Shown in pieces: positions 1-64,000 of a stretch of DNA of 64,000 nucleotides. How positions within the stretch are numbered: position 1 is the first letter of the stretch; the number at the start of each line of letters is the position of its first letter. A program made the position numbers and the translations under genes. The notes beneath the pieces were generated by a model. It was not told where the DNA came from and did not search any database. It saw only the letters and a list, made by a program, of their open reading frames with translations. Source of the stretch: Sulfolobales archaeon (lineage in GTDB: Archaea; Thermoproteota; Thermoprotei_A; Sulfolobales; AG1); assembly GCA_038867615.1 (NCBI GenBank), contig JAWBYA010000002.1, positions 192,001 through 256,000 of the forward strand. Direction: 5' to 3'.

Positions 1-360
1 TGTATAGTTCCCCATGATCATGATGTGGTATCCTCCAGGCTCTAGCCTAGCCTCTGATCTGCCTGGTATGCATATAGAATCCACAGGCTCCATCCTGGCT
101 ACACCGCTGCTCATAACAGTTCTATGGATCTCTGCCTTCATCTTCATGGGGCTTATCATTTCAACACCTACCAAGCAGTCCTGCCCAAACCCGTGGTTAT
201 GGATCATCATATAGACACCTATTACCCTTGGCGTTATTTTCCCATACTGGTCGTGGATCTCTATGGATGGTGCTGCAAAATATGGGATTGCTAGATATAG
301 AGACGCAACTGCTATTACCACCACAACCGCTGCTAGGATTAATAGCTCTCGCTTCTCTAT
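1..360 (-). CDS. Copper chaperone PCu(A)C family, membrane-anchored; 3' end runs off the window
   Basis: Not in the ORF track. Minus-strand frame reads (I)EKRELLILAAVVVVIAVASLYLAIP...GVYMMIHNHG...AEIHRTVMSSGVARM...LEPGGYHIMIMG, the H-x-M...HxM PCuAC pattern. Start inferred at ATA 360, 7 nt after GGTG. Confidence 0.8.
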   Translation of the reverse strand, partial: MEKRELLILAAVVVVIAVASLYLAIPYFAAPSIEIHDQYGKITPRVIGVYMMIHNHGFGQDCLVGVEMISPMKMKAEIHRTVMSSGVARMEPVDSICIPGRSEARLEPGGYHIMIMGNYT

Positions 361-443
361 AATAAACCACCATGCATAAGCCTGCTGGGAATTATATAAG
401 TGTTCTTAAAGATCTGCATATAGTTATATAGATCCTTATAGAG

Positions 444-728
444 CTACCTATTAGCAGCCTCAGCCTCCTCACCAAACACGGCTTCGTAGATATATAGTAC
501 TGCCACGGCTACTCCTCCTATGAGGGCTATTGTCAGCATGATCTCCGATGCCATGCCAGCAACCCCAACCCTGTTTATCCCTAGCAATGAGGCACAGAAT
601 GCTATGAAATCCGACAAGACCCCCCTATCTATCCCCAGCCTTATCATTATCGAGACGAGTATTGGGACTCCTACTAGGAAGAAGCTCAGCAGCGCTATGA
701 ATGGTAACGGTAGTGTTTTCCTACCCAT
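444..728 (-). CDS. Small membrane protein (2-3 TM), unknown function
   Basis: ATG 728 follows GGTGGAG; hydrophobic helices; TTATAA box near 784. Confidence 0.6.
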   Translation of the reverse strand: MGRKTLPLPFIALLSFFLVGVPILVSIMIRLGIDRGVLSDFIAFCASLLGINRVGVAGMASEIMLTIALIGGVAVAVLYIYEAVFGEEAEAANR

Positions 729-819
729 GCTCCACCTAGAATCCATATCCCTCTGGGGTAGATATGCTTGGCATCTATAACGGTTATAAGCCTCTATTTC
801 TATAAGCCCTTGGGGTCTC

Positions 820-1044
820 ATGACTCTATCAAGGATCAGGCTCTATGTGCTGGGTCTAGCGCTAACAGCCCTCATAATGTCGGCTGTTTTTGGAGCCATA
901 TTCATCTTTATCCACGAGATCAACATAACCCTCATAATAGCAGCTGTTGCTGTGATCCTTGTTGTTTGGGGTGTTAATACATACTATCTATTAAGGATCA
1001 TCGATGAAGAGGAGAGGGTTGGGGCTAGGGCTGGAGAGGACTAG
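820..1044 (+). CDS. Small two-TM membrane protein
   Basis: 74 aa with two hydrophobic stretches, directly upstream of thpR. Confidence 0.6.
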   Translation: MTLSRIRLYVLGLALTALIMSAVFGAIFIFIHEINITLIIAAVAVILVVWGVNTYYLLRIIDEEERVGARAGED

Positions 1045-1046
1045 CC

Positions 1047-1616
1047 TTGCCAAGGCTATTCGTCGCTGTCGAGATCGAGGATAGCTCTACGCTCTCAAGG
1101 ATTATTGGGGTTAGGGATAGGATCTCTGGTTTGGGTGTTGATCTAAAGCCTGTTGAGGATGAAAACATACACCTCACACTAAGGTTTCTCGGGGATGTCG
1201 AGGATTCACTGATCCCGAGTATATATAGGGCTGTTGACGAGCTCTCATCCTTCGGATCTTTTGTAATGAGGGTAAGGGGCATAGGGGCTTTTCCAAGTAC
1301 TAAGAATCCCAGGGTTGTCTGGGTTGGTGTTGCTGATGGGAGCGAGATTCTCAGGTCTATGAGGAGCGCTCTTGACAGGGGTCTCAGAGGGCTTAGGGTC
1401 CATGAGGATGAGCATGCCTTTCACCCACACATAACAATAGCCAGAGTTAGGGGTAGGTCTAACCTCGATATCCTCTCGAGATATATCGAGGAGAACATAG
1501 ATCTAGAGTTTGGAGTATCCCCGGTCACCAAGGTTGTTCTCAAGAAGAGCACACTAACCCCAAGGGGACCTATATATTCCGATCTCAGGGTAGTGGTTCT
1601 CTCGGGCCCTAGGTGA
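1047..1616 (+). CDS. thpR: RNA 2',3'-cyclic phosphodiesterase (2H family, LigT/ThpR)
   Basis: RLFVAV start, two HxT motifs (HLTLRF, HITIAR), GPIY C-terminus. Confidence 0.95.
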   Translation: MPRLFVAVEIEDSSTLSRIIGVRDRISGLGVDLKPVEDENIHLTLRFLGDVEDSLIPSIYRAVDELSSFGSFVMRVRGIGAFPSTKNPRVVWVGVADGSEILRSMRSALDRGLRGLRVHEDEHAFHPHITIARVRGRSNLDILSRYIEENIDLEFGVSPVTKVVLKKSTLTPRGPIYSDLRVVVLSGPR

Positions 1617-3032
1617 TCAGTCGCTCCGGCTTGTTTGGAGATCTATAAGGTATCTTGGGAGCGATGCTAGGAAGCATGCCAGCCATTCCTTAAAACCCTT
1701 GCCTCCCTCCCAGGTTTTAAGGATCTCTTCCGGGTCTAGGTAGATCCTGTCAACCCCTACTATATCCCTCGGTAGTTGGGATGCGATTATGATCCTCTCT
1801 ATAGCATCTATAACAGATCTATTCCTCTTCCTAACTCCGTGGAGCCTTCCATGATCGTCTATCCAGAAGCCCTCGCCCATTGATAGTTGTTTCTCTATAA
1901 ACTCTATGGAGTTATCGACATTCGCGGGAGGCCCCTCCACATGGATCGGTTCTTCTGGGTTGCATGATAGGAGTTCTAGGATTATTAGAGCCTTGTTAGA
2001 AGCCTCATCCCAGTACTCGTCTCTCCTAAGTACTGGGTAGTTCTCTGACGAGAGTATATTATATATTCTCCTCGATAGGCTCTTAACCTCCCCCCATATA
2101 TTGTCTGGAGCATTTTGCCCGAGCTTTAGCTGGATGGCAACTATACACGACCCCCTTTCCCTCTGCTTCGAGATAGCCGTTTTAAGGCGAGTCTCGCTGA
2201 TCTCGGGGGGTTCGAAGAAGAACCTCCCGGGTTTTTCTAGATATAGCTTTGAGGCTAGGATAAAGCTTGAGAGGCTCTTAATAGTAACAGCGGCTCCCGC
2301 GTTTCTCCTAACATCGACTGGGTCTGGTATTATGAGTGCTGATCCCTTGAAGAGTCTTCTAGCATCATCCACAGAGATCTTATCCTCAGCCCCTGGGGGT
2401 ATTACGACTACAGGGGGTCTCCATCTAGAGGCTCTCTCAAGAACCTCGAGGAAGCCTCCATAGCTTATTATGAGTAGCTCTGCAACATACCCCGAGAAAC
2501 CGCCAACCTTTATCTCGGCACCATATACCTCGACACCCTTCATGAACTTCTTAAGAAGCCTCACATGGTCCTTGAGATCCTCTCTAAGCATTTTCCTAAC
2601 ATATTCTGTGTGGAATGGCGTTCTATCAGCCGCTGTTAGAGCTTCTGAAGCCTTCTCGATCTTTATAGCGGGAACTATATCTGCTTCGAAACCCTCTATC
2701 CTTGCCCTGAGGTATGGGTGCTCGGCATATCTCTCTTCAACCTCTATGTCGCCTAGGGCTTTTCTGGCAAGCCTTACAAAGTTATCCCTGATCCATTTCC
2801 TCCCAAGCTCTCTCGGGATTAGGACAAAGACGTCTAGATCCAGATCCCCTGAGATAGCCGTCCCCTTAGCTATAGATCCGTAGAGATCTATTGAGAAACC
2901 GTCTCTAAAAACCTCTGAGAGTCTCTCCCTGATAAGATCATAGATCCTATGGGCTTTCCTGATCTCCTCCTCAGATGGTCTGATCCTCTCTAGAATCTCT
3001 AGAGCTATTTTCCAAGCATCACTGCTAGGCAA
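1617..3032 (-). CDS. cca: CCA-adding enzyme, class I
   Basis: GSIAKGT...DLDVF nucleotidyltransferase motif, YAEHPY, DRTPFHT, GGFSGY, DPVD. Confidence 0.97.
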   Translation of the reverse strand: MPSSDAWKIALEILERIRPSEEEIRKAHRIYDLIRERLSEVFRDGFSIDLYGSIAKGTAISGDLDLDVFVLIPRELGRKWIRDNFVRLARKALGDIEVEERYAEHPYLRARIEGFEADIVPAIKIEKASEALTAADRTPFHTEYVRKMLREDLKDHVRLLKKFMKGVEVYGAEIKVGGFSGYVAELLIISYGGFLEVLERASRWRPPVVVIPPGAEDKISVDDARRLFKGSALIIPDPVDVRRNAGAAVTIKSLSSFILASKLYLEKPGRFFFEPPEISETRLKTAISKQRERGSCIVAIQLKLGQNAPDNIWGEVKSLSRRIYNILSSENYPVLRRDEYWDEASNKALIILELLSCNPEEPIHVEGPPANVDNSIEFIEKQLSMGEGFWIDDHGRLHGVRKRNRSVIDAIERIIIASQLPRDIVGVDRIYLDPEEILKTWEGGKGFKEWLACFLASLPRYLIDLQTSRSD

Positions 3033-3188
3033 GCCGTTCTCCAGAGATCATTCCCAGGAATCGCTTATAAGTAGGAGCAAGCCTGTTAGAGTATTATCTA
3101 CTCAGTGACCAAATAGATCTATGGATTAAATAGGTAAACAAAACAGAGGAGAAATATTTGAGAGAAAAAACATATCTAGTTCTAAGCC

Positions 3189-4541
3189 TTACTTCGCAGC
3201 AACAGCCTTCCTTACCTGGAGGAATGTTAGCAGTGCGAATACGAATGCCAGCAGAGCTAGTACTATCGCAACCGCTATAGGTGTCATTAACCCGCCAACG
3301 CTGGAGTTAACACCGTCTATCTTGCCACTGAGATCCCTGCTAACAGTATCGAGCTTTGAGCTGACGCCAGCTACTGCAGATGATAGTGCGTCTCTAGCAG
3401 AGGTTATCGAGCCCCTCAGGTCGGAGGCTACTGTGTCTAGCTTGCCAGATAGTGTGTCTAGCTTGCCTGAAAGGTCTCTCTGCCCTGTTAGCAGTGTTGC
3501 TATGTCTGTCCTCATCCCTGTTATATCTGTTCTCAAGCCAGCCACCGTTGCTCTGAGATCGTCTAGAACAGCTATCCTAGTCCTTATATCTGCCACAGCA
3601 GATGATACACCTGCTATCGAGCTGTTTAGGCTAGCCACACCGCTCTTGAGATCGCTTGATATTGTGTCAAGCTTTGAGGATATATCGCTCAGAGCTGTTG
3701 TCAGTGCTGCCTGTGCTGCCTGGAACTGCTGCGTGAGGCTTGCCACCTGTGATGATAGGCTTGCCACCTGTGCTTGTAGGGCTGATAGGCTTGTGTTGAG
3801 CTGCTGGAGTGTTGACGCAACAGCACTTGTCTGGGTAGATAGTGCAGACAGCTGTGCTTGTACGGCTTGTAGCTGTGCTTGTACTGCTGCTAGCTGTGAT
3901 GATAGGTTAGCGTTCTGCTGCTGGAGCTGTGCTATCAGGCTTGCTAGCGATGTTATCTTTATATCGCCCACGTTGTTGACGCCAACAGATACTGTGACTC
4001 TAACGGATGTGCTTAGATAGTTCGGGGCACTTACCGCCAGTGTGTAGCTGCCTGGGTTGACGCTCACACTGAACCTACCGTCAGCACCTGTTGTTGCTCT
4101 CACACCTGCTTCGACGAGCTTTACAGTAGCACCCTCCACTGGGGCTCCTGTCTCGTCGATCACTCTCCCGGTTACAGAGGCTAGTGCCGCTAGCCTGAAT
4201 GTTGTCTCGGCAACAGCTGCGTCTTGCTGTGCCCTCACCCTATAGGTTCCCGGTGGGAAGTTGGGGTCTGGCGTTGTTGGTAGTGTGAAGCTCGTTGTTA
4301 CTGTACCATCGGTCCCTGCTGTCCTCTGGTCTAGGAATACTAGAGCGTTGTTAGGGTTATACACACCTATAACGACATCCCTGTTAGGGGTTGCCCCCGA
4401 TACTGTTATAACCACTGTCTCCCCACTGACATATTCTGATTTGTTTGTTGCTACTGCTAGCTGTGCCAGCGCTATTGGCACCATGCTTGCTAGGATTATA
4501 GCGGTGATCGCTATTAGAGCGGCTTTGGCAGTGCTTCTCAT
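3189..4541 (-). CDS. S-layer membrane anchor/stalk protein (SlaB-like architecture)
   Basis: Signal peptide, Ig-like and carboxypeptidase-regulatory-like beta domains, long coiled coil, C-terminal TM with basic tail; ATG 4541 after GAGGTG; coupled to the upstream surface gene. Confidence 0.7.
   Translation of the reverse strand: MRSTAKAALIAITAIILASMVPIALAQLAVATNKSEYVSGETVVITVSGATPNRDVVIGVYNPNNALVFLDQRTAGTDGTVTTSFTLPTTPDPNFPPGTYRVRAQQDAAVAETTFRLAALASVTGRVIDETGAPVEGATVKLVEAGVRATTGADGRFSVSVNPGSYTLAVSAPNYLSTSVRVTVSVGVNNVGDIKITSLASLIAQLQQQNANLSSQLAAVQAQLQAVQAQLSALSTQTSAVASTLQQLNTSLSALQAQVASLSSQVASLTQQFQAAQAALTTALSDISSKLDTISSDLKSGVASLNSSIAGVSSAVADIRTRIAVLDDLRATVAGLRTDITGMRTDIATLLTGQRDLSGKLDTLSGKLDTVASDLRGSITSARDALSSAVAGVSSKLDTVSRDLSGKIDGVNSSVGGLMTPIAVAIVLALLAFVFALLTFLQVRKAVAAK
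3432..3467. repeat. 21-bp-period tandem duplication (TGTGTCTAGCTTGCC x2) in the stalk; similar 21-bp-period pairs near 3736-3773 and 3851-3884
   Basis: Direct reading; encodes LSGKLDT-LSGKLDT heptads. Confidence 0.85.
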
Positions 4542-4552
4542 GGTAGCCACCT

Positions 4553-7459
4553 CTAGATCCTCACGGCAGCCCTATAGCTTTGCTGAGATATAGCTGAGGC
4601 CGCGATCCCGGGCGCCACAGTGCCGCCAACAACTGTTACCGTGAACTCAAGCTTATCAGCTAGAGGCGTTAGGTCTGTGAGGCTCTTGACAGCAGTTATC
4701 CTCACGGTATAGCTGCCTGGGGCTGGGAATGCGAATGAGAACGTCATACCGATCGTCTGGCCAGCCGGTATTGTTATCACCAGGGCCTGGATTGTTAGCG
4801 GTACTCCTCTAGCATCTAGCACCTGGAAGAGGAATGTTGCTGTGGTTGCCACTGGGTTGTTGTTGGTCGCGTTGAGTGAGAATAGCACTAGCCTTCCAGC
4901 AACAGGCTGTGTCACAGGAGTACCATCGGCATAGGTCATTGTAGCTGTTGGTGGGAACGATACTGGCTTCTCCAACACCTGACCAACAGTTGCCCTAGCA
5001 ACTATATCCTTAGCTCTCCCAGTTGCAGCATAGTCAGCTGGATACGAATCTGTGTATGTCACTGTTATCACATCACCGAACCTGGCGAATATGTAGCCAG
5101 ACCTGCCGAAATCTTCAGGTCTGTTGGAGACCGTGATATAGCCTATGAATGTCCCAGGTACTAAGAATAGCTCGTTCAACGTAACAGACACGCCTATAGG
5201 ATCGCTGGTTGATGTGACTCTGACAGTAACAGTCCCAATAGCGTCTGGATCAGTTACATTTATAGTTATAACATCGCCAGGCATGTAGAACGGCTTATCA
5301 AGCCTAACCACACCGTCGAAGCTTACGAAGAATACCGTGGATGTCACAATAATAGGCCCTGCAGGTGTTGATGGATCTGTGTATATTATCTCGATCCTCC
5401 CACCCAGCAATAGCTCTCTAACAGTTGGTGCGAACAAGCTCTTACTAGGCGTATCTCTAAACACGCCTGTGTTCTTATCGGTCTCAGTGGCTGTCCTAGT
5501 TATAACTGTGCCGTTCCATAGTCTAATGCTATAAGTTATAGTATCCTGGCTGTTTATGTTCCTATTCATATCAGGATCCCTTATTACCACATTAAGACTG
5601 CCATGAGGCCCTGTCCTGGTACCATCAGCAGGGCTTTCTATAGAACCAGCTGTGGCTAGAACTCTAACGCTGGCTGTAACAGTCCTAGACACCCAGCTCG
5701 AAGCACCCAGAGGAGTCTCTACTGAGTTGTTGTGCACGTAGCTAAACGTAATAACCTTCCCTGGATCAGCATATATATTGCCATCATTAGCAACCGTTAG
5801 GAGAGCTGTGAACACACCGCTGTTTGGAGCAGTCTCATTAAGCGTTACAGTCGTTGGGAAAGCAGCTCCCGAAACCTTCACAACCAGTGTGTCGAATTTC
5901 GATGTGTCGTTGTTGGCCGCTGGGTTGACAACTGTAATACTTATAGCATTTCCATATACCACATTAACAGAGGCTGTTTCGTTAACACTTATAGATACAT
6001 CAACAACCCTTATAGGTATGTCTCTGCGCTCCTTCACACCAGATGGGGATAGATACTCCACCCTCAAGAAGCCATTCTGAACCTGGTATGGCGGCTGGAA
6101 AGCAGCACTACCATTAATCAATATCACCACAGACACGGTGGGAAGCCTGGGTATCACATGCGGTGTAGTCGCGTTCAGCTGCAGATTACTCTTGAAGGCG
6201 TTTCCTACAGCATTATAGATCGTTATGTTGAGCGTCTTACCAAACACAACCTGGTTAGAGGCGTCTGTTATATAAGGATCTACTATGGTCACATTGATCG
6301 ATATGTTATAATCAGTAGTAGCTGGTATGAAATCCCTATCAACAAACACACTAACCGGGGCAGGAGGCGCCACAGTTATAGTTACATTGACAACGTCGAA
6401 GTAATTCTTAATAGCTGAAGCACCAAAGTCCGTGATCTGCTGTGCATCAATACCTGTGCCAGCACCGAATAACGCGCCAGCTAGGTCAAATGCTGGTGTT
6501 GAGTTTGCCTTAGGCACCAGTATCGATATGTTATAGCTACCCTCCTTAAGTATCTTGCCTGTGGCGAAGAATCTCCCGGTAGCATTAACACCAGTACTAT
6601 TCACAAGCATACCCAGAGTATTCACACCAGTATTCCAGAACTTCCCAGTATTTCTACCAGTCTCGATCAGGGTGAAGTTGTTCGTCAGATAGTATCCAAG
6701 GCTATCATTACCAAACACGATATATATAGTCGTATTATCCCTCAAATTCCACCATACATTGAGATCTGGTGCCGTCACATTAAATATACCCGTTAGAGGA
6801 ACATCATCAACACTAGCTCTTGAAGACACCGTGCTCGGAATCCCCTCAACACCTGATGCTGCTGTGTGTTTGAAGATCAGCTCCTTGAATACCACAGGAG
6901 TCCCAGCAAAGCTTGTGTTGAATATCTGTATAATGTCACCACTACTCATATTAAGTGCTGGGGCAACAAATGCAGGCGAGCATGTTGCGTTCCTGAAATC
7001 TGTTAGGCTTGTCGGTCCGGGGGGTGTTGCGTTATGGAAAGCCAGGTGCGTGTTGTTTATAAATACTGTTGTGCTATATACGCTTACAAGAGCGCCGTCA
7101 ACGGCTGGTCTTGCTGTTACTTCACATGTGAATCTTATAACCGTCCTATCGGGTGATAGAACTCTTAGACCTATTTTTACTGTTGGGAATGTGGTCGTAT
7201 TTACGAAATCATTGAAGGTTATGTTTACCAGCACTGTGTTGTTGAACCATATGTTGCCGTTGAATGGAGCGCCATCCCTTGATGTAGTTACTGCGGAAAC
7301 ATTATCTGCCGCTACTGTCTGGGCGCTTGCTATTAATGGTCTTCCCAGTATTGATACTAGGGGTGCTGGTGCTACTCCGAGTATTGATGCTACTATTAAT
7401 CCTAGGATTGTTGTTCCAACTATTCTTCTAACCAGATCTAATCTAGATCTTCCTGCCAC
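4553..7459 (-). CDS. Major S-layer-like glycoprotein (SlaA-like)
   Basis: Signal peptide; T/V/N-rich beta modules with a recurring D-x-D-x-N...ET-xx-NTG-x-F motif (ETGRNTGKF, ETAPNSGVF, ETDKNTGVF); many N-x-S/T sequons. Confidence 0.75.
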   Translation of the reverse strand: MAGRSRLDLVRRIVGTTILGLIVASILGVAPAPLVSILGRPLIASAQTVAADNVSAVTTSRDGAPFNGNIWFNNTVLVNITFNDFVNTTTFPTVKIGLRVLSPDRTVIRFTCEVTARPAVDGALVSVYSTTVFINNTHLAFHNATPPGPTSLTDFRNATCSPAFVAPALNMSSGDIIQIFNTSFAGTPVVFKELIFKHTAASGVEGIPSTVSSRASVDDVPLTGIFNVTAPDLNVWWNLRDNTTIYIVFGNDSLGYYLTNNFTLIETGRNTGKFWNTGVNTLGMLVNSTGVNATGRFFATGKILKEGSYNISILVPKANSTPAFDLAGALFGAGTGIDAQQITDFGASAIKNYFDVVNVTITVAPPAPVSVFVDRDFIPATTDYNISINVTIVDPYITDASNQVVFGKTLNITIYNAVGNAFKSNLQLNATTPHVIPRLPTVSVVILINGSAAFQPPYQVQNGFLRVEYLSPSGVKERRDIPIRVVDVSISVNETASVNVVYGNAISITVVNPAANNDTSKFDTLVVKVSGAAFPTTVTLNETAPNSGVFTALLTVANDGNIYADPGKVITFSYVHNNSVETPLGASSWVSRTVTASVRVLATAGSIESPADGTRTGPHGSLNVVIRDPDMNRNINSQDTITYSIRLWNGTVITRTATETDKNTGVFRDTPSKSLFAPTVRELLLGGRIEIIYTDPSTPAGPIIVTSTVFFVSFDGVVRLDKPFYMPGDVITINVTDPDAIGTVTVRVTSTSDPIGVSVTLNELFLVPGTFIGYITVSNRPEDFGRSGYIFARFGDVITVTYTDSYPADYAATGRAKDIVARATVGQVLEKPVSFPPTATMTYADGTPVTQPVAGRLVLFSLNATNNNPVATTATFLFQVLDARGVPLTIQALVITIPAGQTIGMTFSFAFPAPGSYTVRITAVKSLTDLTPLADKLEFTVTVVGGTVAPGIAASAISQQSYRAAVRI

Positions 7460-7497
7460 TATCTAGTCACCTTCGTTATTTGTATTAGGGGTAGGCG

Positions 7498-7530
7498 TAT
7501 AAAAAGGTTGTGTGCATTTGTGTGCACAAC
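7498..7530 (-). promoter_or_regulatory. TATA box (TTTTTATA) of the S-layer operon with an adjacent TTGTGTGCA direct repeat
   Basis: TATAAAAA at 7498-7505 on +; repeats at 7508-7516 and 7518-7526. Confidence 0.65.
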
Positions 7531-7728
7531 TGTATCCAGATCTTAATGTTGATCCTAGATCCTCATTCTAGTTATGGATTTGGGCTTTCATCGCCCCATT
7601 TTCGTGTTCCAGGCGGGTCTTTCTCACAATCTATCATCCAGGTTCACATGTAGATCTCTATTCCGTTTTATTGTGATATGGTTTGTTTTGATTGGTTCTT
7701 TGCTAGCCGGGTTTTCTGAGTACTCCTG

Positions 7729-9030
7729 CTACTTGGTTTTTATGATCGATATGTCGTCTATGATGTAGATCTTGTTTCCATTGCTAGCTGTTACAAGCCC
7801 GTCTTGTTTTTTGTAGATTGTTGCGTTGCTATAGGTTTTCGCTGTTCCTTGTGCTGTTAGTCCGTAGATCCATGTGTGGGTAGGTGTTGCCGGGAGTGGT
7901 GGGTAGATGTAGCAGTCTCTGTCTGTTGGTATGTATAGTATTTGGATGCCCAGGGATATTGAGAGTGTTGTTTGTGTGCTGCTATAGCTTGCCACCTGTG
8001 CTGCCCATGTTGGTCTGTAGTATAGGTATCCCCAATCGTAGTAGCATATGAGTGTGCTGGCACCCACGATCCCTAGGTCTCCTGGTGAGAGCCTGTTTGT
8101 TGTTATAGATATGCTCCAGCCGCTTGGCATGTCTGCTAGTGTGAGGGTTGCTGTGTATGTTGCGCCCCATGATAGATATGTTTCTCTGGACACGCTTCCC
8201 ACAGCGCTTGAGGGGATTATTACGATCTGTCTCGATACCTTAACACCGAGTATCGGGTCGTATGTGTAGCTAACAGTATCCATTAGCACGGAGTAGAGAT
8301 CATGGGTTCTCGTAGCACTCCACGGTGGTGGGAAGCTTATTGTCACGCTCGGCTTCTGGTAACTAACGCTCGGCGGGTTGAACCAGCTTGTTGTATTGAG
8401 CATCCCGAGCTCTGCCGGGGTTTCCTCGAGATATATATACCCATCGATTGGTGATTGGAATATTATGTATCTATTATCGATATCCCACCTATATGTCGTT
8501 ATATTCATCCTCACACCATTCTGGTAATAATATGCTGAATAGCTCGTCAAGCCAGTGTTTATGGCATAGTAGATCCCCCTAACAGCGCTTAACACAATAG
8601 ATGTGTTAGCGATACCTCCATCCCCAAACCTATATATATAGACCCTACCCCTCTCGGTAAACACTGCTAGAAAGCCCCTGCTGGATGCTGCTTGCTGCAA
8701 CTGATCCTTTGAAAGAACCTCAACCCTGGATCCTGGCTCTAGCTTTATAGATTTATTCATAGCCATTACTATCGATGAGCCGTTAGACACAGCTATATAG
8801 ACAATCCTAGCACCAGATCCTGTGTAGGCATAGATGCCCCCGGAGCTCGTGTTGAGATAGAGATCTAGATTCTCCGAAGAAGCCTCTAAAAGACCCCTAA
8901 AAGCCTCTCTATAAGCCTCACCCTGCCTAGAGAGATTAGCCACAGCTGATGAGTATAGAGAAGCAAAGATCACAAGGATCAGGGACATAACTATAGCACC
9001 ATATAGCGAAGAAGCCTCGCCCCTAACCAA
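7729..9030 (-). CDS. Large pilin-like/surface protein with probable class III signal peptide
   Basis: TTG 9030 overlaps the upstream stop; MVRG/EASSLYGAIVMSLILVIF N-terminus; Y/T/S-rich beta C-terminus. The ORF-track start (9192) is probably too far upstream. Confidence 0.6.
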   Translation of the reverse strand: MVRGEASSLYGAIVMSLILVIFASLYSSAVANLSRQGEAYREAFRGLLEASSENLDLYLNTSSGGIYAYTGSGARIVYIAVSNGSSIVMAMNKSIKLEPGSRVEVLSKDQLQQAASSRGFLAVFTERGRVYIYRFGDGGIANTSIVLSAVRGIYYAINTGLTSYSAYYYQNGVRMNITTYRWDIDNRYIIFQSPIDGYIYLEETPAELGMLNTTSWFNPPSVSYQKPSVTISFPPPWSATRTHDLYSVLMDTVSYTYDPILGVKVSRQIVIIPSSAVGSVSRETYLSWGATYTATLTLADMPSGWSISITTNRLSPGDLGIVGASTLICYYDWGYLYYRPTWAAQVASYSSTQTTLSISLGIQILYIPTDRDCYIYPPLPATPTHTWIYGLTAQGTAKTYSNATIYKKQDGLVTASNGNKIYIIDDISIIKTK

Positions 9031-9388
9031 CAACCTCAACAGAAACAACCCCCGAAGAGCTATTGCTAACAATATAGAGGGGCCTCGAAGAGACAGAGAT
9101 CTCAAGAGTCCTTGCAGAACGGGCTGGGATATAGATACCAAGCCCAACAGAAGACCCGTCTGAGAGGATAAGACTAGCAACAGATGAATCAACAGAACCG
9201 TAGTTTACCAAAACCAAAAGCCATGAAGAACCATTAGCAAGAGCATAAACCCTAAGCATAGAGGGAACCTCGACAGAGGGTTGAGTATTAAGAACACCCC
9301 TAGACCTCTCAACAAGGACAACACCTATAGGGATAACAATAGCAAGCATAACAAGAGAAATAACAAGACCCGAAACACCCCTAACCAC
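9023..9388 (-). CDS. Type IV pilin-like protein (class III signal peptide)
   Basis: MVRG/VSGLVISLVMLAIVIPIG; C-terminal beta domain with LVNYG. Confidence 0.7.
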   Translation of the reverse strand: MVRGVSGLVISLVMLAIVIPIGVVLVERSRGVLNTQPSVEVPSMLRVYALANGSSWLLVLVNYGSVDSSVASLILSDGSSVGLGIYIPARSARTLEISVSSRPLYIVSNSSSGVVSVEVVG

Positions 9389-9672
9389 ACAACCCCCAAG
9401 GAAAAAGACCACCTAAATATAAGTGAGAGGGCAGAGCGAAACTAAAGCGCTGGAAACAATCCTGCCAAAAAGATCTCTCCCCAAGCAGAGCCCAGCAACT
9501 CTATGTAATAACCATAGAACAGCCCAAAGCTATCCTAGGAGGAAACATGCCTGGAGAATAGCAACAGGCTGCATGGACCTGAAATCGACGAAGAACTCTA
9601 GATCCTTGCAATGAATCCCTAACGCTGCAAAGGCTAATGCTGGGTAAAGGTGGTTTAGGAAAACACGCTGGA

Positions 9673-10437
9673 TCATGAGGCCCGGGATCTTCTCCCTCTA
9701 GCCCCTCCCCTCCTACTAGCCTTTCTCTTCTCATCCCCCTCTTCTTCCCTCTCTATCTGTTTCCTCCTTGCAAGCCCTACTGCTATGCTTGAGTATAGGT
9801 GTAGCTTCCAAGCCTCTATCCTATCACCATGCTCCTCAAGCACCTTCTTAGCAAGATCCCTGAGCTCCAAAGCCTCTTCAAGACTGAGCTCCTCCCTATC
9901 CAGGAGCTCTCTAACCCTCCCCCACCCCTCCTCGGTTGAGAAGGAGTCTGGCGAGAGCTCTATGATCTTCCTAACCACCCCTAAAGTGAGATCCCTCCCA
10001 CCCATAGCTATAAAACCCCCGCTGGCGAGGAGCTCGGCTAGGGATGCATAGTAGCTGGATAAACTATGCCCTAGATCCTCAACCTTCTTCCCAACAGAAT
10101 TAACACTAGATCTAAGATCCTTAGCCTCGGACACAAGACCATCTATCCTTGAATCATGGATCTTGGCAATGGTTCCGAGATTAGAGAGCCTTGATTCGAG
10201 AATATTTACCCTGGATTCGAAGCCATCCAAACCCGATCTTAGATCCTCAACCCCGGATCTGAGATCATAGACATCCTTACTAATACCACCAACGCTCGCC
10301 TCAAGACCACCAACCCTGGTCTCCATACTTTCAAGCCTACCCTCAAGAGCCGAGATCCTTCGCCAGAGAAGATAGCCAAGACCTGCCGAGGAGAATATGA
10401 AGACCGCTATGATCGATACTATAGATACCAGATCCAT
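9673..10437 (-). CDS. Membrane-anchored coiled-coil protein (paREP15-like crenarchaeal repeat family)
   Basis: N-terminal TM, heptad repeats, C-terminal ELSLEEALELRDLAKK...EAWKLHLYSSI; family assignment from memory. Confidence 0.55.
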   Translation of the reverse strand: MDLVSIVSIIAVFIFSSAGLGYLLWRRISALEGRLESMETRVGGLEASVGGISKDVYDLRSGVEDLRSGLDGFESRVNILESRLSNLGTIAKIHDSRIDGLVSEAKDLRSSVNSVGKKVEDLGHSLSSYYASLAELLASGGFIAMGGRDLTLGVVRKIIELSPDSFSTEEGWGRVRELLDREELSLEEALELRDLAKKVLEEHGDRIEAWKLHLYSSIAVGLARRKQIEREEEGDEKRKASRRGGARGRRSRAS

Positions 10438-10730
10438 TAAACCATCATCTCAACATCACTTAAAAATCTCTATAACACACCTCAACATATATCCTTTTCG
10501 CCCAATTAAAGATCCCGGTGTAGGGAAGCATTACAAAAATATGGTAGCACTAAGAAACAAGGACTGAGGTGCTTCTTATCGATACTCATAGGAAAAATTC
10601 ATAAGCTTTGATCGATATTGTTTCTGGTGATGATTTGGTCTCCGTAGTGACTCTGGATGGCGATAGGAGCAAAGCTCTAAGCCATCCAGGGGATGATCTC
10701 CCAGTAGATAGGAGCCTCCTTCTGCTACGC

Positions 10731-11089
10731 TCAAGCGCACATAAACCTATGGGATCGATCTACTATAGAATTGAAATACCTAGCACCTAAAGCTAAGATC
10801 ATGTTGCTGAGCCTGGCTTCAAGTTCTCTGAGATCTTCTTTAGTAGCCATGATACTCCTCAAGCTGGAGAGCTCTTTTTCGAAACCCTTTTGGTAACAAT
10901 TGTATCCTTTATATCGGTGATCTCTGTTCTTAGGGCTTCTATGTCTTTCTTTGTAGCGAGCTCTCTCCATGGTGTTAGTTTTGTTATTGCTTCATATATG
11001 ATCTCTGGGTGTCTAAGGATGACTCTCTCTATCAGATCGATCCTCCTCTCCAGGATCCTCTCTATAGCCTCTTCTAGTCCCTCTACCAA
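10731..11089 (-). pseudogene. Frameshifted, truncated ATKED-repeat coiled-coil protein (DUF3782/PD-(D/E)XK-associated type)
   Basis: LATKKDI...IVTK in one frame continues as GFEKEL...MATKEDL...LALGAR in the -1 frame near 10890; no nuclease domain follows. Confidence 0.65.
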
Positions 11090-11110
11090 TACCCCTCCAC
11101 AATATCTATA

Positions 11111-12513
11111 TCACGGAGGATTATATCTAGGACTGATCTTTATAACATCTATGGTAACAGGCACCGTTTGTCCCTGGATATTCGTTGATATTGTTTGATG
11201 TTCTTTTATATCCAGGGACTTCAACCTCGCCCACAGGGATCTAGGTATCCCTGTGAGGTCATGGGCTGCCGTCGAGCCAAACGGCACGTGGCTCCCATCT
11301 AGGATTAGCCCTGGGTGGCTTGGAGCGCTGCTCCCATCACCACCCAGGGCTTTGAGTAACAGGTTATAGCATGCGGCGACATCTCTATGCCACTTCTCCT
11401 TGCCAGCAGAGCATACACCTATTCTTGAGCCATTATATTTTATTTCTGATCTATGTATTGGGCATTGTTTCGATGTATTCCTAGGATTAATATAGATTAC
11501 TGGTACACCATGCTCTTTAGCCTTCTCCTCAATGGCTCTCTGGATGCCTTTGAATGCTGCTTGGAAGATCCTGTGTCTTAATTGCTCATCTTTGATCCTA
11601 GAGATCATGTTCTCAGCGGGCTTATCGCCGAGATCCTCGAGGACAACTCCATATCCTTGTTTTAATACCTCTCTAACTATTATGTTCGCTATCTTCCACC
11701 TAGTATCCTCTTTCCTCTCTTCCTCCCTAAGCTTCCTCAAGATCTTCCTCTTAGCATGGCATTTAACATTGCAGATCTTATCGTATTTCTTCTGAATCCT
11801 CTTCCTCCTATAATAATAGCCGAGAGTGATTCTCTCGATATTTGTTTCTAGTAGATATGCTTTTCCGTCTAAAAGCACTGCTACGTTGTTCTCATTAACA
11901 TCCACAGCTATATAGTCATTAGGCTTGTATAGCCTAACATTCTTTCTAAAAATGAGATATATGATCAATCTTTTTTCTTTTCTATCAAGCTTTATCTTTG
12001 CCTCGGATGCTAGCTTCCAGCCAGAGTTGATATACCTATAGAACTGCTTGTGAGGAACTAGATCTACCTTGATCAATCCTCTATGCGTTGATATAGCTAT
12101 CCTTGTTAAGCCCTCAAGCCTCCATAGGTGGTCGTCAAGCCATATCGAGATCCTCCTAACACTTGGATACTCCTTATTCGTTGATCCCTCCTTCTTCAAT
12201 TTTAGAAAACTCTTAACCTTGTAGATGCATCCTGACAAGCCGTGTGAACATAGTGCGATGGTAAATGTGGGTAGAGGTTACGCATCTCCCTATATTTTAA
12301 AGCCCTAAGCTTTATGAAAGATGTTATCCCCTCCCTAGCAGAATATATCACTAGCTGTTCAACCATATTCCTATACATACCCTCAAGCTCAATGAAAATC
12401 CTGAATAGCTTTTTAGAAATCCTCTCAGACCTAACAATAACAGTCCTCGTAACAATCGAAGCATCCTCATCATTAGCAGCAAGCGCTAGAGGTGCTTGTG
12501 GGAAGCAGCCCAC
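11111..12513 (-). pseudogene. tnpB: TnpB RNA-guided nuclease split by a 1-nt frameshift near 12218
   Basis: ACQDASTR (12202..12513 ORF) joins VKSFLKLKK (11111..12238 ORF); RuvC residues IAVDVN, VVLEDL and HRDVAA and the CPIH Zn-ribbon are present. Confidence 0.9.
11164..11340 (-). ncRNA. Putative TnpB omega/reRNA scaffold
   Basis: Four stems: GGAGC/GCTCC (11322-11334), TGCCGT/ACGGCA (11267-11286), CACAGGGAT/ATCCCTGTG (11232-11255), GTCCCTGGATAT/ATATCCAGGGAC (11170-11219). Confidence 0.7.
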
Positions 12514-12550
12514 CAGGATATGTTTGGTGAGGACCTTATAAACTTTTCCC
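11164..12550 (-). mobile_element. Non-autonomous IS200/IS605-superfamily element (solo tnpB, IS1341-like); left end approximate
   Basis: tnpB with BRE/TATA GAAAAGTTTATAAG (12535-12548), hairpins at both ends, no tnpA nearby. Confidence 0.8.
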
Positions 12551-12799
12551 TATAGCATCGATAGAGAAACAGCCCATTAGATATACTGCCTCTAATACCC
12601 ACAAAAATTTCAAAAACCTATCAATTACCCCTATGGATATCAAAAAGAAACAGCCTACAGGTATTGTGGAAAGTATATTAGGGGTTTGTGCACACCGAAA
12701 TATGGGGTGTGTTTACCAGCTTTGGGTGATAGAAGAGGTAGCAGCGCCGACAAAGCCTACGAGGTCAGATCGCCTCTGAGCAAGAGTTATAAGGGTTTG

Positions 12800-14221
12800 A
12801 TGATAGCCTCGAGGATCAGGATAACTCTACTTGACGCTAACAACGTATTAAACAGGCTAGCAGACCATGCCGGCTCCATACTGGCTGAGAGTGAGGCTAG
12901 CGATGAGGGGGTAAGGATCTTCAGAGCATCTCTAGACACTCCAAGGCTTGAGGATATAGATCTTGAGGCGGCCTCTGCATACGCGCTGGCTAGGTTTCTA
13001 TCAACAGTAGCCCCGCTAGCCATAAGGGAGGTTGATGAAGAAGGCTTCGGTGTCGCCCTAGCCTTTGTAGATGCTTCTGAGGAAGAGCCCAGGATAATAG
13101 CCCTCGGCATTGGTTCTAATAAATGCCAGCACGACTGCTCCAGAATAATTGTTAGAAGCGTTATCGCTGTGATAACCCAGAAGAGCTTTGAGAATAAGGA
13201 TGAGAAGAGGAGAATACTGATCGAGAGTGTCAATAAGGTTCACAAGATACTCAACACAAGCACTGTGATTAACTTCCTAGACGGGCTTGGATACCAGAGC
13301 TACGAGATAGTTAGAATGCCCATAGCGATCTATATAGTCACAAGCGAGAGGGGCGAGAGTGAGGGAGCCGAGGTTGTTATCAGGGAGGGTATGGAGACCT
13401 TCGTTGTAAAGCTACCAACAAGATCTCCTGAGTGGAGCCTATCAATGTTCCCCAAGAACCTAGTCTCAGATCTAGAGACAATGATTATAAAGCCCATAAA
13501 GATGGGCTATAGCTTCGCACCCAAGGGCGTGATACTCATGGGACCCCCGGGCGTTGGTAAGAGCGTTCTAGCCGAGGCCATAGCCCAGTCCCTTGGAAAG
13601 AAGGTGGTAGATCTAAAGCCATCGGTCTATAGATCTATGTGGTACGGTATGACAGAAAAGATCCTCGACAGGATCTTGAGGAGCATAATGAAGAGAACAG
13701 ACATAACCCTGGTTATAGACGATGCAGAGTTCCTCCTAAGCAGAACAATGGCTGTGCATGAAGTCCATATAAGCGAGATCTCACAGATCCTTAACTTCCT
13801 CCAGAGAAGCACAAGACCACTAACAATACTAACATCAAACACACCAACACTCATAGACCCAGCAATACTGAGACCCGGGAGAATAGATGTCGCAGTAGTC
13901 ATAGGCTATCCAGACAGAGAGGCTAGGAAAACAATAGTGGAGAACCTATTGAAGAAATACAACGCACCAAGAGACGAGAAGATCGTGGAGGAGATAGTGA
14001 GGGCAACAAGATGGATGAGCAACGCCGAGATAGACGCCCTCATAAGAATGGCTCTATCCAAAGGAGAGGGCAAGATAACACAGGAGACTATAGACTGGGC
14101 TAGAAAGAGATTCAGAATAGACCATAACGTCAGAGCCTCGGAACACCAGTTCCTAAGATGGAGCATATCTCATATGCCAGGCCTGGTAATATCCTACATA
14201 CCCCAGGACCACGAGATCTAG
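12800..14221 (+). CDS. AAA+ ATPase with unknown N-terminal domain (start uncertain)
   Basis: Walker A GPPGVGKS, Walker B LVIDDAE, SRH DPAILRPGRID. Confidence 0.9.
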   Translation: MIASRIRITLLDANNVLNRLADHAGSILAESEASDEGVRIFRASLDTPRLEDIDLEAASAYALARFLSTVAPLAIREVDEEGFGVALAFVDASEEEPRIIALGIGSNKCQHDCSRIIVRSVIAVITQKSFENKDEKRRILIESVNKVHKILNTSTVINFLDGLGYQSYEIVRMPIAIYIVTSERGESEGAEVVIREGMETFVVKLPTRSPEWSLSMFPKNLVSDLETMIIKPIKMGYSFAPKGVILMGPPGVGKSVLAEAIAQSLGKKVVDLKPSVYRSMWYGMTEKILDRILRSIMKRTDITLVIDDAEFLLSRTMAVHEVHISEISQILNFLQRSTRPLTILTSNTPTLIDPAILRPGRIDVAVVIGYPDREARKTIVENLLKKYNAPRDEKIVEEIVRATRWMSNAEIDALIRMALSKGEGKITQETIDWARKRFRIDHNVRASEHQFLRWSISHMPGLVISYIPQDHEI

Positions 14222-14395
14222 ATAGGAGTTCATTTGTCCAAGCTTCACTGTTGTAGGGCATATTATCTCGGCCTCTTTTAACCCGCTCTTCCCAATAAAG
14301 CAAAGATCCTGCTATGTAGACCAGTATCAGATCATCTGGGACTATATAAGTTAATGCAGAGTGTTTTTTACCCCCTCCCGTATTATTAATTATAT

Positions 14396-14462
14396 GGGGC
14401 CCGGACCCAGGGAACCCCACCCCCGATGACGTTCACACATAGGTTGCCTGGGGCTGGGCCCC
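14396..14462 (+). ncRNA. GC-rich 67-nt hairpin, candidate small RNA or leader
   Basis: GGGGCCCGG/CTGGGCCCC, CCCAGG/CCTGGG and AACC/GGTT stems in AT-rich intergenic DNA; TTTTTA about 26 nt upstream. Confidence 0.5.
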
Positions 14463-14531
14463 GCTGTGTAATGTTATTCAGCTTTGGTTTTTCATGCTTT
14501 TATTACTACGAGGTGTTTTTAAATATAGGTT

Positions 14532-15623
14532 TTGTTTTTGAACACCTGCCCCAAGAGGATGATCAACGGGCCATGTGGTGGTTATAGAGATACCGTGTGT
14601 GAGGATGAGAAGCTAACCTGTGTCTGGATCATGGCTTACTATACGGCTATTAAGAGGGGGACTGTTGATAGGATGTTCACACTCAAGCTAGACTCTGGTT
14701 TTAAGATCAATAACTACTATCCAGCGCCCAGAAGACCTCGCGGGGCTGTTGAGAAGATCCTTGGTGGGAGGGTTTTTATGGTGTATGAGTATACGCCCAA
14801 GCCTTATTCAAGCCCCCTCAATATACCCAGCGAGCTTAGTGGTATAGCCTCTATATATGATGGTGTCGATTTTGTCGATAATCCCGGGGGCTATCCTATC
14901 CCGAGCTCTCTACCATATGCATCTATGGCTAAGAATAGCTATAGGGATATGCATGTGAGCATACAGCTTACTGCTAGAAATAGGGATAGGAGCCAGATAG
15001 CCTCAGAGATCCTTGCAGCATCCCTCAGCGGGGTAGACGCTATTGTAGCAACGACAGGGGATCTCGAGGATAGTGGCAAGGGCGTCTGGGATCTAGATGC
15101 TCCGAGGATAATCTATCTAGCAAGACTCATACTAGACCTCGGTCTAGACCATATGGGCAGAAGGGTTGGCTTAGGCGGTGAGGGGATGGCAATAGCATGC
15201 TCGGTTAATATAAACGCACGCCCCCTAGAGCCAGAGATCCTCAAGCTAAGGGTTAAGAAGAGGGCTGGAGCCGAGATCGTTATAACACAGCCTGTATTTG
15301 ATTCAGAGATCCTTGGGAGGTTTAGGAGAATGACCAAGGATCTCTTGGGGGAGGAGATGCCAATGATCCTAGGGATCATACCTATAATGAGTAGAAAGAT
15401 AGCAAGCTTCTTCCAAAACAAGGTTGGGATAAAGATCCCGGAGAAGATATCTAAGATCCTCTCAAGCGAGAGGATCGATAAAGAGGAGCTTCTCAAAACA
15501 AACATAGAGGTTATAGAAAACATTGCAAGAGAAGTAGCACATAACGCCTTCTACATATCAGCCTTCGGAGACCATAAACTGGGCTACGAGATAGGACGCA
15601 CAATCAGGAAAGCACTATCTTAA
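14532..15623 (+). CDS. metF: Methylenetetrahydrofolate reductase-like flavoprotein with N-terminal Cys-rich MetV/MTHFR_C-like domain
   Basis: CPKRMINGPCGG..CE..CVW; YEYTP, QLTARNR, TTGD, GAEIVITQPVFD. Confidence 0.8.
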   Translation: MFLNTCPKRMINGPCGGYRDTVCEDEKLTCVWIMAYYTAIKRGTVDRMFTLKLDSGFKINNYYPAPRRPRGAVEKILGGRVFMVYEYTPKPYSSPLNIPSELSGIASIYDGVDFVDNPGGYPIPSSLPYASMAKNSYRDMHVSIQLTARNRDRSQIASEILAASLSGVDAIVATTGDLEDSGKGVWDLDAPRIIYLARLILDLGLDHMGRRVGLGGEGMAIACSVNINARPLEPEILKLRVKKRAGAEIVITQPVFDSEILGRFRRMTKDLLGEEMPMILGIIPIMSRKIASFFQNKVGIKIPEKISKILSSERIDKEELLKTNIEVIENIAREVAHNAFYISAFGDHKLGYEIGRTIRKALS

Positions 15624-15686
15624 TATAAAGCCTATGAGAGCTTTCCAGTTCTATGAAAACACCAAAGGGTTAATATACCAGGAGAT

Positions 15687-16181
15687 CTAGGATTGTGCTC
15701 GTTCCCCTATGTATTGATCCAGATCTTTGGTTCCGAGAACCTCTGCATGTAGGTATTTAAGCGACACGGCTTTTGAGAGGGCCTCGTCGTCTAGCTTGTA
15801 GTTACCGCTCTTTGTTTTCTTCAGCATCTCTAGAGGGACTAGTTTCCAGCCTCCCGTCGAGCCTATGATCTTTACTGCTATATATCCCTTCCCGCCAGAT
15901 CTTTTTATGAATTCCACTAGCTTTTCAACCTGCTCCTTCTCTATATATATAGGCTCCTCCTTGATCCTTGTTTTCACCTCAAACACATAGATCTTCCCCG
16001 ATCTTATTGCCACTAGGTCTGGGTAGAGGAGTCTCTTAGCCTTAGCACCACTAGCAGGTGCCCTGACCACTGCGAAACCCATTTCCCATAGCCTTAACGC
16101 TAGATCCCTCTCCTGCTGAACCCCAGCCCTACCCCTTCTAGGAGCCTTACCCACCCTCCCCTCCAAGACCCTACTCCTCAA
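15687..16181 (-). CDS. hjc: Holliday junction resolvase
   Basis: ERDL..LWEMGFAVVRAPASG, PDLVA, FEVK. Confidence 0.95.
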   Translation of the reverse strand: MRSRVLEGRVGKAPRRGRAGVQQERDLALRLWEMGFAVVRAPASGAKAKRLLYPDLVAIRSGKIYVFEVKTRIKEEPIYIEKEQVEKLVEFIKRSGGKGYIAVKIIGSTGGWKLVPLEMLKKTKSGNYKLDDEALSKAVSLKYLHAEVLGTKDLDQYIGERAQS

Positions 16182-17733
16182 TCCTTAGTTTAACGTTAAC
16201 CCCATACTGCTTCTCAATCTTCCTCTTAACCTTAACAAACTTCTTACCAATATCAACAACATTATCCCTGCTAACACTCACCCAGAGCGTATCTCCCTCG
16301 AGAGAGACGCCGGCGCCTGGCAATAGTCTCTCAACCTCGCCCAGGATCCTTGCCTCGACAGAGCCGGCATGACCCCTAGCCGAGGGTCTAAGCCTCTTCA
16401 CAGGGACTACTATTGTTTGCTCGCCGAATGTGTAGATCTCGTACTCAAGCTCCCCGCTCAGGAAATCCCTAACCTCTACCACGGGTCTAGCAAGCTCCGC
16501 CTCTCTAAGGCCTGTTGGCAGCTTCACAGTCATCCCGACCTCGTAGACCTTCTCAACATTACCCCTGTTTATATAGATCACTGTATCTACTATGCTTGGG
16601 ATCATCCCCAGATCGACTCTCCTCAAGAGCCTCTGCACAGCATCTATAGGCGATGCAGCATGGACAACACCAACCATGCCTATACCAGCTAGTCTGAGGT
16701 CTATGTATAGATTGAAATCAGGATCATCCCTCATCTCGTCAAAGAACGTATAGTCAGGCCTGCTTAGAAGCAGTATATCGTGCAGCTCCTCAGCACTAGC
16801 ATATACTTTAGAGTACTGGGAAGCCTCTCTAGGAAGCCTCATATCCCTCGGACTCTCTATAGTCTTAACAACCCTCCCCATCCTCATATAATACTCAGCA
16901 AGAGCCTGTGCAAATGTCGTCTTACCCATCCCTGGAGAACCTGCTATCAATATACCCTCAGCCCTCTCTGTAAGCCTTCTCAAGAGCTTCTCAGGGAGCC
17001 TATAATCCTCAAGCCTAGGCCTCGCTATAGGTCTCGTAACCGTGATCTCATAGCCATCCCCAAGCGGGGGTCTCACAATAACCACTCTATAGTCGCCTAG
17101 CTGAACTATCGTTGATCCTCTCCTCTCGCTCTCAACAAAACCACCATCCCTAGGACTCTGGGCCATCTCAAGAATCTCCCTAGCTATCCTCTCAACCTCC
17201 TCCCTAGTCATAGGCTCCTCCCTAAGCCTTACGAAATACCAATTCCCAGGAGACCCCTTCTTAGCCCTCGGTGGAGCCCCTTCCTTGAGATGAACAGACA
17301 TCGTATCGCCATCGAAGAACGCCTCTATAGATAATCCTGAATGCTTCTTACTAACCTCGATCACATCGACACCCATAGCCCTCGAAGCAGACGCCTGGAT
17401 CGGGTCTGCTGTTATTATCTTCCCACCAACTTCGTAGGCATATCTCCTCACAACCTGATCAACCGTCTGGTCAAACCTAGCCCTCGGGTAATCAATAATT
17501 GCGAGCTCGATAGCGCCCTGATCCGAGAGCCTTCTAAGCCTAGAGATCTCGTCAAGCCCTGCAGAAGCTATAGTACTCCCCTCCCTAGCAAGTCTGGCAA
17601 GCTCCTCAACAACCGGGATTATAACGTGGATCTTACCCCCTATCCTCCCCTCCTCGACAAGCCTGGATACGCCTTCCTCCATCAGGGCTGAGAGGTCAGC
17701 CACATAGATCTCTTCAAAAGCGGTTCTAGCCAT
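16171..17733 (-). CDS. PIN-domain ATPase PINA (PINc/VapC-ATPase-KH)
   Basis: PIN N-terminus, MSVHLKEG, GSPGMGKTT, ESPRD, FDEMR, GVVHA; overlaps hjc. Confidence 0.92.
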   Translation of the reverse strand: MARTAFEEIYVADLSALMEEGVSRLVEEGRIGGKIHVIIPVVEELARLAREGSTIASAGLDEISRLRRLSDQGAIELAIIDYPRARFDQTVDQVVRRYAYEVGGKIITADPIQASASRAMGVDVIEVSKKHSGLSIEAFFDGDTMSVHLKEGAPPRAKKGSPGNWYFVRLREEPMTREEVERIAREILEMAQSPRDGGFVESERRGSTIVQLGDYRVVIVRPPLGDGYEITVTRPIARPRLEDYRLPEKLLRRLTERAEGILIAGSPGMGKTTFAQALAEYYMRMGRVVKTIESPRDMRLPREASQYSKVYASAEELHDILLLSRPDYTFFDEMRDDPDFNLYIDLRLAGIGMVGVVHAASPIDAVQRLLRRVDLGMIPSIVDTVIYINRGNVEKVYEVGMTVKLPTGLREAELARPVVEVRDFLSGELEYEIYTFGEQTIVVPVKRLRPSARGHAGSVEARILGEVERLLPGAGVSLEGDTLWVSVSRDNVVDIGKKFVKVKRKIEKQYGVNVKLRIEE

Positions 17734-17951
17734 ACAACACCATTCTCTATAGAATCTACGTTAAATAGGTTAATAGGGATACAAACACCAATAAGAAATA
17801 TGGAATAAACAGGGATCTACGTTAGAAAGACCTTACAATAACGCCACAGATCGAGAATCTATCCTAGAAGATCTTCTAGCATGGGGCGAAAAATAATGCA
17901 ACAGCTACTCACCATAGTGTGAAAGCGATCCCGGGATCCTCGCTAATCGTT

Positions 17952-18329
17952 CTAAGAACTCGACGCCTCAACAGCCTCTTCACCAGTTTTTCCCATTAAG
18001 CCAGCGTTACCGTGGATCTCAGTACCGCTATCACTAACCCCAACGCTCTTCTCAACGAGATCCTCTAGAGAGCCTCCATCCATGAGGACCCTGAGAACCT
18101 TTCTCCCCAGGTCTGATAATGTGTATAGTTTATAGTTATTCCTACTATGCACAATGCTCACAATCCCGAGGGCTTCTAGGGTGTGGAATGCGCCGAGCAC
18201 CTCGTATCTAGGCAGCCCTGTCTTTAGGACAACATCTGAAGGGGCTAGGATATTCCCATCGAGGTGGGATAATATAGATACAAGCTTGGCTCTAGGATCC
18301 ATTTCAACACCGAATCCCTTATCAAGCAT
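17952..18329 (-). CDS. Winged-helix DNA-binding protein
   Basis: PSDVVLKTGLPRYEV...LEALGIV...YTLSDLGR. Confidence 0.75.
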   Translation of the reverse strand: MLDKGFGVEMDPRAKLVSILSHLDGNILAPSDVVLKTGLPRYEVLGAFHTLEALGIVSIVHSRNNYKLYTLSDLGRKVLRVLMDGGSLEDLVEKSVGVSDSGTEIHGNAGLMGKTGEEAVEASSS

Positions 18330-18440
18330 GGCAAGGCTTAAAAGCTATACCACTAATAAAGCGGGGCAGAAGCATCTATAAGACCTAATATGCATCCAAT
18401 AGGGTTAGGGCTTGATATGACTGGACGCCTTATCGAGATC

Positions 18441-20024
18441 TTATCCACCTGTTTCCTCAGACCCCCAGCCACCGCCTCCCGGCGTCTCTACCACCACCTC
18501 ATCCCCAGCCTCCAGATCTATTGTGAACTTACCTGGCATGATGAGCTCTCTACCATCCCTCTTCCTTATAGTGATCCTGCCAGGCTTGCCAGGCTCGCCT
18601 CCCCAGAGACCCCATGGCGCTCTCTCGATCCTCTCCGCCATTATTGAGAGCCTTGCTGGGCTGAGGAGCTTGAAAGCCCTTATAATACCATCCCCACCCC
18701 TGTATTTCCCCTTCCCACCGCTATTCTCCCTGATCATATATGCCGTGTAGATCACGGGATACGCTCTCTCAGCAACCTCTATGGGAGTATTTAGAGTGTT
18801 TGTCATATTAACATGAACGCCCGAGACACCGTGCTTCCCAGGCCTCCCCCCAGTACCCCCGCCTATAGTCTCATAATAAGCCCAATACCCTTTAGAAGGA
18901 TCATTACCCCCCATCATTACATTAAACATAGTCCCAGAACCTGCCGCAGGAACCCTCTCAGGTACCGCTATTGAGAGGGCTTTGAGAACAGTGTCAGCTA
19001 TTCTCTGTGATGTCTCAACATTACCTCCAGAGACTGGGGCTGGTTTTACAGGGTTCACGAGACTCCCCTCAGGAGCCCTAACCTCGACGAGGCTGTAGAA
19101 ACCCTCGTTAACAGGGATCTCGCCCTCCATTATACTCCTCACAGAGAATACCGTGGCTGCATATGTCACCCCATATACAGCGTTATATGGAGCCTCGATC
19201 TGCTTGCTAGTCCCTGTGAAATCAGCCTCTACACCGCTATCGCTTATCACAAACCTCACTCTTATCACTGGATCGTTATCTCCTTGCCCAAGCTCCAAGC
19301 GATCCTCAGCCTCGAAAGACCCTCTTCTCCAGCTAGAGATCTTCTTAAGAGCCATCTCCCTACCATGCTCAATAGCCCTTTCCCAAGCATCCTCAACAGT
19401 AGTGACGCCGTATTTCTCTATAAGCTCCAAGACCCTCTTAACACCGACGATGTTGGCCGCTATCTGGGCTTTCGTATCGCCCTCAGTAACCTTAGGGGTC
19501 TTTGTGTTAGACACGATCATGCTTAGGGTCTCGTTATCAATAGATCCTCCCTTAACAATCCTAACCGGGGGTATTATGAAGCCCTCCTCATATATAGTCC
19601 TTGCAAGAGGGTTCATACTACCTGGTACAGGGCCTCCCACATCGACCTGGTGGGCTTTGTTGATAACATAGCCCATAATACCCCCTCTATAATATATCGG
19701 GGCGATCACTGTAACATCGTTTAGATGAGTCCCAGATATATATGGATCGTTGAAAATTATCATATCACCCTCGCCCATATAGATCTTACCCTCGTTTAGA
19801 AGCCTCATAATATTCCTAACACAAACCCTGAAAGACCCTAGATGGACCGGTATATGCTCAGCCTGGGCTACTATCAAGCCATCCCTGTTAACTATAGCAC
19901 AGCTATGATCCATCCTCTCCCTTATATTCGGTGAGAAAGCAGATCTCTTTAGAGCAACACCCATCTCCTCAGCTATATATACAGTGGCTTTATAGATAAC
20001 CTCCCAGGATACCATATACATCAC
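18441..20024 (-). CDS. Hydantoinase B/5-oxoprolinase beta subunit
   Basis: [35 protein letters not shown]. Confidence 0.95.
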
Positions 20025-22004
20025 CTAGATCCTCTCGATCAAGAGCTCCCCATAGCTCCCAACCCTCACACCCCAGCCCTCGGGAACAACTGTAGTTGAT
20101 CCATACTCGTCTATGAGTACAGGACCCTTGATATGAGAACCAGCACCTAGATCCTCTCTCCAATATACCGGGACTTCAACCCAGCTACCACCTATATTAG
20201 CCCTCCTATACCCCCTAGGAGATACAGAGCCAGAGCCAGCAGGGGCCTTGAGCCTAGGCTTCCTCCTCCTAACTATAGCGAAAACCCTTATAGTAACAAC
20301 CTCAACAGGGTTATCAATCCTAAAGCCATAGATTGCTAGATGCCTCTCCTCAAAAGTCCTCGCTATATCCTCAAGCGATGCAGGTCTCCCCACGGGTACC
20401 GTGACCTCCCAGCCCTGCCCCGCATACCTTGCATCCGCGTATCTTATAAAGAGATCCACTCTGCCAAGCCTCTTGAGAAGCCTCTCTTCAAGCTCTCTGA
20501 AAGCACCCTCTATATCTCTTGGGAACGAGGCTCTCAGCTCGAACCTCCAGTCAGCTAGTAGGAGGCCTAGTGCGCTGAAAACGCTGGGGAGCGGTGGTAT
20601 GACCACCCTCTCAATCCCCATCTCCTCAGCAATCCCCACAGCATGCTGAGGCCCTGCGCCTCCGAAAGCCATTAAGGCGAACTCGGAGGGGTCGAGACCT
20701 CTCTCAACCGTGACAAGCCTTATAGCCCTCGCAGCCTCTAGATCTGCTAGCCTTATAGCCTCTAGAGAAACCTCGTAGGGATCTCCAAGCCTGGAGAGAC
20801 CCTCTAAAGCCTTATCACTATATAGCCTCATAGAGCCTCCTAGAAGGGACTCTCCAAGCCTTCCAAGCACTAGGTTTGCATCAGTTATAGTAGGTCTAGA
20901 GCCTCCCCTCCCATAGCATATAGGCCCTGGGTCCGAGCCAGCACTTATAGGCCCGACCCTCAGGGCTCCTGCCTCGTCCCTCCAGATAATGGTACCCCCG
21001 CCTGCCGATACCTCAGCAAGATCTATGAATGGGAATCTCACCGGGTAGCCTGAGCCCTTAACAATCCTCCCATAGTTAGCCTCGCCACCAACCTCATACT
21101 CGCCAGTGATCTCTATCTCGCCATCAACTATAGTCCCAGCCTTTGCTGTAGTACCACCTATATCAAGGCTGATCACCCTCCTCTCCCCAATCATTCTAGC
21201 CAGCTCTGCTGCTGCAACAACCCCCGCAGCCGGGCCGCTCTCTATAACCTGGATCGGTCTCTCAACAGCCTCTCTGGTATCGATGAGACCCCCAGAGCTT
21301 GACATAATATAGAGCCTCGGTTCCCCGAAGCCCTTGAGGCTCTCCTCGAGGGAGCCTATATATCTGGAGACGAGAGGCATGAGGACCGCGTTAACCACAG
21401 CTGTTGATGTCCTCTCATACTCCCTCGGCTCTGGGGCTATCTCGTGTGATGCCACTACGTATCTAAACCTCCCAGCAAGGATCTTTTTAACGGCGATCTC
21501 GTTTGAGGGGTTTATATATGAGTGGAGGAACGATATCGCGATCGAATCAACACCAGCCTTAGAGATCTTCTCCGCGATCAGAGATATCTCACCAGGATCT
21601 GGGGGAATAATGATCTCTCCTGAAGGTCCTGTTCTCTCATTAACCTCGAACCTAAGCTCTCTGGGAACAAGTGGTTTTGGTTTTTCGAAGAACTGATCAT
21701 ATAGCCTCGGTCTATTCTGTCTACCAATCTCTATAACATCCCTAAAACCCTTGGTTGTTATCAAAGCGACCCTGGGGATCTCGAGCCCCACCTGGCCTCT
21801 CAAAGCATTGGTAGCTATGGTTGTTGCATGCATAATCTCCGATACTCTAGCCCCGATCATCCCCAACCCCCTAACAATAGTCTCTTCAGGTCTCCTGGGG
21901 TTGGTAAGGATCTTGAAGGATCTCACAGTACCATCGTCATCCATGAAAACAAAATCCGTGAATGTACCCCCAACATCGACCGCAGCAATCAGTGTCAAAA
22001 CCAC
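20025..22004 (-). CDS. Hydantoinase A/5-oxoprolinase ATP-binding subunit
   Basis: [30 protein letters not shown]. Confidence 0.95.
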
Positions 22005-22260
22005 ATCCCCACCTTTCTGTCTTTATCTTAATAGCATTAAATGTTACAGAGACCCTGAATAATGCCGCAAGAAACATAACCAAGGCTAAGGAAACGATCT
22101 TTACTCTGTCTGTTAAAACCGCAAGGCTGCTAAAGCGTACTATCAACGAGACCCACAAGCCTACTGGTGATTAGTATATTAAGGCGCGAGAGACCTCCGT
22201 CAAGTGAGGGGGATAACCGGGCTACATGCGATAGTGATTGTTAGGATAGCTAGCTCTATT

Positions 22261-22716
22261 CTATATCTCTATGAACTCTACCATGCCGCATGCTGCTAGC
22301 TTTACAGCTGTGACTATATGGATCATGTGTACATATCCCCTCCTCAACCTTATATTTCCCATCGATAGATCCGCCTTTGATCTCACAGGAACCCTCTCAT
22401 AAGGATCCATGGGATAGCCTTTGAACATCGATGCATAGCTCTCAACAAGATGAGAAACGCTTCTAAGTATCTCTTTATCGAAAGAGTCTCCAGGATCTAT
22501 GCCTCCGAGGGTCTTAAAGATTCTGAGCTTTGCGAGAGAGCTCGCAGCACGATCCAGTGCTTCTATAAGCTCACCACAGATGCTTTTCTCACCCCTCCTA
22601 GAACACCAGGAAAGCGTCCTAGAGATCTTCTCGATCTCCTCGGCTATGTTTGCATAGCCGACCTCATAGATCTTTCTCAACATAACCTCCTCCTCAAGGA
22701 TCTTGCCCAGCTCCAC
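22261..22716 (-). CDS. gins15: GINS complex subunit Gins15 (A-B domain order)
   Basis: Helical A domain (SLAKLRIFKTLGG...FD) followed by a beta B domain (VPVR...LRRG...A.KL...G.VE); 151 aa; resembles recalled Sulfolobus Gins15. Confidence 0.7.
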   Translation of the reverse strand: MELGKILEEEVMLRKIYEVGYANIAEEIEKISRTLSWCSRRGEKSICGELIEALDRAASSLAKLRIFKTLGGIDPGDSFDKEILRSVSHLVESYASMFKGYPMDPYERVPVRSKADLSMGNIRLRRGYVHMIHIVTAVKLAACGMVEFIEI

Positions 22717-23065
22717 AAGATCACCGTATTAATATTTTAGAGAACTCGTTTATTTTTGATAAACATAAGAGAGAAGAGCGATCCATAGCTTTGTTGATAT
22801 TGCCTTGCAACTAAACGTTTCCATATTACCCTTGATAGTAGTGAGAGCAATGCTCAAAACCACCTGGGGGATAGACCATCTATTGATAAGAGCCCACACC
22901 ACTGGGTCTGTGTCAAAACCAAGACACAAGAAAAGAGATCCCCTCATATAGATAGAGACCTGATAAAAAGCACCAAAACACCGGGATAGATTGCTATAAC
23001 AAAGATACCTATGGCTCGCCATGTCTAGGTGGGAAAACAACCGTTCGACAGATCTGTTAAAAAAT

Positions 23066-23392
23066 CTATCCGAAGAGAGCTGAAAGTCCTTGCTCCAGCT
23101 CCTCCTCGCTGACCTCTTTCTTCTCCTCTTTCTTCTCCTCCTCTGGCTTGGCTTGCTTCTCCTGCTGTGCTTGTGGTGCCTGTGGTGCTGGGGCAGCAAC
23201 AGCAGCCGCTGGTGCAAAGACAGCTGTTTTGATAACTTCGTCGATGTTTATCTGCTTTACAGCCGCCACCAGGCTTTTCAGCCTTACCTCGTCAACCTCT
23301 ATCCCAGCTGATAATAGGATCTTTCTCACATTATCTTCGCTAATCTCTTTACCCGCCGAGTGTAGGAGGAGGGTTGCGTAGACGTACTCTAT
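23066..23392 (-). CDS. rpl12: 50S stalk protein P1/L12; inferred ATA start
   Basis: (I)[21 protein letters not shown]...EQGLSALFG; GGTGA upstream; in-frame TGA three codons before the ATA. Confidence 0.95.
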
Positions 23393-23456
23393 ACTGATTC
23401 ACCTATTAACAATACTTATCGGAGGGATATAAGTGTTAATCACCTGGTATAGATCC

Positions 23457-24116
23457 TCATATCTCTATATTGGCATGCCTCTTCCCAAGATCCTCCTCAC
23501 TAATACCCAGCCTCTCCATCAACTCAACCACAAGCCCGTCGAGGAAAACCATCGCCGTATCCTCAAAGAGTGTTCCCAGGGGCGCTAGGGGCTCGTGAAT
23601 CCCCAGGATCTGTCTCATGAAGTAATCCTCCTCACGAGCAACCTTGGTTCTGCCAGGCACTACTATTACCGCATCGCATAGCTGGGCTAGCGGTGAGTCT
23701 GGGAAAGATGTTATCCCTAGTATCAAGGCACCAACGGTTTTAGCAGCCTCAGCAGCTGTTACTATAAGCTTAGTCCTCCCCGAACCGCTTATAGCTATCA
23801 CGAGATCCCCCTTACTTATAGGCGGGACTATAGTGTCCCCAAGCACATTGACCTGGTAGCCTAGGTGTAACAGCCTCATGGCAAAGGCTCTACCAACCAA
23901 CCCGCTTCTACCAGCACCCATAACAAGGATCTTCTTCTTCTGCCTATATACATCAAGGAGTAGAGAGATAGCTCTTGAGATCTCCTCGCTCGAGATCTTC
24001 TCAGAAGCCTCAAGTATAAAGCGGGCTATATTTACCATAGATCTTCTAAATGTCTCATAATTACTCTTGCTAGATAGATCTACTTGTGATCTGGGTCTTG
24101 GTGAGGGATTATCCAC
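23457..24116 (-). CDS. hxlB: 6-phospho-3-hexuloisomerase (SIS domain)
   Basis: [29 protein letters not shown]; GTG start placed after a TTATATAA box. Confidence 0.93.
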
Positions 24117-24213
24117 AGCTTCCCTAAATAGTGATATTCTAGAATGCTTATATAATCCAGCTGCAGCCATAGATCCTTAATAGCATGAACATGTAAATTA
24201 CGAACGATGGGAT

Positions 24214-25470
24214 CTAGAAGTCTAGACCATGCGTACCACCACTCCTTATAGCAATCATCTCCTTCCTAAGCCTGGAGAGCCTTATATTATGCATGAGGAA
24301 GAACACAACTATCGCAAGCCCTGTGAGAGGCGCTGAAGCCGCAGTAACCCCCTGGATCCCTGTGATGTCATAGATAGCCCTTAGGATAAGTGATGTGTTG
24401 AACAAGAGATAGGGGATATAGCTAGGCCTGGGGACTTTCCTAAGGCTAATCCCTGCATGGCTATACATAAGCACAGCATCCACGCCAAATATAGTGTTGA
24501 ATATAAAGCCAAGCGCCATAGCATGTATAGCAAGATCCCTTGGAAGGCTTGATACCTCGGTGAGGAGGGGTGTTAATGCAAAAAGAACCCCTCCCAACAG
24601 AAGCCATGTGAACGCTGTCACCATATGCACCAATGAATACCTAGCCATATAGATTGGGACAAGGCCTCCCCTAACCCCGCTTCTAAGGCTTGAGAGAAGC
24701 CCTAGATCCTTGAACGCTAGAAGCGAGCCGATGATCACTAGGAAGCCTCCAGCAACATCTTTATAGGGGATCTTGGCTGAATATATAATAACACCTATAA
24801 CCACCAACACATAGCCAGCCATGATCATAGCCCTATAGGGTGGGCGTTTCCCACCAACCTGGCCCGTGAGAAGCGGTATGTCTCTCGACTCGACAGCCAG
24901 TATAGCTCCGAGAGGGAATACAAGGCTGGCGATTCCTATCTCATATATAGGTGATCCTAGAAAGACCCTCTGAAGGATCCAGAGTAATAATACCAAGAAT
25001 GTTATTACAGGTGTTAAGACCAAGAGGATATTGTATTGAGTTGGTCTGAAACCAAGCCTGCTGGGTCTTAGAAAGACAGATGATCCATATGCTGATAGCA
25101 GAGCCATATTGATCGATACCAAGGCTAGGGAAGCAACAACCTCGCCATAGATCCAGAGGATAACAGACCCCCAGAAGAGGGCTAGGTACAAGGCTATATA
25201 GTGGGTAGGAGCAACCCTGCCCGACCACTCAAAGGATAGGAGGGAGAATATCTCTAAAGATATTAGTGAGAGTAGAAACCCATAGATCATTAGAAACCAG
25301 TGGAAACCAGCTCCCGGGAGGTTCTCTGCAAAAGCGATATCTATTCCTTGGTATTTGAGCATCAAGATAATCCCGACAAACCCTCCCAGCAACAGAGTAA
25401 CCATTCCCGAGAGCATTATCGGCCTTCCAACGCCTAGGGGATAAAAAGATCCGCCTACTCCCAAGATCAC
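24214..25470 (-). CDS. Polytopic membrane protein, NnrS-like (NO-response family)
   Basis: About 12 TM; FHWFLMIYGF and DLAIHAMALGF histidine motifs. Confidence 0.6.
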   Translation of the reverse strand: MILGVGGSFYPLGVGRPIMLSGMVTLLLGGFVGIILMLKYQGIDIAFAENLPGAGFHWFLMIYGFLLSLISLEIFSLLSFEWSGRVAPTHYIALYLALFWGSVILWIYGEVVASLALVSINMALLSAYGSSVFLRPSRLGFRPTQYNILLVLTPVITFLVLLLWILQRVFLGSPIYEIGIASLVFPLGAILAVESRDIPLLTGQVGGKRPPYRAMIMAGYVLVVIGVIIYSAKIPYKDVAGGFLVIIGSLLAFKDLGLLSSLRSGVRGGLVPIYMARYSLVHMVTAFTWLLLGGVLFALTPLLTEVSSLPRDLAIHAMALGFIFNTIFGVDAVLMYSHAGISLRKVPRPSYIPYLLFNTSLILRAIYDITGIQGVTAASAPLTGLAIVVFFLMHNIRLSRLRKEMIAIRSGGTHGLDF

Positions 25471-25544
25471 CCCTGATTAATGACACGACACGCCCTATAT
25501 AGCATCAACCTAATCTTTTAGTCTGTGATCTTTGGGCCAGCGTT

Positions 25545-25961
25545 CTACCCACCATAGCTGGCACAGTAGTCGTCTGTCTCGCAAACCTCAACCTCTGATA
25601 AGCCCTTTATACCCATGTTCTCAAGAGACTCATAGATCCACCTGGATAGCTCCTCAGCAGATGCTATCTTTATGGGAAGCCTTACGTTCTTGGCGCCAGC
25701 TATGTCCTCCTGACCCTCTGATAATATATATGAGTGATCCAGGGGTTCGAGGAGGGTATTGACGGCTTTGCTAAGCTCATCAAGATCCATAACCCATGGC
25801 GTGCTCCCATCAGCACATACCTTCACCCTAACAAGGTAGTTATGCCCATGTATCTTTGAACATTTCTGGCTAAGATTCTCGGGAACCCTGTGCCCAGCGA
25901 TAAACCTGGATCTCACACTTATGCATGTCCTCAAACCCGCCGCCTCCGCAACTACCAACAC
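25545..25961 (-). CDS. queD: 6-carboxytetrahydropterin synthase/PTPS family
   Basis: GHR...CSKIHGHNY, LDH, SAEEL, ET. Confidence 0.88.
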   Translation of the reverse strand: MLVVAEAAGLRTCISVRSRFIAGHRVPENLSQKCSKIHGHNYLVRVKVCADGSTPWVMDLDELSKAVNTLLEPLDHSYILSEGQEDIAGAKNVRLPIKIASAEELSRWIYESLENMGIKGLSEVEVCETDDYCASYGG

Positions 25962-26159
25962 AGTATAGCTGTAAGGCCCATAAATACCCGCCGTTTTCCT
26001 CTTACGTATGATCTTCCCTGCTATATAGATCTAAATGTGTGAGGGTTTAGATCAATAGGACTAAGAAAAGAGCTATTAATATCTAGCGTGGAGCAGTATA
26101 ACGAATACCAAGTAAACGTGCGTGATAGCCTTAGTTCTTTGGGCTATGGTGCTTTAGAG

Positions 26160-27173
26160 CTAGGATGCACGCCCTTCTACTCGATCTATTCTGACGCATC
26201 CCACGCTTTTCACTACATTATTTACTCTTGATAATATGTAGTCATGGAGGGGTTTCTCGATCCTGATCTTATATAATAGTTTGTATATAGCTGGTATTCC
26301 TATAAAAGCTCCAGCCGCTGGTTTATGTCCTCCCCCGCCTAGACCGAGGGCTATTAGTCTTACATCGCATTTCCTAGACCTCAGGCTTAGGGGGCCTGAA
26401 GGGTTTATTATCAATGCTATATCGCTATTACTTATTGATAGAATATAGTGGGCTAGCTGGCTAGCCGAGATCTCTCTATGTCTCTTAACAACAGAAGCTA
26501 GAGAAACACTATCGATCCTAGTGATCCTGGTTTTTCTCCTATAGTGATTATATAGCCTCAGCTCCTTATCTACGAGCTTCTCAACATAAGGCCTTCCCCA
26601 GGCTATGATATCCTCAATACTCTGTGATTTGATCAGCAGGTTTAGGAGAAGCCTTCTCCAGAGATCATCCTTCCTATATATTGAGATCCTTAGGAGCCAT
26701 GGTGATAGTGGGTCATCGAACCTCCACAGATCTATGGAACATACTGCTGAGATAAGGCTCTCGATAAAACGATCCCTGTTCTCCGAGGCCGAGGCCACGA
26801 CGCCCGTGGCGCACATGGATCTATCGATCTTTATTCTAGCATATCTAGAGAGCGAGTTGAACACATTCTCATCCCATACGTGGTGGTCGTACCACTCAAC
26901 CTCGACTCCCTTGTTCTTGAAAGCACCAAGTATAACTCCTATTCTTTCGGCATTGTTAGCATTTGGCGAGAGATCTGTTATAACAACCCTCTCGGCAGAG
27001 CCCCCGTAGAGATCCCAGGCTTCTTCAACAGCGTATTCAAGATCCTCGGGCTCTGTGAAGATAACGACGTATCTCTTCCCCTCAAGCTTTAGCCTTATAT
27101 AGGCTGCAGCACTCCCGATCCCGTCTATATCGGTGTGGGTTATTATCACATTGACACTACTGCTCAAAAACAC
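26160..27173 (-). CDS. DHH/DHHA1 phosphoesterase
   Basis: HTDIDG, ITD, YDHH, SLRS, GGGHKPAAG. Confidence 0.9.
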   Translation of the reverse strand: MFLSSSVNVIITHTDIDGIGSAAAYIRLKLEGKRYVVIFTEPEDLEYAVEEAWDLYGGSAERVVITDLSPNANNAERIGVILGAFKNKGVEVEWYDHHVWDENVFNSLSRYARIKIDRSMCATGVVASASENRDRFIESLISAVCSIDLWRFDDPLSPWLLRISIYRKDDLWRRLLLNLLIKSQSIEDIIAWGRPYVEKLVDKELRLYNHYRRKTRITRIDSVSLASVVKRHREISASQLAHYILSISNSDIALIINPSGPLSLRSRKCDVRLIALGLGGGGHKPAAGAFIGIPAIYKLLYKIRIEKPLHDYILSRVNNVVKSVGCVRIDRVEGRAS

Positions 27174-27211
27174 ATCAGCTCTCTAGATCAGTGATTCGAT
27201 GCTTATAAAGG

Positions 27212-28138
27212 TTAGCGCCGAGACTTCTTATCCCTAAACCTCTTGCTATATATATAGGACGCCACCTCGAAAACAATTTTAGCTCCAAGCATCGAGGTTA
27301 CTCCGGAAGGGTCTGCCAGTGGGTTTATCTCAACCAAGTCAAAGCCTGTTACCCTTTCATCAACCACATCATATAGAAGATCAAGAAGATCCCATGTAGC
27401 TATTCCATCAGGCTCAGGAGTCCCTGTCCCGGGAGCGAAGGAGGGGTCGAGCACGTCTATATCTATGGATAGATAGATATGCTTATGATTATCCATGAAC
27501 CTGAGGATCTTCCCTGCAACAGCCCTTCTACCCTCCCTCCTAAACTCAAGGCTTGTCACATAATCAACACCGCTTTTAGCAGCAACTCTCATCTCCTCCT
27601 TAGTATATGCCCTCACACCGACTAGGAGCACGCTTCCGGGACCGAGGAGGTCTGCTATTCGTTTTGAGACACATGCATGGCTAAACTTATTACCCATATA
27701 CTCATCCCTAAGATCCATGTGGGCGTCTAGAACAACAACCCCTGTGTCTCGGGGGAGGGCTCTTACAGGCCCTAGCGTTACTGTGTGCTCGCCCCCAACA
27801 ACTATCGGGATCCTCCCCTCTGATACGAGATCCTTAACAACCGCCTCTATAGCCTCTATAGTCTTCGCAGAATCGCCGTGGAATACCGCTACATCCCCCT
27901 CATCATAGACCCCGATCTCCTCCATATCAACACCAGACCTGGGGCTGAAGAGCTCGAGGCTTCTTGAATAAATCCTAAGATAATCCGGAGCGAATCTAGA
28001 GCCTGGTTTAAAGGTTGATGTGCTATCGAAAGGAACTCCTAAGAAGCTGAAGATCGTTTTATCCCTATTCCACTCATAACCGCCAAAGGCTGTTGGTCTC
28101 TTCACTAAATATAGATCCTTTAAACCCACCTGGAGCAC
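27212..28138 (-). CDS. speB: Agmatinase (ureohydrolase family)
   Basis: GGEH, DAHMD, SIDIDVLDP, PGTGTPEP. Confidence 0.93.
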   Translation of the reverse strand: MLQVGLKDLYLVKRPTAFGGYEWNRDKTIFSFLGVPFDSTSTFKPGSRFAPDYLRIYSRSLELFSPRSGVDMEEIGVYDEGDVAVFHGDSAKTIEAIEAVVKDLVSEGRIPIVVGGEHTVTLGPVRALPRDTGVVVLDAHMDLRDEYMGNKFSHACVSKRIADLLGPGSVLLVGVRAYTKEEMRVAAKSGVDYVTSLEFRREGRRAVAGKILRFMDNHKHIYLSIDIDVLDPSFAPGTGTPEPDGIATWDLLDLLYDVVDERVTGFDLVEINPLADPSGVTSMLGAKIVFEVASYIYSKRFRDKKSRR

Positions 28139-28153
28139 CTATAATGCATGGTG

Positions 28154-28621
28154 CTAAGCACTGCTTCTTTCCTTGCTCTGTATAATAACCTCTCCCCCAG
28201 AGCTCTTTATAGCCTCCACAGCTTTTTCTGTAGCGTATTTAACTATAACCTTAAGCGGTGTTGAGATCCTTCCAGATCCTAGGAGTTTGTTATAACCATG
28301 CTCCCCAAGATCTATTACAGGCATTTCTCCCTCGGTCTTGAGAGCCCCGGAGATCCTGAGCTTCTCTACAAGCTCTTCCAACTGTGATAGGTTTATACCC
28401 CTTATCTCTTCCCAGTGCTCGGGACCTCTTGGTGTAAAGCCCCTCTTTCCATACCATTCTGGGAAGTATTTCAGAACCCACATCCATTTATGCTTGTGGA
28501 AACCCACTGCACCCTTACCGCCCCTGCTTCCCGACTTTCTATGCTGGCCCACATTACCCCAGCCCATTGTTCTTGTCCTACCCCTCAGCTTTCTACTCTT
28601 CCTCCTCCTCCTAACCACCAT
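28154..28621 (-). CDS. rpl15: 50S ribosomal protein uL15
   Basis: RKLRGRTRTMGWG, GSRGGKG, KLLGSG. Confidence 0.97.
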   Translation of the reverse strand: MVVRRRRKSRKLRGRTRTMGWGNVGQHRKSGSRGGKGAVGFHKHKWMWVLKYFPEWYGKRGFTPRGPEHWEEIRGINLSQLEELVEKLRISGALKTEGEMPVIDLGEHGYNKLLGSGRISTPLKVIVKYATEKAVEAIKSSGGEVIIQSKERSSA

Positions 28622-29104
28622 CTAGATCATCCTCCTTATGAGATCATTTATATCCTGACCCCTATAGCCCAGCTCTCCACCATTCCCATATGGCTTTTTA
28701 ATAGAGCCCTTAAATCCGCCGCTTGGTGGGTGGAGTCTGAAGACAGGCTTTACTATGTTATCGATCTTGTGGAGCATCTCCTCACCCTTATAGATCGCTG
28801 TGGCAAGCTCCTCTATAGATTTATACTTATTATTAGTAGCCCTGGCTATATAGTCATCGCTCAAACGCCTATTCCCAGGAGCCCTGCCCCTCTTCTTTAT
28901 AAGATCCAGGAGTGTTTCGTAGCTAATCTCGCCCCATGTTATCCACATAGCTGCCTTTCTAAGCATACCCCCCACACCAGGGAGGCTGTCTGGATAGAGT
29001 GTCGCGTGGAATTTCCTATAAAGCCTCAGCAACTCTAGTGTTTTCTCAACATCAGGCGGTACGTCAACCCTTCCTCTAAGCCTTATTATTGCTAGGAGAG
29101 CCAT
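28622..29104 (-). CDS. rpl30: 50S ribosomal protein uL30
   Basis: AIIRLRG, FRLHPPSGG, GELGYRG. Confidence 0.97.
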   Translation of the reverse strand: MALLAIIRLRGRVDVPPDVEKTLELLRLYRKFHATLYPDSLPGVGGMLRKAAMWITWGEISYETLLDLIKKRGRAPGNRRLSDDYIARATNNKYKSIEELATAIYKGEEMLHKIDNIVKPVFRLHPPSGGFKGSIKKPYGNGGELGYRGQDINDLIRRMI

Positions 29105-29106
29105 GA

Positions 29107-29769
29107 TCACCTACCCCACTCACTCACAGAGACAAACCTATATGCACGCCTAAGAGCGTCAAACACCGCTTGGGCGAAATTAATAGTCGTTGAAGTCTTA
29201 CCCCTACTCCACGACCATATATCACTTATACCAGCATATCTCAGGATAACTTTAGCAGTATCCCCAGCAACAAGCCCTGTCCCCTTGGGTGCTGGTTTCA
29301 ACACCACATCAACACTGCCAGCCTTGCCCCTGACTTGGTAGGGTATTGAGTGGGGCTCTGAGCACCCGCACTCGAAGCTACCGCAACCCCTTCTCACGGG
29401 GATTATGTTGAGCTTAGCATCTGCTAAAGCCTTATCAACAGCTATTCTCAGCTGCCTAGCCTTACCAACACCGAGTCCTACGAAGCCATTCTGGTTGCCG
29501 ACCACAACAACTACCCTGAACCTAGTGATCCTGCCCGCGTCTGTCATTTTCTGCACCATATTTATATCTATGATCTCGTGCTGGAGCTCTCTGCCAAGGA
29601 GAGCGTCAACGATCTCTGGCTCTTTTATCCTCATATTCATATCGAATATCTCTTTAAGAGATCCTATCTTACCCTCCTTAACAAGCCACCCAAGCCTTGT
29701 CCTGGGTTTCCACTCCTCTATAGCCTCGTATGGCTGTATCTTCTCACCAAACTCCTCAGCGCTCACCAA
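29107..29769 (-). CDS. rps5: 30S ribosomal protein uS5
   Basis: [28 protein letters not shown]. Confidence 0.98.
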
Positions 29770-30382
29770 CCCTCACCTCCACACCTAGTTTCTTCCCAAG
29801 CTCTACTATTCTTGAAAATACCTGGTCAAAATGCTCGGGGAGCTTTCTAGGGTCAAGCCCTCTGCTCAGGATCTCTGAGAACTGCCTCTTAAACGCCTCG
29901 GGATCGTTTGACGAGAGCTGTTCAGCGTACCTAGCTATATCCTCACCCCTGATCCTCTCCCAACTCGGGATCATATCCTCATCCACAGGGATCTTAAGCC
30001 CGGCATCGATAGCGCCCTTAACAACAGCATAGATCCTAGAGCCTCTAACACTCGCGTGAAGCCCTATATCTAGCACTGCTTCCTCAACACCCATCAGCCT
30101 TGCCTTGATACCGAGGAGAAGCCCTGCTAGATAGGCTGCGGGTGTGCTCTTACCACCCCCCATCCAGCCTAGCTTTTTAATAAGCTCTGAGGTGTTGGTT
30201 GCTGCCAGGGTTATATCGCCTATAGGGGTTGGTCTGATGATCTGTACTGTTATGTATCTATTGCTCCTTCTAACAACAAGTCTAGTGGCTCTCGAGAGTA
30301 CATAGGTATATCTCTTATAATAGTTAGTCTTACCCTCCCTCTTCCTTCTCCTTGGAACCCTATATGTTGGTCCCCTAGCCAT
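29756..30382 (-). CDS. rpl18: 50S ribosomal protein uL18
   Basis: [26 protein letters not shown]. Confidence 0.97.
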
Positions 30383-30383
30383 G

Positions 30384-30842
30384 CTATCGACCCTCCTTGA
30401 TAACACCTATCGATTTGAGGTACATCTTGAGAGAAGATATATCGTGAAACGCTCCTCCCTTAATCTTCCTATAGAGGGATCTATAGAGCTTTGTATCTAT
30501 AACGCCCTTCTCTCTGAGCAGCTTTATATAGATCCTCATCCTCCTAACCCTATTGATCCAGTCCCTCTTCTTATCAAGCCTAGCCCCAGCATTACCTTTC
30601 CTACTACCATGTCCTCTCCTCCTACCCTTCTTCCTCTTCTCGTGGAGAACCTTATACCTACCCCTACTATTCCTCGAAGGATCTATGGCGTATATGGCTC
30701 CATCTTCTATAAGAGCTTTAATCTCATCCCTCCTGAAGGCTTTCTCTATATCCTCAAGCCTCTCAGGATCGAATCTAATGTTATTAACACCAACGCCCAG
30801 GATATCTGCCGCAAGCCTCTTCTGGAGAGAAAGGTCTGGCAT
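30384..30842 (-). CDS. rpl19e: 50S ribosomal protein eL19
   Basis: LQKRLAADILGVG, GRRRGHGSRKG. Confidence 0.97.
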   Translation of the reverse strand: MPDLSLQKRLAADILGVGVNNIRFDPERLEDIEKAFRRDEIKALIEDGAIYAIDPSRNSRGRYKVLHEKRKKGRRRGHGSRKGNAGARLDKKRDWINRVRRMRIYIKLLREKGVIDTKLYRSLYRKIKGGAFHDISSLKMYLKSIGVIKEGR

Positions 30843-30847
30843 AAGGC

Positions 30848-31306
30848 TCACCCGTTAGCCACCTTAAAGCCTCTCTCAACAGCTATTTTAAGCACCTCGC
30901 TCCTCTTTCTAGAGCCGAGGGTTGATGCTATATAGATAATGTGCCTCTTTGGATCAAGACCCTCTAGATCCTTAGGATTAGCTATAACAACAGGCTCCAG
31001 ACCGCTTGGGTGAAGCCCCCTAATACTGCTAGGAGTTCTATAACCAACCTCGGCTATCGGCGGGTAGCCCTTGATCCTTAGTCTCATCTTGTTATCCTTA
31101 CCCTTAGGCTTAACCCACTTCAGGTTGTTCTCGAATTTGGGGAACTTCCACCAAAGTGTTCTCAGAAACTCTACCCTCTTTTTACCACCAACCCTCTCCT
31201 GGATCTTTCTAAGCCTCTTCAGCTCCGAGAGGATCTCATTCCTTCTCCTCATAATATCCTCAAGACTAAGACTCTCAACAGGACTCTGGCTCTCAGCGGA
31301 GCTCAC
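30848..31306 (-). CDS. rpl32e: 50S ribosomal protein eL32 (N-terminally extended)
   Basis: WVKPKGKDNKMR, RGLHPSG. Confidence 0.95.
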   Translation of the reverse strand: MSSAESQSPVESLSLEDIMRRRNEILSELKRLRKIQERVGGKKRVEFLRTLWWKFPKFENNLKWVKPKGKDNKMRLRIKGYPPIAEVGYRTPSSIRGLHPSGLEPVVIANPKDLEGLDPKRHIIYIASTLGSRKRSEVLKIAVERGFKVANG

Positions 31307-31866
31307 GATCCTATCACCTCCTTCTTATATATATAGATCCCGTCGACAAAGATCCTTCTATCCTTATCGCCAACACTGGTGGCTGACTCTATATTGGCTG
31401 CTGTTTGTGCAACCGCCTCTAGATCGGCGCCCTCAACTATTATATCCCTATCCTTCACACTAACCTTCACACCGGGAAGGATCCTTGCCACCTTTACATC
31501 CTGCCCCCCGAGGAATCTTGTTATAATAACCCTATCCTTCTCCACACTAACACCTATTGAGAAGTGGGTGAATACGATCTTTAGATAATACCTATACCCC
31601 CTGGTCACCCCGGTTATCATGTTCCTTATATGGGATGCCACAGTATATACAAGAGATCTTTCCCTCGAGCTCCCCATATAGCTTTTCACAACAATCTCGC
31701 CATCTTCTAGCGAGATAGAAACCCTTCTAGCATGAGAAAAATCCCTTGAAACCTCTCCCTTAGGACCCTTAACCCTTACTAGCTTACCATCTATACTGAC
31801 CTCAACGCCCTCTGGTACTGCGACCCTTTCTTCGAGCCTAACAAACCTAGCTGTCCTGCCGCCCAC
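31303..31866 (-). CDS. rpl6: 50S ribosomal protein uL6
   Basis: VKGPKG, NMITGVTRGY, DRRIFVDGIY. Confidence 0.97.
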   Translation of the reverse strand: MGGRTARFVRLEERVAVPEGVEVSIDGKLVRVKGPKGEVSRDFSHARRVSISLEDGEIVVKSYMGSSRERSLVYTVASHIRNMITGVTRGYRYYLKIVFTHFSIGVSVEKDRVIITRFLGGQDVKVARILPGVKVSVKDRDIIVEGADLEAVAQTAANIESATSVGDKDRRIFVDGIYIYKKEVIGS

Positions 31867-31877
31867 ATTCTGTCACC

Positions 31878-32282
31878 TCAGTATACATATGCTATGGCAA
31901 CACCACCTATCCTGCTCTCAAGAGCCTCTCTATGGCTTATAACACCCTTTGTCGAGGTGCTTATAATAATAATCCCTATGTCTCTTGATGGTAGGTATCT
32001 CCTTATATGGGGAGGCATCTTGAGCAGATCCCTATAGCTCACGGGATATCTAGGCTTTATAGCCCCGGCTTTGTTTATCCTCCCAAGCAACTGGATCTTT
32101 ATCTTACCCCACCTGCCATCATCTATATATTCAAACTCCCCTATGTAGGCATATCTCTGCATAACCCTGAGTGTTGATGCTATCAGCTTAGATGCTGGGT
32201 ATACAACAACCTCGGTCTTGCTCCTAGCCTCGGCGTTTGTTATTGCTGTGAGTGCATTGGCTAGAGGATCCAGGACAACCAT
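31878..32282 (-). CDS. rps8: 30S ribosomal protein uS8
   Basis: [26 protein letters not shown]. Confidence 0.97.
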
Positions 32283-32291
32283 AATTACCAC

Positions 32292-32456
32292 CTACATATA
32301 GATCCTAAAACCTATGGATCTAGCAACTTCTCTGAAGCACTGCCTGCAAAGATATATGCCGTATTTCTGGATAACAGCATCTCTCGATCCGCATCTCCTG
32401 CAAATCTGAACGCCTCTCCCCATTTTTCTCTCAAACCTAGGCCTATACTTGCCCAT
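32292..32456 (-). CDS. rps14: 30S ribosomal protein uS14 (54 aa, below the ORF-track cutoff)
   Basis: MGKYRP...CRRCG...IQKYGIYLCRQCFRE. Confidence 0.96.
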   Translation of the reverse strand: MGKYRPRFERKMGRGVQICRRCGSRDAVIQKYGIYLCRQCFREVARSIGFRIYM

Positions 32457-32474
32457 TCCACTCAGCCCCAGCTA

Positions 32475-33080
32475 CTATGGTACTATATTAACGTTGTATT
32501 TAAGTGCTATAAACACCATGGCTTCCTCTTTAGACACCCTATGCCTTCTAGGTATACTCGATCTAGCCCTATGTCTCCTCATAACCCTATAGCCCTTTCT
32601 CTCCATTGTTATAGCAACATCCATGCCAAAGATACCTATCTCGGCATCATACTTAGCCCCAGGGAGGACTAGGTATTCCTTCAGACCTATCGATAGATTG
32701 CCATTCTCATCAAAGCTCGAAGCCTTAACCCTCATCCCAATCCCTTCGAAAACCTTTTTTAGAAAATCCTCAGCATCCCTCCTCCTCAGAGTAACCATAG
32801 CTGCTATGTTCTCACCCCTTCTAACACCAAACTCCCTAATACTCCTCTTAGCAGCCCTGGGGACAGGCTTTCTACCAGTGAGCCTCTCTAGGAGCTGTAT
32901 AGCTTTCTGGAGCCTCTCACCACTCTCACCAACCCCTATGTTTACCGTGACCTTTGCTATGTAGGGCATCCTCATTGGGTTTGATTTCCAGGATTCCAGG
33001 ATCTCCTGCACCCTCTCCCTCGGGATGATCTTGTAGATACTCTCTGGAATAGATTCTAGTCTTAGCTCCCCCTCACTCAT
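32475..33080 (-). CDS. rpl5: 50S ribosomal protein uL5
   Basis: [24 protein letters not shown]. Confidence 0.97.
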
Positions 33081-33841
33081 CTCCCGAGAACCTCCTTTGG
33101 TAGCGATATGACGGGCTTATCCTTACCTATAACAAAGATCTTGTCTGCTGTTGTCTGGAAAACATGGCCCGAGGGATCTTCAAGACTCACTATAGTTCTA
33201 TGCCTCCTCATACCCTTAGTGATCTTAACCACCCTACCAACCCTGCCCACGTTCTTACCACCAATTATTATAGCTAGCGATCCCTCCTCGAATGGTATGT
33301 GCTCCACTATCTTTTTCTCAGGGATCGTTATCACAACGGTATCCATAGTGTTATATAGATCCTCGTCAGCCTTCCTCGGATCAGAAACCCTTACTAGAAC
33401 GTTATAGCCCCCGTATAGGTTGAGCTGTATATGTCCTCCCTTAACAGTAGTCTTGTTCTCAATCCTGAGGGGCTTTATACCGGCCTCTTGCCTCTCTATC
33501 GGGTGGAGCTTCATATAGACAGTGGGGTATGGGATAACCCTATAGATCTCGCCAGTCCTTGTTATCTCAACCACGTCCATGAAGCCCACGGGGAACTTGT
33601 AGTTCTTTCTAATAACACCGTCTATCTTGATAGCACCCTCATTAATGATCTTGATAGCCTCTCTAGACGTTAGGGCTATCTTGAGCATATCTCTCAAAAC
33701 CAGGATGAGAGGTACCGAGGTCTCTAGCGAGTGCGGCCCGGGAGAGGACTTGACAACCCATTTATACTCCTTCCTAAGGATCGGGTAGAACCAGGGTGCT
33801 GCAAGCCTCTTCAGATGCCTTGAACCGCCCATGCTACCCAT
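33077..33841 (-). CDS. rps4e: 30S ribosomal protein eS4
   Basis: [21 protein letters not shown]. Confidence 0.97.
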
Positions 33842-33842
33842 G

Positions 33843-34229
33843 CTATCCACCCTCCTTGGTCTTCTTAGCCCTCCTCTCTATAATCTTCTTCCTGACATCG
33901 TCTATCTCACCTAGCTTTGTTATCATAACCTTGGAGGCATGTATCATGTAATAAACAGGGGTTCCATCAGCCTTCTTGATCGTAACGCCTTCCACACCCA
34001 CCCTAGATCTCCTAAGATCCACTTCAACCACCTTACCCTCATGACCCTTCCAATCACCCCTAAGGATAACCACGGTATCTCCTGCCCTTACCGGGAGTCT
34101 TTTAACACCGTGCTCTCTAGCGAGATCCTCGCTTAGCATTGCATTGAGGAACCTCCACCTAGCATGTAGAGGAGCCTTGGCGAGAGCCTTTCTCTGCTTT
34201 CCTGGTTTACTAGATCTTGTGAGCACCAT
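33843..34229 (-). CDS. rpl24: 50S ribosomal protein uL24
   Basis: PGKQRK, LPVRAGDTV..LRG (KOW). Confidence 0.96.
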   Translation of the reverse strand: MVLTRSSKPGKQRKALAKAPLHARWRFLNAMLSEDLAREHGVKRLPVRAGDTVVILRGDWKGHEGKVVEVDLRRSRVGVEGVTIKKADGTPVYYMIHASKVMITKLGEIDDVRKKIIERRAKKTKEGG

Positions 34230-34238
34230 ATTCCCACC

Positions 34239-34673
34239 CTATATAATAATTGTGGCTAGGTTTGCTATAGCAGACCATCTCTCAGCAGCCTCCCTAGCAA
34301 CAGGCCCTCTAATCTCTGTTGCCTTTGGAGTACCCTCTGGTGTCACTATAACTACAGCATTATCCTCAAAAGCAACCCTTGTCCCGTCGGGTCTTCTATA
34401 GGGCTTTCTCTGTCTAACAACGATCCCGTAGAACACCTGCCCAACAGTATCGGGAGATCCTCTCTTAACGGTGATCGTTACCAGATCGCCTACGGAGGCG
34501 AAGGGCTGTCTCCTAAGCCTTGTCTTAACCTCCGGGACACCTATAACCATAGCGATCTTGGCACCACTGTTATCAGCAACAACAACCTTGCTACCCGTAA
34601 CAAGGCCTGGAGTTATCCTCCTCCTAGGATGCGCAGCCCTAGATCTAAGTGTCTTCTTACCCATCCTAGCCAC
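34239..34673 (-). CDS. rpl14: 50S ribosomal protein uL14
   Basis: [23 protein letters not shown]. Confidence 0.97.
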
Positions 34674-35025
34674 CCCTCTTTATAACACCAAGAACCACAA
34701 ATGAGACGCTTTTAGCCAGAGGTCTTGTCTCTCCTATCAATACAACATCACCCGGTTTTGCCCCAATACATGGCGGGTTATGGGCGTGGATCCTGCTCCT
34801 CCTCCTCTCATACCTCTTAAACTTGCTACTATATTTAAGATACTCCCTCTCAACGGTAACAGTTCTCGTCATCCTCGACTTAACCACAACACCCTCTAGT
34901 ATTAACCCCCTAACACTAACGCTACCATGCCAGGGGCACTTATCATCGGTACAACTACTCTTCGGAGGCTCTAGCCCTGGATATGTTATACCTATATTTC
35001 TAACCTTACCCGTAGCGCTCATCAT
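34666..35025 (-). CDS. rps17: 30S ribosomal protein uS17
   Basis: CPWHG.VSVRG, HAHNPPC, ETRPLAK. Confidence 0.97.
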
Positions 35026-35027
35026 GA

Positions 35028-35321
35028 TCACCTCTTCTTAAGAACCATCCTAACCCTATCCTCAGGCCTTCCGAGAAGCATATCGCCATCTATATCCACA
35101 ACCTCTCCCGTTTCGGGGATTTTAAAGCGATATCTAGTCCCGCTCTTAAAGGTAACCACCTCTCTCCCCCCAACCCTTATCTCTATAGTCTTCATAGTCT
35201 CGTTAACAACCATCCCCTCAACACCCTCGATACCAGGATCTATTGATGATACAACCCTAACCGGGAGGCCTAGGATCTCGTGGTATCTAAGATTGCTTCC
35301 CCTTCTCTTCACCCTCACCAC
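35028..35321 (-). CDS. rnp1: Ribonuclease P protein component 1 (Rpp29)
   Basis: HEILGL.VRV, G.VVNET, GRPEDR; canonical position between L29 and S17. Confidence 0.92.
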   Translation of the reverse strand: MVRVKRRGSNLRYHEILGLPVRVVSSIDPGIEGVEGMVVNETMKTIEIRVGGREVVTFKSGTRYRFKIPETGEVVDIDGDMLLGRPEDRVRMVLKKR

Positions 35322-35538
35322 CCTTCTCCTTTCCCCTTACTATGCCGAGCTCCTCCTCCCTCAATATGGTGAGTATTCTAGCAATATTCTTCCTAGTGAT
35401 CTTTATCTTGTGAGGCTTATCAAGAGTCCCCATGGTAGCCTGGGTTCTGAGCTTGGTGAGCTCCACCACTAGATCTTGGAGCGTTCTCAGCTTCTCCTCC
35501 CTAGACATAGACCTGATCTCGTCTGGACTAAGGCTCAC
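35287..35538 (-). CDS. rpl29: 50S ribosomal protein uL29
   Basis: EIRSMS, RKNIARILT. Confidence 0.95.
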   Translation of the reverse strand: MSLSPDEIRSMSREEKLRTLQDLVVELTKLRTQATMGTLDKPHKIKITRKNIARILTILREEELGIVRGKEKGGEGEEKGKQS

Positions 35539-36233
35539 TAACCACCACCTCCAGAACCTCCAGGACTACCACCAGGCTGGGTCTCTGTACTAGCTGGACT
35601 AGCTGGCTGGGCTGGAGCAGCTGCCTGGGGTTGTTGCACGACCTCTATATAGTCAGCCGGTCTTCCAGGCCTTACTATAATCACCTCTATACCATATATA
35701 CCTGGTATTAAAAGCACGTTCGCCACAGCCCTGTCAACTAGGTAGTTGATCTGGTCACCGCTCCTATATATCTTCCCAGCCCTGAGCTTCTCAAACTTAG
35801 CCCTCTCCGAGGTGAGCTTACCACTCACAACAACCTCGGCACCGAGAGCCCCTGCAGCCATGATCCTTCTTAGTGTTATGAAAGCAGCCCTTCTAAAGTG
35901 AAAGCCCTTCTCGAGAGCCACTGCTAGTCTCGATGCCATAACCCTTGCGTTTAGCTCGGGGTTCTCAACACCCATTATTGTTATCTGTGGGTTCTCTATA
36001 CCGAAGTGCTTCTCGAAAACTGTTTGGAGCTTTTTAATAACCTCACCCCTCCTCCCGATCAGTATGGCCGGTCTATCAGCGTATATAATGATCCTTGTTC
36101 CGAGGGGTGTTTTGGTTATCTCAACACCAGCATAGCCAGCTCTAAAGAATACGGATGAGAGGTACTCGTCGACCTTTGTCCTCAGAATACCGAGCTCGAG
36201 GAAATACCTCTTCTTAGAAAACTTTGTCGAGAA
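35538..36233 (-). CDS. rps3: 30S ribosomal protein uS3; start codon non-canonical or unresolved
   Basis: Frame is open from 36248 and reads KRYFLE...VDEYL...[17 protein letters not shown]...[10 protein letters not shown] (KH domain), upstream of the ORF-track Met at 35975. Confidence 0.93.
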
Positions 36234-36234
36234 G

Positions 36235-36714
36235 CTAGCCCACCTCCTTCACAATAACTTCGAAATTAGTTGTTGTAGAAAACCAAGGCGTAGCCCTGCC
36301 AAAAGCCCTTGGCATGTATCTCTTCAAATACCTACCCTTATGGGCTGCTGCATGCACTATAACAAGCTTCTCGGGATCCATACCCTGGTTCTCCGCATTA
36401 CTCCTAGCATTCCTCAGAACCTTTAGAATATATCTAGCAGCCTTGACAGGATATCTACCAACAGGTGTTTTCCACTCCTGGAAATGGGCGTTAACACCCC
36501 TCCTATGGGCTATCTGCTTCCTATGCCTTGTATAGGGTACAGGGGCTTCTTTCCTAACAACCTTTTCGAGATACGCTATGGCATCATCGAGCTTCATACC
36601 CTTTATAACCTTAGCTATCTCCACACTCTCTTTAAGAGAGATCCTAAGCTCCCTCCCAAGAGCCCTTGCAAATCTATCCCCCGGAATCTGGGGGTATGTC
36701 CAGCGGGGCGGCAT
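36235..36714 (-). CDS. rpl22: 50S ribosomal protein uL22
   Basis: [15 protein letters not shown]. Confidence 0.97.
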
Positions 36715-36880
36715 ATCGCACCACTTGCACTACTATCTATACAACCTGATAGGTATAAAAGCTAAATAGATGTAATTAGTATCCCAAGCTCCAAGGTATA
36801 TAGGTGATACACCCTGTATATAGTTATGTAGCTAACTACACCTATATAACGCCCGATAGCGAGATATATCGAGGGTCTTC

Positions 36881-38200
36881 TTGAAATATGTTGAGAAAGC
36901 CGTTGATGTTTTTCTCTCAACAGGTACAAGGTTTCCCAGAAGGATTATATGGTCCATGGGCATGATCAAATACGCTGCTGCTAAGGCAAACACAGAGCTC
37001 GGACTGCTTGACAGGAAGATGGGGGAGGCTATAATGAGCGCCTCCCAAATGCTTGCCGAGGGGAAGCTTGACAACATGATCGTTGTAGACGTGTTCCAAA
37101 CAGGATCAGGGACAGGGCTTAATATGAATGTGAACGAGGTTGTAGCTGTGAAGGCTTCAGAGTTGAGCGGGCTAAAGATCCATCCAAACGATCATGTCAA
37201 TATGGGGCAGTCGTCAAACGACGTCGTCCCAACAGCTGTTAGAGTAGCCGCTGTGCTAGAGGTTGTGGAGAGCCTTATACCCGCTATGAGATCTTTTGTA
37301 GAGAGTCTTGAGAAACTTGCCCAGAGAACAAGCGATGTCATAAAGCCCGGGAGAACCCATCTGAGAGACGCTCTCCCAGTCACTATGGGGCAGGAGTTCT
37401 CAGCCTATGCAGATGCCTTTAAACATAACCTCAGCCTGCTAGAAGGGGTTCTCCCATATGTTAAGGAGCTACCAATAGGGGGGACTGCTGTTGGTACTGG
37501 TATAAATGCCCACCCGAGGTTTGGAGAACTAGTTGTCGACGAGCTTAGGAGGCAAACCGGGGTTGATTTCAAGGTTGCTGAGAGCAGGTTTAGGGCTATG
37601 AGGCTGCTAAGCGATCTAGTAGCCCTCAGCTCCGTGCTCAGAACAACAGCGATCGATCTGATAAGACTGTGCCAGGATCTCAGACTAATGTTCTCAGGAC
37701 CATTCACAGCAATAGGAGAGATAGACATACCCCAAGAGGTTGCTGGCAGCAGCATAATGCCCGGCAAGACAAACCCCGTCACGGTTGAGGCAGCAATGCT
37801 TGCAGCAGCCCAGGTAGTGGGGCTTGATACTGCTAACAGCTATGCCAACCTCTACGGAGAGTTCGAGCTCAGCATGGCCGTACCACTCATAGGCTATAAC
37901 ATAGTCACACAGATACAGCTTCTCAGAGAGGCTCTGCAGAAGATGGAGACCTATGTGATCGACAGGATCGTCCCTCTGAGGGAGAGGGCGAGAGAGCTTG
38001 CCGAGAAGAGCCCAGCCCTTGTAACAGTGATCTCACCTATAATAGGGTATGACAAGGCTTCCCAGGTAGCTTTAAAGATAACCCAGGGCATATCTATAAG
38101 ACAAGCCCTGAGAGAGCTAGGATTTAGCGAAGATGAGATAAACAAGATACTGAACCTCGAGAGATTAGTAAAGCCTGGGATACCTGCTAAGGAGAGGTAA
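36881..38200 (+). CDS. fumC: Class II fumarate hydratase
   Basis: FQTGSGTG.NMN, HPNDHVN.GQSSND, GSSIMPGKTNP. Confidence 0.9.
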   Translation: MKYVEKAVDVFLSTGTRFPRRIIWSMGMIKYAAAKANTELGLLDRKMGEAIMSASQMLAEGKLDNMIVVDVFQTGSGTGLNMNVNEVVAVKASELSGLKIHPNDHVNMGQSSNDVVPTAVRVAAVLEVVESLIPAMRSFVESLEKLAQRTSDVIKPGRTHLRDALPVTMGQEFSAYADAFKHNLSLLEGVLPYVKELPIGGTAVGTGINAHPRFGELVVDELRRQTGVDFKVAESRFRAMRLLSDLVALSSVLRTTAIDLIRLCQDLRLMFSGPFTAIGEIDIPQEVAGSSIMPGKTNPVTVEAAMLAAAQVVGLDTANSYANLYGEFELSMAVPLIGYNIVTQIQLLREALQKMETYVIDRIVPLRERARELAEKSPALVTVISPIIGYDKASQVALKITQGISIRQALRELGFSEDEINKILNLERLVKPGIPAKER

Positions 38201-38201
38201 C

Positions 38202-39287
38202 CTAGCCCTCGCTGGAGGCGTGGTTTTTCAAATAGATTTCGACAAACTTCTCATAAACCTCTATACCTTTCTCAAACTCCCAGTAGCTTATCTCCTCATG
38301 CTCCGTATGGGATAGCTCGGATCTTCCCGGACCGTAGGCAGCTATGTTTTCCCCAACCCTACCGTATAGGAGATTCATATCACTCGTCCCAGTCTTGATC
38401 ACGAGCTCAGGCTTCATCCCAGCCTTGCTAACAGCCCTTATGAGGGATCTCACAACAGGTATTGTTGGCCTTACCTCAACAGGTTCTATAGGATCTTTGA
38501 GCAGCGATACCCTGCATCCCGCAGGAGCTATCTTCTCCAGAGATCCCAGGATCTCTCTCCACCCAGGCCCCTTGGGAGGATATCTAAGATCTATCACAGC
38601 ACTACCACTCCTAGGGATCACGTTGGCATACTCACCACACCTAACCATGGTTAGGGCTGCGCTAGTGCTACTAGCGCTAGAACCTCCATAGGTGCTCGAT
38701 ATCTTGCCCCAGAGCTCGAAGATCTTCTCACAAGCCGAGTCATAGATCCACGGTGCTGAGGAATGCCCCCCAACCGAGGAGCACTCCACCAGGATCTTGA
38801 GGGAGCCTCTATAACCTATAGCTATCTTACTAGTGTTCGTGGGTTCCCCAATAACTATAGCATCGGCCTTGAACCCCTTATTGATAAGCCCTAGAGCGCC
38901 CCTACTATCGCTCTCCTCACCAACAGAGGCTATAACATATATTGTTGCTAGATCCTCTGGTACAGAGCCCTTGATCCTTATGCTGCTTAACGCAGAAAGC
39001 ATCGCCGCCAGAGGCCCTTTAGCATCAACAGCACCCCTACCCCTTATCCCGTTCTCACTCTCGGAGACCTCGATATACCCCGGCACTGTATCTATATGCC
39101 CTATAAATGCTATGCTGATCCTACCTCTACCCCACTTCGCAACCCCATTCCCATATTCATCTATATATGCCTCTAACCCGAGCTCCCTAGAGATCCTTAT
39201 GAACTCCTTAACAGCCCCCTCCTCATCGCCTGAGGGGCTGTAGATCTTGAGCAAACTCTTCAGTATAGATCTATACGCCTCCAACAC
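38202..39287 (-). CDS. lysK: [LysW]-lysine/ornithine hydrolase (M20)
   Basis: GHIDTV, GRGAVDAKG, GEE, GTSDMN, YGPG; cluster context. Confidence 0.9.
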   Translation of the reverse strand: MLEAYRSILKSLLKIYSPSGDEEGAVKEFIRISRELGLEAYIDEYGNGVAKWGRGRISIAFIGHIDTVPGYIEVSESENGIRGRGAVDAKGPLAAMLSALSSIRIKGSVPEDLATIYVIASVGEESDSRGALGLINKGFKADAIVIGEPTNTSKIAIGYRGSLKILVECSSVGGHSSAPWIYDSACEKIFELWGKISSTYGGSSASSTSAALTMVRCGEYANVIPRSGSAVIDLRYPPKGPGWREILGSLEKIAPAGCRVSLLKDPIEPVEVRPTIPVVRSLIRAVSKAGMKPELVIKTGTSDMNLLYGRVGENIAAYGPGRSELSHTEHEEISYWEFEKGIEVYEKFVEIYLKNHASSEG

Positions 39288-40416
39288 ACCCCGCCAGCGA
39301 TGATACTATTACCTCGGAATCCTCTTTAGTAATCATATATGGTGGTAGAAACCTAACCACAGTGGATCCCGCTCTTGTTGCCAGCACACCCCTATCTTGT
39401 AGACATTTGATCACGTTTAGAGGATTAATCCTTAGATCCACGCCAAGCATGAGACCCCTACCCCTTATCTCTTTAACAACCCTGGATCCTCCAAGCTCTC
39501 TTGCTAGAATACCTATGAGCTCCTTACCAGCCTCATACGCCTTCTCCCAAACCCTGTCACCTATATATGCCCTCAAACCCCCTCTAAGGGCTGCCAGGGC
39601 TAGGGGGTTCCCGCCGAATGTTGATCCATGAGATCCTGAAGGGATCTTTGAGGCTATCTCTTCAGTGAAGAGTACAGCAGATATTGGGAAGCCGCCGGCA
39701 ATAGATTTGCCTGCTGTGAATATATGGGGTTTCAACCCTACCTCTGTGAAGGCCCAGTGAGCCCCCGTTCTTCCAAAGCCCGTCTGGATCTCATCGACAA
39801 TTACAAGTGAGCCCCATTTCTCTGAGAATGTGTTGATAGCCTCTATAAGTTCCCTCGAGGCTGGGTTCACTCCCCCCTCTCCCTGTATAACCTCGACTAT
39901 TACTGCAGCTATGTCTGTGCCTTCCAAGGATAGGAGATCCTCTGGTTTGTTGAAATCAACCTGGACAGTAGCTAGATCCAGGCCTTCGAGACCGGCCCAG
40001 TATTTCTTATTACCGGTGACTGATAGCGCTCCAAGCGTTCTTCCATGGAAAGATCCCGCGAAATAGACGATCTTCTTCCTCTTAGTGTAGATTCTTGCAA
40101 GCTTTATAGCAAGCTCGACGGCCTCGGCGCCCGAGTTTAGGAAGGATACGTTCTGGTAATCCCTGGGAACTATTCTTGATAGAAGGTTGAGAGCCTCGTC
40201 CAGGGGCTCTGTATCGTAGGATGTCGATGCTATATAGATACTCTCAAGCTGCTCCTTTATAGATTCTACAACGTATTTGTTACCATGGCCTAGAAAGCCG
40301 ACGCCATTCCCATTATGGGCGTCTATATATCTCCTACCCTCAGAATCCCACACATACTGACCATACCCCCTAACAAGCTTCAAACCCCTCGGTTCGTAGA
40401 ACCTGAATAGCCTCAT
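39271..40416 (-). CDS. lysJ: [LysW]-semialdehyde transaminase (class III PLP)
   Basis: NSGAEAVE, FHGRT, DEIQTGFGRTG, GKSIAGG, HGSTFGGNP. Confidence 0.92.
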   Translation of the reverse strand: MRLFRFYEPRGLKLVRGYGQYVWDSEGRRYIDAHNGNGVGFLGHGNKYVVESIKEQLESIYIASTSYDTEPLDEALNLLSRIVPRDYQNVSFLNSGAEAVELAIKLARIYTKRKKIVYFAGSFHGRTLGALSVTGNKKYWAGLEGLDLATVQVDFNKPEDLLSLEGTDIAAVIVEVIQGEGGVNPASRELIEAINTFSEKWGSLVIVDEIQTGFGRTGAHWAFTEVGLKPHIFTAGKSIAGGFPISAVLFTEEIASKIPSGSHGSTFGGNPLALAALRGGLRAYIGDRVWEKAYEAGKELIGILARELGGSRVVKEIRGRGLMLGVDLRINPLNVIKCLQDRGVLATRAGSTVVRFLPPYMITKEDSEVIVSSLAGCVGGV

Positions 40417-40418
40417 AT

Positions 40419-41267
40419 CTATCTCCTCGCCTCAGAAATGACATACTCAGCTATTATCCCAGCAACGTCTATCCCAGTGGCTGTTGCAAGTCCTTTGAAC
40501 TCCGGTACTGGGTTTACCTCGTTAACCACATAGCCTCCTGATCTTTTCTCAAACACATCGACACCAGCAACCTCTAAGCCGAGGATCTCACAGGATCTTA
40601 TGGCGAGATCCTCAACCTCGGGATCTAGCTTAGCAGCAACAACCTCAGAGCCTCTTGCATAGTTCGTCACAAAACCTCCTATCCTAAACATAGCCCCTAC
40701 AACTCTTGAGCCTACAACAAGGATCCTTAGATCCCTGTCACCCTTGTCAATATACTCCTGCACAAGCCCAACCCTAGCTCTGGGATCCTGCATAACCTCT
40801 CTATGCTCATAAAGGCTCCTAAGCATCTCTGAATCCCTAACGAGGGTGACAAGCCTTCCCCAGCTACCCTGGGTTGGCTTATAAACCACAGGATATCCTA
40901 GGTGCTCCGCAGCCTTCACCACAGACCCAAGACCGAGGGTAACGTAGGTCCTCGGTATGGGTATTCCTTTTAAGGATAGTAGGGAGAGTGAGACACCCTT
41001 ATCCTGGGCGATGAGGGTTGGTATGCTTCTATTTATAACTCTAAATCCCTGGGACTCTATTGCTGCAGATGCTATAGGTGCTATTGTTCTCAGCATGGAT
41101 CTCTGTATATATATGCTAGGCCCCTCCAGATCCTTAACACCTATGCCGAGAGGCTCTTCCTCGAGATGGATCAGTTTTACCTCAGCGCCCCTATCTCTAA
41201 AGGCTCTTGAGAGCTCTTTCTCCTCCCATCTATATATCGTGTAGATCAACCCTACCTTGGAGATCAA
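40419..41267 (-). CDS. lysX: LysW ligase, RimK/ATP-grasp (LysX/ArgX family)
   Basis: KPTQGSWGR, VQEYI, RDLR, EVNPVPEFKG. Confidence 0.9.
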   Translation of the reverse strand: MISKVGLIYTIYRWEEKELSRAFRDRGAEVKLIHLEEEPLGIGVKDLEGPSIYIQRSMLRTIAPIASAAIESQGFRVINRSIPTLIAQDKGVSLSLLSLKGIPIPRTYVTLGLGSVVKAAEHLGYPVVYKPTQGSWGRLVTLVRDSEMLRSLYEHREVMQDPRARVGLVQEYIDKGDRDLRILVVGSRVVGAMFRIGGFVTNYARGSEVVAAKLDPEVEDLAIRSCEILGLEVAGVDVFEKRSGGYVVNEVNPVPEFKGLATATGIDVAGIIAEYVISEARR

Positions 41268-41270
41268 TAA

Positions 41271-41438
41271 CTATTCTCCCCAGTCCTCACCAGCACTCTC
41301 AAAAGGCTTAAGCAGGATCCTGCCCCCATCTACTATTACTTCGAGGGCAACCCCGCATTCATGGTCAACTAGCTCTCCAGGCACTGCGTCGTCTGGCACC
41401 GAGACTGGGAGACCGCAAACCGGGCATTTCAGCTGCAA
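41271..41438 (-). CDS. lysW: Amino-group carrier protein LysW (55 aa, not in the ORF track)
   Basis: MQLKCPVCG...HECG...EDWGE. Confidence 0.97.
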   Translation of the reverse strand: MQLKCPVCGLPVSVPDDAVPGELVDHECGVALEVIVDGGRILLKPFESAGEDWGE

Positions 41439-41622
41439 GAACTACACCGTAGAAGAATGTAGATGGTCATTTATAAGCACGAGCTACAAACCTTTTACAA
41501 CCATTTTCTTAGTATCAAGATACGCCGTGTAAAAATAAATATTATTTAATGCTTTACAGTGTGCCGAAAAATAATACTCATTTCTATTTATTAGTTTCCT
41601 TGCCCTTTGAGAAGAGGTGACG

Positions 41623-42672
41623 ATGGTAAGGGTCTGTGTCGTAGGGGGGTCTGGATACACGGGTGGAGAGTTGCTCAGATACCTCTCCATGCATAGGGAG
41701 GCTGAGGTTAAATATGTAACATCGAGGGAGTATGCTGGCAAACCAATACACTTTGCCCACCCCAACCTCAAGGGGTTTTATAAGGGGTTGAGGTTTGAGA
41801 ACCTGAGTGTTGATAAGATTCTGGGATTATGCGATGCGGTGTTCTTCTCAACACCTCTGGAGGTTTCTCTGGAGTATATACCAAAGGTGGTTGAATCAGG
41901 GGTTAAGGTCATAGATCTCAGCCCGGCTTTCAGACTCAAGGATCTCGATCTTTTCAAAGCCTACTACGAGATCGAGCACAAAGCACCGGATCTAGCTAGA
42001 AGAGCTGTTTACGGATTGCCAGAGATCCATATATATAGAGAGGCTTTGAGAGGGGCATCCCTCATAGCATCTCCCGGGTGCAATGCCACTGCGGCAATTA
42101 TCTCCATATACCCTCTAGCCTCTACAAAGAAGATCTCCTACCCAGTAGTGATAGACGTCAAGGCGGGAAGTAGCGAGGCAGGGGCTAAACCAACACCCTG
42201 GGACCACCACCCAGAGAGGGCTAGCAGTACTAGGCCTTATTCACCCAAAGGGCATAGACATATCGCCGAGGTGCTCCAACTCCTCAGAGAGCTTGGGGAG
42301 AGCGATGATAGGGTTAGCTTGATCCCGCACGCAGTACCAATAGTGAGGGGTGTTTTATCATCAACACACCTATATATAGACATAGACGAGCAGGAGCTGG
42401 TTAAAATATATGTCGAGAGATATGCCGGAAGCCCGTTCATAAGGATCATGTGGGGCTCTCCAACACCATACCCAGACCCCAAGAACCTCGTAGGAACAAA
42501 CATAGCCGACATAGGGTTTGCTGTGGAGGAGAGGGCGAGGAGAGTATCTATATTCGTAGCCCTCGATAACCTTGGCAAGGGTGCAGCGGGACAGGCTCTC
42601 CAGGCTTTCAACCTATCCCTAGGTATTGATGAGAGGGAGGGTCTATGGATACCCCCAACCAGGCCTGTTTAG
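41623..42672 (+). CDS. lysY: [LysW]-phosphate reductase (ArgC family)
   Basis: GGSGYTGGE, YGLPE, SPGCNAT, DNLGKGAAGQA. Confidence 0.93.
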   Translation: MVRVCVVGGSGYTGGELLRYLSMHREAEVKYVTSREYAGKPIHFAHPNLKGFYKGLRFENLSVDKILGLCDAVFFSTPLEVSLEYIPKVVESGVKVIDLSPAFRLKDLDLFKAYYEIEHKAPDLARRAVYGLPEIHIYREALRGASLIASPGCNATAAIISIYPLASTKKISYPVVIDVKAGSSEAGAKPTPWDHHPERASSTRPYSPKGHRHIAEVLQLLRELGESDDRVSLIPHAVPIVRGVLSSTHLYIDIDEQELVKIYVERYAGSPFIRIMWGSPTPYPDPKNLVGTNIADIGFAVEERARRVSIFVALDNLGKGAAGQALQAFNLSLGIDEREGLWIPPTRPV

Positions 42673-43475
42673 GAGAGATAGTTGTTATAAAGATTGGTGG
42701 AAGAACTCTTGAGAGGAATCTAGACGGACTGGTTGAAAGCATAACTAGGGCCTCGAGATGTGGGAAGATCATATTGATCCACGGTGGAGGAGATCAGGTG
42801 ACAAGGGTGAGCAAAGCACTCGGTATAGAGCCTAGGTTTGTAACATCGCCCCAAGGGATTAGGAGTAGATATACCTCTAAGGAGGAGCTAGAAGTCTTCA
42901 TAATGGTTATGTCCCTGATCAATAAGAGCATCGTTACCTCCCTAGTAAAGAGGGGGGTTAGGGCTATCGGTATAGCTGGGTGTGACGGACCTATACTAGA
43001 GGGTGTGAGGAAGAAACAGCTTGTCATAATCGATGAGAGGGGTAGGAAGAGGGTTATAGAGGGCGGCTATACTGGGAGTATAGGGAGATGCCATAGGGAG
43101 AGGTTATTAGAGTTACTAAAGATCTCAGACGTGGTGGTAGTATCACCCCTAGCAATAGATATAGAGGAAGGCGTGCTCCTAAACGTAGATGGCGATGAAG
43201 CCGCAGCCTCTATAGCAAGGTGTGTAGAGGCGAAGGGAGCTATCTTTGTAACAGACGTCCCCGGAGTTATAATAGATGGTAACGTTGTTAAGGAGATAAG
43301 GGAGAGTGATAAGGAGATCCTAAACAAGATCGGTGCTGGGATGAATAGAAAGGTTATGGCAGCCATGAAATACGTGGGAGAGAGTGGTGGTAAGGCATAT
43401 ATATGTGATGGGACATCAGGAGACGTCTTTGAAAAGGCTCTCAATGGGGAGTGCACAGTAATAGCCAAGGGCTAG
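42645..43475 (+). CDS. lysZ: [LysW]-kinase (ArgB family)
   Basis: IKIGG, IHGGG, SPQGIRSRYT, NVDGD, GMNRK. Confidence 0.93.
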   Translation: MDTPNQACLGEIVVIKIGGRTLERNLDGLVESITRASRCGKIILIHGGGDQVTRVSKALGIEPRFVTSPQGIRSRYTSKEELEVFIMVMSLINKSIVTSLVKRGVRAIGIAGCDGPILEGVRKKQLVIIDERGRKRVIEGGYTGSIGRCHRERLLELLKISDVVVVSPLAIDIEEGVLLNVDGDEAAASIARCVEAKGAIFVTDVPGVIIDGNVVKEIRESDKEILNKIGAGMNRKVMAAMKYVGESGGKAYICDGTSGDVFEKALNGECTVIAKG

Positions 43476-44098
43476 CCTTGTGCTAATGATCTCAAGAGAT
43501 TCTCCACATACCTCCATGTATCGCTAACAACAAGCTCGAGAGGTCTCCTAGCATCTATAAGCACCAGCTCCCCCCTCCTAACCAGCTCGAGATATATTCT
43601 CCTCGCAGCCTCTAGAAGCCCTTTCTTCTCATAGAAACCCCACCTCCCCGTGGTTCTGATCCTCTTTAAACCCTCCTCAGGCTCTATATCTAGATATATA
43701 GCTAGATCTGGTTTTGGAAAAGCATTGTTTATAATCCTCAGCCACTCCGTATCAACACCCATAGCCCCTTGATAGGCTATCGTGCTATAGTAGTATCTAT
43801 CCATAACAACAACCTCGCCCCTCTCCATGGCAGGCTTAACAACAACCTCAACATGGTATGCCCTATCACAAGCCATTGCAAGAGCGTCTATCAACGGATT
43901 ATCGATAGACTTTTCCTTAACCCTCACAAGAGCCTCAGCAAAAGGGCTCTCATAGGGCTCGTACGTATAGATAGCCCTATAACCCCTCGAGACAAGCATT
44001 CTAGTGATCTCCCTAGCAACAGTGGTTTTCCCAGCACCGTCTATCCCCTCTATAACTATGAGAACCCCTTCCACACTAAGCCCGAGATGGAGTAGCAA
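43472..44098 (-). CDS. tmk: Thymidylate kinase
   Basis: EGIDGAGKTT, DRYYYS..AYQ. Confidence 0.95.
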   Translation of the reverse strand: MLLHLGLSVEGVLIVIEGIDGAGKTTVAREITRMLVSRGYRAIYTYEPYESPFAEALVRVKEKSIDNPLIDALAMACDRAYHVEVVVKPAMERGEVVVMDRYYYSTIAYQGAMGVDTEWLRIINNAFPKPDLAIYLDIEPEEGLKRIRTTGRWGFYEKKGLLEAARRIYLELVRRGELVLIDARRPLELVVSDTWRYVENLLRSLAQG

Positions 44099-44293
44099 TG
44101 GGAGATATATAGCATTAGCATTTCATAATCGATACTGCTTAGCAATGTAGTAAGGATTAGGAACATGAGTTCTGCTTCGTCACCAGGTAAGGCTCTGTTT
44201 TTGGATTGTTACCCAAACCCTCTATCACTTTGATAAGAATAACATGTATATGCGAACTTATATCAATCTTAATAGTTATCTCTTTAGGGATAG

Positions 44294-47002
44294 TTGTTGA
44301 GAAGCCCCTCAACGCTAAGGGATCTTGCGAGGTCTGAATTAGAGGTTGGTTCGAGAAAATATAGATATTACAGCATCCCGGCCCTCGAGAAAGAGGGCTA
44401 CGATATTGCAAGACTCCCGGCTAGCCTTAGAATAATCCTGGAATCGATGATCAGGAACTATGATGGTGTCTCCATATCAGACGAGGATATAGAGAATCTC
44501 CTTAAATGGAACCCAAAGAGCCCCAGCGGTGAGATCGCATTCAAAGTGGCCAGGGTTATTACCCAGGATTTCACGGGCGCCTCTCTGATACTAGATCTGG
44601 CCGTGATGAGGGAGTATGTTACAAAGATAGGTATCGATCCTGCAGAGGTTAATCCAAAAGTACCTGTAGACCTGATAATAGATCACTCTGTACAGGTTGA
44701 TTTCTGGGGATCTCCGGAATCGCTTAGAAGAAACATAGAGCTCGAGTTTACGAGAAACTCAGAAAGATACAGGCTATTCAAATGGGCTGCAACAACATTT
44801 AAGAACTTCAGGGTCTTCCCCCCAGGTATAGGGATCATACATCAGGTTAACCTAGAATACCTATCAAAGGTAGTCATAGCTGAGGAGACGAGGGAGGGTT
44901 ATATAGCATACTTCGACACACTGATTGGTACGGATTCACATACACCCATGGTTAACGGAGTAGGCGTCCTAGGATGGGGTGTCGGGGGTGTTGAGGCTGA
45001 GGCCGCTATGCTGGGCCAGCCGGTCATAATACCCCTACCCGAGGTTGTTGGGGTTCATCTCTACGGAGAGCTTAGAGAAGGTGTTACAGCAACAGATCTT
45101 GTCCTAACAATCACAGAGCTTCTTAGAAAGAAGAATGTTGTTGGTAAGTTCGTCGAGTTCTTCGGAGAAGGTGTTTCATCGCTCTCGGTTCCAGATAGGG
45201 CTACTATAGCTAATATGGCTCCTGAGTATGGCTCCACATTATCCCTCTTCCCAGTGGATGAGGAGACTATAAGGTATCTCAGGCTCACAGGAAGACCTGA
45301 AGATCATATAGCCCTTGTTAAGAAATACATGGAGATCCAAGGGCTCTTCGGCTCCCGCAGCGGTGATGGGATAGAGTATTCCGAGGTTGTGGAGCTCGAT
45401 CTAAGCTCTGTCGAGCCAAGCATCGCGGGACCCTCCCTCCCCTGGCAGAGACTGGGATTGGCTGATGTTCCCAAGAGCTTTGCTAAATTTGTTGAGGAGA
45501 GGAGAAAGAAGCCGGGCTTTCTAGAAAAGAGGGTTAGCATCGATGGCGAAGAGATAACCCTAAAGGATGGCGATGTTGTGATCGCTGCTATAACAAGCTG
45601 CACCAACACAAGCAACCCAGAGGTAATGATCGGTGCTGGATTGGTAGCAAAGAAGGCAGCCGAGCTCGGCCTCTCGATACCTAAGTATGTTAAGACAAGC
45701 ATAGCCCCCGGCTCTAGGGTTGTTACAGAGTATCTCTCAAGATCAGGCCTGCTAGCGTATTTAGAAAAGCTCGGTTTCAGCGTCGTTGGGTATGGGTGTA
45801 CAACGTGTATAGGTAACTCAGGCCCGCTGCCAGAAGGGATCTCTAACGCCCTCTCTAAAGACGGGATCATGGGTGTCGCTGTGCTCTCAGGCAACAGGAA
45901 CTTCGAGGGGAGGGTTCACCCAGATGTAAGGGCTAGCTATCTCATGTCACCAATGCTCGTCGTAGTCTATGCTCTTGCTGGGAGTGTTAATAAAGATCTA
46001 TCTAGAGAGCCCATAGCCGTAACACCCAACGGTCCTGTTTATCTCAAATCCATATGGCCCAGCAGGAAGGAGATAATCGAGATCATGGATCGATATGTGA
46101 AGCCTGAGCTCTTCATAGAGAAATACTCAAAGATCTATGAGGATGCTCCAGAGGCTTGGAAGAAGCTCGAAGCACCCAAGGGAGTGCTCTACGAGTGGGA
46201 TCCAAAGAGCACCTATATCAAGAGACCACCCTTCCTAGACGACTTTAGACCAGATAGAGAGCCTGTTATAGAGGATATCATAGACGCAAGACCCCTACTA
46301 ATCCTAGGAGACTCTATAAGCACGGATCACATATCGCCAGCCGGGAGGATAGATCCAGAGAGCCCTGCGGGTAAATATCTATTAGAACAAGGGGTGAGCC
46401 CCAAGGAGTTCAACACCTACGGAGCTAGAAGGGGTAATCACGAGGTTATGGTTAGAGGAGCATTTGCAAACAAGGGTGTGAGGAACAAGATGCTCCAGGA
46501 CAAGGGTATAAGCGGTGGCTACACAATACACTACCCATCTGGAGAGATTATGAGTGTCTATGACGCAGCCATGAGGTATATGAGCGAAGGAGTCCCCCTA
46601 CTAATAATAGCTGGAAAGGAGTACGGCTTGGGCAGCTCTAGAGACTGGGCTGCGAGGGCCCCAAGACTCCTCGGTGTAAGGGCTGTTATTGCTGAGAGCT
46701 TCGAGAGGATACATAGATCCAACCTGGTTGGGATGGGCATAATACCCCTCCAGTTCCCCAAAGGCGTTAACGCAGACACACTTAAGCTCAGGGGAGACGA
46801 GCTATTCGACATAGTGGGGCTGAAGAACCTAACACCAAGAGGAAGAGTTACCATGGTTATCAAGAGACCTAATGGCGATAGAGAGACCGTTGAGCTTATA
46901 GCTAGAGTAGAGACCAAAGCCGAGATCGAGTATCTCAAATACGGAGGCATACTCCACTACGCTTTCATGAAAATGCTCGAAGAACTTAGAAAGGGCGCAT
47001 AG
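44294..47002 (+). CDS. acnA: Aconitate hydratase A
   Basis: DHSVQVD, GTDSHT, ITSCTNTSNP, CTTCIGNSG, GSSRDWAA. Confidence 0.98.
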   Translation: MLRSPSTLRDLARSELEVGSRKYRYYSIPALEKEGYDIARLPASLRIILESMIRNYDGVSISDEDIENLLKWNPKSPSGEIAFKVARVITQDFTGASLILDLAVMREYVTKIGIDPAEVNPKVPVDLIIDHSVQVDFWGSPESLRRNIELEFTRNSERYRLFKWAATTFKNFRVFPPGIGIIHQVNLEYLSKVVIAEETREGYIAYFDTLIGTDSHTPMVNGVGVLGWGVGGVEAEAAMLGQPVIIPLPEVVGVHLYGELREGVTATDLVLTITELLRKKNVVGKFVEFFGEGVSSLSVPDRATIANMAPEYGSTLSLFPVDEETIRYLRLTGRPEDHIALVKKYMEIQGLFGSRSGDGIEYSEVVELDLSSVEPSIAGPSLPWQRLGLADVPKSFAKFVEERRKKPGFLEKRVSIDGEEITLKDGDVVIAAITSCTNTSNPEVMIGAGLVAKKAAELGLSIPKYVKTSIAPGSRVVTEYLSRSGLLAYLEKLGFSVVGYGCTTCIGNSGPLPEGISNALSKDGIMGVAVLSGNRNFEGRVHPDVRASYLMSPMLVVVYALAGSVNKDLSREPIAVTPNGPVYLKSIWPSRKEIIEIMDRYVKPELFIEKYSKIYEDAPEAWKKLEAPKGVLYEWDPKSTYIKRPPFLDDFRPDREPVIEDIIDARPLLILGDSISTDHISPAGRIDPESPAGKYLLEQGVSPKEFNTYGARRGNHEVMVRGAFANKGVRNKMLQDKGISGGYTIHYPSGEIMSVYDAAMRYMSEGVPLLIIAGKEYGLGSSRDWAARAPRLLGVRAVIAESFERIHRSNLVGMGIIPLQFPKGVNADTLKLRGDELFDIVGLKNLTPRGRVTMVIKRPNGDRETVELIARVETKAEIEYLKYGGILHYAFMKMLEELRKGA

Positions 47003-47041
47003 TACTCTTTTTAATCTCCCCATAAACCCTATATCTAGGAG

Positions 47042-48256
47042 ATGAGAATGAGTTATAAAACAATTAGAGAGAGATCTCTGGAAGCCCTTAAGATCATAAG
47101 CAACTATATACATAGAACACCTCTCGATAAGAGCACAACGTTCTCAAGAATGTTTGGCGGAGAGGTGTATCTCAAATACGAAAACCTGCAGAAATCAGGC
47201 TCGTTCAAGGCTAGAGGAGCTCTCTATAAGATAAACAGGCTCTACCATCAAGGGGTTAGGGAGGTTGTAGCAGCATCCTCAGGGAACCATGCACAGGGTG
47301 TTGCCTACGCAGCATCGATATACGGTGTGAAAGCAACCATATTCATGCCCGAGACAGCCCCCATAGCAAAGGTAGAGGCTACTAAGGGCTACGGGGCTGA
47401 AGTGATCCTCAGGGGGAGGGTATTTGACGAGGCTTATGAGAGTGCGGCTAGCTATTCGAAAGAGAGGGGTGCTGCCTTTATCCACCCATTCAACGATCTA
47501 GATATAATAGCTGGGCAGGGAACAATAGCACTGGAACTAATGGAACAGATCAGCAGCTTCGACATAGTGCTAGTCCCAGTAGGTGGGGGAGGTCTTATCT
47601 CAGGCATAGCCTCGGTGTTAAAGGAGTCTGGGAGAAATGTGAAGGTCATAGGGATCGAGCCCGAGGCAGCGCCCAAATTCAAAGAATCCCTCAGGCTTGG
47701 AAGGATCACTGAGGTGCCTGTAACCCCCTCACTAGCCGATGGGCTTCTAGCCAAGAAGCCTGGTGATATAACATTCGATCTTGTTAAGAAATATGTGGAC
47801 GATATAGTAACAGTCTCCGAAGACTCCATAGCCAGGGCTATGTATCTGCTTATGCAGAGAAACAAGATCGTAGCCGAGGGTTCCGGGGCTATTGGACTAG
47901 CAGCTCTGCTAGAGGGTAAGGTTAATATTGAGGGTAAGAGGTGTATTGCGATCATAAGTGGTGGTAATGTGGATCTAACGGATCTTTATAGAATAATAAT
48001 GAGGGGTCTCACAGCCGAGGGAAGAATGATCGAGTTTTCAGTAGAGCTCGTAGACGCTCCAGGAGAGCTTAAGAGGGTTTTGGAGGTTATATACGAGTAT
48101 AGAGGCAACATCGTTGAGATAACCCACAAGAGAGGGGGGAGGGATATAGCACCTGGGAGAGCCATAGTGGGCTTGGTAGTCGAAATCCCATCAAAAGACA
48201 TCGGGGATAAGATCACATCAACCCTCTCCTCAAAAGGATATAAAGTTACGAGGTGA
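47042..48256 (+). CDS. ilvA: Threonine/serine dehydratase with C-terminal ACT domain
   Basis: ENLQKSGSFKARG, SSGNHAQG, GGGGLISG, SGGN. Confidence 0.92.
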   Translation: MRMSYKTIRERSLEALKIISNYIHRTPLDKSTTFSRMFGGEVYLKYENLQKSGSFKARGALYKINRLYHQGVREVVAASSGNHAQGVAYAASIYGVKATIFMPETAPIAKVEATKGYGAEVILRGRVFDEAYESAASYSKERGAAFIHPFNDLDIIAGQGTIALELMEQISSFDIVLVPVGGGGLISGIASVLKESGRNVKVIGIEPEAAPKFKESLRLGRITEVPVTPSLADGLLAKKPGDITFDLVKKYVDDIVTVSEDSIARAMYLLMQRNKIVAEGSGAIGLAALLEGKVNIEGKRCIAIISGGNVDLTDLYRIIMRGLTAEGRMIEFSVELVDAPGELKRVLEVIYEYRGNIVEITHKRGGRDIAPGRAIVGLVVEIPSKDIGDKITSTLSSKGYKVTR

Positions 48257-48615
48257 CGAGAATCAAGCCCTCAAGAGATCCTGGAGCAGGGATCTTTAGG
48301 GTTTCTTTCGAGATCCTCTTTAACAGCCCGCAGGAGCTTATAGATCTTCTCTCAGAGCTTGAGAAGAGGATCAGGAGTAAGTGGGGCGGCAGCCCCCATC
48401 TATCCTCATCCTCACTCCTATGGGGCTCTGGCAGCGAGATGGTTAGGATAGCCTTCTCAGAGCAGATCGAGAGGGGAGGGTTATCAATAACCCCTGGGCT
48501 TCTCAGAGCATCTGGCGTTATTGAGTGCGTCTCCTCCGATAGATGTGTTGAGATCTATGAAGAGATCTATGAGACTACGAGGCTTAAGAATCTGAGGATC
48601 CGGCTAACCATATAG
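48253..48615 (+). CDS. Hypothetical protein
   Basis: 120 aa, GTGA overlap with the ilvA stop. Confidence 0.6.
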   Translation: MTRIKPSRDPGAGIFRVSFEILFNSPQELIDLLSELEKRIRSKWGGSPHLSSSSLLWGSGSEMVRIAFSEQIERGGLSITPGLLRASGVIECVSSDRCVEIYEEIYETTRLKNLRIRLTI

Positions 48616-48628
48616 CAGCCTCTTTCTC

Positions 48629-49444
48629 CTAGATTTTCTCTAGAATCTCTATATCCTCGGCGCCAAGTCTCCAGCCCATAGATCCTCTGAATTCCTCAAC
48701 CCTTTCAACCCTCTCTGTTTTTGGTATAGCCATAACCATTGGTCTCGATATAAGATAGTTGAGAGCAACCTGTATGGGTGTTTTACCATATTTCTTTGCT
48801 ATAGAGACCACGGTCTCGTTTTTCGCAACACCTCCCCATTCGAGGGGTGTGTAGGCCTGGATCAGGATCTTGTTTTCTATCGAGAACCCCAGGAGATCCT
48901 TCTCTACTTGCTTGTCAAGCACGCTGTATTTCACCTGGTTAGCCACTATCTCGTGCTTTTTAGTAGCCCTTATGGCTCTTGATAGGTTCTCTACTCCAAA
49001 GTTACTCACACCAATGAATCTAGCCATGCCAGCCTCTACCGTTGCCTCTAGAAACTGGATCTGTTTCTCTATAGAGATGCCAGGCCTTGGCCAATGGATC
49101 AATACTAGATCTACGTAACTCGTTCCAAGCCTTCTAAGGCTAGCCTCAAGAGCCTTAATAACCTTAGACTGATCCGAGAACCTGTCTGGAAGGATCTTGG
49201 TTACGATAAACACCCTATCCCTACCAATAATCCTACACACTCTACCAACAAGCTTCTCAGCCTCGCCATTGGCATACATCTCAGCAGTATCTATCAAATT
49301 CATCCCAACCTCGACAGCCCTAATAAGTGCGGTCTCGGCCATTGAGTAACTGTTTATTCTCCAAGTCCCTATCCCGATCGCGGGAACCGTCTCGCCGGTT
49401 CTTCCGAGGGGCTTCCTATCATTAGGATCTATCTGGAACCTCAT
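48629..49444 (-). CDS. Aldo/keto reductase
   Basis: GIGTW, IDTAEMY, IHWP, GVSNF, AIPK. Confidence 0.95.
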   Translation of the reverse strand: MRFQIDPNDRKPLGRTGETVPAIGIGTWRINSYSMAETALIRAVEVGMNLIDTAEMYANGEAEKLVGRVCRIIGRDRVFIVTKILPDRFSDQSKVIKALEASLRRLGTSYVDLVLIHWPRPGISIEKQIQFLEATVEAGMARFIGVSNFGVENLSRAIRATKKHEIVANQVKYSVLDKQVEKDLLGFSIENKILIQAYTPLEWGGVAKNETVVSIAKKYGKTPIQVALNYLISRPMVMAIPKTERVERVEEFRGSMGWRLGAEDIEILEKI

Positions 49445-49792
49445 AGACCCTATCCAATATGATCCATAGTACTGTGAGTAATATATTTATGTTGTGTGTT
49501 GCATACACCTCGATATTTATGACGATTTTTGACAACGACTGCATAACTATATCAATCCAAAAGGGCTTATCATTCACAAATCGATCTTATTCCAACAATC
49601 CCAGGGAACATGGAATCTTTAAAAGCCATTGCGTTTATCATCAACCCTAGGTATCAAAGAGAAGTTTTTCACAAATGTTTGAGAAAATGCATTTTTAACT
49701 CACTATAGATTGCGAAAGTTTTTTGTACCTAGCATTTAGCACGTGTCTTTTAAAAAGTGTTATTAAGCCCGGGTATTTCTATATAACGGTAG

Positions 49793-51031
49793 ATGGTGAT
49801 AAAGGACTACAGCAAGATCTGGGTATGGCTTTTCCTGGATATCTATCTACCCTCGATAATAATGGCTATAGCTAGGGGTATGTTAACAATAACCCTTCCC
49901 CTCTATCTCATCTCAGCAGGTCTGGATCCCGTCTATGTAGGGCTTGGCAGCGCATCTATAGCTCTAGGCAACCTGTTGCTAGATATCCCTGGAGGAGTTA
50001 TCCTCAGGATCACGGGTGAGAAGATCTTTACAAGGATCTCGATGATCGTGTTATCCCTATCATCGCTGGGGATGGTGTTTCTCCAACACCCATGGATCCT
50101 CGTAATGCTCTCCATAATCTTCGGCGGTGGGAGGAGCATGTGGCTCCTTGCTAGAAGATATGTGATAACATATTACGTAGAGTACCAGTATAGGGGAAGA
50201 GCATCCTCTTTCATAGGCATGTCGGAGAGGCTTGGAACATTTATAGGACCGGGGATAGTTGCGTTAGTGATCGATAGGCTCGGCTATCCATGGGTATTCC
50301 TAACATGTTTCACGCTAACAGTAATAGCCGGCATGCTTAACATAGCCGCATCGAGATTACCCATGCCAGGAAATAGAATCGATAGCGAAATAGAGGCAAG
50401 GCATAGATACCACGCACAGGATCTTGCAGCAAGTCAGAACCAGCCTGGATTGCTATCCCTCGCAGCATTCTCAGTAGCCCAGATAGCTGTTCAGGGTGTT
50501 AGATCTAGTAGGAACCTGCTGGTCCCGATCATAGGTAAAGGGATCGGGATGAGCGACAGCAGCGTGAGCCTAGCAGTAAGCATCTCAGGAGCCCTCGACG
50601 TGCTCAGCTCATACCCAGCTGGCGTTATAATGGATAAGAAGGGGAGGCATGTTGCGGTGATGATCAGCTTCTCAATAATGGCTATAGGCTTCCTCCTCCT
50701 AGCTATAACCAATAACGAGACCCTCTTCTACGCATCAGTACTCACAATAGGTTTTGGAAACGGTTTCGGCTCAGGTACAATGATAACCATGGGCGCCGAT
50801 ATTGTATCGAGGATGAGGAGCGATAGAGGAGCAATATTCCTAGCCATATGGCAGTTCATAGGAGACCTTGGGAGCGCCGTATTTCCAATATCAATAGGGC
50901 TGGCGATATCGATCTGGGGAGTATCGGTCTCAAGCACCGTTATATCGGCCATATCAACATCTATAGTTATAGCCTTCAGAACAGCGATAAGCGATAAGAT
51001 CCGTAGAACGGCACAACCCCGCCAAGGTTAG
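49793..51031 (+). CDS. MFS transporter
   Basis: About 12 TM; YRGRA, GVIMDKKGR motif A. Confidence 0.9.
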   Translation: MVIKDYSKIWVWLFLDIYLPSIIMAIARGMLTITLPLYLISAGLDPVYVGLGSASIALGNLLLDIPGGVILRITGEKIFTRISMIVLSLSSLGMVFLQHPWILVMLSIIFGGGRSMWLLARRYVITYYVEYQYRGRASSFIGMSERLGTFIGPGIVALVIDRLGYPWVFLTCFTLTVIAGMLNIAASRLPMPGNRIDSEIEARHRYHAQDLAASQNQPGLLSLAAFSVAQIAVQGVRSSRNLLVPIIGKGIGMSDSSVSLAVSISGALDVLSSYPAGVIMDKKGRHVAVMISFSIMAIGFLLLAITNNETLFYASVLTIGFGNGFGSGTMITMGADIVSRMRSDRGAIFLAIWQFIGDLGSAVFPISIGLAISIWGVSVSSTVISAISTSIVIAFRTAISDKIRRTAQPRQG

Positions 51032-51177
51032 ATTCACTGCCCCACAACACTTAGTTCCGAGATTACTAGTATATCTCCAACGACAGAGAGGCGAGTGTTA
51101 AAAACCTCTTTATATAAACCCATATCATGTGTGGGGCAGATATGATTTGTAAATGCTGACCAACTCTAGTTTGTGTA

Positions 51178-52428
51178 TCATCTGGCCCTGCTCTCGTATT
51201 GTTCAAATAGGAGGTAGAATGTTAGGGCAGACGCTAGGATTATTGAGCCGGCTAGGTAGAATGGAGATTCTAGCGATACATTTGACATAAGAAAACCCGT
51301 TACTGCTGGCATGGCTGCGCCTGATAGCCCTGTTGTTAGCGCCAGTATGCTCGAGGCTGATGCTCTTTCTGAGGGGTCTACGAGGCCTAGTATGAAGGAT
51401 CTTATTATTGGAGAGGGTATGTTGATCAAGATCCTCATGGCCATGTATATAACGCTCACAGCAAGGAAAGAAGGTATCAGGGGTATTGATGCAAGCATAG
51501 CTGCTGCGGCGCTCTGGGTAAACACCACAGTACCTATGGTGCCAAACCTCTTAGTAATGGCTGGGGATGCTAGGAAGGATATACCCAGTATGGCTTGGGA
51601 TATTGCGTAGGGTATTGATATAAGGCCCTCCTCCACGGAGAACCTCTTATATAGCCATAGTGAGAGTAGCGATGGTGCCAAGAGACCTGTACCCATAAAC
51701 AGCATTCCAACATATAACGTACTCCTCAGGATCACATTATAGGATCTCGTTGGAGGTTTTAGAAGAGCCCTACTACCTCCACTAGGGTTATGCCCCCCCA
51801 CCTTGAGCATGAGCATCAGTATAGATGCGATCGCAAGCGAAACTGATGATAGCATGAAGATCGGGTGGTAAGACACGGTCTCTCCAAACCCATAGGTTCT
51901 GAGGATATTGGGTACCCCTCCAGCCAGGAACCCTATGATACCCGTCAGTGTCGTTATCGATGCAGCTATGCTGAAAACCAGATTCCTCTTCTCAGGAGTA
52001 GGGGCTGAGTCTGCTAAAAGGGCTGTTACAGAGCCTCCGTAGAGCGCGCTCCCCAAACCACCTATACCTGATATTACTAAGAGGTAGTATAGGTTAACCG
52101 GATATATATAGCCTGCGAGGGACACTGCTCCAATAGCTAATCCTAACGCAGAGATCTTCTTCCTGCTCACTGCATCAGCAATCATACCCCCAGGGAGTAG
52201 CATGAGCGTTGTCACTATCGGGGATACTGTCAATATCAACCCTATATCAACCTCACTATACCCAGCCTTCGACAGATATATTGCTAGAATAACGCTCTGG
52301 GCATTAACAGCTATCGATACAAAGGCCTGTGCAGCTATCACTAACTTTGGATCCGGGTCTAGCGCTATATAAGCCGCAAAGGCCCTCGATATAGATGAGA
52401 AAGCCCTTAGAAGTGGGTTTCTTGACAT
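51178..52428 (-). CDS. MFS transporter
   Basis: GMIADAVSRK motif A, ERASA; about 12 TM. Confidence 0.9.
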   Translation of the reverse strand: MSRNPLLRAFSSISRAFAAYIALDPDPKLVIAAQAFVSIAVNAQSVILAIYLSKAGYSEVDIGLILTVSPIVTTLMLLPGGMIADAVSRKKISALGLAIGAVSLAGYIYPVNLYYLLVISGIGGLGSALYGGSVTALLADSAPTPEKRNLVFSIAASITTLTGIIGFLAGGVPNILRTYGFGETVSYHPIFMLSSVSLAIASILMLMLKVGGHNPSGGSRALLKPPTRSYNVILRSTLYVGMLFMGTGLLAPSLLSLWLYKRFSVEEGLISIPYAISQAILGISFLASPAITKRFGTIGTVVFTQSAAAAMLASIPLIPSFLAVSVIYMAMRILINIPSPIIRSFILGLVDPSERASASSILALTTGLSGAAMPAVTGFLMSNVSLESPFYLAGSIILASALTFYLLFEQYESRAR

Positions 52429-52686
52429 GACCCTGGCTATACTTTTTCACATCAATTATATATTACACGCTAGATCGTTGAGATCATCTCATAAACATAT
52501 ACATAGGTTGTAATATACCACACGTTATTTACAAGCGAAAATGCGATAAGGCATGGTAGCGATTCTATGTATCATCCAGACTACAGATTGGCCGTGCTAT
52601 GAAACCTTAACCCGAACGAGGCCTCCCAAAGGAAGAAAGGAGTATTGTTTTAATTGCCAGAATTGCTATGATGCTTATGGGATGCG

Positions 52687-53469
52687 TTGTTGTATCTCGA
52701 TCTCTATTTCATTGCTGGCTATATAGCTGCTCTTGTAATGCTTATAATAACATCGTATATGGATCTTAAGACTAGAGAGATAGATCCTAGGGTCTGGATC
52801 CCCTTTGTCATAGTTGCTATAGTTATATTGATAGCTAGGTTCTCGATCAATTGGGATCCTGTTTCCACTATCTATTTACTGGTAAGTATGACACCACCCT
52901 TGATCCTTTTTGCGCTGAGCCTCTTAGGAATGATGGGTCTGGCAGACCCAATAGCCCTTGCTATAGTCTCTCTCCTCATCCCAGAGCCTCCCACAGGGCT
53001 TTTGCTCCCGCCGTCTATGGTGGTGCTTATAATAGCATCTATCCTTATGTTCTTCCTCCTAGTTATACCGATGCTCATAATCAACATACCCCGGCTAGGC
53101 CTCATCTCTAGGCACTGCGGTTCTAGATATCTAACAACAATCATAGCCCTCACAGGATTTCCTATGAGTGTTAGAGGTTTTCTAGGATCAAAGTTCCTCT
53201 ACCCATTAATATATCCATCCCTGAACGAGGGAAGAATACAGTGGATCTGTAGATGGTCCTTCGAGATAGAGGAGGATCCAAAAACACATAGAGAAGCAAT
53301 AGCCATGCTCTTAGAGAAGGGGTATGTGAGCGAGAGGGAGACTATATATGTCACGTGGGGAGTACCATACCTGGTATTCTTGCTACTAGGAGTACTGCTA
53401 TACCCACTAGCAGCAGGCTGGGTTGAGGAGCTTATCAAAAGCCTAACTATGTTGCTCCGGGCTTCGTGA
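52687..53469 (+). CDS. Prepilin/preflagellin peptidase (A24, FlaK/PibD-like)
   Basis: SYMDLKTREI and GLAD catalytic aspartates; C-terminal VTWGVPYL. Confidence 0.85.
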   Translation: MLYLDLYFIAGYIAALVMLIITSYMDLKTREIDPRVWIPFVIVAIVILIARFSINWDPVSTIYLLVSMTPPLILFALSLLGMMGLADPIALAIVSLLIPEPPTGLLLPPSMVVLIIASILMFFLLVIPMLIINIPRLGLISRHCGSRYLTTIIALTGFPMSVRGFLGSKFLYPLIYPSLNEGRIQWICRWSFEIEEDPKTHREAIAMLLEKGYVSERETIYVTWGVPYLVFLLLGVLLYPLAAGWVEELIKSLTMLLRAS

Positions 53470-53711
53470 CTGTGTGATTCTCCTCATTATGCATTATGAT
53501 TTATAGAAGTATAGATCTAAACCCTAGAATACCATTACAAAAGTACTGCCCACGATATAATCGCTATGACGACCAGGGCAGGGATAATGGGGGCTTTTCA
53601 ACAGAGCCTAGATCTTCAGCTTCGATACTTGAATAACTATAAATACATAGGTAATACGGATCCTGTGAGATACTGTTTTAGATCAAATGGGCTATTACTA
53701 AATAGGTTTTT

Positions 53712-53732
53712 CTCCAAACGATACTAAGGGGC
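53712..53732 (+). promoter_or_regulatory. ORB-like Orc1/Cdc6 binding element overlapping the cdc6 ribosome-binding site
   Basis: CTCCA-AAC-GATAC-TA-AGGGG versus ORB consensus TCCA-N3-GAAAC-N2-AGGGG (one mismatch). Confidence 0.65.
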
Positions 53733-53737
53733 TTCTC

Positions 53738-54919
53738 CTGGAAAGGATAGACGCTATATTTGAAAGGATAGCTTCCTCAAGGGTCTTTATAAATAAGGAG
53801 GTTCTTAGACCCGACTATATACCCGAGAGCCTTCCCCATAGAGAGGGGGAGATCGAGAAAGTAGCCCAAGTACTTGGCTCATCACTCCAGGGGATGAGGC
53901 CTAGCAATCTATTCATCTACGGACTAACCGGGACTGGGAAGACCGCTGTTGCTAAATTCGTGCTCAAGAGGCTCGGGATCAAGGGTAGCGAGAGGGGTGT
54001 TAGGATCTATTGGGTCTATGTCAACACAAGGATCGAGAATACTAGCTATAGGGTTTTATCAAGGATCGGTGAGCACCTCGGGGTTAGGATCCCCTTTACA
54101 GGGTTATCGACAGCTGAGGTCTATAGAAGGGTTATGAGCGCTATGGACTCGAGATCCTCTATAGTGATCATAGTTATGGATGAGATAGACTATATGGTTA
54201 AGAGAGAGGGAGACGAGATCCTCTATAGACTTACCAGAGCCAACGAAGAGCTGGGCTCTTCTAGACTAAGCATTGTTGGTATAACCAACGATATAAAGTT
54301 TGTCGAAACCCTCGACGCCAGGGTTAGGAGCAGCCTTGGCGAGGAGGAGATAATATTCCCACCATATAATGCACAGCAGCTTAGGGATATACTGATGGAG
54401 AGGGCTAGAATAGCATTCAAACCAGGCGCTGTGGGCGAGGATGTCATATCGCTCTGCGCCGCTCTAGCTGCCAGAGAGCATGGGGATGCTAGGAGAGCCC
54501 TGGATCTTCTGAGGGTTGCTGGCGAGATTGCCGACAGAGAGGGGTCTGACAAAGTGCTCGAGGATCACGTGTACAGAGCCCGTAACGAGATAGAGAGGGA
54601 CAGGGCTTCCGAGATCATCTTAACACTACCCATACATGGAAAGCTTATCCTATACTCGATAGTAAAGATTCTTGAGGAGGGTAGAGAGGCAACCACAGGA
54701 GAGATCTATCTAACCTATAGAGAGATAGCCAGAAAACAAGGGCTCGAGCCAATAACACAGAGAAGGGCGAGCGACATAATATCGGAGCTCGACATGGTTG
54801 GAATAATATCCGCCATCACTGTTAACAGGGGTAGGTATGGTAAGACAAGAATTATAAAGCTCCAGGTAAGCCCTGAAGTGATTCTAGAAGCCCTCAAGAC
54901 CGACGGGATCTCTGACTAG
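53738..54919 (+). CDS. cdc6: Orc1/Cdc6 replication initiator; inferred CTG start
   Basis: Conserved IDAIFE...VFINKEVLRPDYIPESLPHRE lies upstream of the ORF-track Met; GLTGTGKT, DEID, HGDAR, winged helix GRYGKT. Confidence 0.95.
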   Translation: MERIDAIFERIASSRVFINKEVLRPDYIPESLPHREGEIEKVAQVLGSSLQGMRPSNLFIYGLTGTGKTAVAKFVLKRLGIKGSERGVRIYWVYVNTRIENTSYRVLSRIGEHLGVRIPFTGLSTAEVYRRVMSAMDSRSSIVIIVMDEIDYMVKREGDEILYRLTRANEELGSSRLSIVGITNDIKFVETLDARVRSSLGEEEIIFPPYNAQQLRDILMERARIAFKPGAVGEDVISLCAALAAREHGDARRALDLLRVAGEIADREGSDKVLEDHVYRARNEIERDRASEIILTLPIHGKLILYSIVKILEEGREATTGEIYLTYREIARKQGLEPITQRRASDIISELDMVGIISAITVNRGRYGKTRIIKLQVSPEVILEALKTDGISD

Positions 54920-54968
54920 CCTCTCATATATATAAGGAATACGTGATAGATACAATATAGGGTAGGAC

Positions 54969-55430
54969 TTGATCCTCGTTCTCCACGCGCCAACAAGCCC
55001 CCACATGGTGGTAGAGTTTGTCAGAACAGCCTCAGTAGCGAGAATAGCAAGAGACCTGGTTATAGTTATAACAAGACCAGGAGGCCTTGCAGCACAAAGC
55101 GGTGTCCCAGAGGCGTGGAAACACGCCCATAAGAGTGGCCTAGCATTCTCAGTGCTTCCTGAGCTCTCAGACGCTATAGATCTATACAAACCCTCAGAGA
55201 TCTATATCTTTTCCAGAAACAGAGAGTGGGTTGACTTCAAAGAGGTTATGATAGGGAGCAACACAATGCTGATCTTCCCCTCAGGAGAACAGCCCCTCGG
55301 AAAAGAAGGGGTGGAAAGGGCTAGAGGAGTAGGCTTCTCGGAATTCTCCAGAGACCTGGGGCCTGTGCAGAGCCTCTCAATAGCACTATATATAGTTATG
55401 ACAAAGACATCGCTTATCAAAAACGAGTGA
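54969..55430 (+). CDS. DUF2122-like (SPOUT-like, so-called RecB-family) protein
   Basis: LVLH..S, TRPGGLAAQSGVPE, VLPELSDAI. Confidence 0.7.
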   Translation: MILVLHAPTSPHMVVEFVRTASVARIARDLVIVITRPGGLAAQSGVPEAWKHAHKSGLAFSVLPELSDAIDLYKPSEIYIFSRNREWVDFKEVMIGSNTMLIFPSGEQPLGKEGVERARGVGFSEFSRDLGPVQSLSIALYIVMTKTSLIKNE

Positions 55431-55447
55431 TGAAAGATCAGATTATG

Positions 55448-55544
55448 TGGCGGGCCCGCCGGGATTTGAACCCGGGACTTCCGCCCAGCAGATCTGGTCT
55501 ACGGGTTAAGAGCCCGCCGCTCTACCGGGCTGAGCTACGGGCCC
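55448..55544 (-). tRNA. tRNA-Lys(CTT) with 20-nt intron at 45/46 (55479-55498), CCA encoded
   Basis: GGGCCCG/CGGGCCC acceptor, GCGGG-CTCTTAA-CCCGT anticodon arm, CCGGG-TTCAAAT-CCCGG T-arm; BRE/TATA near 55570-55584. Confidence 0.95.
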
Positions 55545-55640
55545 AGCCTTAAACTATATTCCTACAGCTCTTAAAGAGCTTTTCGCTAACACCGTGCTGG
55601 TGAAAATCACGTGTTTATTTACCTCAACTCTATACCATAT

Positions 55641-56267
55641 TTAATGGTAGAGCGAGTCGGTGATGAAACGACGGTCATGTGAGAGGTGATGTGTCTTCTC
55701 TTCGCTGATGTTTTCTAGATTGACTATTCTCTTGCCTCTGGGTGTTGGTACTATTGCTATTTTTGCATCTGTAAAGTATATGTTGAGCTCTTTACCTTGG
55801 AAGAGCCTGTCGAGGAATATAGCCAACGCCGCTACCTCTGAGTGGGGTTGTGTTCCTATCGATATATTATGATCAACAATATCATATACCTCTCTCGGAA
55901 CCTTTTCAGAGCCCACTATGACCAGGATATCCCTGTGCCTTTTCACAAGGTCTATCACATTGTCTACTGGTAATCCATACATTGTTAGATGCACCACACA
56001 CCCGCCCTTCTCTCTCCATTCCTTTATAACTCCTCTCCACTCCCTTGTGTAGCTTACTTCGAACCCATCACCGCCCCATCTCGCCACAACCCTTGAGAGG
56101 GATTCGATCAGGCTTTTATCCTCCTCCCCCGAGTATATTATCCCTGCCGCCCCGAATGCCCTAGCTACTAAGCCCACATGGGTTGATATCCTCTTATCCC
56201 TTTCTCTCCTATGCCCAAGCCTTAGCACAACCACCCTGTATCCTAGATCTTTTCTCAACACAACCAT
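55641..56267 (-). CDS. trm56: tRNA (cytidine56-2'-O)-methyltransferase aTrm56
   Basis: [40 protein letters not shown]. Confidence 0.96.
55660..55708 (+). ncRNA. Box C/D methylation guide sRNA
   Basis: C GTGATGA, 12-nt guide, D' GTGA, C' GTGATGT, 12-nt guide, D CTGA, then a T-run. Confidence 0.8.
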
Positions 56268-56438
56268 AGATCCACCTTGGGCTAGCTAGCCCACATTATC
56301 ATGGTTTTTAGAGTATAAAAGAGGTTCGAACCCAACAACCACCAATAGAGCGGACAGATATATCGATAACCACCCGCCAGAATCGCTACCTCAGTATCAA
56401 TAAGTCTGGTAGTGAAGTAGGTATATGGGTAGTGGTGT

Positions 56439-56852
56439 ATGGAGTTCGGAGACGATGAGTATATAGATGTCCACGAGGGTGGAGAACTCTCATGGATGCA
56501 GAGGATCTCTAACATGGTTAAGAGCTATAACCACAGAATAGAAGCCCATGGAGATGCTGCAAGAATAGTTGCTGGAGACTCTGTGTTCGATATAGGGCCT
56601 ATGGGGAGCAAGATCTGTGTGCAAGCCCACCTAGAACTCCCAATAGGGAGCGAGACAGGAATACAGATAGATGAGCTTATCGAGAGAGTGAGGAGAGTAT
56701 ATAGAGCGCTGTATGCAATAAAAGGTCCTTTCAACTATGTTCTAGATGATTCGTTATCGGAGCTGGGGTTGGTGCATATAGTGAAATGCTATGAAAAGCC
56801 GGGGGATCTCGAGAAAGATCTCGAAGAGATCTTGAAATCCTTAAGCCTTTGA
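56439..56852 (+). CDS. Hypothetical protein
   Basis: 137 aa ORF with GTGGTG SD and host-like codon style. Confidence 0.65.
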   Translation: MEFGDDEYIDVHEGGELSWMQRISNMVKSYNHRIEAHGDAARIVAGDSVFDIGPMGSKICVQAHLELPIGSETGIQIDELIERVRRVYRALYAIKGPFNYVLDDSLSELGLVHIVKCYEKPGDLEKDLEEILKSLSL

Positions 56853-56979
56853 GCACTCATAATGCTAAGGATAGATGCTGAGCTTCTTGCCATAGCTAGA
56901 ACGAGGGTTAGGATTATCTATAATGGGGAAAGATCTATCACGATCCTTATGAACAGATCTCCATTTACATACCACACAC

Positions 56980-57033
56980 TCTGGTAGAAATACTCCTCAA
57001 GCAGTACTCAAGACCTTAAGGCTTACTCATCAT
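56980..57033 (-). ncRNA. Possible second box C/D sRNA
   Basis: ATGATGA...TTGA...TTGAGGA...CAGA over 54 nt; D box imperfect. Confidence 0.3.
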
Positions 57034-57152
57034 AAAACGAGTATCTAGTAGTGGAGAGCTAGTGAAAATAGCTGTAAAATCGTGAAACTGAAACAACTTG
57101 CTACGGCTTTAAAGAGTGCCTTTACCCCAAAATGATCTAGTCCTAGGGATTT

Positions 57153-57656
57153 CTAGAGTCTCATGAGCACCTCTATAACAATATCCCAGATCTTATCACC
57201 AACGTGATGTATATTTTTAACAGCCTTCCCCTTCCTAATACTCGTAACCTCTTGGGAGCTCATGAGAGCTCTTCCAACAGCTATGAAAGCTCGCTTCTGA
57301 GGCTCTCTAACCCCTACAAGATCCCCTTGCTTGAATTCAGAAGTCTCTATAATCCCTGGCGCCATCACATCTGCCCCATTAAGTATCCTTGGAACTGCTC
57401 CTTGGTCTATGACTACATAGGGTACTGGGCATAGGTTCTTGTTGAGGAGATGTATTGCCGGTATTCTTTCCTTGCCCTCAAGTTCTATTACTAGCGGTGT
57501 TTTGTCAGCTATATATATTTTAGCATTCTCCCCATAGACCACTATACCCTCCTCAGGCTCTTCTACAGAGCATTTGAAAACCTCTCTAGAGATCTTAACA
57601 AGCTCCCTGAGATCCTTTCTAGATATATGGTGATAATGATACCTCATAGGCATCAC
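57153..57656 (-). CDS. Pre-PUA + PUA RNA-binding protein (MCT-1/Tma20-like)
   Basis: VVIDQGAV..ILNGADVMAPGI, GKAVKNIHHVGD. Confidence 0.9.
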   Translation of the reverse strand: MMPMRYHYHHISRKDLRELVKISREVFKCSVEEPEEGIVVYGENAKIYIADKTPLVIELEGKERIPAIHLLNKNLCPVPYVVIDQGAVPRILNGADVMAPGIIETSEFKQGDLVGVREPQKRAFIAVGRALMSSQEVTSIRKGKAVKNIHHVGDKIWDIVIEVLMRL

Positions 57657-57669
57657 ACAAGGCTCATGG

Positions 57670-60036
57670 TTATCTCTTAATCCTCATGATAAGCATTGTT
57701 GCTAGGAGCAGTGCTACCACCTGTAGAATAACGATCATCGGTAGATATATTCCCTCGATCCTCGCTATCCTACTCTCAAGCTCAATCGATCTCGAGATGC
57801 CTTCATCCATTCTAGCCCTCACAACACCGAGATCTGTTACCACAGTAGCTACATTGTTCTGGATGGAAGATATTCTGCCAACTATATCGCCTAGAGATGT
57901 TCTAACAACAGCTATATCCCCAGATATGCCGACAACCCTTGCTCCTAGATCATCTACCCTAGCCCTTATATCCCCGAGGCTTGTTGTTATAACAGCCACA
58001 TCGCCCTCAAGTCTTGATATAGATGCATTTATGCTCCTAAGATCTATTCCAAGCCTCCCGATCGAGGTGTTTATCACAGCCACATTGCTCTCGATCGCTA
58101 GTAGCCTTGCATTAGCACTGCTAAGCATACCTACTATCGTCTGCAACTCCCTGTTAGGTGTTATGACAAGCTGCTTCTCAGCAAGCACATAACCACTCGT
58201 CGGGTCGAACACCGAGATAGAGAGGCTACCAGCTGGTAGCGATCCTATATCTATATATACTGTGAAACTACCACTCCCATCGCTCCACACCTCCTTAGAG
58301 AGGATCGTGGATCCTATTGCTATCCCTAACCTAGCCTCTCTAGGCATATTACTCCCATGTATAGCTATGGTGCCGGTATACCCCGCCTCAATATTAGGCG
58401 GAGAGATCTCTATAGATGGCGATCCCCTATCACCTATAAATGCTATATATATATCTTGGTTGAGAGCAGCATTCCTATACGCCCCCGGTACAACGGTTAG
58501 CGAGCCCCTCCTACTATCCGTCCATACGATATATACATTATCGCTTGTCACAGCCATACCGAAATAGTCTCCTACGAAGAAGGATATCCCGAGAAGCGGG
58601 TTGACCGTTATATCGGTAACCCTCATATTCTTAGCAAAAGTCCTCCCACCATCCCTAGAATATGTATAATATATATCATAACCAATACCGCTTGGGTCAA
58701 GCCTCTTATCGCCCCAGGCTATATGTATAGAGCCATCAGAACCCCTAACAGCTATCATTGGGAAGAACTGAGCCGCATAGCCAGCATCATCATTAACCCT
58801 CACAGGCCTACTCCAGCTAGCCCCACCATCCCTAGAAACCACTAGAAAGATATCACCCATATCTGGACCCTCAGAATCACCGGGGCTATCCTCATAAGCT
58901 ATATAGATACTCCCGTCAGGACCAACAGCCATGGCTGGTGTTGGTACTACCCATCTAAACCCATAGAGCCCCGAATATCCTGGGAACCACCAACGGGTCT
59001 CAGCAGCCAAAACAGGTTCTGAGAATGTAACCCCGCCATCTATTGATTTAGCCACCCATATACCCTGAATAATTCTTGACATGCCAAAAACCCTCTCAGT
59101 CTTCACACCGAAGAAGCTTACATAGAGAGTTCCATTCCGATCCACAACGGGGTATGACCACTGGACAATTGTATCAGGAGACCTCCCCTCCCAGCTAACT
59201 CTGAACGGGCCTTCAAAGGTTCTCCCACCATCCCTAGATCTTATGAGTTTTATGCTTAGGTTAACCTCATAATACCCCTTAAACTCAGTATAGGTTATAT
59301 ATATAATATCCCTCAGAGGGTTAGTAGGATCCGGCCCCACAGCTATCCAGGGCTTATCATAGAAAGCAGCAAAGGAGTAGTTAAGGGCTCTCACAAAACT
59401 CCAATTAGCACCACCATCCCTAGATATACCCAGGGTTATCTCGGAAAAAGCGCCTACGGAGAGGTAGGATAGATAGAGCGTCCCATCCCTACCAAATGCG
59501 AGTGATGGGTCGCTTAATGAATCGCCATATGTTGCGATCATCCTGGAGGGTCCGCTCCACGTTTTCCCACCATCAAAAGATCTATATACAACTATCCCCA
59601 CCAAATAGAATGGATCGCCATAGTCATGGGCAGCAACAACAATATTTCTTGGATTAGTAGGGTTCACAGCAATTGATGGCTCGTTCTCGAATGGATAGTA
59701 GTGGGGAGAGTCGCGCGTAACCCTTATATTTGATCCAAAGATGCTGCCCTCGCCAAACCTGCCTCTAGGGCTTTGTAGCATTGGAAGCGTCTGCTGCAAC
59801 TGACTCTGGGTTAAACCACTCTCTATGGTCTCTTTAACACTGCTTGGCATAAGCTTAATAGATCCCCACATATCTCTTAGATAGAGAGCTCCTGAGACCA
59901 GCCATCTAACCTGAGCCGGTATCGCAGTCCTTTCAAAACCACCATCGTTACTGAACTCCATAGTCTGAACAACTATGGGCATTATCCCCATGATCAGCAT
60001 AGCTAACAACACTAAGCTTAGAAATGATCTCTGCAA
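57670..60036 (-). CDS. Surface-anchored BNR/Asp-box (sialidase-fold) protein with stalk and C-terminal TM
   Basis: Signal peptide; six S-x-D-G-G-x-x-(W/F) boxes; repeats VAVIxTxLG; terminal TM. Confidence 0.85.
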   Translation of the reverse strand: MQRSFLSLVLLAMLIMGIMPIVVQTMEFSNDGGFERTAIPAQVRWLVSGALYLRDMWGSIKLMPSSVKETIESGLTQSQLQQTLPMLQSPRGRFGEGSIFGSNIRVTRDSPHYYPFENEPSIAVNPTNPRNIVVAAHDYGDPFYLVGIVVYRSFDGGKTWSGPSRMIATYGDSLSDPSLAFGRDGTLYLSYLSVGAFSEITLGISRDGGANWSFVRALNYSFAAFYDKPWIAVGPDPTNPLRDIIYITYTEFKGYYEVNLSIKLIRSRDGGRTFEGPFRVSWEGRSPDTIVQWSYPVVDRNGTLYVSFFGVKTERVFGMSRIIQGIWVAKSIDGGVTFSEPVLAAETRWWFPGYSGLYGFRWVVPTPAMAVGPDGSIYIAYEDSPGDSEGPDMGDIFLVVSRDGGASWSRPVRVNDDAGYAAQFFPMIAVRGSDGSIHIAWGDKRLDPSGIGYDIYYTYSRDGGRTFAKNMRVTDITVNPLLGISFFVGDYFGMAVTSDNVYIVWTDSRRGSLTVVPGAYRNAALNQDIYIAFIGDRGSPSIEISPPNIEAGYTGTIAIHGSNMPREARLGIAIGSTILSKEVWSDGSGSFTVYIDIGSLPAGSLSISVFDPTSGYVLAEKQLVITPNRELQTIVGMLSSANARLLAIESNVAVINTSIGRLGIDLRSINASISRLEGDVAVITTSLGDIRARVDDLGARVVGISGDIAVVRTSLGDIVGRISSIQNNVATVVTDLGVVRARMDEGISRSIELESRIARIEGIYLPMIVILQVVALLLATMLIMRIKR

Positions 60037-60182
60037 GCGTATCGCCTCTTAATGATATAATGCTAGGACAGTAATAAAGTATTTTAAGAAGAAATTATCA
60101 TAAACAATATAAATTAGGTTCTTCGCACACCACCAATTGCATAATCTCTCCTCGTGTTTCTATTGATCTTCTCTACACAACA

Positions 60183-60464
60183 TTAGAGACTGCTAACAAG
60201 CTCTGAACATCCCTTCTTATCTCTTCTAGTCAGATAGAGGATCACTATATCCTCTTTATTATCTGCTGCAAAGATAGACACCCCTTCTCTGATCAGCGCT
60301 TTAACCACCCTGTCAAGAATACTTTGATCACTAACCTTGATAAGCAGACTCACCATTTTCTTAGAGCACAGCTCCCTCGCAATATTTTTTGCCTCAAGCT
60401 CTGGGCTTCTCTCCATTCTGAAGGTTTCTATGGGCCTCACACCCTCTCTCAGATCTCTTCCCAC
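60183..60464 (-). CDS. Hypothetical protein
   Basis: 93 aa with GGTGG SD. Confidence 0.5.
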   Translation of the reverse strand: MGRDLREGVRPIETFRMERSPELEAKNIARELCSKKMVSLLIKVSDQSILDRVVKALIREGVSIFAADNKEDIVILYLTRRDKKGCSELVSSL

Positions 60465-60571
60465 GTTGAAACCACCACGTAATTGGTGTTACGAAACCTA
60501 ATATTGAACCTTGTACCGAGTATGTGGTTGCTTATTAACCCTCGTATATTTTTCATCTATTGTGGCTAGAG

Positions 60572-61831
60572 ATGCCCCTAATAGATCGTTTTTTACTCGG
60601 TATAAAAGGGGTATTAGAACATGTCGAGATCCTTAACCGTAAGAGAGGTGAAGCAGCTAGCTCTCCTAGAGTTGCCACTATATATCGCGATGAGCTTATC
60701 CTCAACATGGTTACCCTATGCTTCTTCCTAACAATACATAGCGTGGTGCCTTATCTCTCCCAATATGCGGTGGAAATCGGTGCAACCGAGGCTGCTGTAG
60801 CTCTACTTGGACCCTTCTTCGCTCTCTCAGCACTAACTATTAGACCCCTATCAGGTATACTAGCCGATCGTGGGTGGACTAAGAGGCTTCTAGCAATAGG
60901 GGCAGTGACCTCTGCAGCAGCCCAGGCTGTATATTTCATAGCATCAGGCCCGGAACTCCTATATGTTGGGAGACTCATACAGGGAGCTGCTGTTGCACTA
61001 TTTATCCCCGCATCTTTCCAAGCAGCATCTATAGGGAGTAGGGAGACCGTGATAAGCTCCCTAGCCTGGAGGAGCACTGTGATCGGTGTATCGTTTGCTT
61101 TGGGACCTGCTATCGGAGGATATATTGTTACACATCTCGGGTACCGGGCCTTATTCATATTCTCTACAACAATGGCTCTCTCAGCATCTATACTATCACT
61201 CATGATCAATAGTGCTAAGCTCTCCCGCCCCGTAGTTAGTATCGATTCTGATGAAAAGAGTCTCGGGTTTATGAGCGCGGGCTTTATCACAGCACTAGCG
61301 TCTCTCCTACTCTATAGCTCTGTGTATGCCTCAATGACGCTCTTCCTACCAGCTTATCATAAAGAGGCTGGGATGGGGGCTTCCTACATAGCTATCTTCT
61401 TCACCGGAATAGCTGTATCAAGCCTTGTATCGAGAATCACATTCACATACGTGCTACGGGTTATAAGCGTTGAAGGAACAGCCATCCTTGGAATGATTCT
61501 CCTCTCCATGGGCTATATACTGGTATCAATAGATCCCCTATCACACAGCATTCTATACTACGGTATAATAGCCGGTATAGGCTCCGGCCTTGCCATACCA
61601 TCCCTTCAGGTAATGGCTATAACGGGGGTACCGCAGAGGAGAAGGGGTACTGCTTCAGCTATATATACAGCCATGTTTGATCTTGGAAATATGACAGGCC
61701 CCATAATGATCGCGTCAATTGCCAAAACATATAGGGATATGATAGGGATATCTAGCTACGCATCGCTAGTGGCATTAATGCCGATAGCGTTTCTCCAAAT
61801 GCTCAGGCTTAAAAGATCTCTCAATAAATAA
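60572..61831 (+). CDS. MFS transporter (start uncertain)
   Basis: RPLSGILADRG motif A, GRLIQG, RRGTA. Confidence 0.9.
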   Translation: MPLIDRFLLGIKGVLEHVEILNRKRGEAASSPRVATIYRDELILNMVTLCFFLTIHSVVPYLSQYAVEIGATEAAVALLGPFFALSALTIRPLSGILADRGWTKRLLAIGAVTSAAAQAVYFIASGPELLYVGRLIQGAAVALFIPASFQAASIGSRETVISSLAWRSTVIGVSFALGPAIGGYIVTHLGYRALFIFSTTMALSASILSLMINSAKLSRPVVSIDSDEKSLGFMSAGFITALASLLLYSSVYASMTLFLPAYHKEAGMGASYIAIFFTGIAVSSLVSRITFTYVLRVISVEGTAILGMILLSMGYILVSIDPLSHSILYYGIIAGIGSGLAIPSLQVMAITGVPQRRRGTASAIYTAMFDLGNMTGPIMIASIAKTYRDMIGISSYASLVALMPIAFLQMLRLKRSLNK

Positions 61832-61980
61832 AAAGGATTCCGCTATTAATGGAGAAAACATAACTTCTCGCCCTTAAAAAGAGAAAGAGTAAAAAAGCAC
61901 AGATGCTAATTGATCATATGCGAGCCTTTCTCTTTCATAATGAAACACATACCGACTACTACTTTTCTCCCGCTAATCTA

Positions 61981-62364
61981 TTATCCACTCATGCGATCCT
62001 GATCCACGTGCCCGGTAAACAAGGATTCGAGCCTCTCCTTCTCATTAGGGCTTATAACTCTCTCCACATTTATTGCCACTGTAACACCTTTCTCAGTTAT
62101 AACAAGCCTTCTAGAAGTATTCCCATTGGTTATACTCACAAGACCGAGGGACCTCAGGATCTCTAGATCCGCCTCAAGGTCCTTAGAATAGGGACCCCAC
62201 GGGTATCTAGCAAATGAGTATTGTTTACAGCAAATCCCCCTACTCGATGCTATATCAACGATCCTGTGGATATCTTTAATATCAACAGGGCTCTTAACCC
62301 TATATAATATATATAGAATCTTCAGCGCGTCTGGAACACTTGTCAAGCCCAACTCACCCCGCAT
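61981..62364 (-). CDS. Winged-helix protein with GPYS motif (YwgA/SocA-Panacea-like)
   Basis: YSFARYPWGPYSKDL...L.SLGLV...ITEKG. Confidence 0.6.
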   Translation of the reverse strand: MRGELGLTSVPDALKILYILYRVKSPVDIKDIHRIVDIASSRGICCKQYSFARYPWGPYSKDLEADLEILRSLGLVSITNGNTSRRLVITEKGVTVAINVERVISPNEKERLESLFTGHVDQDRMSG

Positions 62365-62603
62365 CTGGTGATGCTACTAACGCCACGTTCTTAAATACGC
62401 TTTGGGCAATACTATGCCCAGAGATCCTCAGGCCCGCCTTATCTATCTAAAACCATATGATCTATATTTTATATCAGCACCGCAAGATCGATAATACGTT
62501 TCCATAATCAACATAGTAGTGATAAGTGATACAAGATCCCAACACACAGCGAAACCAAGAGAACTAGTGGTAGAACCCGTATTAACCATTATAAACCCGA
62601 AAC

Positions 62604-63353
62604 ATGAAACACTCTGTGGAGCTTATAATGGATCCAAACTCCCTGTTGGGCAAACTATCTGGAGAGGTGATCTCATGCTCGCTATGCACTAGGCTAGCTA
62701 GATATAGGGTTGAGGCCTCACTAAAAGATCCGAGGAGGGTTTATTGGGCTAAACCAGTCCCGGGCTATGGAGATCCTATGGCCAGGATCTTTGTTGTAGG
62801 GCTAGCCCCTGCTGTTAGAGGTGGTAATAGAACCGGTAGGGTTTTCACCGGCGATGAGACTAGCCAGAACCTTATGAGAGCTTTATACGAGGTTGGCTTA
62901 TCCAACCAGCCTTACTCCATATCTGCTGATGATGGCTTAGTGCTTAGAGACGTGTATCTAACAGCGGCTGTCAAATGCGCTCCTCCGGATAATAGGCCTA
63001 ACGCCCAGGAGATTGCTAACTGTAGTCGTTACCTAGAGGCTGAGGTAAGGCTTTTAAAAAGATCCAGGGTTTTTGTTGCTCTCGGGAACATAGCATGGAG
63101 TGCCATGTTAAAGGCTGTTGGAAGTACTCTTGAACCATATCTAAAGGATCTCGATCTAGGGTTCAGACATGGCGCTATATATAGCGTTGAGACAAGGCTT
63201 AGAGGGACTGTATGGCTTATCTCGTCCTACCATCCAAGCCCGAGAAATATGAGGACGGGCAGACTTACCCACGAGATGTTGGTGTCTATATTCAGGAGAG
63301 CAGTAGATCTAGCTAATGCTGATCAAAATACAACAACTCACACCACACGTTGA
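62604..63353 (+). CDS. udgB: Uracil-DNA glycosylase family 5 (UDGb)
   Basis: CSLC Fe-S motif, GLAPA..GGNRTGRVFTGD, KCAPPDNRP, YHPS. Confidence 0.93.
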   Translation: MKHSVELIMDPNSLLGKLSGEVISCSLCTRLARYRVEASLKDPRRVYWAKPVPGYGDPMARIFVVGLAPAVRGGNRTGRVFTGDETSQNLMRALYEVGLSNQPYSISADDGLVLRDVYLTAAVKCAPPDNRPNAQEIANCSRYLEAEVRLLKRSRVFVALGNIAWSAMLKAVGSTLEPYLKDLDLGFRHGAIYSVETRLRGTVWLISSYHPSPRNMRTGRLTHEMLVSIFRRAVDLANADQNTTTHTTR

Positions 63354-63949
63354 TCGTTCCATACCTTCAGCTCCTTTATAGCTTTTCTAAGACTCTCCAA
63401 CCTAGCCTTCCCCTCCGCTAATGCCCTGTTAAGTATCGAGACGATCCCGTCGATATCGCTCTTACTTATCAACACCCTCCCCGGATCCTTGACCGGGATC
63501 CCGATCCATATGCCTGTGACAAGCTCAACCAAATACCCCCTCTTGCTCGATGCGACCAAACCGCTGTGCTTGAAACCAGCCTCCCTAACCTTTTTTAAAA
63601 GGATCATTGCGTGCCTAGGGGTTCTTGCCATGATATGCATTATAGGCCCGCTTGCTATCACCCATAGTATCGAGATCACCGGTATTTCTAACAATCTCTC
63701 CAGATCCTCCCTCGAAATCTCTGTATGACTTTTGAAAACAATATATGATTCCTTTCTCCTCCACGGTGCTGGAGCATCTATAGCTATAACCCTCCCTGTG
63801 CAGGAGCTCGTTGGGTAATAGTCCTTGAGGTTAAATATATCGATAAGAAGATCCCTTATCCCGTGGTCTAGATAACCTATATAGAGATCGGTATTCATTC
63901 TCCTAAAAGCCCTCTCCCAATCCTCAGCCCATATCCCAGGATCCACCAA
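63338..63949 (-). CDS. taw3: tRNA wyosine methyltransferase Taw3/TYW3
   Basis: LD.GI, TSSCTGR, KSH, PIMH, AGFKHSG. Confidence 0.9.
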   Translation of the reverse strand: MVDPGIWAEDWERAFRRMNTDLYIGYLDHGIRDLLIDIFNLKDYYPTSSCTGRVIAIDAPAPWRRKESYIVFKSHTEISREDLERLLEIPVISILWVIASGPIMHIMARTPRHAMILLKKVREAGFKHSGLVASSKRGYLVELVTGIWIGIPVKDPGRVLISKSDIDGIVSILNRALAEGKARLESLRKAIKELKVWNDQRVV

Positions 63950-64000
63950 CAGCTATCCACGCTCTCCCGAATCATAATAAATCCTGGATAGAAAGATAGA

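Follow-up and report, generated by a model that had tools for sequence, protein, structure and literature searches.

Ortholog or Pfam evidence supports a near-cognate start codon, differing from AUG at one position, for about 28 genes of this Sulfolobales archaeon, roughly 3-4% of those tested. They comprise the genes for ribosomal stalk protein L12, the copper chaperone PCuAC, aIF2-alpha, Rrp4 and about 24 others, and open mostly with CTG or ATA and less often with ATC, ATT or ACG. An earlier note on the window (the whole 64,000-nucleotide stretch analysed here) had proposed relaxed, Shine-Dalgarno (SD)-dictated start-codon selection on the basis of four genes, and the genome comparison supports loose start-codon identity well beyond these four. 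As the explanation of the genes without an NTG start we favor, with a probability of about 0.7, near-cognate start codons that are placed by the SD sequence and drift between species.

According to this explanation, a few percent of the genes in this archaeon and its family would be translated from near-cognate codons replacing AUG, GUG and UUG, mainly CUG and AUA and more rarely AUC, AUU and ACG. In most such genes an SD with a GGTG core 5-8 nt upstream would set the codon in the P site, where the normal initiator tRNA-Met (anticodon CAU) presumably pairs with it despite a single mismatch; initiation at these codons would insert methionine, with the SD compensating for the mismatch. Because the SD would fix the position, selection on start-codon identity would be weak and the codon would drift among ATG, TTG, GTG, CTG, ATA, ATC and ACG between sister species. 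Two genes, for ribosomal protein S3 and a LeuA/CimA-like protein, fall outside this explanation.

Putative near-cognate starts across the genome and its relatives

The window belongs to genome G000, a 28-contig draft that forms a subclade with G002 and G003; G001, G004 and G005 make up the rest of the genus (n = 6). G000 was compared with parts of G010 (662 kb), G017 and G026, counting orthologs whose conserved N-terminus extends at least 8 codons upstream of the first NTG and whose partner has an NTG start. Start codons were read by eye from aligned codon tables; transferring the partners' start codons to G000 without gaps proved too noisy and was set aside, with only about one third falling on NTG. 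As SD we took a sequence able to pair with the 3' end of the 16S rRNA, 5-8 nt before the start, and candidates were scored for matches of at least 4 nt. The genomes compared share kinship, and counts across them are not independent.

The ortholog test identified 15 of 465 genes against G010, 8 of 196 against G017 and 5 of 174 against G026, with S3 found additionally among nine G010 pairs in which NTG is missing from both partners. By eye, the codon aligned exactly with the G010 start was CTG, ATA or ATT in 9 of 17 genes, compared to a background of 11% (binomial p=2.5e-5). The candidate genes reach their first NTG 23-101 codons in, whereas Pfam domains start 5-27 residues past the proposed starts and would be truncated by initiation at that NTG. 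Such boundaries were seen for NTP_transferase, Epimerase, NTPase_1, TauE, S1/EIF_2_alpha, ECR1_N_2, Metallophos, Diphthami_syn_2, TrmO_N, DHDPS, ABC_tran and Ald_Xan_dh_C. An ortholog-free test considered ORFs of at least 150 codons whose first 25 codons contain no NTG, taking the share of codons positioned 5-8 nt after GGTG. Near-cognates were enriched at this position both in G000 (19/427 versus 49/3137 for other codons, p=4e-4) and in G010 (7/85 versus 5/623, p=1e-4).

What the sequences show directly is which codons occur, where they lie relative to Met1 of the orthologs, where in-frame stops precede them, which SD motifs are present and how far all this is conserved across species. The near-cognate stands at the orthologs' start position in L12, aIF2-alpha, an epimerase, an NTP-transferase and a diphthamide-synthase-like gene, within one codon of it in PCuAC and within two in Rrp4. 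For aIF2-alpha, an NCBI record 98% identical (269 aa) begins MVLKRK and was thus called from the CTG, while 6 of 8 database sequences from the nearest matches are shortened at the N-terminus. This CTG is present in all six genus genomes, and 24 others have ATG, TTG or GTG. Rrp4, the epimerase, the NTP-transferase and the diphthamide-synthase-like gene carry CTG in G000, G002 and G003; in G001, G004 and G005, ATG or TTG occupies the site or lies at most two codons away wherever the gene was found. Rrp4 carries ATC in G006 and G008.

The dictating role given to the SD stands only in part: 16 of 21 candidates have an SD match of at least 4 nt and five do not, and the resulting 76% is not significantly above the 55% among 296 genes with unambiguous NTG starts. 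These 296 starts (157 ATG, 83 TTG and 56 GTG) bear out the impression that TTG and GTG are common. Relaxed starts are, however, not peculiar to this lineage as had been supposed. L12 carries ATA, ATC or ACG in 18 of 29 relatives from at least five families of the order, although 3 of the 6 ACG cases in genus g2 may actually start at a GTG that lies in frame within the SD. The L12 case of Staphylothermus marinus is published (PMC2678158), and the outside-family genomes G017 and G026 show a few plausible CTG or ACG starts, with two SD-positioned near-cognates each. The excess of G000 over these two related genomes is modest (13/370 versus 3/370, p=0.02) and not significant against G026 alone; on these small numbers, the near-cognate rate looks higher than in the two outside families.

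Start regions of the genes in the window

L12/P1, PCuAC, S3 and Cdc6 lie where the earlier note had placed them and, from the preceding in-frame stop to the conserved N-terminus, contain no ATG, GTG or TTG (Table 1). A good SD 6-7 nt upstream had been claimed for all four; it is present in L12, PCuAC and S3, but Cdc6 is preceded only by AAGGGG. Four unrelated errors had been thought unlikely, and the non-NTG arrangement indeed recurs in all six genus genomes for L12 and S3 and in all three subclade genomes for PCuAC and Cdc6. Because the same arrangement is found in other species, and for L12 and S3 also in independent metagenome assemblies that agree, these four genes are not errors.

Table 1. 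Coordinates of the start regions and neighboring features, counted from the first base of the window
Feature	Position	Strand	Remark
PCuAC copper-chaperone gene, proposed start ATA	358..360	-	gene leaves the window at base 1; Pfam PCuAC confirmed
GGTG core of PCuAC SD	368..371	-	7 nt before ATA
L12/P1 ribosomal stalk protein gene	23066..23392	-	starts at ATA 23390-23392, where orthologs have Met1 (MEYVYA...)
SD AGGTGA of L12	23399..23404	-	6 nt (ATCAGT) before ATA
Ribosomal protein S3 gene	35538..36233	-	drawn from TTC 36231-36233; alternative first codon AAG 36222-36224
SD GGAGGTG of S3, inside L22 end	36241..36247	-	7 nt before TTC
Ribosomal protein L22 gene	36235..36714	-	stop TAG at 36235-36237
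TATA-box-like TAAATA	53699..53704	+	about 27 nt before codon 53726; motif and distance kept in genus
Cdc6/Orc1 gene	53726..54919	+	drawn from AAG 53726-53728, ATG in relatives
PUA-domain protein gene	57153..57656	-	GTG start; outside the phenomenon

In L12, ortholog alignment places the ATA at Met1, with other species likewise lacking NTG. The ATA is followed by GAG TAC GTC, and an in-frame TGA inside the SD lies two codons upstream. The first NTG, a GTG at 23329, would cost 21 residues. A metagenome contig of run X5 is identical across this start, and a variant contig of run X9 spans it with no difference at the ATA or the SD among the differences listed. The region upstream is AT-rich and promoter-like, which does not suit termination-reinitiation coupling.

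For PCuAC, the first NTG is a GTG at 324, within the membrane helix. G000, G002 and G003 share the ATA, and TTG in G001 and GTG in G005 lie within one codon of the site. In G002 an in-frame TGA three codons upstream leaves the ATA as the sole option.

The Cdc6 gene does not support the CTG start assigned to it. Its ORF opens at 53702, and the CTG at 53738-53740 aligns with a conserved Leu/Met; four codons upstream, codon 53726 is ATG in G001, G004, G005 and genus g3 and AAG in G000, G002 and G003. The CTG is probably a leucine codon, and the ancestral start was probably the ATG of the relatives. The first NTG is an ATG at 53894, 64 codons in. The conserved TATA-like box points to an mRNA with no leader or a very short one. 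A leaderless mRNA would be expected to carry AUG, GUG or UUG at its 5' end, about 25 nt after the box; in the subclade, codon 53726 is AAG.

Alternative explanations and the two exceptions

The non-NTG codons could instead be gene-specific weak starts, each selectively maintained for tuning or autoregulating its own gene, like the AUU of bacterial infC. The real targets would then be translation-related genes, namely L12, S3, aIF2-alpha, Rrp4, RIO kinase, TrmO and the diphthamide-synthase-like gene. We consider this possible but doubtful. Several candidates do belong to the translation apparatus, L12 is non-NTG in 18/29 relatives, aIF2-alpha keeps its CTG and S3 lacks NTG throughout the genus (S3 also in eight metagenome variants), and infC-type autoregulation offers a precedent in the passages of PMC2830850 considered here. 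However, most cases are young and spread over unrelated functions (epimerase, NTP-transferase, TauE, ABC ATPase, DHDPS and PCuAC), and CTG in three genomes with ATG or TTG in the next three looks like drift more than regulation.

The two genes kept apart from the near-cognate set have TTC (S3) and GCT (LeuA/CimA-like) at the SD-set position, neither of them near-cognate. In S3, ATG, GTG and TTG are absent until 35975, 91 codons in. Its TTC, one nucleotide after the L22 stop, occupies the place of ATG or ATA in genus g2 (ATA in three of six genomes), and the alternative AAG aligns with a Met of genus g3. Across the junction, contigs from the independent runs X5 and X8 show no difference. A search of five genomes from genera g2 and g3 for the LeuA-like gene (E<=1e-100) gave no match, which leaves its start with no outgroup.

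A strong SD alone might fix the start in this genus, with P-site checking of codon against anticodon dispensable enough for non-cognate TTC and GCT to open essential genes; we regard this as unlikely. Both genes rank among the 21 candidates with the longest SD matches: the S3 motif GGAGGTG, at 7 nt, is equalled only by Rrp4, and the LeuA-like GAGGTG, at 6 nt, is as long as those of L12 and RIO. From the SD to TTC TC or GCT TC the sequence is nearly invariant among the genus genomes, with one G/A or G/T change, while neighboring synonymous sites vary.

For the same two genes, a ribosome ending at the upstream TAG might reinitiate, or the TAG might be recoded, through a +1 shift in S3 and read-through in the LeuA-like gene. 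Both ORFs are directly preceded by GTG GGC TAG, within a block GGTGG(G/A)CTAG...CTTC kept across the genus; the S3 ORF opens one nucleotide after the L22 stop, the LeuA-like ORF begins directly after the TAG in frame with GTG GTG GGC TAG, and neither gene offers a near-cognate at the SD-set position. We nevertheless judge such events quite improbable. Recoding would require different events in the two genes, and L22 and S3 belong to different ribosomal subunits, so that a fusion would join proteins of both. Genus g2, with the same stop-plus-one-nucleotide layout, has an ordinary ATG or ATA in this place, which indicates that S3 is initiated separately there. A prfB-type programmed +1 frameshift at GGC TAG C was rejected on this ground and since GGC to GCU would probably re-pair poorly. 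Reinitiation would suit the stop proximity of S3, of the LeuA-like gene and of Rrp4, whose CTG directly follows TAA, but to our knowledge reinitiation is restricted to AUG, GUG or UUG, from which TTC, GCT and CTG differ. A special signal common to the two genes, GGTGGGCTAG, was also considered and rejected: the decamer has 11 occurrences, mostly off gene starts, and the heptamer GGGCTAG is common here (787 copies). The resemblance between the two genes may be chance.

Sequencing or assembly errors, pseudogenes or proteins truly beginning at the first downstream NTG are a largely refuted and very improbable explanation: although the genome is a draft and automatic aIF2-alpha calls in relatives often start downstream, the same codons appear in three to six separately assembled genomes and in contigs of independent runs, S3, L12 and aIF2-alpha are essential genes, and downstream starts would remove Pfam domain cores.

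Initiation machinery and known systems

Archaeal initiation combines eukaryote-like aIF1, aIF1A and aIF2 with a bacterial-like SD. Within the genus the anti-SD has the sequence GGATCACCTCC, and the 16S 3' end is ordinary in G002, G001 and G010, where it was inspected (it is not assembled in G000). The initiator tRNA is canonical. aIF1 lies outside the ribosomal protein operon, as the earlier note had observed, elsewhere on the same contig (C2:139663-139881). A link of the relaxed starts to aIF1 and an MCT-1-like protein, raised there as speculation, was not borne out: aIF1 retains the conserved KIRLEKRKFGKEVTIIEG and LATGGT..GRIELQGDHR blocks intact, and the PUA protein, its domain confirmed, shows nothing beyond an ordinary PUA domain. 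The family's aIF1 departs only by a one-residue gap, a Q/Y-to-M change within one helix and an acidic tail at the C-terminus. No aIF1 match was found in G004 and G005, which are 81% and 93% complete.

The closest known case is L12ae of S. marinus (Smar_1096), described in 2009 as lacking a valid start codon, with ATC proposed (PMC2678158). It concerns the same gene in the same archaeal order, with a near-cognate at Met1 as for the ATA of the window. In the parts of that paper considered, the case is one gene in one genome, whereas L12 here is affected across the order, together with about 28 genes in one genome. Non-canonical starts in bacteria include infC (AUU/AUA), pcnB (AUU), repA (CUG) and Deinococcus deserti genes found by N-terminal proteomics, in the passages of PMC2830850 considered. 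As described there, ATT, ATA, ATC and CTG likewise open otherwise normal SD genes that ordinary gene finders miss, in a handful of genes per genome, some with proven autoregulation. The present cases differ in amounting to a few percent of genes, in an archaeon with aIF1/aIF1A/aIF2 machinery, and in being known from sequence alone.

CUG and ACG are among the better near-cognates in eukaryotes. There eIF1 polices near-cognate initiation, and archaeal aIF1 discriminates against non-AUG codons, according to the passages considered (PMC6237735, PMC8211752). The factor family is the same and the near-cognate set similar; unlike in eukaryotes, there is no scanning, the SD sets the position, and aIF1 is present and looks intact, with no sign of weakening. 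A review gives AUG, GUG and UUG as archaeal start codons in all mRNA types, its passages considered here containing no case of AUA, CUG or another non-NTG start (PMC7531240). Most genes here fit that view as given in these passages, and a conserved minority departs from it. We found no published genome-wide account of non-NTG starts in archaea, only S. marinus L12ae, although supplementary start-codon tables might hold some.

Gene callers of the Prodigal type accept only ATG, GTG and TTG, so that a few percent of genes in this group, including aIF2-alpha, S3 and L12, would be shortened or dropped. The near-cognate starts suggest that the group checks start codons loosely. Since aIF2-alpha, a subunit of the factor delivering initiator tRNA, itself starts at CUG genus-wide, a feedback on initiation stringency is conceivable, if speculative. 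CUG, AUA and ACG starts fixed in essential genes would provide a natural system for studying how far the SD replaces codon recognition and how the stringency of initiation is set.

Start regions of four genes in the window

Gene starts in the window's genome (G000; 2.22 Mb in 28 contigs, the window being C2:192001-256000) were examined with the help of 30 relatives, five from its own genus g1 (G001-G005), eight from genera g2 and g3 of the same family f1 and 17 from twelve other families of the order. Among named relatives, those closest in S3 identity are a Desulfurococcaceae archaeon (98%) and several MAGs of Desulfurococcales/Sulfolobales from hot springs. The earlier note had reported four genes, encoding L12, PCuAC, S3 and Cdc6, without an NTG start (ATG, GTG or TTG); direct reading and the ortholog, Pfam and ortholog-free tests described below showed the pattern to be real and wider than stated. 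Sequencing errors do not account for it, since every one of the four arrangements reappears in genomes that were assembled separately, and contigs of two independent metagenome runs (X5 and X8), from studies other than the window's likely source, are identical to the window at the S3 junction.

The L12/P1 start region reads TAA TAG GTG A|ATC AGT ATA GAG TAC GTC, in which the Shine-Dalgarno (SD) sequence AGGTGA, itself containing an in-frame TGA, is followed after 6 nt by ATA, and starting at the next NTG would cost 21 residues. All six g1 genomes carry ATA or ATC here, and the Met1-aligned codon of the 29 relatives with a match is ATA (8), ATC (4), ACG (6) or ATG (11). A GGTG-core SD precedes this codon in the non-ATG relatives; in three of the six with ACG, an in-frame GTG inside the SD is a possible alternative start. 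The X5 contig is identical to the window at the L12 start, and among the differences listed for a variant strain in a third run (X9) there was none at the ATA or the SD. PCuAC (minus strand) has GGTG, 7 nt and then ATA GAG AAG, and its first NTG falls within a membrane helix. Its ATA was found in G000, G002 and G003, which form the window's subclade, and in G002 it is the only option because of an in-frame TGA three codons upstream.

The S3 start region (minus strand) reads TGA AGG AGG TGG GCT AGC TTC TCG ACA AAG TTT TCT AAG AAG, where the L22 stop TAG overlaps GCT AGC and 91 codons pass without an NTG. All six g1 genomes and eight further metagenome variants (80-100% identity) likewise lack any NTG. 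The block GGAGGTGG(G/A)CTAGCTTCTC shows a single G/A change across these sequences, and neighboring synonymous sites are variable. Across most of the order S3 begins ATG GTN AAY, 1-8 nt past the L22 stop, with TTG or GTG in a few genomes and ATA at the start codon in three of six g2 genomes. In position, TTC lies where this ATG or ATA would be, one nt past the stop and 7 nt downstream of GGTG, a spacing shared with L12 and PCuAC. By protein alignment, an invariant AAG three codons past TTC pairs with the Met of genus g3. The first codon may thus be TTC or AAG, with predicted N-termini FSTKFSKK or KFSKK, respectively.

The claim of an SD 6-7 nt upstream stands for L12, PCuAC and S3; genome-wide, most but not all of the candidate starts may be SD-led. 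For Cdc6 the window's clade does lack an NTG under either start reading, but the CTG proposed as the start aligns with CTG, TTG or ATG of relatives in a conserved 'H-L/M-D/E/N' stretch and is therefore probably an internal residue. An in-frame ATG lies four codons upstream of it in G001, G004, G005 and genus g3; there, G000, G002 and G003 have AAG (at 53726 in the window), and genus g2 has GTG at -3. A TAAATA motif kept across g1 lies about 27 nt before this AAG/ATG codon and suggests a leaderless or short-leader mRNA. The mini-ORF directly before the Cdc6 frame reads MGYC* in G002 and G003 and is not found in G001, G004 and G005.

Coordinates of the features discussed, in the window or in the genome and contig named
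Feature	Location	Position	Strand	Remark
L12/P1 gene	window	23066-23392	-	stands alone
Upstream neighbor of L12	window	23457-24176		not ribosomal-protein-like by translation
L10-like match	G000, C1	242888-243061		on another contig than L12
Mini-ORF before Cdc6	window	53687-53701	+	ATG GGC TAT TAC TAA, in frame
Cdc6 ORF	window	frame from 53702; CTG at 53738	+	first ATG 64 codons in
tRNA-Lys(CTT) gene	window	55448-55544	-	97 nt
aIF1 gene	G000, C2	139663-139881
LeuA/CimA-like gene (L282)	G000, C8	9098-10591	-	outside the window; named from its FDTTLRDGEQ N-terminus alone
aIF2-alpha (L148)	G003, C12	37647-38559		overlapping pieces, residues 1-240 and 203-268
Run of N inside an ORF	G010, C4	~129336-130449	-	masked or unassembled

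Genome-wide counts of candidate near-cognate starts

For the ortholog test, stop-to-stop ORFs were taken from 662 kb of G010 (genus g2) and from 400 kb of each of two outside-family genomes, G017 and G026, and compared with those of G000 by blastp; antisense shadow ORFs were discarded, and genes were counted when a conserved N-terminus extended at least 8 codons upstream of the first NTG and the partner had an NTG there. Against G010, 15/465 genes of G000 and 10/465 of G010 were counted, with nine further pairs, including S3, in which both lacked an NTG. The corresponding counts were 8/196 and 1/196 against G017, and 5/174 and 2/174 against G026, where the excess alone was not significant. Pooling the two outside families gave 13/370 versus 3/370 (p=0.02), although the genomes are related and the counts not independent. 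The lineage-specific excess is suggestive only. Among the G017 hits of the ortholog-free test, one CTG start looks real, with N-terminus ARIAVIKFPGTNCD, which points to such starts outside family f1 as well. We take the protein concerned to resemble PurQ.

Start codons in G000 were assigned by eye from aligned codon tables. CTG was assigned to Rrp4, aIF2-alpha, an NTP-transferase, a metallophosphoesterase, an epimerase, Lhr helicase, an Asn-synthase-like protein and a small Zn-ribbon-like protein (named by its CxxC motif, with no Pfam match); ATA to L12, PCuAC, RIO kinase, TauE, a MarR-like protein and two unnamed proteins; ATT to NTPase_1; ATC to a MoxR ATPase; and ACG to one unnamed protein. 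The codon exactly aligned with the G010 partner's start was CTG, ATA or ATT in 9 of 17 pairs (p=2.5e-5). Cases in G010 itself have ACG, ATT, ATA and CTG starts; by genus, G000 favors CTG and ATA, and G010 favors ACG and ATT. Pfam domains set in 5-27 residues past the proposed starts and match from profile positions 1-14 onward; first-NTG starts would remove nucleotide-binding loops or entire N-terminal domains.

The ortholog-free test examined the first 12 codons of ORFs of at least 150 codons lacking an NTG in codons 1-25. A position 5-8 nt after GGTG was held by 19/427 near-cognates (CTG, ATA, ATT, ATC, ACG) versus 49/3137 other codons in G000 (p=4e-4) and by 7/85 versus 5/623 in G010 (p=1e-4); the figures were 2/29 versus 1/211 in G017 and 2/50 versus 13/802 in G026. 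The G000 list added 12 genes, with Pfam domain support in seven of the ten scanned. SD matches of at least 4 nt were present in 16/21 candidate genes compared with 55% of 296 NTG genes, an excess that is suggestive, the difference not being significant.

Start turnover between sister species

In all six g1 genomes the codon before VLKRK in aIF2-alpha is CTG, and an in-frame TAA lies 6-7 codons upstream of it; the remaining 24 genomes have ATG, TTG or GTG. Read from CTG, the predicted N-terminus is MVLKRKQIPDVGELVIATVK. An NCBI protein 98% identical to aIF2-alpha (269 aa) starts MVLKRK and was therefore called from CTG; of seven other sequences taken among the nearest hits, six begin 9-95 residues further downstream. 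In G003, a relative of 96-98% identity, the aIF2-alpha match falls into two overlapping pieces, which points to a frameshift or a misassembly in this record. In Rrp4, compared at 22 of 29 loci, the candidate start codon, aligned to within two codons, is CTG in G000, G002 and G003, TTG in G001 and G004, ATG in G005 and ATC in G006 and G008. The epimerase, NTP-transferase and a diphthamide-synthase-like gene have CTG in G000, G002 and G003; wherever they were found in G001, G004 and G005, this codon is ATG or TTG. An ABC ATPase was orthologous in G003 only, with the same ATA.

S3 and the LeuA/CimA-like gene are misfits, as neither carries a near-cognate where its SD would place the start. The latter reads GAG GTG GTG GGC TAG|GCT TCG AGA AGA GTA TAT ATA TTC GAT, so that GTG GTG GGC TAG precedes the ORF in frame; its first NTG lies 65 codons in, and neither NTG nor near-cognate occurs ahead of the conserved RVYIFDTTL. 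G005 is alone within g1 in having a GTG, which lies at the Val codon of RVYIF. The block GGTGGT(G/T)GGCTAGGCTTC is kept in all six g1 genomes, and the sequence further upstream has diverged.

Initiation machinery and published precedent

Archaeal start codons are reviewed as AUG, GUG and UUG (PMC7531240), and aIF1 reportedly selects against codons other than AUG (PMC6237735, PMC8211752). A link to aIF1 or an MCT-1-like protein, as the earlier note had speculated, is unsupported: G000 and 28 of the 30 relatives have aIF1, its conserved blocks are intact, and both genomes that gave no match are incomplete. The initiator tRNA of G000 looks canonical, with A1:U72, an anticodon stem containing three G-C pairs and the anticodon CAT, which we take to be the initiator identity features. 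In G002 and G001 the 3' end of the 16S rRNA is GGATCACCTCC, and overall the machinery looks ordinary. A genome-wide scan run without an intron search detected 34 tRNAs; the tRNA-Lys(CTT) gene probably contains an intron, given its length.

The non-NTG start of L12, which recurs across the order, is already in print: the Staphylothermus marinus L12ae gene was reported without a valid start, and ATC was proposed (PMC2678158). In the main texts consulted, including PMC2830850 and PMC3353972, only this note matches the G000 pattern.

The best reading of these sequence comparisons is that family f1 would use fixed near-cognate initiation, mostly SD-led and at a percent-level rate, with the identity of the start codon drifting between species. 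Gene annotation would be affected, as six of the eight aIF2-alpha database sequences compared begin downstream of the CTG.

Follow-up and report, generated by a model that had tools for sequence, protein, structure and literature searches.

The gene for ribosomal protein uS3 (rps3) in a Sulfolobales archaeon has no recognised start codon before its conserved N-terminus, and the same startless junction with the preceding gene, rpl22, is present in every examined member of its genus. The rps3 gene is an intact single-copy gene on which purifying selection acts from the codon 3' of a TTC onward, and this TTC lies immediately behind a strong Shine-Dalgarno (SD) motif and the rpl22 stop codon. Judging from the sequence, we give about even chances to the reading that uS3 initiation takes place at TTC 36233-36231, anchored by the SD and coupled to rpl22 termination. 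In a wider context, uS3 appears to be the extreme case of genus-wide starts other than ATG, GTG and TTG behind a strong SD. The window referred to below is the whole stretch of DNA that was analysed, 64,000 nucleotides in length, and its relevant features are as follows.

36235..36714, reverse strand: rpl22 (uL22) coding sequence, from ATG 36714-12 to TAG 36237-35; Pfam Ribosomal_L22, 1.3e-31
36249..36251, reverse strand: in-frame TGA that opens the uS3 frame, read from the sequence
36241..36247, reverse strand: SD motif GGAGGTG within the final rpl22 codons, read from the sequence
36231..36233, reverse strand: TTC, proposed uS3 initiation codon, separated by 7 nt (GGCTAGC) from GGAGGTG and by 1 nt from the rpl22 TAG
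36222..36224, reverse strand: AAG, rival start candidate, 16 nt after the SD, at the position of the relatives' ATG when counted back from KRYF
36195..36230, reverse strand: conserved segment TCG...GAG coding for the N-terminus, free of table-11 start codons
36183..36188, reverse strand: ATT and CTG, the first in-frame table-11 starts, 3' of KRYFLELG
35973..35975, reverse strand: first ATG of the uS3 frame, behind the KH domain; start of a truncated 145-aa gene model
35538..36233, reverse strand: proposed coding sequence of uS3 (rps3), 231 codons followed by the stop TAG 35540-38
35536..35552, reverse strand: uS3-rpl29 junction, with GGAGGTG 35552-46, 7 nt and the rpl29 GTG 35538-36
23069-23392, reverse strand: P1 (called rpl12 in the earlier note; Pfam Ribosomal_60s), starting with ATA 7 nt after AGGTGA

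In this piece of the operon rpl22 is gene no. 1, the uS3 frame is the +1 frame relative to that of rpl22, and the rpl29 GTG overlaps the uS3 stop by 1 nt. After the opening TGA the uS3 frame reads AGG AGG TGG GCT AGC TTC TCG ACA AAG TTT TCT AAG AAG AGG TAT TTC CTC GAG. Between this TGA (36251-49) and KRYFLELG it contains no ATG, GTG, TTG, CTG, ATA, ATT or ATC, the seven starts listed in NCBI table 11 (standard prokaryotic code), and no near-cognate start of table 11 stands at SD spacing 5' of the conserved N-terminus. That uS3 lacks a recognised start before KRYFLE had been pointed out in the earlier note, the coordinates and statements of which were all correct on this point. The first ATG (35975-73) lies 86 codons past TTC and 91 codons past TGA. 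In the stop-to-stop uS3 frame the two Pfam domains that identify the protein were found above cut-off and in the expected order, KH_2 at residues 25-98 (51.8 bits) and Ribosomal_S3_C at residues 108-191 (85.7 bits), which places the KH domain entirely 5' of the first ATG. The startless stretch is longer than expected by chance: at least 80 codons before the first ATG, GTG or TTG were counted in 26 of the 2233 likely coding open frames of this genome (at least 100 codons long), and the uS3 stretch has the top coding score (0.41) among the 60 listed. It also ranks first among the eight entries returned by a strict screen for a strong SD without a nearby table-11 start. The predicted RNA structure at the rpl22-rps3 junction is unremarkable (z-score -0.35), and a search for Rfam families across the window revealed a single tRNA and nothing else. 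Among RNA sequencing runs, none covered this stretch to a useful extent.

The uS3 gene was present in all 41 related genomes searched, and its junction with rpl22 was examined in 30 loci. The window's genus is startless in six of six genomes (83-100% protein identity), and the other 24 loci carry ATG (18), TTG (3) or ATA (3) according to our own alignment to the M-V-N-I-K consensus. Among 19 loci from a metagenome scan, eight were genus-like, and the startless junction was found in all eight of them. The six genus genomes and the eight metagenome contigs make up the junction alignment of 14 sequences, 10 of them distinct, that is used throughout; as the genus members are related, these do not represent 14 independent events. 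The earlier note had named an alignment of the rpl22-rps3 junction across related genomes as a check, and this alignment finds the junction startless in all 14 sequences. A TTG>TTC sequencing error, the mundane alternative raised at that time, is excluded by the same junction in six genomes and eight metagenome contigs. In addition, contigs from four public runs belonging to four studies show zero differences over 36208-36254, although some of these contigs may come from the source sample itself. A dying gene is equally hard to reconcile with the data: uS3 is single-copy, a second copy was searched for in the genome without success, and the codon-position bias is typical of coding sequence. 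With 10 distinct sequences among the 14 and the contigs of four studies in agreement, the probability of a sequencing or assembly error, or of gene decay, is negligible.

The position at which uS3 coding begins can be narrowed down from the variation among the 14 sequences. Up to its TAG, the final part of rpl22 shows variation in the rpl22 frame, with 2, 4 and 14 variable sites at codon positions 1, 2 and 3, respectively. Over the 13 codons from TTC to GAG the corresponding numbers in the uS3 frame are 2, 2 and 8, and in the 60 codons after GAG they are 13, 6 and 53, so that the phase of variation changes from the rpl22 frame to the uS3 frame at the junction. This third-position variation in the uS3 frame indicates that translation in this frame extends at least from TCG 36230. 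The TTC is invariant in all 14 sequences, and the Phe codons located 4 and 10 codons downstream of it alternate between TTT and TTC. TTC TC is likewise invariant, TCG is variable at its third position alone, and AAG 36224-22 is invariant in 14 of 14. In the comparison with solved archaeal uS3 chains (E 6e-80), query residues 8-204 align from chain residue 5; the K of KRYF is residue 5 of these chains, in which four residues precede KRYF. When TTC is taken as residue 1, query residues 3-196 align from residue 3 of solved eukaryotic uS3 chains. The conserved N-terminal K-R-Y/K-F segment is encoded within the uS3 gene, and uS3 of the genus has three extra N-terminal codons, the insertion point of which is ambiguous. 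As a side observation, uS3 codons 1-8 (36210-36233, reverse strand) resemble a tandem repeat of a four-codon unit (F-S-T-K / F-S-K-K, 8 of 12 bases alike), which may be the origin of the three codons that are extra relative to the sister genera.

There is only a very slim chance that translation starts downstream of this segment, at ATT/CTG 36188-83 or at the ATG of other species, and yields a uS3 without KRYFLE. It is true that ATT and CTG are the first table-11 starts, and that nine genus-like gene calls all begin at or past this point. All nine fetched public models of genus-like uS3 (P0001-P0009, P0035) are N-terminally truncated, starting with M-L-R-T-K, M-D-E-Y-L, M-G-L/I-L-R-T-K or an internal Met (145 aa; P0035), and the P0001 gene call begins at ATT/CTG 36183..36188; the close uS3 homologues are labelled 'Sulfolobales archaeon' by NCBI and the lineage is uncultured. 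However, purifying selection in the uS3 frame acts on the 13 codons upstream, which can be aligned to the N-termini of solved uS3 chains, the ATT/CTG pair varies within the genus (CTT, CTC, ATC or ATG in other members), and no SD lies at a usable distance from it.

For the choice of start codon, spacings were counted from the last G of GGAGGTG, a motif that 13 of the 14 genus-like sequences have kept (L005/L052 carry GAGAGGTG); most other genera of the order likewise show an SD-like motif at the rpl22 3' end. A census was made of the codons behind SD-consensus 6-mers near the 5' end of long open frames in this genome. The combined counts of ATG, GTG and TTG were 39, 41, 55 and 28 at spacings 5, 6, 7 and 8, respectively, and between 2 and 19 at the remaining spacings within 2-13, including 14 and 19 at spacings 3 and 4. 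Genome-wide, these starts peak 5-7 nt behind the SD, with a mode of 7, and a spacing of 6 applies to a studied Pyrococcus mRNA. At the uS3 junction AGC stands at spacing 4, TTC at 7, TCG at 10 and AAG at 16. GGAGGTG followed by 7 nt and TTC falls within the 5-8 nt that separate an SD from the P-site codon, the anti-SD being assumed rather than read because the assembly lacks the 3' end of the 16S gene. The earlier note had described TTC as sharing the 7-nt spacing of rpl6 (GTG) and rpl12/P1 (ATA) and as lying 1 nt past the rpl22 TAG, with GGAGGTG inside the end of rpl22; both descriptions hold, and rpl29 (GTG) has the same spacing as well. In the six genomes of a sister genus the same gapless build of SD, codon, stop, 1 nt and start is found, and its start slot is occupied by ATG in three and by ATA in three. 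In this gapless build the ATG or ATA of the sister genus aligns with TTC and not with AAG.

Exact GGAGGTG occurs at 47 sites near the 5' end of long frames, with ATG, GTG or TTG at spacing 3-10 in 28 of them, CTG, ATA or ATC in 5, and neither in 14, some of which are surely chance motifs. A rule by which any central-T codon serves as a start is unsupported: a central T is found in only four of the 14 GGAGGTG sites without a table-11 start, and no general rule is therefore claimed. The motif GGTGGGCTAG, which is shared by the rps3 and leuA-like junctions, was rejected as a signal since GGGCTAG is common in the genome (787 copies; 11 of the 10-mer).

In the proposed mechanism, GGAGGTG at the end of rpl22 would pair with the 3' end of 16S rRNA and hold the small subunit so that its P site falls 7 nt downstream, 1 nt beyond the stop codon of rpl22. 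Initiator Met-tRNA would be accepted at TTC, where the middle base alone would pair with the CAU anticodon, by a subunit fresh from termination on rpl22 or by a newly bound one. We infer that TTC, rather than a neighbouring codon, occupies the P site, that Met-tRNAi is used there, and that coupling to rpl22 termination helps uS3 initiation; the TAG-TTC gap of 1 nt is within the stop-start distance of coupled gene pairs. SD-forced or termination-coupled reinitiation at TTC, as the earlier note had suggested, is thereby retained with respect to the spacing and the homologous slot, and TTC as the actual initiation codon keeps the rank of a candidate. A perfect SD tether with a stop codon 1 nt upstream would most likely be the setting in which a non-cognate codon is tolerated. 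The counterpoint is that only a single base of TTC matches the initiator anticodon, and that a ribosomal protein needs high output.

Previous studies in other systems bear on the plausibility of such a start. In E. coli, codons that are not near-cognate have been reported to initiate at 0.01-1% of the level of AUG (preprint 10.1101/063800). In the experiments of PMC7907450 drawn on here, a purified E. coli system with IF3 formed no UUC initiation complex, and without IF3 the UUC 70S complexes with initiator tRNA formed at nearly the AUG rate; the rejection of UUC would thus be a matter of proofreading and not of physical impossibility. In caliciviruses the restart by an rRNA-tethered post-termination subunit reaches 8-38% of wild type at non-AUG codons, which the authors ascribe to a relaxed need for eIF1/eIF1A (PMC2793014). 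Termination-reinitiation coupling is also reported to occur in archaea, where it needs overlaps or very short gaps (PMC6728339, PMC10666635). A full-text phrase search for UUC, TTC, UUU or TTT as a start or initiation codon retrieved no natural prokaryotic gene at the level of titles and abstract openings, and in the literature reached by these phrases an essential gene with a start that differs from AUG at two positions appears not to be previously known. A broader reading, to which we assign chances somewhat below even and which is put forward tentatively, is that TTC is a genuine conserved natural start and that the genus has moved start choice from codon-anticodon checking to SD anchoring, with UUC, UUU and GUC as well as ACG, CUG and AUA starting core genes, including that for aIF2-alpha.

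Several other readings of the junction may be weighed against initiation at TTC. It is rather unlikely that uS3 starts at AAG 36224-36222, the ancestral ATG position altered by a single T>A change, with TTC TCG ACA as an untranslated 9-nt spacer. Counted back from KRYF, this codon coincides with the ATG of the relatives (M-V-N-I/K-K-R/K-Y/L-F), archaeal uS3 chains carry four residues ahead of KRYF, the AAG is invariant in 14 of 14, and aIF2-alpha of the genus has kept its start at the ancestral ATG position, as CTG. However, AAG stands 16 nt past the SD, where ATG, GTG and TTG starts are at background, and it shows no excess at spacings 5-8 in the census. TTC TC in the supposed spacer is invariant and TCG changes only at its third position, and the junction of the sister genus aligns ATG or ATA to TTC instead. 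A middle-base mismatch is also the worst near-cognate class in the eukaryotic literature, which counts against AAG. Initiation at another non-cognate codon beside TTC, namely AGC (36236-34, spacing 4) or TCG (spacing 10), or at several codons at once, is improbable; AGC, TCG and TTC each match the anticodon in a single base and spacings 3-4 still hold 14 and 19 ATG, GTG or TTG starts, but the mode of the census is 7 and TTC is favoured by positional homology.

Two further readings dispense with a start codon altogether. A prfB-like +1 shift of rpl22 ribosomes at GGC TAG C, with an L22-uS3 fusion as the source of uS3, would fit the +1 relation of the two frames, the SD directly upstream and the TAG followed by C in 14 of 14 sequences, and is nevertheless very improbable. 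After the shift, re-pairing of the P-site codon is impossible (GGC to GCT; in L050, GAC to ACT), and as uL22 and uS3 belong to different subunits the fusion would require cleavage, a case of which, for a fusion of this type, we know of none. Moreover, the other startless genes lack an upstream gene from which a shift could occur, and the sister genus combines this build with an ordinary ATG. A restart without initiator tRNA, in which an SD-held ribosome resumes with elongator Phe-tRNA or Ser-tRNA so that the protein would begin with Phe or Ser, in the way that poly(U) is translated without factors, is highly improbable and to our knowledge has no cellular precedent. Two candidate genes have Phe and Ser codons in succession at SD+7, which could be taken, speculatively, in its favour; against it, there is no terminating gene ahead of pheS, the MetE-like gene or the MFS gene, and the genome has one ordinary tRNA-Phe only.

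Initiation at TTC is best considered together with other genes of the genus. The uS3 start does not stand alone, a point that the earlier note missed: several core genes of the genus lack ATG, GTG and TTG starts. In 11 of the 17 open frames scanned, uS3 included, a Pfam domain begins 5' of the first ATG, GTG or TTG. The gene for aIF2-alpha, which is a subunit of the initiator-tRNA delivery factor (G000:C2:5438-6268, forward strand; loci L130-L135), has CTG at the ATG position in six of six genus genomes, and the sister genera have ATG; TTT was considered as its start and rejected, CTG being preferred. At one of these loci (L132, G003:C12) the aIF2-alpha match is split into two overlapping pieces (residues 1-248 and 211-276), which suggests a frameshift or an assembly error. 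A MetE-like gene (cobalamin-independent methionine synthase-like; G000:C3:141265, forward strand; L120-L125) has ACG at SD+6/7 in three of six species and TTG or ATG in the other three, and a 1-nt indel in the spacer breaks the upstream frame. P1 begins ATA-GAG-TAC (I-E-Y-V-Y-A), with the next ATG, GTG or TTG 21 codons in, and at SD spacing Rrp4 has CTG and HisG and MoeA have ATT, as read by eye.

The sequence makes pheS a second candidate for a Phe-codon start, having GGAGGTG, 7 variable nt and TTT TCA in six of six genomes from two clades that are just 54% identical; in one genome of a third genus the same spacing occurs directly after a stop. A counterpoint is that an in-frame ATA lies further upstream in six of six, and that the SD letters could encode W-R-W. 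In the MFS gene GTC TCG ACA stands at SD+5/6, and in two of three genomes a TAG immediately precedes it. For a metallophosphoesterase with CTT as the start candidate, the Pfam profile begins three positions earlier.

A number of additional genes were observed in passing. A LeuA/homocitrate-synthase-like gene outside the window (G000:C8:10591, reverse strand; L074-L079), the HMGL-like domain of which matches from residue 4, has in six of six genus genomes no table-11 start before an ATA located two codons ahead of the D-T-T-L-R-D-G-E-Q motif. Its build is an SD (GAGGTG or GGGGTG), 6 nt, an in-frame TAG and GCT TCN; changes in Ser and Val codons are synonymous, and the upstream DNA is intergenic. 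An Orc1/Cdc6 gene (window positions 53702-54919, forward strand) matches AAA+ from residue 44, with the first ATG, GTG or TTG at codon 64 and ATA as the first codon after the upstream stop. HflX (G000:C6:82973, forward strand) has TAT or AGG at SD spacing and no obvious start, and a small gene that appears JAMM/MPN-like by eye (G000:C5:22355, reverse strand) has TTT at SD+8, ATA nine codons later and no obvious start.

The translation machinery itself appears ordinary. The initiator tRNA identified by ARAGORN with introns allowed has A1-U72, a G-C-rich anticodon stem and CAU, and the same search found a single ordinary tRNA-Phe(GAA) and no special tRNA in an inventory that is possibly incomplete; Infernal gave 43 matches and ARAGORN 50 calls, some of the latter being spurious. 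Loss of aIF1 was rejected, as PF01253 is present in G000 (74 bits). The factor was undetected in two of 41 genomes (completeness 81% and 93%), and a comparison by eye with 21 relatives revealed no obvious change. With initiator tRNA and aIF1 both ordinary, no cause of relaxed start selection was found among these components. The 16S rRNA gene (G000:C9:47278-48314) is cut by a contig end; it matches the model in three pieces (4-828, 830-857 and 940-982), which suggests an insertion or intron near position 860-940.

If TTC does start uS3, the identity of the start codon would be nearly dispensable when mRNA-rRNA pairing and nearby termination fix the ribosome. It would be a natural counterpart of the behaviour of E. 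coli in vitro upon removal of IF3, and would offer a natural system for studying how aIF1, aIF2 and initiator tRNA set the fidelity of initiation. Several further core genes of the genus are likely mis-started in public models, and such truncated or mis-started models affect marker-gene alignments and proteome searches for these uncultured archaea.

Among known systems, the closest in outline are genes with near-cognate starts, of which bacterial infC with AUU behind a strong SD is an example. Like uS3, these are essential or core genes without ATG, GTG or TTG that have a strong SD at a fixed spacing and a protein truncated by gene finders. Their codons, however, are one base away from AUG, GUG or UUG, whereas the uS3 frame offers only AAG and AGG, with a middle-base mismatch, and its best-placed codon, TTC, is two bases from AUG. 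At a prfB-type +1 site, an SD-like motif lies shortly before a zero-frame stop that has C as its next base, and the +1 frame is long. The uS3 junction, GGAGGTG GGC TAG C, shares the upstream SD and the weak-context stop in 14 of 14 sequences (GAC in L050), but it has no slippery P-site codon, and its product would fuse proteins of both subunits. Archaeal and bacterial termination-reinitiation pairs resemble rpl22-rps3 in their co-directed genes, a stop/start overlap or tiny gap and an SD in the upstream gene, and differ in their ATG or GTG starts (ATGA and TGATG overlaps), coupling to a non-cognate codon not being found described in the portions of these studies used here (PMC6728339, PMC10666635). 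The TURBS of caliciviruses and influenza B likewise tether the small subunit through mRNA-rRNA pairing just upstream of the stop-start site, and their non-AUG restart codons are reported still to function at 8-38% of wild type; they act, however, on a eukaryotic ribosome through 18S helix 26 and on viral mRNA, where the natural restart codon is AUG and non-AUG codons occur in mutants only (PMC2793014).
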